A DNA stretch of 64,000 nt, taken from positions 51,274,001 to 51,338,000 of the forward strand of contig NW_027266343.1 of NCBI RefSeq assembly GCF_022045235.1. Direction: 5' to 3'. The position numbers were made by a program, and so were the translations under genes. The stretch is from Haliotis cracherodii (taxonomy: Eukaryota). Below are positions 1 through 64,000 of this stretch, one piece after another. Below the pieces are notes generated by a model that did not search any database, was not told the origin of the DNA, and worked only from the letters and a program-made list of their open reading frames with translations. Each line of letters starts with the position of its first letter. Position 1 is the stretch's first letter.

Positions 1-2491
1 GAAACAAATAAGCAGGGGTATCAATTTTGGTCAAAGCGTTCATTAACGGGATCAAGGGGTAGACAGTGTGCACTGTATTGAAATTCAAATGTGTGTGCTG
101 TCCTTGAAAATGAGCGAAAGTTGTATTCAGAATACAATCTACATGTTGTTATGGCGCTTTGTATAAATAATATCTGAGCTGCTGCAATGAAACAGCGAAA
201 GCCATGGTGATGTAGAGCATCAAAACAAATGTTGCAAGATTCCTACTGCTTTGGTTAGAAGGGAATGCATACAGTTGGAATTTCCATGACAGTAAAATAT
301 CTTTACAGTTTATTAATAACACAAACAAAACGATTGAATTCAAAAGTAACTATTAAATACGCTTGTCCGGGTGTAGCTTATCAAACTACAAATTATTTGT
401 AATTTCCATCAAACATGTACTTCTTGATTTGATGATGCAATTTAACATTTTGCATACTGCTTATGTAATTAATAGGAGAAGTATCTATATAGATATATAG
501 TTGTGTGTTTATTAACCACCTTCCCTGTAGGCGCTATTTGTAAAATACATATTGATTAAATCAGACCGCGAAGTTTAAGATTCCGAACTGGATTGGTAGG
601 ATTGAAGATTACAATAAACAAACAAATAGCTAATATATCCCTTTTGTTGGATTACAACGCAAAAGTGACAATCATTTATCAATACAAAGGAGATTGCATT
701 TGGTAACTGTAGAGAGTGAAATTCAGCGGAATAAATGGTCCAACTTTAAAGCCTGTCATAAGTCTTTATAACAACAACCAGACTGTAAAAACAAGTCGTT
801 TGATCATGTCTATCTTTGAAAACACCTTTGTGTTATACTTTAAGAGCATTTTCTTCTGAAAACACACGTCTTTACTTTTAGATGTACGGTTTTTCTGGGA
901 AACCCTTATATAGTTACACATTGTCAAACTGATTTGCGCGTGTTTTATTCTTGGTATGAGTTTTGGTTTAAACACGCCTTAAAAGAACACAGTCATCACT
1001 GTCACTACTGCTTCATCATGTCAAGGGCATACTTAAAGGGTAGCGGCGATTTATATTCTTTCTTCTAATGTTTAGAACCAAAGACTCACCCGAAGATTAA
1101 AACACGTTAAAGTGAGTTATTTGCAACAGTGATTAAGTATATATGCAAATGTATGAATGGCTGAGACATTGTCAAAAGACAACATTCTCCCAATCTGGCA
1201 CACAATGGAACTGACGGAGGAGCTCATGAAACACCCAACAAATATATACAAATATAAACTATTCATTAACACCTGGTGACATCACTTATATTCAGTATAT
1301 GTTTTAGCACAATCTTGCCTTTTACACCCAATGAAATCTGTTTCAACAGATAATGGAGCCTGATTTTTCTCTGGCGTTGACGATTTATGTAGTTAAAGGG
1401 TCATCATTGAATGATTATTATATCAATATTCAGGCGTTATCTATAGAAATTGAGATAACAAATTGAGTGATGCTCGTATTATTACAAATGCCTTGATAAT
1501 GAAGTGTACAATTATCAAGATGATATGTTGAAAATAAGAGAGTTCTCTCAAGAAACGCAGTTGCAAATAAAAGCCACATAACCCTGTTCAGAATCATTCG
1601 AAACCTCTGCTCGAAGCAAAGACCATTGTACGATTTCGACTTTAATGATCACACGCATGTGCGTAGGAATGACTACCAGATAGTGATGATACCTGGCGGT
1701 TGCCAAAAAGTAAGCGTATCCTGCCCCAACGGTTCCTCCGTCACAAACACATACGAAGACGAGAAAACAAGCTGTTGTTCATATGTCAATCATGTTTTCA
1801 GAAGATATTGGTGTACTTTAGGCTTTTAACAGATATTACACGCATAAAAAGATGTTGTGAGTATTCATAGTGACAGTCCCTTTGTAAGAAGAAACCAATA
1901 TATGTACCTATCAGTTAGGAAATAAAGCTGTTGTAGTTTATTGTTATTGTGCAGTAAGATAAATAAAATTCGGGGAGAATAATGTAGTATCTGGGGACTT
2001 CTGCAGTATATTCAGCAGAAGCTATTTTCTTGTGAGCAGGCTGCTGTATTACACGGAAACGGTTAGCATAGTTGACCCCGTGTGGTACAGTGCTACTGCT
2101 GTACTGTGGTGAGGCTGTACTAGTGTGTTGCGTCAGTTTTCTGGTCTCTTGTTATGTCGTATCACACAGATGCATTATAATGTCTGATGTATGCTGCTCC
2201 CACATCATATATTTACTGGATACACCCTTTTCAGACCGTTATCGAATATTTACTTGATATAGGTTAAACGTTGAGTATCGAGGACTGTTTGAAATGCAGT
2301 TAGACGATGCCAGAGAGAGTGTGTCTGTTTGCCACCTTTATATACGTTGTCTTGTACTTCCTTAATCGATGTTCATGTATATCAGCTCGCATGTGTACCC
2401 GTAGGGTGATAACCTCGGGCCCTTTGATGCGAAAAGAATGCTTACTTTACACCATTAAACTGAGGTGCGTTACCTGGAAGTGGCCAGCCAA

Positions 2492-2533
2492 AGATAAATC
2501 AATCACGTATAATTCACAAATGGTATATATAAA
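2492..2533 (+). promoter_or_regulatory. Core promoter of Gly/Tyr-rich gene copy 1 (TATA box plus upstream motif cluster); the same motifs are present in all 13 copies
   Basis: TATATAAA at 2526-2533, about 75 bp upstream of the exon 1 donor. AGATAA at 2492-2497 and TCACGT at 2503-2508 lie just upstream. Confidence 0.7.
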
Positions 2534-2606
2534 GGATGGGGGAAATGTTCCATCATCTCTTATCTTCACCTGCCGTTGAGACACAGATACGAGTCAAGAC
2601 CAAGCT

Positions 2607-2888
2607 GTAAGTACTATTTTAAGGTTTGCTTGTGATATATATGTATACTTTTAATGTTTGATTCATCTGCTGCGCATCTGGCTGTTTTCAATCTTTATGT
2701 TGAGCTAATTCATAAAAGTACAAATATGTAACATAAAACGTTCTTGTAAATTGGGAAATATATGAATGCAGGTGAAAGTAAAACTGATAACATAATTCAC
2801 AATGAGTGGTGTGAACTGAATTTACCAGATGAGTAACGATAACATGCTATTTCCCTTTCTTGACAACGATTTTCACGTTGCTCAATAG
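2607..2888 (+). other. Intron 1 (5' UTR intron) of copy 1, following a short non-coding exon 1 (~2555-2606)
   Basis: Donor GTAAGT at 2607. Acceptor YAG at 2886-2888, 9 nt before the ATG. The acceptor varies only between TAG (copies 1, 11, 12, 13) and CAG (copies 2-10). Confidence 0.8.
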
Positions 2889-2897
2889 ATACTCAAA

Positions 2898-3489
2898 ATG
2901 ATGAAGATAGTCGCCGCTCTTGTTGCCTGCCTGGCTGTTACCGCCTTTGCCGAGCCTACCGGTCTGTATGGTGGAATTGGCGGGTTGAAAGGAGGACTGG
3001 GCGGAATTGGCTACGGAATGGGTGGATTGTACGGAGGCCTTGGAGGTCTGTACGGAGGCTATGGAGGTCTGTATGGAGGCATGGGAGGTCTATACGGAGG
3101 CGTGGGAGGTCTATACGGAGGCGTGGGAGGTCTATACGGAGGCATGGGAGGTCTGTACGGAGGACTTGGAGGCTATGGTGGTCTCTACGGCGGAATTGGA
3201 GGATACGGAATGGGATTGGGAAAAGGTATTTCACAAAATATGATATCATTTGTTTATCGTATCCCACTTTCAGTCTCGTTTGCAAAATTATATAATTTAC
3301 CTATATGGTATTATTATTTTACGCGACAAAGCTGATGACTTTTACAAAACATCTTTAAAATTATTCTCTGCATTCTCTAATATTTGGTTTAGCTTATCAT
3401 GCAGCTAGTTTCAAGACTTCGTTGTGACTTATCCATATATCCCAACTTTATTCTACTATTTTTTTGTTTCAGGTATCGGCTATTATTGA
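2898..3489 (+). CDS. Secreted Gly/Tyr-rich GGLYGGX-repeat protein, copy 1 (114 aa; join 2898-3225, 3473-3489)
   Basis: Signal peptide MMKIVAALVACLAVTAFA|EP followed by 21-bp coding repeats. Phase-1 intron AAG|GTATTT...TTTTGTTTCAG|GT ATC GGC TAT TAT TGA gives the C-terminus GKGIGYY. AATAAA at 3555. Confidence 0.92.
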
Positions 3490-3554
3490 GTTATTATCAT
3501 CTACAGTGTGATGCTGGCTATTTATGTATATTCTCAAACCAATGGAATTGGTTC

Positions 3555-3560
3555 AATAAA
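3555..3560 (+). terminator. Polyadenylation signal AATAAA of copy 1 (present in all copies except copy 10)
   Basis: AATAAA 65 nt after the spliced stop codon, followed by T-rich sequence. Confidence 0.75.
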
Positions 3561-6500
3561 ATCTTGTCATATTTATTTACGCCTTGAAATTTGTTTGAGA
3601 ATCTGAAAACTGAATTGAATGTTCACAATGGAAGAGTGATCTATGTTTCTCCATATTGTAAACTCTGGACATTGTACGTGTTGTAGACCAATATCCAAGC
3701 ACTTAAATGATATTGCGTTTTACTTCAAGCTAAGATATCAACTACTGAAATGTGTATTAAGTTCCTTAGGAAACCGGACATGATGATAAGAGGAGGGATT
3801 TTATGCTTGATATATCTCCCACAAAATGTCACTTACCCGAGTTCATGTTTCACGGGAATGTATCATTTGGGCTGCCACGAAAGGGTTTGATGGCCATTTG
3901 AAGTACCATAATATCTGCAATTGGCTGTCTGTATTTCAATTTGCATTTTAAAAACACGCAGCGAAACAAATAAGCAGGGGTATCAATTTTGGTCAAAGCG
4001 TTCATTAACGGGATCAAGGGGTAGACAGTGTGCACTGTATTGAAATTCAAATGTGTGTGCTGTCCTTGAAAATGAGCGAAAGTTGTATTCAGAATACAAT
4101 CTACATGTTGTTATGGCGCTTTGTATAAATAATATCTGAGCTGCTGCAATGAAACAGCGAAAGCCATGGTGATGTAGAGCATCAAAACAAATGTTGCAAG
4201 ATTCCTACTGCTTTGGTTAGAAGAGAATGCATACAGTTGGAATTTCCATGACAGTAACATATCTTTACAGTTTATTAATAACACAAACAAAACGATCGAA
4301 TTCAAAAGTAACTATTGAATACGCTTGTCCGGGTGTAGCTTATCAAACTACAAATTATTTGTAATTTCCATCAAACATGTACTTCTTGATTTGATGATGC
4401 AATTTAACTTTTTGCATACTGCTTATGTAATTAATAGGAGAAGTATCTATATAGATATATAGTTGTGTGTTTATTAACCACCTTCCCTGTAGGCGCTATT
4501 TGTAAAATACATATTGATTAAATCAGACCGCGAAGTTTAAGATTCCGAACTGGATTGGTAGGATTGAAGATTACAATAAACAAACAAATAGCTAATATAT
4601 CCCTTTTGTTGGATTACAACGCAAAAGTGACAATCATTTATCAATACAAAGGAGATTGCATTTGGTAACTGTAGAGAGTGAAATTCAGCGGAATAAATGG
4701 TCCAACTTTAAAGCCTGTCATAAGTCTTTCTAACAACAACCAGACTGTAAAAACAAGTCGTTTGATCATGTCTATCTTTGAAAACACCTTTGTGTTATAC
4801 TTTAAGAGCATTTTCTTCTGAAAACACACGTCTTTACTTTTAGATGTACGGTTTTTCTGGGAAACCCTTATATAGTTACACATTGTCAAACTGATTTGCG
4901 CGTGTTTTATTCTTGGTATGAGTTTTGGTTTAAACACGCCTTAAAAGAACACAGTCATCACTGTCACTACTGCTTCATCATGTCAAGGGCATACTTAAAG
5001 GGTAGCGGCGATTTATATTCTTTCTTCTAATGTTTAGAACCAAAGACTCACCCGAAGATTAAAACACGTTAAAGTGAGTTATTTGCAACAGTGATTAAGT
5101 ATATATGCAAATGTATGAATGGCTGAGACATTGTCAAAAGACAACATTCTCCCAATCTGGCACACAATGGAACTGACGGAGGAGCTCATGAAACACCCAA
5201 CAAATATATACAAATATAAACTATTCATTAACACCTGGTGACATCACTTATATTCAGTATATGTTTTAGCACAATCTTGCCTTTTACACCCAATGAAATC
5301 TGTTTCAACAGATAATGGAGCCTGATTTTTCTCTGGCGTTGACGATTTATGTAGTTAAAGGGTCATCATTGAATGATTATTATATCAATATTCAGGCGTT
5401 ATCTATAGAAATTGAGATAACAAATTGAGTGATGCTCGTATTATTACAAATGCCTTGATAATGAAGTGTACAATTATCAAGATGATATGTTGAAAATAAG
5501 AGAGTTCTCTCAAGAAACGCAGTTGCAAATAAAAGCCACATAACCCTGTTCAGAATCATTCGAAACCTCTGCTCGAAGCAAAGACTATTGTACGATTTCG
5601 ACTTTAATGATCACACGCATGTGCGTAGGAATGACTACCAGATAGTGATGATACCTGGCGGTTGCCAAAAAGTAAGCGTATCCTGCCCCAACGGTTCCTC
5701 CGTCACAAACACATACAAAGACGAGAAAACAAGCTGTTGTTCATATGTCAATCATGTTTTCAGAAGATATTGGTGTACTTTAGGCTTTTAACAGATATTA
5801 CACGCATAAAAAGATGTTGTGAGTATTCATAGTGACAGTCCCTTTGTGAGAAGAAACCAATATATGTACCTATCAGTTAGGAAATAAAGCTGTTGTAGTT
5901 TATTGTTATTGTGCAGTAAGATAAATAAAATTCGGGGAGAATAATGTAGTATCTGGGGACTTCTGCAGTATATTCAGCAGAAGCTATTTTCTTGTGAGCA
6001 GGCTGCTGTATTACACGGAAACGGTTAGTATAGTTGACCCCGTGTGGTACAGTGCTACTGCTGTACTGTGGTGAGGCTGTACTAGTGTGTTGCGTCAGTT
6101 TTCTGGTCTCTTGTTATGTCGTATCACACAGATGCATTATAATGTCTGATGTATGCTGCTCCCACATCATATATTTACTGGATACACCCTTTTCAGACCG
6201 TTATCGAATATTTACTTGATATAGGTTAAACGTTGAGTATCGAGGACTGTTTGAAATGCAGTTAGACGATGCCAGAGAGAGTGTGTCTGTTTGCCACCTT
6301 TATATACGTTGTCTTGTACTTCCTTAATCGATGTTCATGTATATCAGCTCGCATGTGTACCCGTAGGGTGATAACCTCGGGCCCTTTGATGCGAAAAGAA
6401 TGCATACTTTACACCATTAAACTGAGGTTCGTTACTTACCTGGAAGTGGCCAGCCAAAGATAAATCAATCACGTATAATTCACAAATGGTATATATAAAG

Positions 6501-6864
6501 GATGGGGGAAACTGTTCCATCATCTCTTATCTTCACCTGCCGTTGAGACACAGATACGAGTCAAGACCAAACTGTAAGTACTATTTTAAGGTTTGCTTGT
6601 GATATATATGTATACTTTTAATGTTTGATTCATCTGCTGCCCATCTGGCTGTTTTCAATCTTTATGTTGAGCTAATTCATAAAAGTACAAATATGTAACA
6701 TAAAACGTTCTTGTAAATTGGGAAATATATGAATGCAGGTGAAAGTAAAACTGATAACATAATTCACAATGAGTGGTGTAAACTGAATGTACCAGATGAG
6801 TAACGATAACATGCTATTTCCCTTTCTTGACAACGATTTTCACTTTACTCAACAGATACTCAAA

Positions 6865-7477
6865 ATGATGAAGATAGTCGCCGCTCTTGTTGCCTGCCTG
6901 GCTGTTACCGCTTTTGCCGAGCCTACCGGTCTGTATGGTGGAATTGGCGGGTTGAAAGGAGGACTGGGCGGAATTGGCTACGGAATGGGTGGATTGTACG
7001 GAGGCCTTGGAGGTCTGTACGGAGGCTATGGAGGTCTGTACGGAGGCATGGGAGGTCTATACGGAGGCGTGGGAGGTCTATACGGAGGCGTGGGAGGTCT
7101 ATACGGAGGCGTGGGAGGTCTATACGGAGGCATGGGAGGTCTGTACGGAGGACTTGGAGGCTATGGTGGTCTCTACGGCGGAATTGGAGGATACGGAATG
7201 GGATTGGGAAAAGGTATTTCACAAAATATGATATCATTTGTTTATCGTATCCCACTTTCAGTCTCGTTTGCAAAATTATATAATTTACCTATATGGTATT
7301 ATTATTTTACGCGACAAAGCTGATGACTTTTACAAAACATCTTTAAAATTATTCTCTGCATTCTCTAATATTTGGTTTAGCTTATCATGCAGCTAGTTTC
7401 AAGACTTCGTTGTGACTTATCCATATATCCCAACTTTATTCTACTATTTTTTTGTTTCAGGTATCGGCTATTATTGA
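6865..7477 (+). CDS. Gly/Tyr-rich secreted protein, copy 2 (121 aa; join 6865-7213, 7461-7477)
   Basis: Same exon structure as copy 1, with one extra GGLYGGV heptad. Confidence 0.92.
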
Positions 7478-10400
7478 GTTATTATCATCTACAGTGTGAT
7501 GCTGGCTATTTATGTATATTCTCAAACCAATGGAATTGGTTCAATAAAATCTTGTCATATTTATTTACGCCTTGAAATTTGTTTGAGAATCTGAAAACTG
7601 AATTGAATGTTCACAATGGAAGAGTGATCTATGTTTCTCCATATTGTAAACTCTGGACATAGTACGTGTTGTAGACCAATATCCAAGCACTTAAATGATA
7701 TTGCGTTTCACTTCAAGCTAAGATATCAACTACTGAAATGTGTATTAAGTTCCTGAGGAAACCGGACATGATGATAAGAGGAGGGATTTTATGCTTGATA
7801 TATCTCTCAACAAAATGTCACTTACCCGAGTTCATGTTTCACGGGAATGTATCATTTGGGCTGCCACGAAAGGGTTTGATGGCCATTTGAAGTACCATAA
7901 TATCTGCAATTGGCTGTCTGTATTTCAATTTGCATTTTAAAAACACGCAGCGAAACAAATAAGCAGGGGTATCAATTTTGGTCAAAGCGTTCATTAACGG
8001 GATCAAGGGGTAGACAGTGTGCACTGTATTGAAATGCAAATGTGTGTGCTGTCCTTGAAAATGAGCGAAAGTTGTATTCAGAATACAATCTACATGTTGT
8101 TATGGCGCTTTGTATAAATAATATCTGAGCTGCTGCAATGAAACAGCGAAAGCCATGGTGATGTAGAGCATCAAAACAAATGTTGCAAGATTCTTACTGC
8201 TTTGGTTAGAAAGGAATGCATACAGTTGGAATTTCCATGACAGTAAAATATCTTTACAGTTTATTAATAACACAAACAAAACGATTGAATTCAAAAGTAA
8301 CTATTAAAAACGCTTGTCCGGGTGTAGCTTATCAAACTACAAATTATTTGTAATTTCCATCAAACATGTACTTCTTGATTTGATGATGCAATTTAACATT
8401 TTGCATACTGCTTATGTAATTAATAGGAGAAGTATCTATATAGATATATAGTTGTGTGTTTATTAACCACCTTCCCTGTAGGCGCTATTTGTAAAATACA
8501 TATTGATTAAATCAGACCGCAAAGTTTAAGATTCCGAACTGGATTGGTAGGATTGAAGATTACAATAAACAAACAAATAGCTAATATATCCCTTTTGTTT
8601 GATTACAACGCAAAAGTGACAATCATTTATCAATACAAAGGAGATTGCATTTGGTAACTGTAGAGAGTGAAATTCAGCGGAATAAATGGTCCAACTTTAA
8701 AGCCTGTCATAAGTCTTTATAACAACAACCAGACTGTAAAAACAAGTCGTTTGATCATGTCTATCTTTGAAAACACCTTTGTGTTATACTTTAAGAGCAT
8801 TTTCTTCTGAAAACACACGTCTTTACTTTTAGATGTACGGTTTTTCTGGGAAACCCTTATATAGTTACACATTGTCAAACTGATTTGCGCGTGTTTTATT
8901 CTTGGTATGAGTTTTGGTTTAAACACGCCTTAAAAGAACACAGTCATCACTGTCACTACTGCTTCATAATGTCAAGGGCATACTTAAAGGGTAGCGGCGA
9001 TTTATATTCTTTCTTCTAATGTTTAGAACCAAAGACTCACCCGAAGATTAAAACACGTTAAAGTGAGTTATTTGCAACAGTGATTAAGTATATATGCAAA
9101 TGTATGAATGGCTGAGACATTGTCAAAAGACAACATTCTCCCAATCTGGCACACAATGGAACTGACGGAGGAGCTCATGAAACACCCAACAAATATATAC
9201 AAATATAAACTATTCATTAACACCTGGTGACATCACTTATATTCAGTATATGTTTTAGCACAATCTTGCCTTTTACACCCAATAAATTCTGTTTCAACAG
9301 ATAATGGAGCCTGATTTTTCTCTGGCGTTGACGATTTATGTAGTTAAAGGGTCATCATTGAATGATTATTATATCAATATTCAGGCGTTATCTATAGAAA
9401 TTGAGATAACAAATTGAGTGATGCTCGTATTATTACAAATGCCTTGATAATGAAGTGTACAATTATCAAGATGATATGTTGAAAATAAGAGAGTTCTCTC
9501 AAGAAACGCAGTTGCAAATAAAAGCCACATAACCCTGTTCAGAATCATTCGAAACCTCTGCTCGAAGCAAAGACTATTGTACGATTTCGACTTTAATGAT
9601 CACACGCATGTGCGTAGGAATGACTACCAGATAGTGATGATACCTGGCGGTTGCCAAAAAGTAAGCGTATCCTGCCCCAACGGTTCCTCCGTCACAAACA
9701 CATACAAAGACGAGAAAACAAGCTGTTGTTCATATGTCAATCATGTTTTCAGAAGATATTGGTGTACTTTAGGCTTTTAACAGATATTACACGCATAAAA
9801 AGATGTTGTGAGTATTCATAGTGACAGTCCCTTTGTGAGAAGAAACCAATATATGTACCTATCAGTTAGGAAATAAAGCTGTTGTAGTTTATTGTTATTG
9901 TGCAGTAAGATAAATAAAATTCGGGGAGAATAATGTAGTATCTGGGGACTTCTGCAGTATATTCAGCAGAAGCTATTTTCTTGTGAGCAGGCTGCTGTAT
10001 TACACGGAAACGGTTAGCATAGTTGACCCCGTGTGGTACAGTGCTACTGCTGTACTGTGGTGAGGCTGTACTAGTGTGTTGCGTCAGTTTTCTGGTCTCT
10101 TGTTATGTCGTATCACACAGATGCATTATAATGTCTGATGTATGCTGCTCCCACATCATATATTTACTGGATACACCCTTTTCAGACCGTTATCGAATAT
10201 TTACTTGATATAGGTTAAACGTTGAGTATCGAGGACTGTTTGAAATGCAGTTAGACGATGCCAGAGAGAGTGTGTCTGTTTGCCACCTTTATATACGTTG
10301 TCTTGTACTTCCTTAATCGATGTTCATGTATATCAGCTCGCATGTGTACCCGTAGGGTGATAACCTCGGGCCCTTTGATGCGAAAAGAATGCATACTTTA

Positions 10401-10853
10401 CACCATTAAACTGAGGTTCGTTACTTACCTGGAAGTGGCCAGCCAAAGATAAATCAATCACGTATAATTCACAAATGGTATATATAAAGGATGGGGGAAA
10501 CTGTTCCATCATCTCTTATCTTCACCTGCCGTTGAGACACAGATACGAGTCAAGACCAAACTGTAAGTACTATTTTAAGGTTTGCTTGTGATATATATGT
10601 ATACTTTTAATGTTTGATTCATCTGCTGCCCATCTGGCTGTTTTCAATCTTTATGTTGAGCTAATTCATAAAAGTACAAATATGTAACATAAAACGTTCT
10701 TGTAAATTGGGAAATATATGAATGCAGGTGAAAGTAAAACTGATAACATAATTCACAATGAGTGGTGTAAACTGAATGTACCAGATGAGTAACGATAACA
10801 TGCTATTTCCCTTTCTTGACAACGATTTTCACTTTACTCAACAGATACTCAAA

Positions 10854-11466
10854 ATGATGAAGATAGTCGCCGCTCTTGTTGCCTGCCTGGCTGTTACCGC
10901 TTTTGCCGAGCCTACCGGTCTGTATGGTGGAATTGGCGGGTTGAAAGGAGGACTGGGCGGAATTGGCTACGGAATGGGTGGATTGTACGGAGGCCTTGGA
11001 GGTCTGTACGGAGGCTATGGAGGTCTGTACGGAGGCATGGGAGGTCTATACGGAGGCGTGGGAGGTCTATACGGAGGCGTGGGAGGTCTATACGGAGGCG
11101 TGGGAGGTCTATACGGAGGCATGGGAGGTCTGTACGGAGGACTTGGAGGCTATGGTGGTCTCTACGGCGGAATTGGAGGATACGGAATGGGATTGGGAAA
11201 AGGTATTTCACAAAATATGATATCATTTGTTTATCGTATCCCACTTTCAGTCTCGTTTGCAAAATTATATAATTTACCTATATGGTATTATTATTTTACG
11301 CGACAAAGCTGATGACTTTTACAAAACATCTTTAAAATTATTCTCTGCATTCTCTAATATTTGGTTTAGCTTATCATGCAGCTAGTTTCAAGACTTCGTT
11401 GTGACTTATCCATATATCCCAACTTTATTCTACTATTTTTTTGTTTCAGGTATCGGCTATTATTGA
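10854..11466 (+). CDS. Gly/Tyr-rich secreted protein, copy 3 (121 aa; join 10854-11202, 11450-11466)
   Basis: Same structure; protein identical to copy 2. Confidence 0.92.
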
Positions 11467-14400
11467 GTTATTATCATCTACAGTGTGATGCTGGCTATTT
11501 ATGTATATTCTCAAACCAATGGAATTGGTTCAATAAAATCTTGTCATATTTATTTACGCCTTGAAATTTGTTTGAGAATCTGAAAACTGAATTGAATGTT
11601 CACAATGGAAGAGTGATCTATGTTTCTCCATATTGTAAACTCTGGACATAGTACGTGTTGTAGACCAATATCCAAGCACTTAAATGATATTGCGTTTCAC
11701 TTCAAGCTAAGATATCAACTACTGAAATGTGTATTAAGTTCCTGAGGAAACCGGACATGATGATAAGAGGAGGGATTTTATGCTTGATATATCTCTCAAC
11801 AAAATGTCACTTACCCGAGTTCATGTTTCACGGGAATGTATCATTTGGGCTGCCACGAAAGGGTTTGATGGCCATTTGAAGTACCATAATATCTGCAATT
11901 GGCTGTCTGTATTTCAATTTGCATTTTAAAAACACGCAGCGAAACAAATAAGCAGGGGTATCAATTTTGGTCAAATCGTTCATTAACGGGATCAAGGGGT
12001 AGACAGTGTGCACTGTATTGAAATGCAAATGTGTGTGCTGTCCTTGAAAATGAGCGAAAGTTGTATTCAGAATACAATCTACATGTTGTTATGGCGCTTT
12101 GTATAAATAATATCTGAGCTGCTGCAATGAAACAGCGAAAGCCATGGTGATGTAGAGCATCAAAACAAATGTTGCAAGATTCTTACTGCTTTGGTTAGAA
12201 AGGAATGCATACAGTTGGAATTTCCATGACAGTAAAATATCTTTACAGTTTATTAATAACACAAACAAAACGATTGAATTCAAAAGTAACTATTAAAAAC
12301 GCTTGTCCGGGTGTAGCTTATCAAACTACAAATTATTTGTAATTTCCATCAAACATGTACTTCTTGATTTGATGATGCAATTTAACATTTTGCATACTGC
12401 TTATGTAATTAATAGGAGAAGTATCTATATAGATATATAGTTGTGTGTTTATTAACCACCTTCCCTGTAGGCGCTATTTGTAAAATACATATTGATTAAA
12501 TCAGACCGCAAAGTTTAAGATTCCGAACTGGATTGGTAGGATTGAAGATTACAATAAACAAACAAATAGCTAATATATCCCTTTTGTTTGATTACAACGC
12601 AAAAGTGACAATCATTTATCAATACAAAGGAGATTGCATTTGGTAACTGTAGAGAGTGAAATTCAGCGGAATAAATGGTCCAACTTTAAAGCCTGTCATA
12701 AGTCTTTATAACAACAACCAGACTGTAAAAACAAGTCGTTTGATCATGTCTATCTTTGAAAACACCTTTGTGTTATACTTTAAGAGCATTTTCTTCTGAA
12801 AACACACGTCTTTACTTTTAGATGTACGGTTTTTCTGGGAAACCCTTATATAGTTACACATTGTCAAACTGATTTGCGCGTGTTTTATTCTTGGTATGAG
12901 TTTTGGTTTAAACACGCCTTAAAAGAACACAGTCATCACTGTCACTACTGCTTCATCATGTCAAGGGCATACTTAAAGGGTAGCGGCGATTTATATTCTT
13001 TCTTCTAATGTTTAGAACCAAAGACTCACCCGAAGATTAAAACATGTTAAAGTGAGTTATTTGCAACAGTGATTAAGTATATATGCAAATGTATGAATGG
13101 CTGAGACATTGTCAAAAGACAACATTCTCCCAATCTGGCACACAATGGAACTGACGGAGGAGCTCATGAAACACCCAACAAATATATACAAATATAAACT
13201 ATTCATTAACACCTGGTGACATCACTTATATTCAGTATATGTTTTAGCACAATCTTGCCTTTTACACCCAATGAAATCTGTTTCAACAGATAATGGAGCC
13301 TGATTTTTCTCTGGCGTTGACGATTTATGTAGTTAAAGGGTCATCATTGAATGATTATTATATCAATATTCAGGCGTTATCTATAGAAATTGAGATAACA
13401 AATTGAGTGATGCTCGTATTATTACAAATGCCTTGATAATGAAGTGTACAATTATCAAGATGATATGTTGAAAATAAGAGAGTTCTCTCAAGAAACGCAG
13501 TTGCAAATAAAAGCCACATAACCCTGTTCAGAATCATTCGAAACCTCTGCTCGAAGCAAAGACTATTGTACGATTTCGACTTTAATGATCACACGCATGT
13601 GCGTAGGAATGACTACCAGATAGTGATGATACCTGGCGGTTGCCAAAAAGTAAGCGTATCCTGCCCCAACGGTTCCTCCATCACAAACACATACGAAGAC
13701 GAGAAAACAAGCTGTTGTTCATATGTCAATCATGTTTTCAGAAGATATTGGTGTACTTTAGGCTTTTAACAGATATTACACGCATAAAAAGATGTTGTGA
13801 GTATTCATAGTGACAGTCCCTTTGTGAGAAGAAACCAATATATGTACCTATCAGTTAGGAAATAAAGCTGTTGTAGTTTATTGTTATTGTGCAGTAAGAT
13901 AAATAAAATTCGGGGAGAATAATGTAGTATCTGGGGACTTCTGCAGTATATTCAGCAGAAGCTATTTTCTTGTGAGCAGGCTGCTGTATTACACGGAAAC
14001 GGTTAGCATAGTTGACCCCGTGTGGTACAGTGCTACTGCTGTACTGTGGTGAGGCTGTACTAGTGTGTTGCGTCAGTTTTCTGGTCTCTTGTTATGTCGT
14101 ATCACACAGATGCATTATAATGTCTGATGTATGCTGCTCCCACATCATATATTTACTGGATACACCCTTTTCAGACCGTTATCGAATATTTACTTGATAT
14201 AGGTTAAACGTTGAGTATCGAGGACTGTTTGAAATGCAGTTAGACGATGCCAGAGAGAGTGTGTCTGTTTGCCACCTTTATATACGTTGTCTTGTACTTC
14301 CTACATCGATGTTCATGTATATCAGCTCGCATGTGTACCCGTAGGGTGATAACCTCGGGCCCTTTGATGCGAAAAGAATGCTTACTTTACACCATTAAAC

Positions 14401-14842
14401 TGAGGTGCGTTACTTACCTGGAAGTGGCCAGCCAAAGATAAATCAATCACGTATAATTCACAAATGGTATATATAAAGGATGGGGGAAACTGTTCCATCA
14501 TCTCTTATCTTCACCTGCCGTTGAGACACAGATACGAGTCAAGACCAAACTGTAAGTACTATTTTAAGGTTTGCTTGTGATATATATGTATACTTTTAAT
14601 GTTTGATTCATCTGCTGCCCATCTGGCTGTTTTCAATCTTTATGTTGAGCTAATTCATAAAAGTACAAATATGTAACATAAAACGTTCTTGTAAATTGGG
14701 AAATATATGAATGCAGGTGAAAGTAAAACTGATAACATAATTCACAATGAGTGGTGTGAACTGAATGTACCAGATGAGTAACGATAACATGCTATTTCCC
14801 TTTCTTGACAACGATTTTCACTTTACTCAACAGATACTCAAA

Positions 14843-15539
14843 ATGATGAAGATAGTCGCCGCTCTTGTTGCCTGCCTGGCTGTTACCGCCTTTGCCGAGC
14901 CTACCGGTCTGTATGGTGGAATTGGCGGGTTGAAAGGAGGACTGGGCGGAATTGGCTACGGAATGGGTGGATTGTACGGAGGCCTTGGAGGTCTGTACGG
15001 AGGCTATGGAGGTCTGTACGGAGGCATGGGAGGTCTATGTGGAGGCGTGGGAGGTCTATACGGAGGCGTGGGAGGTCTATACGGAGGCGTGGGAGGTCTA
15101 TACGGAGGCATGGGAGGTCTATGTGGAGGCGTGGGAGGTCTATACGGAGGCGTGGGAGGTCTATACGGAGGCGTGGGAGGTCTATACGGAGGCATGGGAG
15201 GTCTGTACGGAGGACTTGGAGGCTATGGTGGTCTCTACGGCGGAATTGGAGGATACGGAATGGGATTGGGAAAAGGTATTTCACAAAATATGATATCATT
15301 TGTTTATCGTATCCCACTTTCAGTCTCGTTTGCAAAATTATATAATTTACCTATATGGTATTATTATTTTACGCGACAAAGCTGATGACTTTTACAAAAC
15401 ATCTTTAAAATTATTCTCTGCATTCTCTAATATTTGGTTTAGCTTATCATGCAGCTAGTTTCAAGACTTCGTTGTGACTTATCCATATATCCCAACTTTA
15501 TTCTACTATTTTTTTGTTTCAGGTATCGGCTATTATTGA
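14843..15539 (+). CDS. Gly/Tyr-rich secreted protein, copy 4, long Cys-containing variant (149 aa; join 14843-15275, 15523-15539)
   Basis: Four extra heptads, and two GGLCGG units with TGT at 15038 and 15122. Confidence 0.92.
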
Positions 15540-18500
15540 GTTATTATCATCTACAGTGTGATGCTGGCTATTTATGTATATTCTCAAACCAATGGAATTG
15601 GTTCAATAAAATCTTGTCATATTTATTTACGCCTTGAAATTTGTTTGAGAATCTGAAAACTGAATTGAATGTTCACAATGGAAGAGTGATCTATGTTTCT
15701 CCATATTGTAAACTCTGGACATAGTACGTGTTGTAGACCAATATCCAAGCACTTAAATGATATTGCGTTTCACTTCAAGCTAAGATATCAACTACTGAAA
15801 TGTGTATTAAGTTCCTGAGGAAACCGGACATGATGATAAGAGGAGGGATTTTATGCTTGATATATCTCTCAACAAAATGTCACTTACCCGAGTTCATGTT
15901 TCACGGGAATGTATCATTTGGGCTGCCACGAAAGGGTTTGATGGCCATTTGAAGTACCATAATATCTGCAATTGGCTGTCTGTATTTCAATTTGCATTTT
16001 AAAAACACGCAGCGAAACAAATAAGCAGGGGTATCAATTTTGGTCAAATCGTTCATTAACGGGATCAAGGGGTAGACAGTGTGCACTGTATTGAAATGCA
16101 AATGTGTGTGCTGTCCTTGAAAATGAGCGAAAGTTGTATTCAGAATACAATCTACATGTTGTTATGGCGCTTTGTATAAATAATATCTGAGCTGCTGCAA
16201 TGAAACAGCGAAAGCCATGGTGATGTAGAGCATCAAAACAAATGTTGCAAGATTCTTACTGCTTTGGTTAGAAGGGAATGCATACAGTTGGAATTTCCAT
16301 GACAGTAACATATCTTTACAGTTTATTAATAACACAAACAAAACGATTGAATTCAAAAGTAACTATTAAAAACGCTTGTCCGGGTGTAGCTTATCAAACT
16401 ACAAATTATTTGTAATTTCCATCAAACATGTACTTCTTGATTTGATGATGCAATTTAACATTTTGCATACTGCTTATGTAATTAATAGGAGAAGTATCTA
16501 TATAGATATATAGTTGTGTGTTTATTAACCACCTTCCCTGTAGGCGCTATTTGTAAAATACATATTGATTAAATCAGACCGCGAAGTTTAAGATTCCGAA
16601 CTGGATTGGTAGGATTGAAGATTACAATAAACAAACAAATAGCTAATATATCCCTTTTGTTTGATTACAACGCAAAAGTGACAATCATTTATCAATACAA
16701 AGGAGATTGCATTTGGTAACTGTAGAGAGTTATGTTTAGCTGAATAAATGGTCCAACTTTAAAGCTTGCCATAAGTCTTTATAACAACAACCAGACTGAA
16801 AAAACAAGTCGTTTGATCGTGTCTATCTTTGAAAACACCTTTGTGTTATACTTTAAGAGCATTTTCTTCTGAAAACACACGTCTTTACTTTTAGATGTAC
16901 GGTTTTTCTGGGAAACCCTTATACACTTACACATTGACACGAATGTCAAACTGATTTGCGCGTGTTTTATTCTTGGTATGAGTTTTGGTTTAAACACGCC
17001 TTAAAAGAACACAGTCATCACCATCACTATCACTACTGCTTCATCATGTCAAGGGCATACTTAAAGGGTAGCGGCGATTTATATTCTTTCTTCTAATGTT
17101 TAGAACCAAAGACTCACCCGAAGATTAAAACACGTTAAAGTGAGTTATTTGCAACAGTGATTAAGTATATATGCAAATGTATGAATGGCTGAGACATTGT
17201 CAAAAGACAACATTCTCCCAATCTGGCACACAATGGAACTGACGGAGGAGCTCATGAAACACCCAACAAATATATACAAATATAAACTATTCATTAACAC
17301 CTGGTGACATCACTTATATTCAGTATATGTTTTAGCACAATCTTGCCTTTTACACCCAATGAAATCTGTTTCAACAGATAATGGAGCCTGATTTTTCTCT
17401 GGCGTTGACGATTTATGTAGTTAAAGGGTCATCATTGAATGATTATTATATCAATATTCAGGCGTTATCTATAGAAATTGAGATAACAAATTGAGTGATG
17501 CTCGTATTATTACAAATGCCTTGATAATGAAGTGTACAATTATCAAGATGATATGTTGAAAATAAGAGAGTTCTCTCAAGAAACGCAGTTGCAAATAAAA
17601 GCTACATAACCCTGTTCAGAATCATTCGAAACCTCTGCTCGAAGCAAAGACCATTGTACGATTTCGACTTTAATGATCACACGCATGTGCGTATGAATGT
17701 CTACCAGATAGTGATGATACCTGGCGGTTGCCAAAAAGTAAGCGTATCCTGCCCCAACGGTTCCTCCGTCACAAACACATACAAAGACAAGTCAAGAAAG
17801 ACGAGAAAACAAGCTGTTGTTCATATGTCAATCATGTTTTCAGAAGATATTGGTGTACTTTAGGCTTTTAACAGATATTACACGCATAAAAAGATGTTGT
17901 GAGTATTCATAGTGACAGTCCCTTTGTGAGAAGAAACCAATATATGTACCTATCAGTTAGGAAATAAAGCTGTTGTAGTTTATTGTTATTGTGCAGTAAG
18001 ATAAATAAAATTCGGGGAGAATAATGTAGTATCTGGGGACTTCTGCAGTATATTCAGCAGAAGCTATTTTCTTGTGAGCAGGCTGCTGTATTACACGGAA
18101 ACGGTTAGCATAGTTGACCCCGTGTGGTACAGTGCTACTGCTGTACTGTGGTGAGGCTGTACTAGTGTGTTGCGTCAGTTTTCTGGTCTCTTGTTATGTC
18201 GTATCACACAGATGCATTATAATGTCTGATGTATGCTGCTCCCACATCATATATTTACTGGATACACCCTTTTCAGACCGTTATCGAATATTTACTTGAT
18301 ATAGGTTAAACGTTGAGTATCGAGGACTGTTTGAAATGCAGTTAGACGATGCCAGAGAGAGTGTGTCTGTTTGCCACCTTTATATACGTTGTCTTGTACT
18401 TCCTACATCGATGTTCATGTATATCAGCTCGCATGTGTACCCGTAGGGTGATAACCTCGGGCCCTTTGATGCGAAAAGAATGCTTACTTTACACCATTAA

Positions 18501-18944
18501 ACTGAGGTGCGTTACTTACCTGGAAGTGGCCAGCCAAAGATAAATCAATCACGTATAATTCACAAATGGTATATATAAAGGATGGGGGAAACTGTTCCAT
18601 CATCTCTTATCTTCACCTGCCGTTGAGACACAGATACGAGTCAAGACCAAACTGTAAGTACTATTTTAAGGTTTGCTTGTGATATATATGTATACTTTTA
18701 ATGTTTGATTCATCTGCTGCCCATCTGGCTGTTTTCAATCTTTATGTTGAGCTAATTCATAAAAGTACAAATATGTAACATAAAACGTTCTTGTAAATTG
18801 GGAAATATATGAATGCAGGTGAAAGTAAAACTGATAACATAATTCACAATGAGTGGTGTGAACTGAATGTACCAGATGAGTAACGATAACATGCTATTTC
18901 CCTTTCTTGACAACGATTTTCACTTTACTCAACAGATACTCAAA

Positions 18945-19641
18945 ATGATGAAGATAGTCGCCGCTCTTGTTGCCTGCCTGGCTGTTACCGCCTTTGCCGA
19001 GCCTACCGGTCTGTATGGTGGAATTGGCGGGTTGAAAGGAGGACTGGGCGGAATTGGCTACGGAATGGGTGGATTGTACGGAGGCCTTGGAGGTCTGTAC
19101 GGAGGCTATGGAGGTCTGTACGGAGGCATGGGAGGTCTATGTGGAGGCGTGGGAGGTCTATACGGAGGCGTGGGAGGTCTATACGGAGGCGTGGGAGGTC
19201 TATACGGAGGCATGGGAGGTCTATGTGGAGGCGTGGGAGGTCTATACGGAGGCGTGGGAGGTCTATACGGAGGCGTGGGAGGTCTATACGGAGGCATGGG
19301 AGGTCTGTACGGAGGACTTGGAGGCTATGGTGGTCTCTACGGCGGAATTGGAGGATACGGAATGGGATTGGGAAAAGGTATTTCACAAAATATGATATCA
19401 TTTGTTTATCGTATCCCACTTTCAGTCTCGTTTGCAAAATTATATAATTTACCTATATGGTATTATTATTTTACGCGACAAAGCTGATGACTTTTACAAA
19501 ACATCTTTAAAATTATTCTCTGCATTCTCTAATATTTGGTTTAGCTTATCATGCAGCTAGTTTCAAGACTTCGTTGTGACTTATCCATATATCCCAACTT
19601 TATTCTACTATTTTTTTGTTTCAGGTATCGGCTATTATTGA
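18945..19641 (+). CDS. Gly/Tyr-rich secreted protein, copy 5, long Cys-containing variant (149 aa; join 18945-19377, 19625-19641)
   Basis: Protein identical to copy 4; TGT at 19140 and 19224. Confidence 0.92.
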
Positions 19642-22600
19642 GTTATTATCATCTACAGTGTGATGCTGGCTATTTATGTATATTCTCAAACCAATGGAAT
19701 TGGTTCAATAAAATCTTGTCATATTTATTTACGCCTTGAAATTTGTTTGAGAATCTGAAAACTGAATTGAATGTTCACAATGGAAGAGTGATCTATGTTT
19801 CTCCATATTGTAAACTCTGGACATAGTACGTGTTGTAGACCAATATCCAAGCACTTAAATGATATTGCGTTTCACTTCAAGCTAAGATATCAACTACTGA
19901 AATGTGTATTAAGTTCCTGAGGAAACCGGACATGATGATAAGAGGAGGGATTTTATGCTTGATATATCTCTCAACAAAATGTCACTTACCCGAGTTCATG
20001 TTTCACGGGAATGTATCATTTGGGCTGCCACGAAAGGGTTTGATGGCCATTTGAAGTACCATAATATCTGCAATTGGCTGTCTGTATTTCAATTTGCATT
20101 TTAAAAACACGCAGCGAAACAAATAAGCAGGGGTATCAATTTTGGTCAAATCGTTCATTAACGGGATCAAGGGGTAGACAGTGTGCACTGTATTGAAATG
20201 CAAATGTGTGTGCTGTCCTTGAAAATGAGCGAAAGTTGTATTCAGAATACAATCTACATGTTGTTATGGCGCTTTGTATAAATAATATCTGAGCTGCTGC
20301 AATGAAACAGCGAAAGCCATGGTGATGTAGAGCATCAAAACAAATGTTGCAAGATTCTTACTGCTTTGGTTAGAAGGGAATGCATACAGTTGGAATTTCC
20401 ATGACAGTAACATATCTTTACAGTTTATTAATAACACAAACAAAACGATTGAATTCAAAAGTAACTATTAAAAACGCTTGTCCGGGTGTAGCTTATCAAA
20501 CTACAAATTATTTGTAATTTCCATCAAACATGTACTTCTTGATTTGATGATGCAATTTAACATTTTGCATACTGCTTATGTAATTAATAGGAGAAGTATC
20601 TATATAGATATATAGTTGTGTGTTTATTAACCACCTTCCCTGTAGGCGCTATTTGTAAAATACATATTGATTAAATCAGACCGCGAAGTTTAAGATTCCG
20701 AACTGGATTGGTAGGATTGAAGATTACAATAAACAAACAAATAGCTAATATATCCCTTTTGTTTGATTACAACGCAAAAGTGACAATCATTTATCAATAC
20801 AAAGGAGATTGCATTTGGTAACTGTAGAGAGTTATGTTTAGCTGAATAAATGGTCCAACTTTAAAGCTTGCCATAAGTCTTTATAACAACAACCAGACTG
20901 AAAAAACAAGTCGTTTGATCGTGTCTATCTTTGAAAACACCTTTGTGTTATACTTTAAGAGCATTTTCTTCTGAAAACACACGTCTTTACTTTTAGATGT
21001 ACGGTTTTTCTGGGAAACCCTTATACACTTACACATTGACACGAATGTCAAACTGATTTGCGCGTGTTTTATTCTTGGTATGAGTTTTGGTTTAAACACG
21101 CCTTAAAAGAACACAGTCATCACCATCACTATCACTACTGCTTCATCATGTCAAGGGCATACTTAAAGGGTAGCGGCGATTTATATTCTTTCTTCTAATG
21201 TTTAGAACCAAAGACTCACCCGAAGATTAAAACACGTTAAAGTGAGTTATTTGCAACAGTGATTAAGTATATATGCAAATGTATGAATGGCTGAGACATT
21301 GTCAAAAGACAACATTCTCCCAATCTGGCACACAATGGAACTGACGGAGGAGCTCATGAAACACCCAACAAATATATACAAATATAAACTATTCATTAAC
21401 ACCTGGTGACATCACTTATATTCAGTATATGTTTTAGCACAATCTTGCCTTTTACACCCAATGAAATCTGTTTCAACAGATAATGGAGCCTGATTTTTCT
21501 CTGGCGTTGACGATTTATGTAGTTAAAGGGTCATCATTGAATGATTATTATATCAATATTCAGGCGTTATCTATAGAAATTGAGATAACAAATTGAGTGA
21601 TGCTCGTATTATTACAAATGCCTTGATAATGAAGTGTACAATTATCAAGATGATATGTTGAAAATAAGAGAGTTCTCTCAAGAAACGCAGTTGCAAATAA
21701 AAGCTACATAACCCTGTTCAGAATCATTCGAAACCTCTGCTCGAAGCAAAGACCATTGTACGATTTCGACTTTAATGATCACACGCATGTGCGTATGAAT
21801 GTCTACCAGATAGTGATGATACCTGGCGGTTGCCAAAAAGTAAGCGTATCCTGCCCCAACGGTTCCTCCGTCACAAACACATACAAAGACAAGTCAAGAA
21901 AGACGAGAAAACAAGCTGTTGTTCATATGTCAATCATGTTTTCAGAAGATATTGGTGTACTTTAGGCTTTTAACAGATATTACACGCATAAAAAGATGTT
22001 GTGAGTATTCATAGTGACAGTCCCTTTGTGAGAAGAAACCAATATATGTACCTATCAGTTAGGAAATAAAGCTGTTGTAGTTTATTGTTATTGTGCAGTA
22101 AGATAAATAAAATTCGGGGAGAATAATGTAGTATCTGGGGACTTCTGCAGTATATTCAGCAGAAGCTATTTTCTTGTGAGCAGGCTGCTGTATTACACGG
22201 AAACGGTTAGCATAGTTGACCCCGTGTGGTACAGTGCTACTGCTGTACTGTGGTGAGGCTGTACTAGTGTGTTGCGTCAGTTTTCTGGTCTCTTGTTATG
22301 TCGTATCACACAGATGCATTATAATGTCTGATGTATGCTGCTCCCACATCATATATTTACTGGATACACCCTTTTCAGACCGTTATCGAATATTTACTTG
22401 ATATAGGTTAAACGTTGAGTATCGAGGACTGTTTGAAATGCAGTTAGACGATGCCAGAGAGAGTGTGTCTGTTTGCCACCTTTATATACGTTGTCTTGTA
22501 CTTCCTACATCGATGTTCATGTATATCAGCTCGCATGTGTACCCGTAGGGTGATAACCTCGGGCCCTTTGATGCGAAAAGAATGCTTACTTTACACCATT

Positions 22601-23046
22601 AAACTGAGGTGCGTTACTTACCTGGAAGTGGCCAGCCAAAGATAAATCAATCACGTATAATTCACAAATGGTATATATAAAGGATGGGGGAAACTGTTCC
22701 ATCATCTCTTATCTTCACCTGCCGTTGAGACACAGATACGAGTCAAGACCAAACTGTAAGTACTATTTTAAGGTTTGCTTGTGATATATATGTATACTTT
22801 TAATGTTTGATTCATCTGCTGCGCATCTGGCTGTTTTCAATCTTTATGTTGAGCTAATTCATAAAAGTACAAATATGTAACATAAAACGTTCTTGTAAAT
22901 TGGGAAATATATGAATGAAGGTGAAAGTAAAACTGATAACATAATTCACAATGAGTGGTGTGAACTGAATGTACCAGATGAGTAACGATAACATGCTATT
23001 TCCCTTTCTTGACAACGATTTTCACGTTACTCAACAGATACTCAAA

Positions 23047-23638
23047 ATGATGAAGATAGTCGCCGCTCTTGTTGCCTGCCTGGCTGTTACCGCCTTTGCC
23101 GAGCCTACCGGTCTGTATGGTGGAATTGGCGGGTTGAAAGGAGGACTGGGCGGAATTGGCTACGGAATGGGTGGATTGTACGGAGGCCTTGGAGGTCTGT
23201 ACGGAGGCTATGGAGGTCTGTACGGAGGCATGGGTGGTCTATACGGAGGCGTGGGAGGTCTATACGGAGGCGTGGGAGGTCTATACGGAGGCATGGGAGG
23301 TCTGTACGGAGGACTTGGAGGCTATGGTGGTCTCTACGGCGGAATTGGAGGATACGGAATGGGATTGGGAAAAGGTATTTCACAAAATATGATATCATTT
23401 GTTTATCGTATCCCACTTTCAGTCTCGTTTGCAAAATTATATAATTTACCTATATGGTATTATTATTTTACGCGACAAAGCTGATGACTTTTACAAAACA
23501 TCTTTAAAATTATTCTCTGCATTCTCTAATATTTGGTTTAGCTTATCATGCAGCTAGTTTCAAGACTTCGTTGTGACTTATCCATATATCCCAACTTTAT
23601 TCTACTATTTTTTTGTTTCAGGTATCGGCTATTATTGA
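23047..23638 (+). CDS. Gly/Tyr-rich secreted protein, copy 6 (114 aa; join 23047-23374, 23622-23638)
   Basis: Same structure; short variant. Confidence 0.92.
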
Positions 23639-26600
23639 GTTATTATCATCTACAGTGTGATGCTGGCTATTTATGTATATTCTCAAACCAATGGAATTGG
23701 TTCAATAAAATCTTGTCATATTTATTTACGCCTTGAAATTTGTTTGAGAATCTGAAAACTGAATTGAATGTTCACAATGGAAGAGTGATCTATGTTTCTC
23801 CATATTGTAAACTCTGGACATAGTACGTGTTGTAGACCAATATCCAAGCACTTAAATGATATTGCGTTTCACTTCAAGCTAAGATATCAACTACTGAAAT
23901 GTGTATTAAGTTCCTGAGGAAACCGGACATGATGATAAGAGGAGGGATTTTATGCTTGATATATCTCCCACAAAATGTCACTTACCCGAGTTCATGTTTC
24001 ACGGGAATGTATCATTTGGGCTGCCACGAAAGGGTTTGATGGCCATTTGAAGTACCATAATATCTGCAATTGGCTGTCTGTATTTCAATTTGCATTTTAA
24101 AAACACGCAGCGAAACAAATAAGCAGGGGTATCAATTTTGGTCAAAGCGTTCATTAACGGGATCAAGGGGTAGACAGTGTGCACTGTATTGAAATTCAAA
24201 TGTGTGTGCTGTCCTTGAAAATGAGCGAAAGTTGTAGAAAGAATACAATCTATATGTTGTTATGGTGCTTTGTATAAATAATATCTGAGCTGCTGCAATG
24301 AAACAGCGAAAGCCATGGTGATGTAGAGCATCAAAACAAATGTTGCAAGATTCTTACTGCTTTGGTTAGAAGGGAATGCATACAGTTGGAATTTCCATGA
24401 CAGTAAAATATCTTTACAGTTTATTAATAACACAAACAAAACGATTGAATTCAAAAGTAACTATTAAAAACGCTTGTCCGGGTGTAGCTTATCAAACTAC
24501 AAATTATTTGTAATTTCCATCAAACATGTACTTCTTGATTTGATGATGCAATTTAACATTTTGCATACTGCTTATGTAATTAATAGGAGAAGTATCTATA
24601 TAGATATATAGTTGTGTGTTTATTAACCACCTTCCCTGTAGGCGCTATTTATAAAATACATATTGATTAAATCAGACCGCGAAGTTTAAGATTCCGAACT
24701 GGATTGGTAGGATTGAAGATTACAATAAACAAACAAATAGCTAATATATCCCTTTTGTTTGATTACAACGCAAAAGTGACAATCATTTATCAATACAAAG
24801 GAGATTGCATTTGGTAACTGTAGAGAGTTATGTTTAGCTGAATAAATGGTCCAACTTTAAAGCTTGCCATAAGTCTTTATAACAACAACCAGACTGTAAA
24901 AACAAGTCGTTTGATCATGTCTATCTTTGAAAACACCTTTGTGTTATACTTTAAGAGCATTTTCTTCTGAAAACACACGTCTTTACTTTTAGATGTACGG
25001 TTTTTCTGGGAAACCCTTATACACTTACACATTGACACGAATGTCAAACTGATTTGCGCGTGTTTTATTCTTGGTATGAGTTTTGGTTTAAACACGCCTT
25101 AAAAGAACACAGTCATCACCATCACTATCACTACTGCTTCATCATGTCAAGGGCATACTTAAAGGGTAGAGGCGATTTATATTCTTTCTTCTAATGTTTA
25201 GAACCAAAGACTCACCCGAAGATTAAAACACGTTAAAGTGAGTTATTTGCAACAGTGATTAAGTATATATGCAAATGTATGAATGGCTGAGACATTGTCA
25301 AAAGACAACATTCTCCTAATCTGGCACACAATGGAACTGACGGAGGAGCTCATGAAACACCCAACAAATATATACAAATATAAACTATTCATTAACACCT
25401 GGTGACATCTTTCATATTCAGTATATGTTTTAGCACAATCTTGCCTTTTACACCCAATGAAATCTGTTTCAGCAGATAATGGGGCCTGATTATTCTCTGG
25501 CGTTGACGATTTATGTAGTTAAAGGGTCATCATTGAATGATTATTATATCAATATTCAGGCGTTATCTATAGAAATTGAGATAACAAATTGAGTGATGCT
25601 CGTATTATTACAAATGCCTTGATAATGAAGTGTACAATTATCAAGATGATATGTTGAAAATAAGAGAGTTCTCTCAAGAAACGCAGTTGCAAATAAAAGC
25701 TACATAACCCTGTTCAGAATCATTCGAAACCTCTGCTCGAAGCAAAGACCATTGTACGATTTCGACTTTAATGATCACACGCATGTGCGTAGGAATGACT
25801 ACCAGATAGTGATGATACCTGGCGGTTGCCAAAAAGTAAGCGTATCCTGCCCCAACGGTTCCTCCGTCACAAACACATACAAAGACAAGTCAAGAAAGAC
25901 GAGAAAACAAGCTGTTGTTCATATGTCAATCATGTTTTCAGAAGATATTGGTGTACTTTAGGCTTTTAACAGATATTACACGCATAAAAAGATGTTGTGC
26001 ACGTGAGTATTCATAGTGACAGTCCCTTTGTGAGAAGAAACCAATATATGTACCTATCAGTTAGGAAATAAAGCTGTTGTAGTTTATTGTTATTATGCAG
26101 TAAGATAAATAAAATTCGGGGAGAATAATGTAGTATCTGGGGACTTCTGCAGTATATTCAGCAGAAGCTATTTTCTTGTGAGCAGGCTGCTGTATTACAC
26201 GGAAACGGTTAGCATAGTTGACCCCGTGTGGTACAGTGCTACTGCTGTACTGTGGTGAGGCTGTACTAGTGTGTTGCGTCAGTTTTCTGGTCTCTTGTTA
26301 TGTCGTATCACACAGATGCATTATAATGTCTGATGTATGCTGCTCCCACATCATATATTTACTGGATACACCCTTTTCAGACCGTTATCGAATATTTACT
26401 TGATATAGGTTAAACGTTGAGTATCGAGGACTGTTTGAAATGCAGTTAGACGATGCCAGAGAGAGTGTGTCTGTTTGCCACCTTTATATACGTTGTCTTG
26501 TACTTCCTTAATCGATGTTCATGTATATCAGCTCGCATGTGTACCCGTAGGGTGATAACCTCGGGCCCTTTGATGCGAAAAGAATGCTTACTTTAAACCA

Positions 26601-27048
26601 TTAAACTGAGGTGCGTTACTTACCTGGAAGTGGCCAGCCAAAGATAAATCAATCACGTATAATTCACAAATGGTATATATAAAGGATGGGGGAAACTGTT
26701 CCATCATCTCTTATCTTCACCTGCCGTTGAGACACAGATACGAGTCAAGACCAAACTGTAAGTACTATTTTAAGGTTTGCTTGTGATATATATGTATACT
26801 TTTAATGTTTGATTCATCTGCTGCGCATCTGGCTGTTTTCAATCTTTATGTTGAGCCAATTCATAAAAGTACAAATATGTAACATAAAACGTTCTTGTAA
26901 ATTGGGAAATATATGAATGCAGGTGAAAGTAAAACTGATAACATAATTCACAATGAGTGGTGTGAACTGAATGTACCAGATAAGTAACGATAACATGCTA
27001 TTTCCCTTTCTTGACAACGATTTTCACGTTACTCAACAGATACTCAAA

Positions 27049-27661
27049 ATGATGAAGATAGTCGCCGCTCTTGTTGCCTGCCTGGCTGTTACCGCCTTTG
27101 CCGAGCCTACCGGTCTGTATGGTGGAATTGGCGGGTTGAAAGGAGGACTGGGCGGAATTGGCTACGGAATGGGTGGATTGTACGGAGGCCTTGGAGGTCT
27201 GTACGGAGGCTATGGAGGTCTGTACGGAGGCATGGGAGGTCTATACGGAGGCGTGGGAGGTCTATACGGAGGCGTGGGAGGTCTATACGGAGGCGTGGGA
27301 GGTCTATACGGAGGCATGGGAGGTCTGTACGGAGGACTTGGAGGCTATGGTGGTCTCTACGGCGGAATTGGAGGATACGGAATGGGATTGGGAAAAGGTA
27401 TTTCACAAAATATGATATCATTTGTTTATCGTATCCCACTTTCAGTCTCGTTTGCAAAATTATATAATTTACCTATATGGTATTATTATTTTACGCGACA
27501 AAGCTGATGACTTTTACAAAACATCTTTAAAATTATTCTCTGCATTCTCTAATATTTGGTTTAGCTTATCATGCAGCTAGTTTCAAGACTTCGTTGTGAC
27601 TTATCCATATATCCCAACTTTATTCTACTATTTTTTTGTTTCAGGTATCGGCTATTATTGA
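27049..27661 (+). CDS. Gly/Tyr-rich secreted protein, copy 7 (121 aa; join 27049-27397, 27645-27661)
   Basis: Same structure. Confidence 0.92.
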
Positions 27662-28905
27662 GTTATTATCATCTACAGTGTGATGCTGGCTATTTATGTA
27701 TATTCTCAAACCAATGGAATTGGTTCAATAAAATCTTGTCATATTTATTTACGCCTTGAAATTTGTTTGAGAATCTGAAAACTGAATTGAATGTTCACAA
27801 TGGAAGAGTGATCTATGTTTCTCCATATTGTAAACTCTGGACATAGTACGTGTTGTAGACCAATATCCAAGCACTTAAATGATATTGCGTTTCACTTCAA
27901 GCTAAGATATCAACTACTGAAATGTGTATTAAGTTCCTGAGGAAACCGGACATGATGATAAGAGGAGGGATTTTATGCTTGATATATCTCCCACAAAATG
28001 TCACTTACCCGAGTTCATGTTTCACGGGAATGTATCATTTGGGCTGCCACGAAAGGGTTTGATGGCCATTTGAAGTACCATAATATCTGCAATTGGCTGT
28101 CTGTATTTCAATTTGCATTTTAAAAACACGCAGCGAAACAAATAAGCAGGGGTATCAATTTTGGTCAAAGCGTTCATTAACGGGATCAAGGGGTAGACAG
28201 TGTGCACTGTATTGAAATTCAAATGTGTGTGCTGTCCTTGAAAATGAGCGAAAGTTGTAGAAAGAATACAATCTATATGTTGTTATGGTGCTTTGTATAA
28301 ATAATATCTGAGCTGCTGCAATGAAACAGCGAAAGCCATGGTGATGTAGAGCATCAAAACAAATGTTGCAAGATTCTTACTGCTTTGGTTAGAAGGGAAT
28401 GCATACAGTTGGAATTTCCATGACAGTAAAATATCTTTACAGTTTATTAATAACACAAACAAAACGATTGAATTCAAAAGTAACTATTAAAAACGCTTGT
28501 CCGGGTGTAGCTTATCAAACTACAAATTATTTGTAATTTCCATCAAACATGTACTTCTTGATTTGATGATGCAATTTAACATTTTGCATACTGCTTATGT
28601 AATTAATAGGAGAAGTATCTATATAGATATATAGTTGTGTGTTTATTAACCACCTTCCCTGTAGGCGCTATTTGTAAAATACATATTGATTAAATCAGAC
28701 CGCGAAGTTTAAGATTCCGAACTGGATTGGTAGGATTGAAGATTACAATAAACAAACAAATAGCTAATATATCCCTTTTGTTTGATTACAACGCAAAAGT
28801 GACAATCATTTATCAATACAAAGGAGATTGCATTTGGTAACTGTAGAGAGTTATGTTTAGCTGAATAAATGGTCCAACTTTAAAGCTTGCCATAAGTCTT
28901 TATAA

Positions 28906-30253
28906 TGTGGCAGTTACAGGTTTTGTTTAACTGTCAACTAACCAGTAATATACCAGTAGTATATAGTGTATATAATACATAGTGTAGTTAGTATTAGTAT
29001 TAATATTAGCATTAGTTATTTGTGTCAGTATTAGTATATAGTGTAAATAATAGATACTGTAGTTAGTATTAGCATTAGTATTATTATTATTAATATTAGT
29101 ATTTAGTATTAGTACTTAATATTAGTATTTAGTATTAGTATTTAGTATTAGTATTTAGTATTAGTTTGCAGTATGGGTTTTAGGGATTTTAATGAAGATT
29201 TGATACAATTCCTTTTAACTTAGTTATGCTTGGGTCAGTCACTACCCTATCAGCTCTTTTGTGTCAGCCAGGGCAAATGTTCTGGTTGAGTGGTTGACCC
29301 TATTGTTTTCCTTAGGGTCAGCTTTGCATGCTTTTTAACCCTCACTTGCACCTCAGTCACTACACTGACAAGTCACTGACAGACAACAGCAAGTGGGCAC
29401 ATTTTTTACAGATTTTGTAAAGTCAAGGTATGTTTCCAATTTAATACTCAAGAATATATAAATCTATCTTTTCATAAATAAGATTATATAAATAGGTGTA
29501 CGTTAAATAAGGTATTTGTTATGATGTGTGTGAGTTAGTCAATGTCTGATTCTCCTGGACAGAGTGTTGTTTGACTATGTTTATGAGGCTATTTTCATAT
29601 ATGTGTTAAATGTATTGTAAGTGTGTGGACATTTATGATAGTTTTAGGATGTTTAGTAATTTATTGTGTTTTATGGTAGTGCTTTGTTCAGATCTGTAAA
29701 TATGTATAAACAATAGCACTGATTTGATAATAATGTCCACACGCGCAAGAGCATTGTGTAAGGAAGCTAGTTTTATTGTACATTTAGAATAACTTCCATA
29801 TTTATAGGTACTTTGATGTCACTGTAGCCCTGACCATGTAGTCGTGACAGACTAAAGTGTCACCTACACCTAGAGGCCATACTTCTGGTATGTTTACTAA
29901 TCACCACATGTAAATATATATTATTATTATGATGTCTATCTATTGATCACGTTTTACACCACCTAAGAAGTATTTTGATTTGATGTATGCATATACTATA
30001 TGTATGTATAATGTAATTCTAATGATCTAGCATGTTAGGACGTATACATATCCTCTATATATGTATAAGGTAATCCTGATGAAGCATCATGTTCTCATTT
30101 TAATTGTCATGATTTACAAGATTCTTATTGAGTGTTATTGTGCATTTCAGGGTGTGAAAGAAAGGTATACCACTCATCATCTAATAAAACGAATCACACC
30201 CGTAGCTGTGTTTTTGACATCATTTATCGACACACACACATAATTCTGCTACA
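28906..30253 (+). repeat. 5' LTR (1,348 bp)
   Basis: Starts TGTGGCAG and ends CTGCTACA (imperfect terminal inverted repeat). Direct repeat of 37112-38459 at a constant offset of 8206. Confidence 0.97.
28985..29165. repeat. AT-rich (TTAGTA/TTTAGTA)n simple repeat in the LTR U3 region (also at 37191-37371)
   Basis: Visible runs of ATTAGT/ATTTAGT. Confidence 0.85.
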
Positions 30254-30256
30254 AAA

Positions 30257-30274
30257 TGGAGCCCCCAGTGAGGA
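30257..30274 (+). other. Primer binding site (tRNA 3' end complement, possibly tRNA-Thr)
   Basis: TGGAGCCCCCAGTGAGGA, 3 nt after the 5' LTR. Its reverse complement TCCTCACTGGGGGCT-CCA resembles a tRNA T-stem/acceptor end. The tRNA identity is a guess. Confidence 0.8.
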
Positions 30275-31597
30275 CCTTGATGATTGAGTGTGGATCTGAC
30301 GTCTACATGTTGGAATGAACAGTGATGGTTTGCCCGGGATGCCATAGTGCTTGAATAGTTGATTAATTCAGCCTTTCACGTTATCTAAAATACGTATTGT
30401 CATATAGGCCTACGCGTTATCATGTTTATCGTGGCATGATTAGTGACTCTTGATGGTGACATTCGTGAAATATATGTTCGGACTATTCGTTGTAAGTACG
30501 TGGAAACGAGATGCTTGGCCACTTTCACAGATCGCGGGATCCCCTTGACGCGCCGTGTTGTCGTGATTTGCAAATATACCGGTGATCACTGATTGTGTTG
30601 TTTATTTAATTTGATCCATTTGAAATATATTTCCTGTTGTTTTCATGCTTTGGTATACCATGGTTTATTATAGTCATGCTGGCATATTCAATCTCAGTTT
30701 CAAGTTTAGTGTGAATGAATCTTGTGTTGTGAGGGAGAGTAAATAAATAATTAACTTTCATTCCAAAGAAACATGAACCTAACTTACCCTAAAGTTACGT
30801 AAACACTTATACCTTCACCTATATAGGCTAGTAGGTTTCCTTATTGTTTTTTTTCATTGACAACAGACAGAACACTGAACTGAACAGACAATATAGCACG
30901 TATTAATCACTCACCCTGCATACTAACATTTGCTATTTAGTAATTTAGTATTGTTTTGGGTCATGTATTTCTGATAGGATTAATGTTTTATGTTTAACCT
31001 TGTAGTAGTTAGCCATGAAGTAACTTAGTCACATTAAGTAATTAAAGTTACTTATTCCTATACAGTTACTTGGTACTACTAATACCTACCTTAGATTGTG
31101 TTTCCGTTTCAGTTATCATACAATAAGTACAATGTGTTGCTGTCACAGGTATAACTGTATTACACTTCCTTAACCACAAGAGGGTGGTGAGGTGAAGTAA
31201 TTGCTGTTATTAAGTGACAGTGTAATTGTGTGATAGTTCATTTAGAGGTGGTATTATCGGGTCAGAAAAGGTAACTTTTGAAACTGCTTTCACCTAAACT
31301 GTTCTATACTTACACTGTACAATGTACTTTGCTGTATAGTTGGACGACAACTATATTTACTTAAACCAATTTAAACCAAAATTAAACCATCTAATCCAAT
31401 TTAAACCCAAACCGTACACACATACACACCGTGTGTCAACAAAACGACAGTTGTAACTGTTTTTCACTGTACGTTTATAAAACGACAGTTGTATCCGTTC
31501 TACACTTAGAATGGTTTTCAGTTTGTTTTAGTTGTTTACTCTGATAGTCATTGTGAACAATTCATTCTGAGTCTTGGACGAATATTTATTTATAAGG

Positions 31598-32740
31598 ATG
31601 GAACTCACCGGTGATGAATTGAAGAATATTGTCCTGGCTTTCAAGAAGTTAGGTGTTAAACCCAAAGCAGACACCCCAGAGGACTTTGCAACATGGATGA
31701 ATGAATACTCTGCAGTCGAATCAGAGAAGGAATCCAAGGAGGGAATAGCCCAAGCTACAGCTCCACAGGCACCATCAGGCATGCCTACCTACATGTATCA
31801 GAAGTTCCCCAGACTTCCAAATTTCAGCGGTGACAAATCCGGCAAAGATACATCTTATGAAGTCTGGAGATACCATGTAGACTGTCTCATTAACAACAAG
31901 GTTTATTCCTCTGAAGCTAAGGACCAAGCTATAAGGGATTCTTTAAAGGGGGAGGCGGCCAAGATTGCCGTTCACATGCAACCAGACGCCAGCACCACTG
32001 ACTTACTTAGGAAGTTCAAAAGCGTGTTTGGTGTTGTGGAGAGGAGAGAGTGCAGTATGGCACTCTTCTACAGCGCTCGACAGGAAGAGAAAGAGGATGT
32101 ATCTGTATGGAGTTGTAGACTAGAGGAACTTCTTTCAAGGGCCATGAGGGATAACTCCATCACGTATGAGACACGGGATGAGATGCTCCATAATATGCTG
32201 TGGACTGGGCTTAAACCCTCTTTGAAAAATATATCTGGCCACAAGTTTGACAGCATCCATAACTTTGTGGACTTACTGGAAGCACTACGTGAAATCGAGG
32301 CAGATCAACATAGCGCCACATCAGCTAGCCAACAGAAACAGGCCTGTACCGCCAAGAGAGCCATGGAGTCTGAACCAGAATGGAAGAAGGAAATGTCTGA
32401 TATGAAGACTATCCTACACCAACTTACTACAGACATGGCCGACATGAAAAACCAAAGAGGACAGAGTTGGAAAACATCCCAGGACTATCAACAAGTGCCA
32501 AGGGGAGATAACCAGTGGAGGAGTCGACAGCCCTCCAACTATTCTAACCCAAGACCAGAAGGCCATTCTGAATATTCGCCTTATTCATCCCAACGAGCAG
32601 GAAGTGAAGCAGCTGATCCAGAGTGTTGGCGATGTGGACAGAGAGGCCATTACCAGTATGGATGCCGAGTGAGACTCGAACACAGTCGTCGTGGGAGGAC
32701 TTTAAACTCATGCAGGCCTATGGGCAGGGGCAAGCCATAG
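31598..32740 (+). CDS. gag: Gag (PNMA/Ma-like capsid domain plus CCHC zinc knuckle)
   Basis: First ATG at 31598. The stretch RLPNFSG...YEVWR...AIRDSLKGEA...FYSARQEEKEDV resembles a PNMA-type capsid. CWRCGQRGHYQYGC is a CX2CX4HX4C knuckle. Confidence 0.93.
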   Translation: MELTGDELKNIVLAFKKLGVKPKADTPEDFATWMNEYSAVESEKESKEGIAQATAPQAPSGMPTYMYQKFPRLPNFSGDKSGKDTSYEVWRYHVDCLINNKVYSSEAKDQAIRDSLKGEAAKIAVHMQPDASTTDLLRKFKSVFGVVERRECSMALFYSARQEEKEDVSVWSCRLEELLSRAMRDNSITYETRDEMLHNMLWTGLKPSLKNISGHKFDSIHNFVDLLEALREIEADQHSATSASQQKQACTAKRAMESEPEWKKEMSDMKTILHQLTTDMADMKNQRGQSWKTSQDYQQVPRGDNQWRSRQPSNYSNPRPEGHSEYSPYSSQRAGSEAADPECWRCGQRGHYQYGCRVRLEHSRRGRTLNSCRPMGRGKP

Positions 32741-32757
32741 GTCCTTCAAGACAGCCC
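32701..32757 (+). promoter_or_regulatory. -1 programmed ribosomal frameshift signal (gag-pol)
   Basis: Slippery heptamer T TTA AAC at 32701-32707 in the gag frame, a 7-nt spacer, then the stem GGCCTATGG (32715-32723)/CCATAGGTC (32735-32743). pol is in the -1 frame. Confidence 0.85.
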
Positions 32758-35700
32758 AGGAACAGAGTTCCTGAGGGATTAGTTGGGAATACGAATGAGG
32801 TTGATTTATATATGGGAGATACACAGGTCAGATCATTGTTGGATACAGGAGCATCAGTATCTTTGGTGTCTAGGTCCTTCTACAATTCTCATCTCTCAAG
32901 TATTCCTATTGAGCCCTTAGGAGATCTATTGGATATCGAATGTGCGGATGGCGAAACATTACCTTACGATGGTTTCATTGAGGTCAAGGTCAATGCAATA
33001 GGTTCTGGTACTAGTGAAGCTATTCCTTGTTTGTTACTGGTGGTACCAGATACACAGTACAATGGGAAAGTGCCTGTGCTATTAGGAACCAATGTGCTTA
33101 CCCACTTCTTGAAGGATTGCAAGGTACGACATGGTGCCAGATTCTTGCAGCATGCCAACCTAATAACGCCTTGGTACCTTGCTTTTAGAACCATTACTTT
33201 ATGTGAGAAGAACTTGGAGAAGAATGACTGGAGACTTGGACTAGTATACAACGCTGAAGGTTCCAGAGTTACCATATCAGCCAACAGCCATGCGGTGCTT
33301 AGAGGCCACGTTACCAAAGGAGTTAGATGTCCAAGAGTTTGTGCCCTTTTACAGCCAACAAACAGTTCATCCATTCCTACAGATTTGGACATAGCCCCTA
33401 CGATTATTGATTATGACAGCAGTTATCCTGGATACATAGACGTGCATATTGCTAATGTTACCACACGAACTGTTGTGATACAACCGAGAGCGATTCTTTG
33501 TGAACTCCAACCAGTTACTTTACAACATCCGTCCATTGGCAAGCCGTTTGAAGGAGTTGCATTGACAGAGCAAGTAGAGATTGAACACAGTACCCTAACA
33601 CCAGAGGAGTTTGAGAGAGGGATACAAGTCATCATGAAGTTTCGTGATATATTCTCAAAAGGTGAAGAGGACATAGGCCATTCAGATGCTGTCAAGCATA
33701 GGATAGATCTGGTTGATGATGTCCCCTTTAAACAGCGACACCGGCGTATACCACCTGCCATGTATGATGAAGTCCGGACACACCTTCAACAACTCTTATC
33801 TGCTGGAGTGATACGACATTCTCATAGCCCATGGGCATCGAATGTTGTATTGGCACGGAAGAAGTCAGGCCAGCTGAGGATGTGTGTCGACTTCAGACAG
33901 CTGAATCGTAAGACCATCAAGGATTCCTATGCTCTTCCCCGGATTGAAGAACTCTTGGATTGTCTCAGAGGGATGAAATATTACAGTGTCCTGGACATGA
34001 AGAGTGGTTACCACCAGGTTGAGTTGGAGGAGGACCATAAGCAGCGTACAGCATTCACAGTTGGACCTCTTGGATTCTTTGAATACCATCGTATGCCATT
34101 TGGTTTGTGCAATGCACCGGCGACTTACCAACGTCTAATGGAACAGTGTCTCGTTGGATTACATCTTGATATATGTTTAATCTACCTTGACGATCTGATT
34201 ATCTTTTCAAGAACATTTGAGGAACATCTGGAGCGACTGGAACGTGTCCTACAGAGATTGAGGGAATGTGGTTTGAAGCTGGCCCCAAAGAAATGCCAAT
34301 TCTTCAAAAGACGAGTGAAATATGTGGGATATATAGTATCTGAAGATGGCATTGAGGCAGATCCAGAAAAGATAAACAAGATTCAGGACTGGCCCACACC
34401 TTGCACACCAGAAGACGTCAGAAAATTCCTTGGATTTGCTGGTTACTATAGGAAGTTTGTGAGGAACTTTTCCACAATTGCCAAGCCTCTTTCAGAACTA
34501 ATGCCAAAGATTCATCGAAAGAAATCTCACATTCCTAAGAAGGAGCAAGTTCAGTGGCAGTGGGGACCGACTCAAGAGAGTGCCTTTCAAGAACTCAAGA
34601 CGTGTCTATCTACACCTCCGGTTCTTGGTTATGTGGATTATTCTCTCCCCTTTGAACTGCACACAGATGCCAGCAGTCATGGTCTTGGAGCAGTGCTATA
34701 CCAGCAACAGAATGGACAACCAAGAGTGATTGCTTATGCCAGCAGGGGACTTAGCAAGTCGGAGCGCCACTATTCAGCCCACAAGCTTGAGTTTTTGTGC
34801 TTGAAATGGTCCATTTGTGAGAAGTTCCATGATTATCTTTATGGACAGAAGTTCACTGTACTGACGGATAACAATCCACTCACATATATCCTAACTAGTG
34901 CCAAACTGGATGCCACCGGACACAGATGGTTAGCTGCCCTTGCATCGTACAACTTTGACATCAAATACAGAGCAGGAAAAGCCAATGTCGATGCTGACAT
35001 ACTATCTAGGCTGCCAGAGTCCAGTGAAGTAAACGAGAAAGTGGATGTGATTTCTCAAGACTCCGTACATGCTATTTGTGGCACGATTTTACCTACAAAT
35101 CTGTTGGAATGTGTTTGTTTTTCAGCAGATGCTCTGCCTGATGAAGAACTAAACATCACTGAAGAAACCTGTTCCATCAATGCTACAGACTGGCGGAGAG
35201 CCCAAACAAGAGATCCAGCTCTAGACATTATTATGGCCCATCTCAGGAATCGGACAAGACCACATTACACAGACTACACTGGAAACACAGAGATGATTAC
35301 TTTATTGAAGAGCTTTGACCACTTCAAGCTGAAGAGAGGTGTGCTCTACCGAGTAATCCATGACAATGGAGAGGTACAAGAACAGTTAGTGCTACCAACA
35401 AGATGCCGTAAAGGAGCGCTGCATAGTCTTCATGACAATGTTGGTCACCCTGGTCGAGATCGAACATCTTCATTGATAAAAGCAAGGTTCTACTGGCCAG
35501 GGATGACAAAGGATATAGAGGGACATGTACAGAATTGTGAACGGTGTACTAGACGCAAGACTACCCCAGGAAGAGCCCCATTAGTGAACATACAAACATC
35601 ACAACCTCTGGAATTAGTCTGTATGGACTTTTTGACACTGGAACCATCCAAGGGCGGACAACAACATATTCTTGTAGTCACCGATCACTTCACCAGATAT

Positions 35701-37080
35701 GCACAGGCGTATCCAACCAGAAATATGACTGCCAAGACCACTGCTGATGTATTCTTTCACAACTTTGTGGTACATTATGGATTACCTGTGCGTATTCATT
35801 CAGATCAAGGTGCCAACTTTGAAGGAGCTCTTATGAAAGAACTGTGTATGTTGACCAACATGCAGAAGTCTCGCACTACGCCCTATCATGCCATGGGTAA
35901 TGGCATGTGCGAACGGTTCAACAGGACACTTCTCAACATGCTTGGGACACTTGACCCTGAGAGCAAGAAGGATTGGAAGAGCCACGTTGGACCTTTGGTA
36001 CATGCGTACAACAGCACCAGGCATGAGGCTACAAATTATTCACCATTCTATCTGATGTTTGGGAGAGCTCCAAGATTACCAGTAGACTTGGCATTTGGTT
36101 TAGACATTGAGCCAGAGAAGTCGAGATCCATGTCTAAATACATCAGGAACCTCAAGGACAATCTACAACAGGCTTATGAACTGGCATCTGCCAATGCTAA
36201 GAGGTCTCAGACAAGGCACAAGTCAAATTACGACTACCGAGCGAGAGCAACCCAACTGGAAATTGCAGATAGGGTATTGGTGAAAAAGGTGGCATTTGAT
36301 GGGAAACATAAACTGTCAGACAAGTGGGAGGAGGATGTGTATATAGTAATTAAACAGCCAAATCCCAGCATTCCAGTTTATGTTGTACAGAAAGAGCGTG
36401 GAGATGGAAAAACCCGTACACTCCATAGGAATCTGCTTTTGCCCATCAGTTCCTTACCATTGGAAACACCGATTCCTAAGCCAAGACACTCAGACAGGAC
36501 ACTGCTTGGACCATCCCCCAAGGAAGACAGGAGCCCCTTGTCTGACGAAGATCAGGACCAGGAAGAAGAAACAGATGACATCACCATTGTTGTTTCTCTT
36601 GACCCATCAGACCCGTCAGTGTCAACTGATAATCCAGATGACAGGCCGACTGAGGGAGAAGCACAAGACAGTGCTGTTCTGGATGAGGTCGTGACAGGAG
36701 AAGAGGAAGTGGTAGATGCTGCTGAAGATGTCCACAGCTCTGACACCCAAGGAACGGAGCAGGATGCAGACTCTTCACAGAATGAACCACAGGCTCCTGA
36801 AGACGGTCCTGGTGACACACAGACCCAACCCAAGGTCGCAGTCCCACCTATACCAGCACCAAGGAGATCTACCAGAGAGAGAACAAGACCAGCATGGCAG
36901 ATCAGAGGAGATTATGTAATGTCTGCATTATCTCCATCATCATCATCACCATCACCATCATCAGACTGGCTTGGTCGTGCGGAGTACCTTAGCTCCCTAA
37001 TGGCTAAGGGTGTATTTGCAGGCAGATCAGAGAAGGCACTTGATGCGTTAGTCAACTTGGTAGCTGGTAAGCAAGAATGA
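32701..37080 (+). CDS. pol: Pol polyprotein (aspartic protease, RT, RNase H, integrase), probably expressed as a Gag-Pol fusion
   Basis: Uninterrupted ORF 32623-37080. Protease LLDTGAS; RT motifs LDMKSGYHQV, MPFGL, YLDD; RNase H motifs TDAS, DNNPL; integrase H-X4-H...CERC and catalytic core MDF...HSDQG...NGMCERFN. Confidence 0.97.
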   Translation, partial: FKLMQAYGQGQAIGPSRQPRNRVPEGLVGNTNEVDLYMGDTQVRSLLDTGASVSLVSRSFYNSHLSSIPIEPLGDLLDIECADGETLPYDGFIEVKVNAIGSGTSEAIPCLLLVVPDTQYNGKVPVLLGTNVLTHFLKDCKVRHGARFLQHANLITPWYLAFRTITLCEKNLEKNDWRLGLVYNAEGSRVTISANSHAVLRGHVTKGVRCPRVCALLQPTNSSSIPTDLDIAPTIIDYDSSYPGYIDVHIANVTTRTVVIQPRAILCELQPVTLQHPSIGKPFEGVALTEQVEIEHSTLTPEEFERGIQVIMKFRDIFSKGEEDIGHSDAVKHRIDLVDDVPFKQRHRRIPPAMYDEVRTHLQQLLSAGVIRHSHSPWASNVVLARKKSGQLRMCVDFRQLNRKTIKDSYALPRIEELLDCLRGMKYYSVLDMKSGYHQVELEEDHKQRTAFTVGPLGFFEYHRMPFGLCNAPATYQRLMEQCLVGLHLDICLIYLDDLIIFSRTFEEHLERLERVLQRLRECGLKLAPKKCQFFKRRVKYVGYIVSEDGIEADPEKINKIQDWPTPCTPEDVRKFLGFAGYYRKFVRNFSTIAKPLSELMPKIHRKKSHIPKKEQVQWQWGPTQESAFQELKTCLSTPPVLGYVDYSLPFELHTDASSHGLGAVLYQQQNGQPRVIAYASRGLSKSERHYSAHKLEFLCLKWSICEKFHDYLYGQKFTVLTDNNPLTYILTSAKLDATGHRWLAALASYNFDIKYRAGKANVDADILSRLPESSEVNEKVDVISQDSVHAICGTILPTNLLECVCFSADALPDEELNITEETCSINATDWRRAQTRDPALDIIMAHLRNRTRPHYTDYTGNTEMITLLKSFDHFKLKRGVLYRVIHDNGEVQEQLVLPTRCRKGALHSLHDNVGHPGRDRTSSLIKARFYWPGMTKDIEGHVQNCERCTRRKTTPGRAPLVNIQTSQPLELVCMDFLTLEPSKGGQQHILVVTDHFTRYAQAYPTRNMTAKTTADVFFHNFVVHYGLPVRIHSDQGANFEGALMKELCMLTNMQKSRTTPYHAMGNGMCERFNRTLLNMLGTLDPESKKDWKSHVGPLVHAYNSTRHEATNYSPFYLMFGRAPRLPVDLAFGLDIEPEKSRSMSKYIRNLKDNLQQAYELASANAKRSQTRHKSNYDYRARATQLEIADRVLVKKVAFDGKHKLSDKWEEDVYIVIKQPNPSIPVYVVQKERGDGKTRTLHRNLLLPISSLPLETPIPKPRHSDRTLLGPSPKEDRSPLSDEDQDQEEETDDITIVVSLDPSDPSVSTDNPDDRPTEGEAQDSAVLDEVVTGEEEVVDAAEDVHSSDTQGTEQDADSSQNEPQAPEDGPGDTQTQPKVAVPPIPAPRRSTRERTRPAWQIRGDYVMSALSPSSSSPSPSSDWLGRAEYLSSLMAKGVFAGRSEKALDALVNLVAGKQE

Positions 37081-37093
37081 CGAGGACGTCATT

Positions 37094-37109
37094 AAACAGG
37101 GAGGGGAAG
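37094..37109 (+). other. Polypurine tract
   Basis: AAACAGGGAGGGGAAG immediately before the 3' LTR. Confidence 0.85.
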
Positions 37110-37111
37110 TG

Positions 37112-38459
37112 TGTGGCAGTTACAGGTTTTGTTTAACTGTCAACTAACCAGTAATATACCAGTAGTATATAGTGTATATAATACATAGTGTAGTTAGTAT
37201 TAGTATTAATATTAGCATTAGTTATTTGTGTCAGTATTAGTATATAGTGTAAATAATAGATACTGTAGTTAGTATTAGCATTAGTATTATTATTATTAAT
37301 ATTAGTATTTAGTATTAGTACTTAATATTAGTATTTAGTATTAGTATTTAGTATTAGTATTTAGTATTAGTTTGCAGTATGGGTTTTAGGGATTTTAATG
37401 AAGATTTGATACAATTCCTTTTAACTTAGTTATGCTTGGGTCAGTCACTACCCTATCAGCTCTTTTGTGTCAGCCAGGGCAAATGTTCTGGTTGAGTGGT
37501 TGACCCTATTGTTTTCCTTAGGGTCAGCTTTGCATGCTTTTTAACCCTCACTTGCACCTCAGTCACTACACTGACAAGTCACTGACAGACAACAGCAAGT
37601 GGGCACATTTTTTACAGATTTTGTAAAGTCAAGGTATGTTTCCAATTTAATACTCAAGAATATATAAATCTATCTTTTCATAAATAAGATTATATAAATA
37701 GGTGTACGTTAAATAAGGTATTTGTTATGATGTGTGTGAGTTAGTCAATGTCTGATTCTCCTGGACAGAGTGTTGTTTGACTATGTTTATGAGGCTATTT
37801 TCATATATGTGTTAAATGTATTGTAAGTGTGTGGACATTTATGATAGTTTTAGGATGTTTAGTAATTTATTGTGTTTTATGGTAGTGCTTTGTTCAGATC
37901 TGTAAATATGTATAAACAATAGCACTGATTTGATAATAATGTCCACACGCGCAAGAGCATTGTGTAAGGAAGCTAGTTTTATTGTACATTTAGAATAACT
38001 TCCATATTTATAGGTACTTTGATGTCACTGTAGCCCTGACCATGTAGTCGTGACAGACTAAAGTGTCACCTACACCTAGAGGCCATACTTCTGGTATGTT
38101 TACTAATCACCACATGTAAATATATATTATTATTATGATGTCTATCTATTGATCACGTTTTACACCACCTAAGAAGTATTTTGATTTGATGTATGCATAT
38201 ACTATATGTATGTATAATGTAATTCTAATGATCTAGCATGTTAGGACGTATACATATCCTCTATATATGTATAAGGTAATCCTGATGAAGCATCATGTTC
38301 TCATTTTAATTGTCATGATTTACAAGATTCTTATTGAGTGTTATTGTGCATTTCAGGGTGTGAAAGAAAGGTATACCACTCATCATCTAATAAAACGAAT
38401 CACACCCGTAGCTGTGTTTTTGACATCATTTATCGACACACACACATAATTCTGCTACA
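37112..38459 (+). repeat. 3' LTR (1,348 bp)
   Basis: Same length as the 5' LTR; no difference found in the parts compared by eye. Confidence 0.97.
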
Positions 38460-40629
38460 ATAACAACAACCAGACTGTAAAAACAAGTCGTTTGATCATG
38501 TCTATCTTTGAAAACACCTTTGTGTTATACTTTAAGAGCATTTTCTTCTGAAAACACACGTCTTTACTTTTAGATGTACGGTTTTTCTGGGAAACCCTTA
38601 TACACTTACACATTGACACGAATGTCAAACTGATTTGCGCGTGTTTTATTCTTGGTATGAGTTTTGGTTTAAACACGCCTTAAAAGAACACAGTCATCAC
38701 CATCACTATCACTACTGCTTCATCATGTCAAGGGCATACTTAAAGGGTAGAGGCGATTTATATTCTTTCTTCTAATGTTTAGAACCAAAGACTCACCCGA
38801 AGATTAAAACACGTTAAAGTGAGTTATTTGCAACAGTGATTAAGTATATATGCAAATGTATGAATGGCTGAGACATTGTCAAAAGACAACATTCTCCTAA
38901 TCTGACACACAATGGAACTGACGGAGGAGCTCATGAAACACCCAACAAATATATACAAATATAAACTATTCATTAACACCTGGTGACATCTTTCATATTC
39001 AGTATATGTTTTAGCACAATCTTGCCTTTTACACCCAATGAAATCTGTTTCAGCAGATAATGGGGCCTGATTATTCTCTGGCGTTGACGATTTATGTAGT
39101 TAAAGGGTCATCATTGAATGATTATTATATCAATATTCAGGCGTTATCTATAGAAATTGAGATAACAAATTGAGTGATGCTCGTATTATTACAAATGCCT
39201 TGATAATGAAGTGTACAATTATCAAGATGATATGTTGAAAATAAGAGAGTTCTCTCAAGAAACGCAGTTGCAAATAAAAGCTACATAACCCTGTTCAGAA
39301 TCATTCGAAACCTCTGCTCGAAGCAAAGACCATTGTACGATTTCGACTTTAATGATCACACGCATGTGCGTAGGAATGACTACCAGATAGTGATGATACC
39401 TGGCGGTTGCCAAAAAGTAAGCGTATCCTGCCCCAACGGTTCCTCCGTCACAAACACATACAAAGACAAGTCAAGAAAGACGAGAAAACAAGCTGTTGTT
39501 CATATGTCAATCATGTTTTCAGAAGATATTGGTGTACTTTAGGCTTTTAACAGATATTACACGCATAAAAAGATGTTGTGCACGTGAGTATTCATAGTGA
39601 CAGTCCCTTTGTGAGAAGAAACCAATATATGTACCTATCAGTTAGGAAATAAAGCTGTTGTAGTTTATTGTTATTATGCAGTAAGATAAATAAAATTCGG
39701 GGAGAATAATGTAGTATCTGGGGACTTCTGCAGTATATTCAGCAGAAGCTATTTTCTTGTGAGCAGGCTGCTGTATTACACGGAAACGGTTAGCATAGTT
39801 GACCCCGTGTGGTACAGTGCTACTGCTGTACTGTGGTGAGGCTGTACTAGTGTGTTGCGTCAGTTTTCTGGTCTCTTGTTATGTCGTATCACACAGATGC
39901 ATTATAATGTCTGATGTATGCTGCTCCCACATCATATATTTACTGGATACACCCTTTTCAGACCGTTATCGAATATTTACTTGATATAGGTTAAACGTTG
40001 AGTATCGAGGACTGTTTGAAATGCAGTTAGACGATGCCAGAGAGAGTGTGTCTGTTTGCCACCTTTATATACGTTGTCTTGTACTTCCTTAATCGATGTT
40101 CATGTATATCAGCTCGCATGTGTACCCGTAGGGTGATAACCTCGGGCCCTTTGATGCGAAAAGAATGCTTACTTTAAACCATTAAACTGAGGTGCGTTAC
40201 TTACCTGGAAGTGGCCAGCCAAAGATAAATCAATCACGTATAATTCACAAATGGTATATATAAAGGATGGGGGAAACTGTTCCATCATCTCTTATCTTCA
40301 CCTGCCGTTCAGACACAGATACGAGTCAAGACCAAACTGTAAGTACTATTTTAAGGTTTGCTTGTGATATATATGTATACTTTTAATGTTTGATTCATCT
40401 GCTGCGCATCTGGCTGTTTTCAATCTTTATGTTGAGCCAATTCATAAAAGTACAAATATGTAACATAAAACGTTCTTGTAAATTGGGAAATATATGAATG
40501 CAGGTGAAAGTAAAACTGATAACATAATTCACAATGAGTGGTGTGAACTGAATGTACCAGATAAGTAACGATAACATGCTATTTCCCTTTCTTGACAACG
40601 ATTTTCACGTTACTCAACAGATACTCAAA

Positions 40630-41242
40630 ATGATGAAGATAGTCGCCGCTCTTGTTGCCTGCCTGGCTGTTACCGCCTTTGCCGAGCCTACCGGTCTGTA
40701 TGGTGGAATTGGCGGGTTGAAAGGAGGACTGGGCGGAATTGGCTACGGAATGGGTGGATTGTACGGAGGCCTTGGAGGTCTGTACGGAGGCTATGGAGGT
40801 CTGTACGGAGGCATGGGAGGTCTATACGGAGGCGTGGGAGGTCTATACGGAGGCGTGGGAGGTCTATACGGAGGCGTGGGAGGTCTATACGGAGGCATGG
40901 GAGGTCTGTACGGAGGACTTGGAGGCTATGGTGGTCTCTACGGCGGAATTGGAGGATACGGAATGGGATTGGGAAAAGGTATTTCACAAAATATGATATC
41001 ATTTGTTTATCGTATCCCACTTTCAGTCTCGTTTGCAAAATTATATAATTTACCTATATGGTATTATTATTTTACGCGACAAAGCTGATGACTTTTACAA
41101 AACATCTTTAAAATTATTCTCTGCATTCTCTAATATTTGGTTTAGCTTATCATGCAGCTAGTTTCAAGACTTCGTTGTGACTTATCCATATATCCCAACT
41201 TTATTCTACTATTTTTTTGTTTCAGGTATCGGCTATTATTGA
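40630..41242 (+). CDS. Gly/Tyr-rich secreted protein, copy 8 (121 aa; join 40630-40978, 41226-41242)
   Basis: Same structure. Confidence 0.92.
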
Positions 41243-44200
41243 GTTATTATCATCTACAGTGTGATGCTGGCTATTTATGTATATTCTCAAACCAATGGAA
41301 TTGGTTCAATAAAATCTTGTCATATTTATTTACGCCTTGAAATTTGTTTGAGAATCTGAAAACTGAATTGAATATTCACAATGGAAGAGTGATCTATGTT
41401 TCTCCATATTGTAAACTCTGGACATAGTACGTGTTGTAGACCAATATCCAAGCACTTAAATGATATTGCGTTTCACTTCAAGCTAAGATATCAACTACTG
41501 AAATGTGTATTAAGTTCCTGAGGAAACCGGACATGATGATAAGAGGAGGGATTTTATGCTTGATATATCTCCCACAAAATGTCACTTACCCGAGTTCATG
41601 TTTCACGGGAATGTATCATTTGGGCTGCCACGAAAGGGTTTGATGGCCATTTGAAGTACCATAATATCTGCAATTGGCTGTCTGTATTTCAATTTGCATT
41701 TTAAAAACACGCAGCGAAACAAATAAGCAGGGGTATCAATTTTGGTCAAAGCGTTCATTAACGGGATCAAGGGGTAGACAGTGTGCACTGTATTGAAATT
41801 CAAATGTGTGTGCTGTCCTTGAAAATGAGCGAAAGTTGTAGAAAGAATACAATCTATATGTTGTTATGGTGCTTTGTATAAATAATATCTGAGCTGCTGC
41901 AATGAAACAGCGAAAGCCATGGTGATGTAGAGCATCAAAACAAATGTTGCAAGATTCTTACTGCTTTGGTTAGAAGGGAATGCATACAGTTGGAATTTCC
42001 ATGACAGTAAAATATCTTTACAGTTTATTAATAACACAAACAAAACTATTGAATTCAAAAGTAACTATTAAAAACGCTTGTCCGGGTGTAGCTTATCAAA
42101 CTACAAATTATTTGTAATTTCCATCAAACATGTACTTCTTGATTTGATGATGCAATTTAACATTTTGCATACTGCTTATGTAATTAATAGGAGAAGTATC
42201 TATATAGATATATAGTTGTGTGTTTATTAACCACCTTCCCTGTAGGCGCTATTTGTAAAATACATATTGATTAAATCAGACCGCGAAGTTTAAGATTCCG
42301 AACTGGATTGGTAGGATTGAAGATTACAATAAACAAACAAATAGCTAATATATCCCTTTTGTTTGATTACAACGCAAAAGTGACAATCATTTATCAATAC
42401 AAAGGAGATTGCATTTGGTAACTGTAGAGAGTTATGTTTAGCTGAATAAATGGTCCAACTTTAAAGCTTGCCATAAGTCTTTATAACAACAACCAGACTG
42501 TAAAAACAAGTCGTTTGATCATGTCTATCTTTGAAAACACCTTTGTGTTATACTTTAAGAGCATTTTCTTCTGAAAACACACGTCTTTACTTTTAGATGT
42601 ACGGTTTTTCTGGGAAACCCTTATACACTTACACATTGACACGAATGTCAAACTGATTTGCGCGTGTTTTATTCTTGGTATGAGTTTTGGTTTAAACACG
42701 CCTTAAAAGAACACAGTCATCACCATCACTATCACTACTGCTTCATCATGTCAAGGGCATACTTAAAGGGTAGAGGCGATTTATATTCTTTCTTCTAATG
42801 TTTAGAACCAAAGACTCACCCGAAGATTAAAACACGTTAAAGTGAGTTATTTGCAACAGTGATTAAGTATATATGCAAATGTATGAATGGCTGAGACATT
42901 GTCAAAAGACAACATTCTCCTAATCTGGCACACAATGGAACTGACGGAGGAGCTCATGAAACACCCAACAAATATATACAAATATAAACTATTCATTAAC
43001 ACCTGGTGACATCTTTCATATTCAGTATATGTTTTAGCACAATCTTGCCTTTTACACCAAATGAAATCTGTTTCAGCAGATAATGGGGCCTGATTATTCT
43101 CTGGCGTTGACGATTTATGTAGTTAAAGGGTCATCATTGAATGATTATTATATCAATATTCAGGCGTTATCTATAGAAATTGAGATAACAAATTGAGTGA
43201 TGCTCGTATTATTACAAATGCCTTGATAATGAAGTGTACAATTATCAAGATGATATGTTGAAAATAAGAGAGTTCTCTCAAGAAACGCAGTTGCAAATAA
43301 AAGCTACATAACCCTGTTCAGAATCATTCGAAACCTCTGCTCGAAGCAAAGACCATTGTACGATTTCGACTTTAATGATCACACGCATGTGCGTAGGAAT
43401 GACTACCAGATAGTGATGATACCTGGCGGTTGCCAAAAAGTAAGCGTATCCTGCCCCAACGGTTCCTCCGTCACAAACACATACAAAGACAAGTCAAGAA
43501 AGACGAGAAAACAAGCTGTTGTTCATATGTCAATCATGTTTTCAGAAGATATTGGTGTACTTTAGGCTTTTAACAGATATTACACGCATAAAAAGATGTT
43601 GTGCACGTGAGTATTCATAGTGACAGTCCCTTTGTGAGAAGAAACCAATATATGTACCTATCAGTTAGGAAATAAAGCTGTTGTAGTTTATTGTTATTAT
43701 GCAGTAAGATAAATAAAATTCGGGGAGAATAATGTAGTATCTGGGGACTTCTGCAGTATATTCAGCAGAAGCTATTTTCTTGTGAGCAGGCTGCTGTATT
43801 ACACGGAAACGGTTAGCATAGTTGACCCCGTGTGGTACAGTGCTACTGCTGTACTGTGGTGAGGCTGTACTAGTGTGTTGCGTCAGTTTTCTGGTCTCTT
43901 GTTATGTCGTATCACACAGATGCATTATAATGTCTGATGTATGCTGCTCCCACATCATATATTTACTGGATACACCCTTTTCAGACCGTTATCGAATATT
44001 TACTTGATATAGGTTAAACGTTGAGTATCGAGGACTGTTTGAAATGCAGTTAGACGATGCCAGAGAGAGTGTGTCTGTTTGCCACCTTTATATACGTTGT
44101 CTTGTACTTCCTTAATCGATGTTCATGTATATCAGCTCGCATGTGTACCCGTAGGGTGATAACCTCGGGCCCTTTGATGCGAAAAGAATGCTTACTTTAA

Positions 44201-44652
44201 ACCATTAAACTGAGGTGCGTTACTTACCTGGAAGTGGCCAGCCAAAGATAAATCAATCACGTATAATTCACAAATGGTATATATAAAGGATGGGGGAAAC
44301 TGTTCCATCATCTCTTATCTTCACCTGCCGTTCAGACACAGATACGAGTCAAGACCAAACTGTAAGTACTATTTTAAGGTTTGCTTGTGATATATATGTA
44401 TACTTTTAATGTTTGATTCATCTGCTGCGCATCTGGCTGTTTTCAATCTTTATGTTGAGCCAATTCATAAAAGTACAAATATGTAACATAAAACGTTCTT
44501 GTAAATTGGGAAATATATGAATGCAGGTGAAAGTAAAACTGATAACATAATTCACAATGAGTGGTGTGAACTGAATGTACCAGATAAGTAACGATAACAT
44601 GCTATTTCCCTTTCTTGACAACGATTTTCACGTTACTCAACAGATACTCAAA

Positions 44653-45636
44653 ATGATGAAGATAGTCGCCGCTCTTGTTGCCTGCCTGGCTGTTACCGCC
44701 TTTGCCGAGCCTACCGGTCTGTATGGTGGAATTGACCGCCTCCGTGGTCTTGTGGTAGAGCGTCCGCCCGGAGAGCGGAAGGTCCAGGGTTCGATCCCGG
44801 GCCGCGTCATACAAAAAGACGTTAAAAGATTGTACTTGTTGTTACCCTGTCTGGCGCTCGGCATTAAGGGGCTAAAACAAGGACTGGTCGGCTCGGAGTC
44901 AGTATACTGTGTCTGAGTGGGGTATTCATGTTAAACTGCGGCATGGTATCTCAGTGAGCTAGCACTATAAATCGGCATCAGTCCGGACTAGTACAAGCAG
45001 CCACACACACACATACACGTGCATGCACGTCGCTATATAAGTGCAATAATCTTGGACGCGACGTTAAACCCCATTTCACCTCACCTCACCTGTATGGTGG
45101 AATTGGCGGGTTGAAAGGAGGACTGGGCGGAATTGGCTACGGAATGGGTGGATTGTACGGAGGCCTTGGAGGTCTGTACGGAGGCTATGGAGGTCTGTAC
45201 GGAGGCATGGGAGGTCTATACGGAGGCGTGGGAGGTCTATACGGAGGCGTGGGAGGTCTATACGGAGGCGTGGGAGGTCTATACGGAGGCATGGGAGGTC
45301 TGTACGGAGGACTTGGAGGCTATGGTGGTCTCTACGGCGGAATTGGAGGATACGGAATGGGATTGGGAAAAGGTATTTCACAAAATATGATATCATTTGT
45401 TTATCGTATCCCACTTTCAGTCTCGTTTGCAAAATTATATAATTTACCTATATGGTATTATTATTTTACGCGACAAAGCTGATGACTTTTACAAAACATC
45501 TTTAAAATTATTCTCTGCATTTTCTAATATTTGGTTTAGCTTATCATGCAGCTAGTTTCAAGACTTCGTTGTGACTTATCCATATATCCCAACTTTATTC
45601 TACTATTTTTTTGTTTCAGGTATCGGCTATTATTGA
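44653..45636 (+). pseudogene. Gly/Tyr-rich gene copy 9, disrupted by a SINE insertion in coding exon 2
   Basis: 371-bp insertion (including TSD) after codon 27, with an in-frame stop at 44914-44916 inside the SINE. The rest of the gene is intact. Confidence 0.9.
44735..45089 (+). mobile_element. tRNA-derived SINE, probably V-SINE superfamily (molluscan type), full length
   Basis: TSD CTGTATGGTGGAATT(G) at 44719-44734 and 45090-45105. A box TGGTCTTGTGG (44745), B box GGTTCGATCCC (44788), anticodon-like arm TCCGC-CCGGAGA-GCGGA. Central GTCATAC..AAAGAC.TTAAAA...CCCTG.CTGGCGCTCGGCATTAAGGG resembles the V domain (from memory). (TCACC)3 tail. Confidence 0.93.
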
Positions 45637-48600
45637 GTTATTATCATCTACAGTGTGATGCTGGCTATTTATGTATATTCTCAAACCAATGGAATTGGTT
45701 CAATAAAATCTTGTCATATTTATTTACGCCTTGAAATTTGTTTGAGAATCTGAAAACTGAATTGAATGTTCACAATGGAAGAGTGATCTATGTTTCTCCA
45801 TATTGTAAACTCTGGACATAGTACGTGTTGTAGACCAATATCCAAGCACTTAAATGATATTGCGTTTTACTTCAAGCTAAGATATCAACTACTGAAATGT
45901 GTATTAAGTTCCTGAGGAAACCGGACATGATGATAAGAGGAGGGATTTTATGCTTGATATATCTCCCACAAAATGTCACTTACCCGAGTTCATGTTTCAC
46001 GGGAATGTATCATTTGGGCTGCCATGAAAGGGTTTGATGGCCATTTGAAGTACCATAATATCTGCAATTGGCTGTCTGTATTTCAATTTGCATTTTAAAA
46101 ACACGCAGCGAAACAAATAACAGGGGTATCAATTTTGGTCAAAGCGTTCATTAACGGGATCAAGGGGTAGACAGTGTGCACTGTATTGAAATTCAAATGT
46201 GTGTGCTGTCCTTGAAAATGAGCGAAAGTTGTATTCAGAATACAATCTACATGTTGTTATGGTGCTTTGTATAAATAATATCTGAGCTGCTGCAATGAAA
46301 CAGCGAAAGCCATGGTGATGTAGAGCATCAAAACAAATGTTGCAAGATTCTTACTGCTTTGGTTAGAAGGGAATGCATACAGTTGGAATTTCCATGACAG
46401 TAAAATATCTTTACAGTTTATTAATAACACAAACAAAACGATTGAATTCAACAGTAACTATTAAATACGCTTGTCCGGGTGTAGCTTATCAAACTACAAA
46501 TTATTTGTAATTTCCATCAAACATGTACTTCTTGATTTGATGATGCAATTTAACATTTTGCATACTGCTTATGTAATTAATAGAAGAAGTATCTTTGTGT
46601 ATATATAGTTGTGTGTTTACTAACCACCTTCCCTGTAGGCGCTATTTGTAAAATACATATTGATTAAATCAGACCGCGAAGTTTAAGATTCCGAACTGGA
46701 TTGGTAGGATTGAAGATTACAATAAACAAACAAATAGCTAATATATCCCTTTTGTTTGATTACAACGCAAAAGTGACAATCATTTATCAATACAAAGGAG
46801 ATTGCATTTGGTAACTGTAGAGAGTTAAGTTTAGCTGAATAAATGGTCCAACTTTGAAGCTTGTCATAAGTCTTTAGAACAACAACCAGACTGTAAAAAC
46901 AAGTCGTTTGATCATGTCTATCTTTGAAAACACCTTTGTGTTATACTTTAAGAGCATTTTCTTCTGAAAACACATGTCTTTACTTTTAGATGTACGGTTT
47001 TTCTGGGAAACCCTTATACACTTACACATTGACACGAATGTCAAACTGATTTGAGCGTGTTTTATTCTTGGTATGAGTTTTGGTTTTAACACGCCTTACA
47101 AGAACACAGTCATCACCATCACTATCACTACTGCTTCATCATGTCAAGGGCATACTTAAAGGGTAGAGGCGATTTATATTCTTTCTTCTAATGTTTAAAA
47201 CCAAAGACTCACCCGAAGATTAAAACACGTTAAAGTGAGTTATTTGCAACAGTGATTAAGTATATATGCAAATGTATGAATGGCTGAGACATTGTCAAAA
47301 GACAACATTCTCCCAATCTGGCACACAATGGAACTGACGGAGGAGCTCATGAAACACCCAACAAATATATACAAATATAAACTATTCATTAACACCTGGT
47401 GACATCTTTCATATTCAGTATATGTTTTAGCACAATCTTGCCTTTTACACCAAATGAAATCTGTTTCAGCAGATAATGGGGCCTGATTATTCTCTGGCGT
47501 TGACGATTTATGTAGTTAAAGGGTCATCATTGAATGATTATTATATCAATATTCAGGCGTTATCTATAGAAATTGAGATAACAAATTGAGTAATGCTCGT
47601 ATTATTACAAATGCCTTGATAATGAAGTGTACAATTATCAAGATGATATGTTGAAAATAAGAGAGTTCTCTCAAGAAACGCAGTTGCAAATAAAAGCACA
47701 TAACCCTGTTCAGAATCATTCGAAACCTCTGCTCGAAGCAAAGACCATTGTACGATTTCGACTTTAATGATCACACGCATGTGCGTAAGAATGACTCCCA
47801 GATAGTGATGATACCTGGCGGTTGCCAAAAAGTAAGCGTATCCTGCCCCAACGGTTCCTCCGTCACAAACACATACAAAGACAAGTCAAGAAAGACGAGA
47901 AAACAAGCTGTTGTTCATATGTCAATCATGTTTTCAGAAGATATTGGTGTACTTTAGGCTTTTAACAGATATTACACGCATAAAAAGATGTTGTGCACGT
48001 GAGTATTCATAGTGACAGTCCCTTTGTGAGAAGAAACCAATATATGTACCTATCAGTTAGGAAATAAAGCTGTTGTAGTTTATTGTTATTATGCAGTAAG
48101 ATAAATAAAATTCGGGGAGAATAATGTAGTATCTGGGGACTTCTGCAGTATATTCAGCAGAAGCTATTTTCTTGTGAGCAGGCTGCTGTATTACACGGAA
48201 ACGGTTAGCATAGTTGACCCCGTGTGGTACAGTGCTACTGCTGTACTGTGGTGAGGCTGTACTAGTGTGTTGCGTCAGTTTTCTGGTCTCTTGTTATGTC
48301 GTATCACACAGATGCATTATAATGTCTGATGTATGCTGCTCCCACATCATATATTTACTGGATACACCCTTTTCAGACCGTTATCGAATATTTACTTGAT
48401 ATAGGTTAAACGTTGAGTATCGAGGACTGTTTGAAATGCAGTTAGACGATGCCAGAGAGAGTGTGTCTGTTTGCCACCTTTATATACGTTGTCTTGTACT
48501 TCCTTAATCGATGTTCATGTATATCAGCTCGCATGTGTACCCGTAGGGTGATAACCTCGGGCCCTTTGATGCGAAAAGAATGCTTACTTTAAACCATTAA

Positions 48601-49047
48601 ACTGAGGTGCGTTACTTACCTGGAAGTGGCCAGCCAAAGATAAATCAATCACGTATAATTCACAAATGGTATATATAAAGGATGGGGGAAACTGTTCCAT
48701 CATCTCTTATCTTCACCTGCCGTTGAGACACAGATACGAGTCAAGACCAAACTGTAAGTACTATTTTAAGGTTTGCTTGTGATATATATGTATACTTTTA
48801 ATGTTTGATTCATCTGCTGCGCATCTGGCTGTTTTCAATCTTTATGTTGAGCCAATTCATAAAAGTACAAATATGTAACATAAAACGTTCTTGTAAATTG
48901 GGAAATATATGAATGCAGGTGAAAGTAAAACTGATAACATAATTCACAATGAGTGGTGTGAACTGAATGTACCAGATAAGTGACGATAACATGCTATTTC
49001 CCTTTCTTGACAACGATTTTCACGTTATTCAACAGATACTCAAAAAG

Positions 49048-49658
49048 ATGAAGATAGTCGCCGCTCTTGTTGCCTGCCTGGCTGTTACCGCCTTTGCCGA
49101 GCCTACCGGTCTGTATGGTGGAATTGGCGGGTTGAAAGGAGGACTGGGCGGAATTGGCTACGGAATGGGTGGATTGTACGGAGGCCTTGGAGGTCTGTAC
49201 GGAGGCTATGGAGGTCTGTACGGAGGCATGGGTGGTCTATACGGAGGCGTGGGAGGTCTATACGGAGGCGTGGGAGGTCTATACGGAGGCGTGGGAGGTC
49301 TATACGGAGGCATGGGAGGTCTGTACGGAGGACTTGGAGGCTATGGTGGTCTCTACGGCGGAATTGGAGGATACGGAATGGGATTGGGAAAAGGTATTTC
49401 ACAAAATATGATATCATTTGTTTATCGTATCCCACTTTCAGTCTCGTTTGCAAAATTATATAATTTACCTATATGGTATTATTATTTAACGCAACAAAGC
49501 TGATGACTTTTACAAAACATCTTTAAAATTATTCTCTGCATTCTCTAATATTTGGTTTAGCTTATCATGCAGCTTAGTTTCAAGACTTCGTTGTGACTTA
49601 TCCATATATCCCAACTTTATTCTACTATTTTTTTGTTTCAGGTATCGGCTATTATTGA
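49048..49658 (+). CDS. Gly/Tyr-rich secreted protein, copy 10 (120 aa; join 49048-49393, 49642-49658); first ATG and poly(A) signal mutated
   Basis: ATG->AAG at 49045 with the second Met retained. AATAAA->TTTAAA at 49724. Confidence 0.8.
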
Positions 49659-52600
49659 GTTATTATCATCTACAGTGTGATGCTGGCTATTTATGTATAT
49701 TCTCAAACCAATGGAATTGGTTCTTTAAAATCTTGTCATATTTATTTACGCCTTGAAATTTGTTTGAGAATCTGAAAACTGAATTGAATGTTCACAATGG
49801 AAGAGTGATCTATGTTTCTCCATATTGTAAACTCTGGACATAGTACGTGTTGTAGACCAATATCCAAGCACTTAAATGATATTGCGTTTTACTTCAAGCT
49901 AAGATATCAACTACTGAAATGTGTATTAAGTTCCTGAGGAAACCGGACATGATGATAAGAGGAGGGATTTTATGCTTGATATATCTCCCACAAAATGTCA
50001 CTTACCCGAGTTCATGTTTCACGGGAATGTATCATTTGGGCTGCCATGAAAGGGTTTGATGGCCATTTGAAGTACCATAATATCTGCAATTGGCTGTCTG
50101 TATTTCAATTTGCATTTTAAAAACACGCAGCGAAACAAATAAGCAGGGGTATCAATTTTGGTCAAAGCGTTCATTAACGGGATCAAGGGGTAGACAGTGT
50201 GCACTGTATTGAAATTCAAATGTGTGTGCTGTCCTTGAAAATGAGCGAAAGTTGTAGAAAGAATACAATCTATATGTTGTTATGGTGCTTTGTATAAATA
50301 ATATCTGAGCTGCTGCAATGAAACAGCGAAAGCCATGGTGATGTAGAGCATCAAAACAAATGTTGCAAGATTCTTACTGCTTTGGTTAGAAGGGAATGCA
50401 TACAGTTGGAATTTCCATGACAGTAAAATATCTTTACAGTTTATTAATAACACAAACAAAACGATTGAATTCAACAGTAACTATTAAAAACGCTTGTCCG
50501 GGTGTAGCTTATCAAACTACAAATTATTTGTAATTTCCATCAAACATGTACTTCTTGATTTGATGATGCAATTTAACATTTTGCATACTGCTTATGTAAT
50601 TAATAGGAGAAGTATCTATATAGATGTATAGTTGTGTGTTTATTAACCACCTTCCCTGTAGGCGCTATTTGTAAAATACATATTGATTAAATCAGACCGC
50701 AAAGTTTAAGATTCCGAACTGGATTGGTAGGATTGAAGATTACAATAAACAAACAAATAGCTAATATATCCCTTTTGTTTGATTACAACGCAAAAGTGAC
50801 AATCATTTATCAATACAAAGGAGATTGCATTTGGTAACTGTAGAGAGTTATGTTTAGCTGAATAAATGGTCCAACTTTAAAGCTTGCCATAAGTCTTTAT
50901 AACAACAACCAGACTGTAAAAACAAGTCGTTTGATCATGTCTATCTTTGAAAACACCTTTGTGTTATACTTTAAGAGCATTTTCTTCTGAAAACACACGT
51001 CTTTACTTTTAGATGTACGGTTTTTCTGGGAAACCCTTATACACTTACACATTGACACGAATGTCAAACTGATTTGCGCGTGTTTTATTCTTGGTATGAG
51101 TTTTGGTTTAAACACGCCTTAAAAGAACACAGTCATCACCATCACTATCACTACTGCTTCATCATGTCAAGGGCATACTTAAAGGGTAGAGGCGATTTAT
51201 ATTCTTTCTTCTAATGTTTAGAACCAAAGACTCACCCGAAGATTAAAACACGTTAAAGTGAGTTATTTGCAACAGTGATTAAGTATATATGCAAATGTAT
51301 GAATGGCTGAGACATTGTCAAAAGACAACATTCTCCCAATCTGGCACACAATGGAACTGACGGAGGAGCTCATGAAACACCCAACAAATATATACAAATA
51401 TAAACTATTCATTAACACCTGGTGACATCTTTCATATTCAGTATATGTTTTAGCACAATCTTGCCTTTTACACCAAATGAAATCTGTTTCAGCAGATAAT
51501 GGAGCCTGATTATTCTCTGGCGTTGACGATTTATGTAGTTAAAGGGTCATCATTGAATGATTATTATATCAATATTCAGGCGTTATCTATAGAAATTGAG
51601 ATAACAAATTGAGTGATGCTCGTATTATTACAAATGCCTTGATAATGAAGTGTACAATTATCAAGATGATATGTTGAAAATAAGAGAGTTCTCTCAAGAA
51701 ACGCAGTTGCAAATAAAAGCTACATAACCCTGTTCAGAATCATTCGAAACCTCTGCTCGAAGCAAAGACCATTGTACGATTTCGACTTTAATGATCACAC
51801 GCATGTGCGTAGGAATGACTACCAGATAGTGATGATACCTGGCGGTTGCCAAAAAGTGAGCGTATCCTGCCCCAACGGTTCCTCCGTCACAAACACATAC
51901 AAAGACAAGTCAAGAAAGACGAGAAAACAAGCTGTTGTTCATATGTCAATCATGTTTTCAGAAGATATTGGTGTACTTTAGGCTTTTAACAGATATTACA
52001 CGCATAAAAAGATGTTGTGCACGTGAGTATTCATAGTGACAGTCCCTTTGTGAGAAGAAACCAATATATGTACCTATCAGTCAGGAAATAAAGCTGTTGT
52101 AGTTTATTGTTATTGTGCAGTAAGATAAATAAAATTCGGGGAGAATAATGTAGTATCTGGGGACTTCTGCAGTATATTCAGCAGAAGCTATTTTCTTGTG
52201 AGCAGGCTGCTGTATTACACGGAAACGGTTAGCATAGTTGACCCCGTGTGGTACAGTGCTACTGCTGTACTGTGGTGAGGCTGTACTAGTGTGTTGCGTC
52301 AGTTTTCTGGTCTCTTGTTATGTCGTATCACACAGATGCATTATAATGTCTGATGTATGCTGCTCCCACATCATATATTTACTGGATACACCCTTTTCAG
52401 ACCGTTATCGAATATTTACTTGATATAGGTTAAACGTTGAGTATCGAGGACTGTTTGAAATGCAGTTAGACGATGCCAGAGAGAGTGTGTCTGTTTGCCA
52501 CCTTTATATACGTTGTCTTGTACTTCCTTAATCGATGTTCATGTATATCAGCTCGCATGTGTACCCGTAGGGTGATAACCTCGGGCCCTTTGATGCGAAA

Positions 52601-53068
52601 AGAATGCTTACTTTACACCATTAAACTGAGGTGCGTTACTTACCTGGAAGTGGCCAGCCAAAGATAAATCAATCACGTATAATTCACAAATGGTATATAT
52701 AAAGGATGGGGGAAACTGTTCCATCATCTCTTATCTTCACCTGCCTTTGAGACACAGATACGAGTCAAGACCAAACTGTAAGTACTATTTTAAGGTTTGC
52801 TTGTGATATATATGTATACTTTTAATGTTTGATTCATCTGCTGAGCATCTGGCTGTTTTCAATCTTTATGTTGAGCCAATTCATAAAAGTACAAATATGT
52901 AACATAAAACGTTCTTGTAAATTGGGAAATATATGAATGAAGGTGAAAGTAAAACTGATAACATAATTCACAATGAGTGGTGTGAACTGAATGTACCAGA
53001 TAAGTAACGATAACATGCTATTTCCCATTCTTGACAACGATTTTCACGTTACTCAATAGATACTCAAA

Positions 53069-53681
53069 ATGATGAAGATAGTCGCCGCTCTTGTTGCCTG
53101 CCTGGCTGTTACCGCCTTTGCCGAGCCTACCGGTCTGTATGGTGGAATTGGCGGGTTGAAAGGAGGACTGGGCGGAATTGGCTACGGAATGGGTGGATTG
53201 TACGGAGGCCTTGGAGGTCTGTACGGAGGCTATGGAGGTCTGTACGGAGGCATGGGTGGTCTATACGGAGGCGTGGGAGGTCTATACGGAGGCGTGGGAG
53301 GTCTATACGGAGGCGTGGGAGGTCTATACGGAGGCATGGGAGGTCTGTACGGAGGACTTGGAGGCTATGGTGGTCTCTACGGCGGAATTGGAGGATACGG
53401 AATGGGATTGGGAAAAGGTATTTCACAAAATATGATATCATTTGTTTATCGTATCCCACTTTCAGTCTCGTTTGCAAAATTATATAATTTACCTATATGG
53501 TATTATTATTTTACGTGACAAAGCTGATGACTTTTACAAAACATCTTTAAAATTATTCTCTGCTTTCTCTAATATTTGGTTTAGCTTATCATGCAGCTAG
53601 TTTCAAGACTTCGTTGTGACTTATCCATATATCCCAACTTTATTCTACTATTTTTTTGTTTCAGGTATCGGCTATTATTGA
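53069..53681 (+). CDS. Gly/Tyr-rich secreted protein, copy 11 (121 aa; join 53069-53417, 53665-53681)
   Basis: Same structure. Confidence 0.92.
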
Positions 53682-56600
53682 GTTATTATCATCTACAGTG
53701 TGATGCTGGCTATTTATGTATATTCTCAAACCAATGGAATTGGTTCAATAAAATCTTGTCATATTTATTTACGCCTTGAAATTTGTTTGAGAATCTGAAA
53801 ACTGAATTGAATGTTCACAATGGAAGAGTGATCTATGTTTCTCCATATTGTAAACTCTGGACATAGTACGTGTTGTAGACCAATATCCAAGCACTTAAAT
53901 GATATTGCGTTTTACTTCAAGCTAAGATATCAACTACTGAAATGTGTATTAAGTTCCTGAGGAAACCGGACATGATGATAAGAGGAGGGATTTTATGCTT
54001 GATATATCTCCCACAAAATGTCACTTACCCGAGTTCATGTTTCACGGGAATGTATCATTTGGGCTGCCATGAAAGGGTTTGATGGCCATTTGAAGTACCA
54101 TAATATCTGCAATTGGCTGCCTGTATTTCAATTTGCATTTTAAAAACACGCAGCGAAACAAATAAGCAGGGGTATCAATTTTGGTCAAAGCGTTCATTAA
54201 CGGGATCAAGGGGTAGACAGTGTGCACTGTATTGAAATTCAAATGTGTGTGCTGTCCTTGAAAATGAGCGAAAGTTGTATTCAGAATACAATCTACATGT
54301 TGTTATGGTTCTCTGTATAAATAATATCTGAGCTGCTGCAATGAAACAGCGAAAGCCATGGTAATGTAGAGCATCAAAACAAATGTTGCAAGATTCTTAC
54401 TGCTTTGGTTAGAAGGGAATGCATACAGTTGGAATTTCCATGACAGTAAAATATCTTTACAGTTTATTAATAACACAAACAAAACGATTGAATTCAACAG
54501 TAACTATTAAATACGCTTGTCCGGGTGTAGCTTATCAAACTACAAATTATTTGTAATTTCCATCAAACATGTACTTCTTTATTTGATGATGCAATTTAAC
54601 ATTTTGCATACTGCTTATGTAATTAATAGGAGAAGTATCTTTGTGTATATATAGTTGTGTGTTTACTAACCACCTTCCCTGTAGGCGCTATTTGTAAAAT
54701 ACATATTGATTAAATCAGACCGCGAAGTTTAAGATTCCGAACTGGATTGGTAGGATTGAAGATTACAATAAACAAACAAATAGCTAATATATCCCTTTTG
54801 TTGGATTACAACGCAAAAGTGACAATCATTTATCAATACAAAGGAGATTGCATTTGGAAACTGTAGAGAGTTAAGTTTAGCTGAATAAATGGTCAACTTT
54901 AAAGCTTGTCATAAGTCTTTATAACAACAACCAGACTGTAAAAACAAGTCGTTTGATCATGTCTATCTTTGAAAACACCTTTGTGTTATACTTTAAGAGC
55001 ATTTTCTTCTGAAAACACATGTCTTTACTTTTAGATGTACGGTTTTTCTGGGAAACCCTTATACACTTACACATTGACACGAATGTCAAACTGATTTGCG
55101 CGTGTTTTATTCTTGGTATGAGTTTTGGTTTAAACACGCCTTAAAAGAACACAGTCATCACCATCACTATCACTACTGCTTCATCATGTCAAGGGCATAC
55201 TTAAAGGGTAGAGGCGATTTATATTCTTTCTTCTAATGTTTAGAACCAAAGACTCACCCGAAGATTAAAACACGTTAAAGTGAGTTATTTGCAAGAGTGA
55301 TTAAGTATATATGCAAATGTATGAATGGCTGAGACATTGTCAAAAGACAACATTCTCCCAATCTGGCACACAATGGAACTGACGGAGGAGCTCATGAAAC
55401 ACCCAACAAATATATACAAATATAAACTATTCATTAACACCTGGTGACATCACTCATATTCAGTATATGTTTTAGCACAATCTTGCCTTTTACACCAAAT
55501 GAAATCTGTTTCAGCAGATAATGGAGCCTGATTATTCTCTGGCGTTGACGATTTATGTAGTTAAAGGGTCATCATTGAATGATTATTATATCAATATTCA
55601 GGCGTTATCTATAGAAATTGAGATAACAAATTGAGTGATGCTCGTATTAGTACAAATGCCTTGATAATGAAGTGTACAATTATCAAGATGATATGTTGAA
55701 AATAAGAGAGTTCTCTCAAGAAACGCAGTTGCAAATAAAAGCCACATAACCCTGTTCAGAATCATTCGAAACCTCTGCTCGAAGCAAAGACCATTGTACG
55801 ATTTCGACTTTAATGATCACACGCATGTGCGTAGGAATGACTACCAGATAGTGATGATACCTGGCGGTTGCCAAAAAGTAAGCGTATCCTGCCCCAACGG
55901 TTCCTCCGTCACAAACACATACAAAGACAAGTCAAGAAAGACGAGAAAACAAGCTGTTGTTCATATGTCAATCATGTTTTCAGAAGATATTGGTGTACTT
56001 TAGGCTTTTAACAGATATTACACGCATAAAAAGATGTTGTGAGTATTCATAGTGACAGTCCCTTTGTGAGAAGAAACCAATATATGTACCTATCAGTTAG
56101 GAAATAAAGCTGTTGTAGTTTATTGTTATTGTGCAGTAAGATAAATAAAATTCGGGGAGAATAATGTAGTATCTGGGGACTTCTGCAGTATATTCAGCAG
56201 AAGCTATTTTCTTGTGAGCAGGCTGCTGTATTACACGGAAACGGTTAGCATAGTTGACCCCGTGTGGTACAGTGCTACTGCTGTACTGTGGTGAGGCTGT
56301 ACTAGTGTGTTGCGTCAGTTTTCTGGTCTCTTGTTATGTCGTATCACACAGATGCATTATAATGTCTGATGTATGCTGCTCCCACATCATATATTTACTG
56401 GATACACCCTTTTCAGACCGTTATCGAATATTTACTTGATATAGGTTAAACGTTGAGTATCGAGGACTGTTTGAAATGCAGTTAGACGATGCCAGAGAGA
56501 GTGTGTCTGTTTGCCACCTTTATATACGTTGTCTTGTACTTCCTTAATCGATGTTCATGTATACCAGCTCGCATGTGTACCCGTAGGGTGATAACCTCGG

Positions 56601-57084
56601 GCCCTTTGATACGAAAAGAATGCTTACTTTACACCATTAAACTGAGGTGCGTTACTTACCTGGAAGTGGCCAGCCAAAGATAAATCAATCACGTATAATT
56701 CACAAATGGTATATATAAAGGATGGAGGAAACTGTTCCATCATCTCTTATCTTCACCTGCTTTTGAGACACAGATACGAGTCAAGACCAAACTGTAAGTA
56801 CTATTTTAAGGTTTGCTTGTGATATATATGTATACTTTTAATGTTTGATTCATCTGCTGAGCATCTGGCTGTTTTCAATCTTTATGTTGAGCCAATTCAT
56901 AAAAGTACAAATATGTAACATAAAACGTTCTTGTAAATTGGGAAATATATGAATGAAGGTGAAAGTAAAACTGATAACATAGTTCACAATGAGTGGTGTG
57001 AACTGAATTTACCAGATGAGTAACGATAACATGCTATTTCCCTTTCTTGACAACGATTTTCACGTTACTCAATAGATACTCAAA

Positions 57085-57697
57085 ATGATGAAGATAGTCG
57101 CCGCTCTTGTTGCCTGCCTGGCTGTTACCGCCTTTGCCGAGCCTACCGGTCTGTATGGTGGAATTGGCGGGTTGAAAGGAGGACTGGGCGGAATTGGCTA
57201 CGGAATGGGTGGATTGTACGGAGGCCTTGGAGGTCTGTACGGAGGCTATGGAGGTCTGTACGGAGGCATGGGAGGTCTATACGGAGGCGTGGGAGGTCTA
57301 TACGGAGGCGTGGGAGGTCTATACGGAGGCATGGGAGGTCTATACGGAGGCATGGGAGGTCTGTACGGAGGACTTGGAGGCTATGGTGGTCTCTACGGCG
57401 GAATTGGAGGATACGGAATGGGATTGGGAAAAGGTATTTCACAAAATATGATATCATTTGTTTATCGTATCCCACTTTCAGTCTCGTTTGCAAAATTATA
57501 TAATTTACCTATATGGTATTATTATTTTACGTGACAAAGCTGATGACTTTTACAAAACATCTTTAAAATTATTCTCTGCATTCTCTAATATTTGGTTTAG
57601 CTTATCATGCAGCTAGTTTCAAGACTTCGTTGTGACTTATCCATATATCCCAACTTTATTCTACTATTTTTTTGTTTCAGGTATCGGCTATTATTGA
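57085..57697 (+). CDS. Gly/Tyr-rich secreted protein, copy 12 (121 aa, V->M heptad variant; join 57085-57433, 57681-57697)
   Basis: Same structure; heptad X series L-Y-M-V-V-M-M-L. Confidence 0.92.
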
Positions 57698-60600
57698 GTT
57701 ATTATCATCTACAGTGTGATGCTGGCTATTTATGTATATTCTCAAACCAATGGAATTGGTTCAATAAAATCTTGTCATATTTATTTACGCCTTGAAATTT
57801 GTTTGAGAATCTGAAAACTGAATTGAATGTTCACAATGGAAGAGTGATCTATGTTTCTCCATATTGTAAACTCTGGACATAGTACGTGTTGTAGACCAAT
57901 ATCCAAGCACTTAAATAATATTGCGTTTTACTTCAAGCTAAGATATCAACTACTGAAATGTGTATTAAGTTCCTGAGGAAACCGGACATGATGATAAGAG
58001 GAGGGATTTTATGCTTGATATATCTCCCACAAAATGTCACTTACCCGAGTTCATGTTTCAGGGGAATGTATCATTTGGGCTGCCACGAAAGGGTTTGATG
58101 GCCATTTGAAGTACCATAATATCTGCAATTGGCTGTCCGTATTTCAATTTGCATTTTAAAAACACGCAGCGAAACAAATAAGCAGGGGTATCAATTTTGG
58201 TCAAAGCGTTCATTAACTTGATCAAGGGGTAGACAGTGTGCACTGTATTGAAATTCAAATGTGTGTGCTGTCCTTGAAAATGAGCGAAAGTTGTATTCAG
58301 AATACCATATACATGTTGTTATGGTGCTCTGTATAAATAATATCTGAGCTGCTGCAATGAAACAGCGAAAGCCATGGTGATGTAGAGCATCAAAACAAAT
58401 GTTGCAAGATTCTTACTGCTTTGGTTAGAAGGGAAATTCAATGCATACAGTTGGAATTTCCATGACAGTAAAATATCTTTACAGTTTATTAATAACACAA
58501 ACAAAACGATTGAATTCAACAGTAACTATTAAATACGCTTGTCCGGGTGTAGCTTATCAAACTACAAATTATTTGTAATTTCCATCAAACATGTACTTCT
58601 TGATTTGATGATGCAATTTAACATTTTGCATACTGCTTATGTAATTAATAGGAGAAGTATCTTTGTGTGTATATATAGTTGTGTGTTTACTAACCACCTT
58701 CCCTGTAGGCGCTATTTGTAAAATACATATTGATTAAATCAGACCGCGAAGTTTAAGATTCCGAACTGGATTGGTAGGATTGAAGATTACAATAAACAAA
58801 CAAATAGCTAATATATCCCTTTTGTTGGATTACAACGCAAAAGTGACAATCATTTATCAATACAAAGGAGATTGCATTTGGAAACTGTAGAGAGTTAAGT
58901 TTAGCTGAATAAATGGTCCAACTTTGAAGCTTGTCATAAGTCTTTATAACAACAACCAGACTGTAAAAACAAGTCGTTTGATCATGTCTATCTTTGAAAA
59001 CACCTTTGTGTTATACTTTAAGAGCATTTTCTTCTGAAAACACATGTCTTTACTTTTAGATGTACGGTTTTTCTGGGAAACCCTTATACACTTACACATT
59101 GACACGAATGTCAAACTGATTTGCGCGTGTTTTATTCTTGGTATGAGTTTTGGTTTAAACACGCCTTAAAAGAACACAGTCATCACCATCACTATCACTA
59201 CTGCTTCATCATGTCAAGGGCATACTTAAAGGGTAGAGGCGATTTATATTCTTTCTTCTAATGTTTAGAACCAAAGACTCACCCGAAGATTAAAACACGA
59301 TAAAGTGAGTTATTTGCAACAGTGATTAAGTATATATGCAAATGTATGAATGGCTGAGACATTGTCAAAAGACAACATTCTCCCAATCTGGCACACAATG
59401 GAACTGACGGAGGAGCTCATGAAACACCCAACAAATATATACAAATATAAACTATTCATTAACACCTGGTGACATCACTCATATTCAGTATATGTTTTAG
59501 CACAATCTTGCCTTTTACACCCAATGAAATCTGTTTCAGCAGATAATGGAGCCTGATTATTCTCTGGCGTTGACGATTTATGTAGTTAAAGGGTCATCAT
59601 TGAATGATTATTATATCAATATTCAGGCGTTATCTATAGAAATTGAGATAACAAATTGAGTGATGCTCGTATTAGTACAAATGCCTTGATAATGAAGTGT
59701 ACAATTATCAAGATGATATGTTGAAAATAAGAGAGTTCTCTCAAGAAACGCAGTTGCAAATAAAAGCCACATAACCCTGTTCAGAATCATTCGAAACCTC
59801 TGCTCGAAGCAAAGACCATTGTACGATTTCGACTTTAATGATCACATGCATGTGCGTAGGAATGACTACCAGATAGTGATGATACCTGGCGGTTGCCAAA
59901 AAGTAAGCGTATCCTGCCCCAACGGTTCCTCCGTCACAAACACATACAAAGACAAGTCAAGAAAGACGAGAAAACAAGCTGTTGTTCATATGTCAATCAT
60001 GTTTTCAGAAGATATTGGTGTACTTTAGGCTTTTAACAGATATTACACGCATAAAAAGATGTTGTGAGTATTCATAGTGACAGTCCCTTTGTGAGAAGAA
60101 ACCAATATATGTACCTATCAGTCAGGAAATAAAGCTGTTGTAGTTTATTGTTATTGTGCAGTAAGATAAATAAAATTCGGGGAGAATAATGTAGTATCTG
60201 GGGACTTCTGCAGTATATTCAGCAGAAGCTATTTTCTTGTGAGCAGGCTGCTGTATTACACGGAAACGGTTAGCATAGTTGACCCCGTGTGGTACAGTGC
60301 TACTGCTGTACTGTGGTGAGGCTGTACTAGTGTGTTGCGTCAGTTTTCTGGTCTCTTGTTATGTCGTATCACACAGATGCATTATAATGTCTGATGTATG
60401 CTGCTCCCACATCATATATTTACTGGATACACCCTTTTCAGACCGTTATCGAATATTTACTTGATATAGCTAGGTTAAACGTTGAGTATCGAGGACTGTT
60501 TGAAATGCAGTTAGACGATGCCAGAGAGAGTGTGTCTGTTTGCCACCTTTATATACGTTGTCTTGTACTTCCTTAATCGATGTTCATGTATATCAGCTCG

Positions 60601-61113
60601 CATGTGTACCCGTAGGGTGATAACCTCGGGCCCTTTGATGCGAAAAGAATGCTTACTTTACACCATTAAACTGAGGTGCGTTACTTACCTGGAAGTGGCC
60701 AGCCAAAGATAAATCAATCACGTATAATTCACAAATGGTATATATAAAGGATGGGGGAAACTGTTCCATCATCTCTTATCTTCACCTGCCTTTGAGACAC
60801 AGATACGAGTCAAGACCAAACTGTAAGTACTATTTTAAGGTTTGCTTGTGATATATATGTATACTTTTAATGTTTGATTCATCTGCTGAGCATCTGGCTG
60901 TTTTCAATCTTTATGTTGAGCCAATTCATAAAAGTACAAATATGTAACATAAAACGTTCTTGTAAATTGGGAAATATATGAATGAAGGTGAAAGTAAAAC
61001 TGATAACATAATTCACAATGAGTGGTGTGAACTGAATTTACCAGATGAGTAACGATAACATGCTATTTCCCTTTCTTGACAACGATTTTCACGTTACTCA
61101 ATAGATACTCAAA

Positions 61114-61704
61114 ATGATGAAGATAGTCGCCGCTCTTGTTGCCTGCCTGGCTGTTACCGCCTTTGCCGAGCCTACCGGTCTGTATGGTGGAATTGGCGGG
61201 TTGAAAGGAGGACTGGGCGGAATTGGCTACGGAATGGGTGGATTGTACGGAGGCCTTGGAGGTCTGTACGGAGGCTATGGAGGTCTGTACGGAGGCATGG
61301 GAGGTCTATACGGAGGCGTGGGAGGTCTATACGGAGGCGTGGGAGGTCTATACGGAGGCATGGGAGGTCTGTACGGAGGACTTGGAGGCTATGGTGGTCT
61401 CTACGGCGGAATTGGAGGATACGGAATGGGATTGGGAAAAGGTATTTCACAAAATATGATATCATTTGTTTATCGTATCCCACTTTCAGTCTCGTTTGCA
61501 AAATTATATAACTTACCTATGTGGTATTATTAATTACGCGACAAAGCTGATGACATTTACAAAATATCTTTACAATTATTCTCTGCTTTCTCTAATATTT
61601 GGTTTAGCTTATCATGCAGCTAGTTTCAAGACTTCGTTGTGACTTATCCATATATCCCAACTTTATTCTACTCTGTTTTTGTTTCAGGTATCGGCTATTA
61701 TTGA
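61114..61704 (+). CDS. Gly/Tyr-rich secreted protein, copy 13 (114 aa; join 61114-61441, 61688-61704)
   Basis: Same structure. Intron 2 and the 3' UTR are more diverged, but splice sites and the GIGYY exon are intact. Confidence 0.92.
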
Positions 61705-64000
61705 TTTTTTATCACCTGCAGTGTGATGTTGGCTATCTATGTATATTCGCAAACCAATGGAATTGGTTCAATAAAATCTTGTCATATTTATTTACGCCTT
61801 GAAATTTGTTTGAGAACCTGAAAACTGAATTGAATGTTCACAATGGAAGAGGGATCTATGTTTCTCCATATTGTAAACTCTGGACATAGTACGTGTTGTA
61901 GACCAATATCCAAGCACTTAAATGATATTGCGTTTTACTTCAAGCTAAGATATCAACTACTGAAATGTGTATTAAGTTCCTGAGGAAACCGCACATGATG
62001 ATAAGAGGAGGGATTTTATGCTTGATATATCTCCCACAAAATGTCACTTACCCGAGTTCATGTTTCAGGGGAATGTATCATTTGGGCTGCCACGAAAGGG
62101 TTTGATGGCCATTTGAAGTACCATAATATCTGGAATTGGCTGTCTGTATTTCAATTTGCATTTTAAAAACAAGCAGCGAAGCAAATAAGCAGGAGTATCA
62201 ATTTTGGTCAAAGCGTTCATTAACGGGATCAAGGGGTAGACAGTGTGCACTGTATTGAAATTCAAATGTGTGTGCTGTCCTTGAAAATGAGCGAAAGTTG
62301 TATTCAGAATACAATCTACATGTTGTTATGGTGCCCTGTATAAATAATATCTGAGCTGCTGCAATGAAACAGCGAAAGCCATGGTGATGTAGAGCATCAA
62401 AACAAATGTTGCAAGATTCTTACTGCTTTGGTTAGAAGGGAATGCATACAGTTGGAATTTCCATGACAGTAACATATCTTTACAGTTTATTAATAACACA
62501 AACAAAACGATTGAATTCAAAAGTAACTATTAAATACGCTTGTCCGGGTGTAGCTTATCAAACTACAAATTATTTGTAATTTCCATCAAACATGTACTTC
62601 TTGAATTGATGATGCAATTTAACATTTTGCATACTGTTTATGTAATTAATAGGAGAAGTATCTATATAGATATTTAGTTGTGTGTTTACTAACGACCTTC
62701 CCTGTAGGCGCTATTTGTAGAATACATATTGATTAAATCAGACCGCGAAGTTTAAGATTCCGAACTGGATTGGTAGGATTGAAGATTACAATAAACAAAC
62801 AAATAGCTAATATATCCCTTTTGTTGGATTACAACGCAAAAGTGACAATCATTTATCAATACAAAGGAGATTGCATTTGGTAACTGTAGAGAGTTATGTT
62901 TAGCTGAATAAATGGTCCAACTTTAAAGCTTGTCATAAGTCTTTATAACAACAACCAGACTGTAAAAACAAGTCGTTTGATCATGTCTATCTTTGAAAAC
63001 ACCTTTGTGTTATACTTTAAGAGCATTTTCTTCTGAAAACACACGTCTTTACTTTTAGATGTACGGTTTTTCTGGGAAACCCTTATACACTTACACATTG
63101 TCAAACTGATTTGCGCGTGTTTTATTCTTGGTATGAGTTTTGGTTTAAACACGCCTTAAAAGAACACAGTCATCACTGTCACTACTGCTTCATCATGTCA
63201 AGGGTATACTTAAAGGGTAGAGGCGATTTATATACTTTCTTCTTTCTTCTAATGTTTAGAACCAAAGACTCACCCGAAGATTAAAACATGTTAAAGTGAG
63301 TTATTTGCAACAGTGATGAAGTATATATGCAAATGTATGAATGGCTGAGACATTGTCAAAAGACAACATTCTCCCAATATGGCACACGATGGAACTGACG
63401 GAGGAGCTCATGAAACACCCAACAAATATATACAAATATAAACTATTCATTAACACCTGGTGACATCAATCTTGTACAATCTTGCCTTTTACAACCAATG
63501 AAATCTGTTTCAGCAGATAATGGAGCCTGATTATTCTCTGGCGTTGACGATTTATGTAGTTCAAGGGTCATCATTGAATGATTATTATATCAATATTCAG
63601 GCGTTATCTATAGAAATTGAGATAACAAATTGAGTGATGCTCGTATTATTACAAATGCCTTGATAATGAAGTGTACAATTATCAAGATGATATGTTGAAA
63701 ATAAGAGAATTCTCTCAAGAAACGCAGTTGCAAATAAAAGCTACATAACCCTTTTCAGAATCATTCGAAACCTCTGCTCGAAGGAAAGACCATTGTACGA
63801 TTTGGACTTTAATGATCACACGCATCTGCGTATGAAAGACTAGCAGATAGTGATGATACCTGGCGGTTGCCAAAAAGTAAGCGTATCCTGCCCCAACGGT
63901 TCCTCCGTCACAAACACATACAAAGACAAGTCAACAAAGACGAGAAAACAAGCTGTTGTTCATATGTCAATCATGTTTTCAGAAGACATTGGTGTACTTT

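Follow-up and report, generated by a model that had tools for sequence, protein, structure and literature searches.

The 64,000-bp stretch of Haliotis cracherodii DNA analysed here (the window) is occupied throughout (1..64000) by plus-strand units of ~4.0 kb in tandem, which measure 3,988-4,102 bp when inserts are left out. Thirteen gene-bearing units were found, each with a gene for a short Gly/Tyr-rich protein that is predicted to be secreted. The protein is very probably some kind of secreted structural protein, and we see an even chance that it is produced in bulk as the precursor of an organic shell-edge layer cross-linked through Tyr, such as the periostracum, a proposal drawn by analogy with other gastropod proteins.

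Organization of the array

The units are repeated head-to-tail, and the sequences for both protein termini, MKIVA and GIGYY, were present in 13/13 units on the plus strand only. Whole-unit BLASTN matches of 96-100% identity across ~4 kb exclude a chance origin of the array, and spacer was found at both ends of the window, so that the array extends beyond each of them and 13 copies are a minimum. A first, sequence-only reading had described at least 13 near-identical TATA-driven genes; the same box, start and end were indeed found in all 13 units, but only 11 of the copies are fully intact, copies 9 and 10 being damaged. Its limits also hold exactly, since the coding span runs from the first ATG at 2898 to the end of the last stop at 61704, but this span contains a 9,554-bp LTR retrotransposon as well.

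The encoded proteins are 113-149 aa long and change in length by whole heptads (114, 121 and 149 aa). The two length changes in the coding sequence are both multiples of 21 nt, whereas 12/16 non-coding gaps are not multiples of 3. Copies 1 (2524..3560), 6 (22672..23709; ATG 23047) and 13 (60739..61775; ATG 61114, stop end 61704) are intact and encode 114 aa. Another six intact copies encode 121 aa, namely copies 2 (6490..7548; ATG 6865, stop end 7477), 3 (10479..11537; ATG 10854), 7 (26674..27732; ATG 27049), 8 (40255..41313; ATG 40630), 11 (52694..53752; ATG 53069) and 12 (56710..57768; ATG 57085), the last with one Val-to-Met heptad. Copies 4 (14468..15610; ATG 14843) and 5 (18570..19712; ATG 18945), intact and identical in coding sequence, encode 149 aa with two Tyr-to-Cys heptads. 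Copy 9 (44278..45707) is disrupted after codon 27 by a SINE-like insert, within which the frame stops to leave an 87-aa product. In copy 10 (48670..49729), the first Met codon is changed from ATG to AAG and AATAAA to TTTAAA; its frame is open from the second ATG (49048) for 120 aa, and the loss of the first ATG and the poly(A) signal possibly impairs it.

Copy 1 illustrates the gene anatomy. A TATA box at 2524 is followed by an inferred non-coding exon 1 ending at 2606, a first intron (2607-2888), exon 2 (2889-3225) with the ATG at 2898 and the signal peptide at 2898-2951, a second intron (3226-3472), a last exon encoding GIGYY and the stop (3473-3489), and AATAAA at 3555, all on the plus strand. 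An identical TATATATAAAGG box, the GTAAGT donor and the AG acceptor ahead of the ATG were found in 13/13 copies, as was the last GT-AG intron of 246-248 nt, which precedes the final five codons. The last splice of copy 1 is backed by the H. asinina orthologue P0001, which ends GLGKGIGYY. An intron-retained reading with a tail of 32-38 residues was rejected, because its stop shifts among copies and the orthologue ends as spliced; ORFs on the minus strand and in alternative frames over the repeat are shadows of the Gly-codon repeat. No RNA gene was found in the unit by an Rfam gathering scan (0 matches) or ARAGORN (0 genes).

The array contains two transposon insertions, both in its youngest block, which comprises copies 7-9. 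The spacer separating copies 7 and 8 holds an intact Ty3/gypsy-type LTR retrotransposon of 9,554 bp (28906..38459, plus strand), which has identical LTRs of 1,348 bp each (28906-30253 and 37112-38459), TG..CA ends, a 4-bp target duplication, gag (31598-32740) and pol (32617-37080) in the order protease-RT-RNase H-integrase. The 9.6-kb insert thus has the LTR ends, target duplication and gene order of a Ty3/gypsy element; it is a passenger in the spacer and lies outside the gene system. The 356-bp SINE-like insert in copy 9 (44734-45089, plus strand) carries pol III A- and B-box-like motifs, a CACCT-repeat tail and a 15-bp target duplication.

The array protein and its Haliotis relatives

For copy 1 (114 aa), the mature form of 96 aa contains 52 Gly, 15 Tyr, 2 Lys and one acidic residue (Glu), the same counts as first reported. 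Across the copies, the mature chains (96-131 aa) consist of 54-55% Gly and 14-16% Tyr, with a net charge of +1, a pI of 8.0-8.2 and 8-13 GGL[YC]GG units; the mature form has no Ala, Ser, His, Trp or Arg and a single Pro. The N-terminus is hydrophobic, with 7-residue hydropathy means of up to 3.2, and ends AFA|EP, and this basic-hydrophobic-AFA arrangement is conserved in three relatives; an 18-aa signal peptide is therefore predicted to direct secretion. Pfam found 0 families for exon 2 of copies 1 and 4, P0001 and P0002, in agreement with the proposal of a secreted Gly/Tyr-rich protein lacking a globular domain, and gave two rows at chance level for P0007. The only match in a PDB sequence search, FtbJ, was weak (E 0.0019), had no stretch passing alone and was ignored. 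The silk-like structural protein class has been defined by at least 25% Gly within an 80-residue window together with a signal peptide and no transmembrane segment (PMC4944945), and the Gly content of the array protein over its whole mature chain is above that threshold.

A representative search returned 340 matches at E ≤ 0.001, of which the best 150 were listed. Among 8 representative matches examined, all except P0007 were unrelated heptad or low-complexity repeats, and a search with the N-terminal region identified P0001 alone among 3 candidates. Both non-repetitive ends, which had been recommended as search queries, occurred together in 3/154 fetched proteins, all from named Haliotis species and none characterised: P0001 of H. 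asinina (101 aa, auto-named 'glycine-rich protein-like'), P0002 of H. rubra ('ctenidin-1-like') and P0007 of H. cracherodii ('shematrin-like protein 2'). That the relatives are all Haliotis bears out the mollusc origin assumed earlier. P0001 shares 23/25 first residues and the last nine with the array protein. The three relatives contain 45-53% Gly, 13-18% Tyr, exactly 2 Lys each and no Arg, and the net charge across family members is +1 to +2. In P0007, three tandem units are joined in one model, and the break in the complete middle one falls at GK|G, the position of the last intron of the array gene.

Judged by these sequences, which have in common a signal peptide, a G[LF]GKGIG..YY end, the composition and the two Lys, the array protein and P0001, P0002 and P0007 belong to the same family. 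The GGLYGGX heptad proposed as its hallmark is present in the array copies but is not family-wide, the repeat unit being a 9-mer in P0007 and irregular in P0001. We found no published study on the three relatives, whose names are automatic similarity labels. The family is thus not an orphan but is without prior study and known only by automatic names, and automatic annotation mangles it into three names and fused gene models.

Comparison with known structural proteins

The closest studied analogue is Has-tsfgr1, an abalone protein of 114 aa with >52% Gly and Gly/Leu/Tyr repeats. According to excerpts of its description (PMC2034539), it is expressed at the edge of the trochophore shell field and in the outer mantle fold and is off in larger animals. 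It resembles the array protein in its signal peptide, seven-residue Gly/Leu/Tyr repeats and C-terminal Lys and Tyr, and GGYGMGL, which is similar to its motif, occurs once near the end of the array protein. By motif comparison, without alignment, the two differ in that Has-tsfgr1 has GGYGLGL repeats, a GYKGY end and a 17-aa signal, whereas the array protein has GGLYGGX and GIGYY. With the GGYGLGL and GYKGY features lacking, the array protein is not an orthologue of Has-tsfgr1, its H. asinina orthologue being P0001, and what Has-tsfgr1 suggests about expression is an analogy. The same excerpts describe no gene array for Has-tsfgr1.

The pearl-oyster shematrins and KRMPs (definitions in PMC3896809) are bivalve proteins, whereas the array belongs to a gastropod and comprises no fewer than 13 copies, whose genes and spacers are 98-99.9% alike. 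The array protein is similar to shematrins in being secreted, with Gly/Tyr-rich repeats and a Tyr end, but it lacks their basic C-terminus (RKKKY, RRKKY, RRRKY, IRRKK or PRKKY; PMC3896809), ending in GKGIGYY with no Arg. It also lacks the Lys/Trp domain and RKYKY-type end of KRMPs, having no Trp and two Lys in the mature chain. As to suckerins (PMC6393770), GGLYGG matches their disordered, GGLY-type Gly/Tyr segment, but the Ala/His-rich, Pro-bounded crystalline blocks are missing, and therefore the protein cannot be cross-linked by beta-nanocrystals of the suckerin type. With the tests for shematrins, KRMPs, suckerins and cationic Gly-rich antimicrobial peptides such as ctenidin, acanthoscurrin and armadillidin all negative, the protein is, as first supposed, not one of a named characterised family.

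To call it an undescribed system was an overstatement, however, given that relatives are deposited in NCBI under automatic names and that abalone (PMC2034539) and Cepaea (PMC7894901) are already reported to have Tyr-rich proteins with >50% Gly that are secreted at the mantle edge. Nor is the concept of tandem Gly/Tyr structural genes with a dosage benefit new: excerpts of the pearl oyster work describe five shematrin genes in tandem on two scaffolds and the proposal that extra copies of shell-protein genes speed shell formation (PMC4759782). Gene conversion or concerted evolution is likewise reported for other tandem clusters of Gly-rich structural genes, those of silkmoth chorion, mammalian KRTAPs, bird loricrins and spider MaSp (PMC4639761, PMC4180150, PMC6447390, PMC9779670). 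Their sequences are unrelated to the array protein, and the present array is a single gene type repeated with its whole 3-kb spacer, a layout nearer to rDNA and histone arrays.

Proposed role in an organic shell layer

In the role to which we give even chances, the 18-aa signal peptide would route a near-neutral, flexible polypeptide of 9-12 kDa to the secretory pathway of shell-field or mantle-edge cells, which would make it in bulk, the many identical gene copies boosting output in a brief burst of demand. Outside the cell, the chains could pack via Leu/Tyr/Met contacts and be hardened by tyrosinase or peroxidase oxidising the abundant Tyr, with the few Lys, one of which always lies a few residues ahead of the terminal YY, acting as quinone acceptors. 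The resulting insoluble layer would be non-mineral, and its most likely identity is the periostracum or an organic skin covering the larval or juvenile shell. Excerpts of earlier work provide precedents: the periostracum is secreted soluble and then cross-linked by tyrosinase (PMC2896379), and of the two Cepaea proteins with >50% Gly, which contain 13-19% Tyr, Gly-rich-3 is co-expressed with a peroxidase in the periostracal groove (PMC7894901).

In the nacre and prism proteome of H. laevigata, 0/4 family motifs were found across 27/27 supplementary files, where a search for control motifs was positive, an absence that makes a major function within the mineral layers less likely and is to be read with the prediction that trypsin yields peptides of 13, 85 and 5 residues only. 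A shell study of H. asinina removed the periostracum by bleaching. Three motifs gave 0 matches in the 7 SilkSlider supplementary files, and the text of the H. iris genome preprint held no relevant passage. Two DNA motifs and relevant names also gave no match in 4 supplementary files on H. diversicolor larvae, an uninformative negative. Little is known of the proteins that make up the periostracum and the larval shell skin in gastropods, partly since they are cross-linked, poorly cleaved by trypsin and removed before shell proteomics; the locus offers a concrete, testable candidate, with conserved ends usable as probes, and the short protein lends itself as a simple model of materials cross-linked through Tyr. 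Were dosage selection to be confirmed, copy number might also bear on shell quality in farmed abalone.

An extension that we consider unlikely is that a hard-wired, rDNA-like amplification of one structural gene, possibly to dozens of copies, enables a small number of cells in the shell field to secrete, within hours, the organic skin covering the first shell of a larva that does not feed. Such a protein would be a minimal natural biopolymer, only the soft Gly/Leu/Tyr suckerin segment, with length set by heptad number and with Lys/Tyr cross-linking ends. If so, gene copy and heptad numbers would be heritable, fast-changing dials for the toughness of the shell coat.

Homogenisation of the array and alternative explanations

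The units differ from each other by 0.07-1.9% (0.7-18.9 substitutions per kb), with no identical pair among the 13, and the further apart two units lie, the more they diverge, in a smooth trend (rho 0.79, permutation p 1e-4). This trend indicates that the array is real and has been homogenised locally, by unequal crossing-over or gene conversion, and is not mis-assembled. A reasonable possibility, less than even, is that the gene is functional and its high copy number a recent neutral by-product of unequal crossing-over, aided by the internal 21-bp repeat, without dosage selection; this would fit any role of the protein. The spacers are homogenised as the genes are (pi 0.0115 versus 0.0055-0.008), the drop in variable sites in coding (8/366) versus non-coding (145/3622) sequence is not significant (p = 0.087), damage affects two copies, and the youngest block has received two transposons. 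On the other hand, 11/13 copies are intact, TATA and splice signals are retained in all, and multiple copies recur in other abalones: one H. cracherodii model comprises three units, and the clusters of P0001 and P0007 comprise 4 and 3 sequences, in each case from one contig.

There is also a less than even chance that the protein, with the same chemistry, goes into a different tanned structure of organic material, for instance the teeth or membrane of the radula, jaws, the operculum of the larva, or a coat on eggs or epithelia. Composition alone gives no location, the mineral-layer proteome lacks the family motifs, and radula and operculum are present in abalone veligers according to excerpts of PMC2034539; the atlas look-alikes are arthropod cuticle-type proteins, at lead level only (scores 0.75-0.80, all ≤ 0.80 and below the lead threshold). 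Against such a location, the array protein has no chitin-binding or other domain, and the gastropod proteins of like composition whose expression is described in the studies consulted, which are biased by their mantle libraries, map to the shell field or the edge of the mantle.

That the protein is a Gly-rich peptide for antimicrobial or mucus defence, like spider ctenidins or isopod armadillidins, with its gene amplified for immune output, seems improbable to us. With a Gly/non-Gly period of 3.46 residues, Leu, Tyr and X of the heptad fall on the same face of a helix, which could be amphipathic and form on membranes; single-sequence AlphaFold modelled one long helix for the array protein (pLDDT 79.9, pTM 0.39), and the H. 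rubra relative bears a ctenidin label. However, the 3.5 period is absent in P0001 and P0007 and the orthologue model is mostly of low confidence (pLDDT 47.6), so that the long helix was rejected as a family feature. The low net charge, which weakens this alternative of the sequence-only reading, and the absence of Arg in any member also contrast with the pI of 11.4-12.1 in the four armadillidin entries covered by excerpts of PMC7017220, the array protein is not strongly cationic, and its copies are homogenised instead of diversified. Finally, although near-identical 4-kb units are difficult to assemble, an artefact multiplying one or a few loci is hardly tenable, as all 13 units are distinct, their divergence follows distance, and transposon insertions with target duplications are confined to individual units.

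A tandem array of at least thirteen genes

A six-frame scan of the window detected 13 MKIVA protein starts and 13 GIGYY protein ends, all on the + strand, and a 3,967-bp unit used as query matched at 96–100% identity along the whole window, two insertions excepted, which bears out the sequence-only reading of at least 13 near-identical genes. Since both ends of the window fall in spacer, 13 copies is a minimum. In every unit, the promoter element TATATATAAAGG is followed ~83 nt 3' by a GTAAGT donor, an AG acceptor lies 9 nt 5' of the first codon, and the coding exon is followed by a GT-AG intron of 246–248 nt and a last exon of five codons plus stop, and then by a poly(A) signal. The first exon and first intron are putative, having been placed from sequence alone; the last splice agrees with how the orthologue ends, and is supported further by the tail read without splicing, whose stop shifts from copy to copy. 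Copy 1 encodes 114 aa, with a mature form of 96 aa (52 Gly, 15 Tyr, 2 Lys, and 1 Glu), exactly as had been counted. About 50 nt 5' of the TATA box (2470–2535 and equivalents) are identical in 13/13 units, which may be due to chance. Within this stretch lie GGAAGT and GATA, plus TGATTGAT/TGATTTAT when read from the minus strand; these motifs resemble ETS, GATA, and Pbx-Hox sites. No RNA gene was found in the window by Rfam gathering scan or ARAGORN.

Relatives in abalones

Exon 2, searched against 8,000 candidates, matched 6 proteins at E ≤ 0.01. The two best were P0001, annotated 'glycine-rich protein-like' in H. asinina (a cluster with 4 sequences on 1 contig), and P0002, annotated 'ctenidin-1-like' in H. 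rubra. In a representative search, the best match among the best 150 of 340 was P0007 (cluster of 3), the H. cracherodii 'shematrin-like protein 2', which also headed the 3 matches among 8,000 in the longer-protein search. P0001, the orthologue, has 23 of 25 N-terminal residues and the last nine in common with the window protein. P0007 consists of three units, each opened by a signal peptide and joined by an identical linker, and its complete middle unit breaks at GK|G, the position of the window gene's last intron; we interpret it as a gene model in which three tandem genes were merged. Both non-repetitive ends were present in 3 of 154 fetched proteins (P0001, P0002, and P0007), and a search with the N-terminal region gave no further relative (1 of 3 candidates). 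Because automatic annotation fuses units (P0007, 346 aa) and adds a spurious-looking 39-aa leader (P0002), database counts for the family are unreliable. The range across species given here is a lower bound. Judged by the relatives in H. asinina, H. rubra, and H. cracherodii, the window most likely comes from an abalone, the family is Haliotis-wide, and its genes probably form arrays elsewhere too.

Four members contain 45–55% Gly, 13–18% Tyr, exactly two Lys, and no Arg, with a net charge of +1 to +2, G[LF]GKGIG close to the end, and terminal YY. The GGLYGGX heptad of the window copies is not conserved in the family, the repeat of P0007 being a 9-mer and that of P0001 irregular. AlphaFold, run with no alignment, gave one helix for the mature window chain (pLDDT 79.9, pTM 0.39), in agreement with its 3.46-residue Gly period, and a mostly low-confidence model for the orthologue (pLDDT 47.6). 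Composition and ends are therefore taken as the functional core, in preference to a helix.

Pfam, PDB, and Atlas searches gave no reliable match. As far as the accessible parts of the sources describe the named families, the window protein lacks the basic end of shematrins and KRMPs and the Lys/Trp domain of KRMPs (PMC3896809), and, unlike suckerins, it has no Ala-rich crystalline block (PMC6393770); the motifs of Has-tsfgr1, a Gly-rich abalone protein, are also missing. The protein stands outside these families, while its function would resemble that of shematrins, tsfgr1, and the suckerin soft segment. Its Gly content lies within the range set for silk-like structural proteins, and the two H. 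asinina proteins from that screen are others than this family (PMC4944945, accessible part). In zebra mussel, proteins labelled 'shematrin-like' that cannot be aligned rank among the top transcripts of the mantle (PMC9210306, in part). Nothing relevant was found in the available portions of PMC1676022, PMC3517415, PMC3374290, or bioRxiv 10.64898/2026.01.03.697505 (main text). The suggestion of an undescribed gene system held in part, in that a full-text literature search found no paper on the family or array, although most subscription journals were outside its scope and absence is unproven. On the other hand, every ingredient has precedent: tandem shell-protein genes, five shematrins included, have been described, as has the dosage idea (PMC4759782, in part), and chorion, KRTAP, loricrin, and spidroin genes form Gly-rich structural clusters with concerted evolution, according to partial sources. 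For a structural gene of a mollusc, the length and uniformity of this array are unusual.

Proposed role in the shell skin

The window protein would be secreted in bulk, its chains packed by Leu/Tyr/Met contacts and tanned via Tyr, with Lys as quinone acceptor, along the lines of general quinone-tanning chemistry. In the accessible parts of the sources, a soluble periostracum precursor is cross-linked by tyrosinase (PMC2896379), and Cepaea Gly-rich-3 and a peroxidase are co-expressed in the periostracal groove (PMC7894901). Has-tsfgr1, the closest studied analogue (114 aa, >52% Gly, Gly/Leu/Tyr repeats), is expressed at the edge of the trochophore shell field and in the outer mantle fold, and is down in animals >20 mm (PMC2034539, in part, the only source in the literature searched where this name was met). 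By analogy chiefly with the expression sites of Has-tsfgr1 and Cepaea Gly-rich-3, there is about an even chance that the protein forms periostracum or larval shell skin.

For the H. laevigata shell proteome, four family motifs were absent from 27/27 supplementary files, in which controls were found (PMC6003135, in part); this counts against a role inside the mineral. This negative is weak because trypsin is predicted to yield 13-, 85-, and 5-residue pieces, the sequence of the H. laevigata orthologue may differ from these motifs, and periostracum was taken off beforehand in the H. asinina shell study (PMC2989941, in part). That the protein builds another tanned structure seems rather unlikely. 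An antimicrobial function is improbable; the strong positive charge of armadillidins is missing from the protein (PMC7017220, in part).

Divergence among the units

Variable sites were fewer in coding (8/366) than in non-coding sequence (145/3,622), not significantly (p = 0.087); coding gaps were multiples of 21 nt (2/2), and 12/16 non-coding gaps were not multiples of 3. With the coding-site deficit non-significant and the coding gaps in frame, dosage selection behind the array would be only plausible. Neutral amplification, judged separately from the protein's role, is a possible but unlikely source of the high copy number, and a built-in gene amplification serving a larval burst of shell-skin protein is doubtful.

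Pairwise divergence of the 13 units, computed with the two inserts taken out, was 0.7–18.9 substitutions per kb, and no pair was identical. Mean distance increased from 6.1 per kb between neighbours to ~16 at 9–12 units apart (rho 0.79, 78 pairs; permutation p 1e-4), a gradient that indicates local unequal crossing-over or conversion. This rise with separation, together with insertions private to single units, makes an assembly artefact barely credible.

The youngest block, copies 7–9 (0.7–1.5 per kb), holds both transposons. A Ty3/gypsy LTR element (28906–38459, 9,554 bp) between copies 7 and 8 has two LTRs of 1,348 bp that are identical to each other, and a target duplication of 4 bp. Its gag and pol frames are both open and arranged in gypsy order, with pol overlapping gag in the -1 frame; the gag is PNMA-like with a zinc knuckle. 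No env-like ORF was seen in the element, apparently an intact and very recent insertion. Each LTR contains an AT-rich TTAGTA microsatellite. The coding exon of copy 9 carries a tRNA-derived SINE-like insert (44734–45089, 356 bp) after codon 27, with a 15-bp target duplication, and the reading frame ends inside it; its layout presumably recalls the molluscan RUDI/V-SINE group. In copy 10, the first ATG is AAG, with the second ATG kept, and AATAAA is TTTAAA. The intact copies (11/13) encode 114 aa (n = 3), 121 aa (n = 6), or 149 aa (n = 2). Copies 4 and 5 (14843–15275 and 18945–19377) have a common four-heptad duplication with a Tyr-to-Cys change, the sole mature Cys of the array. Outside this duplication, unit 5 is nearest to unit 6 (1.8 per kb), and it is likely a recombinant. 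The array may have an edge near 61798–64000. The partial 14th spacer there differs from every other unit by 23–28 substitutions per kb, about twice the spacer average, and the 3' UTR of copy 13 is diverged.
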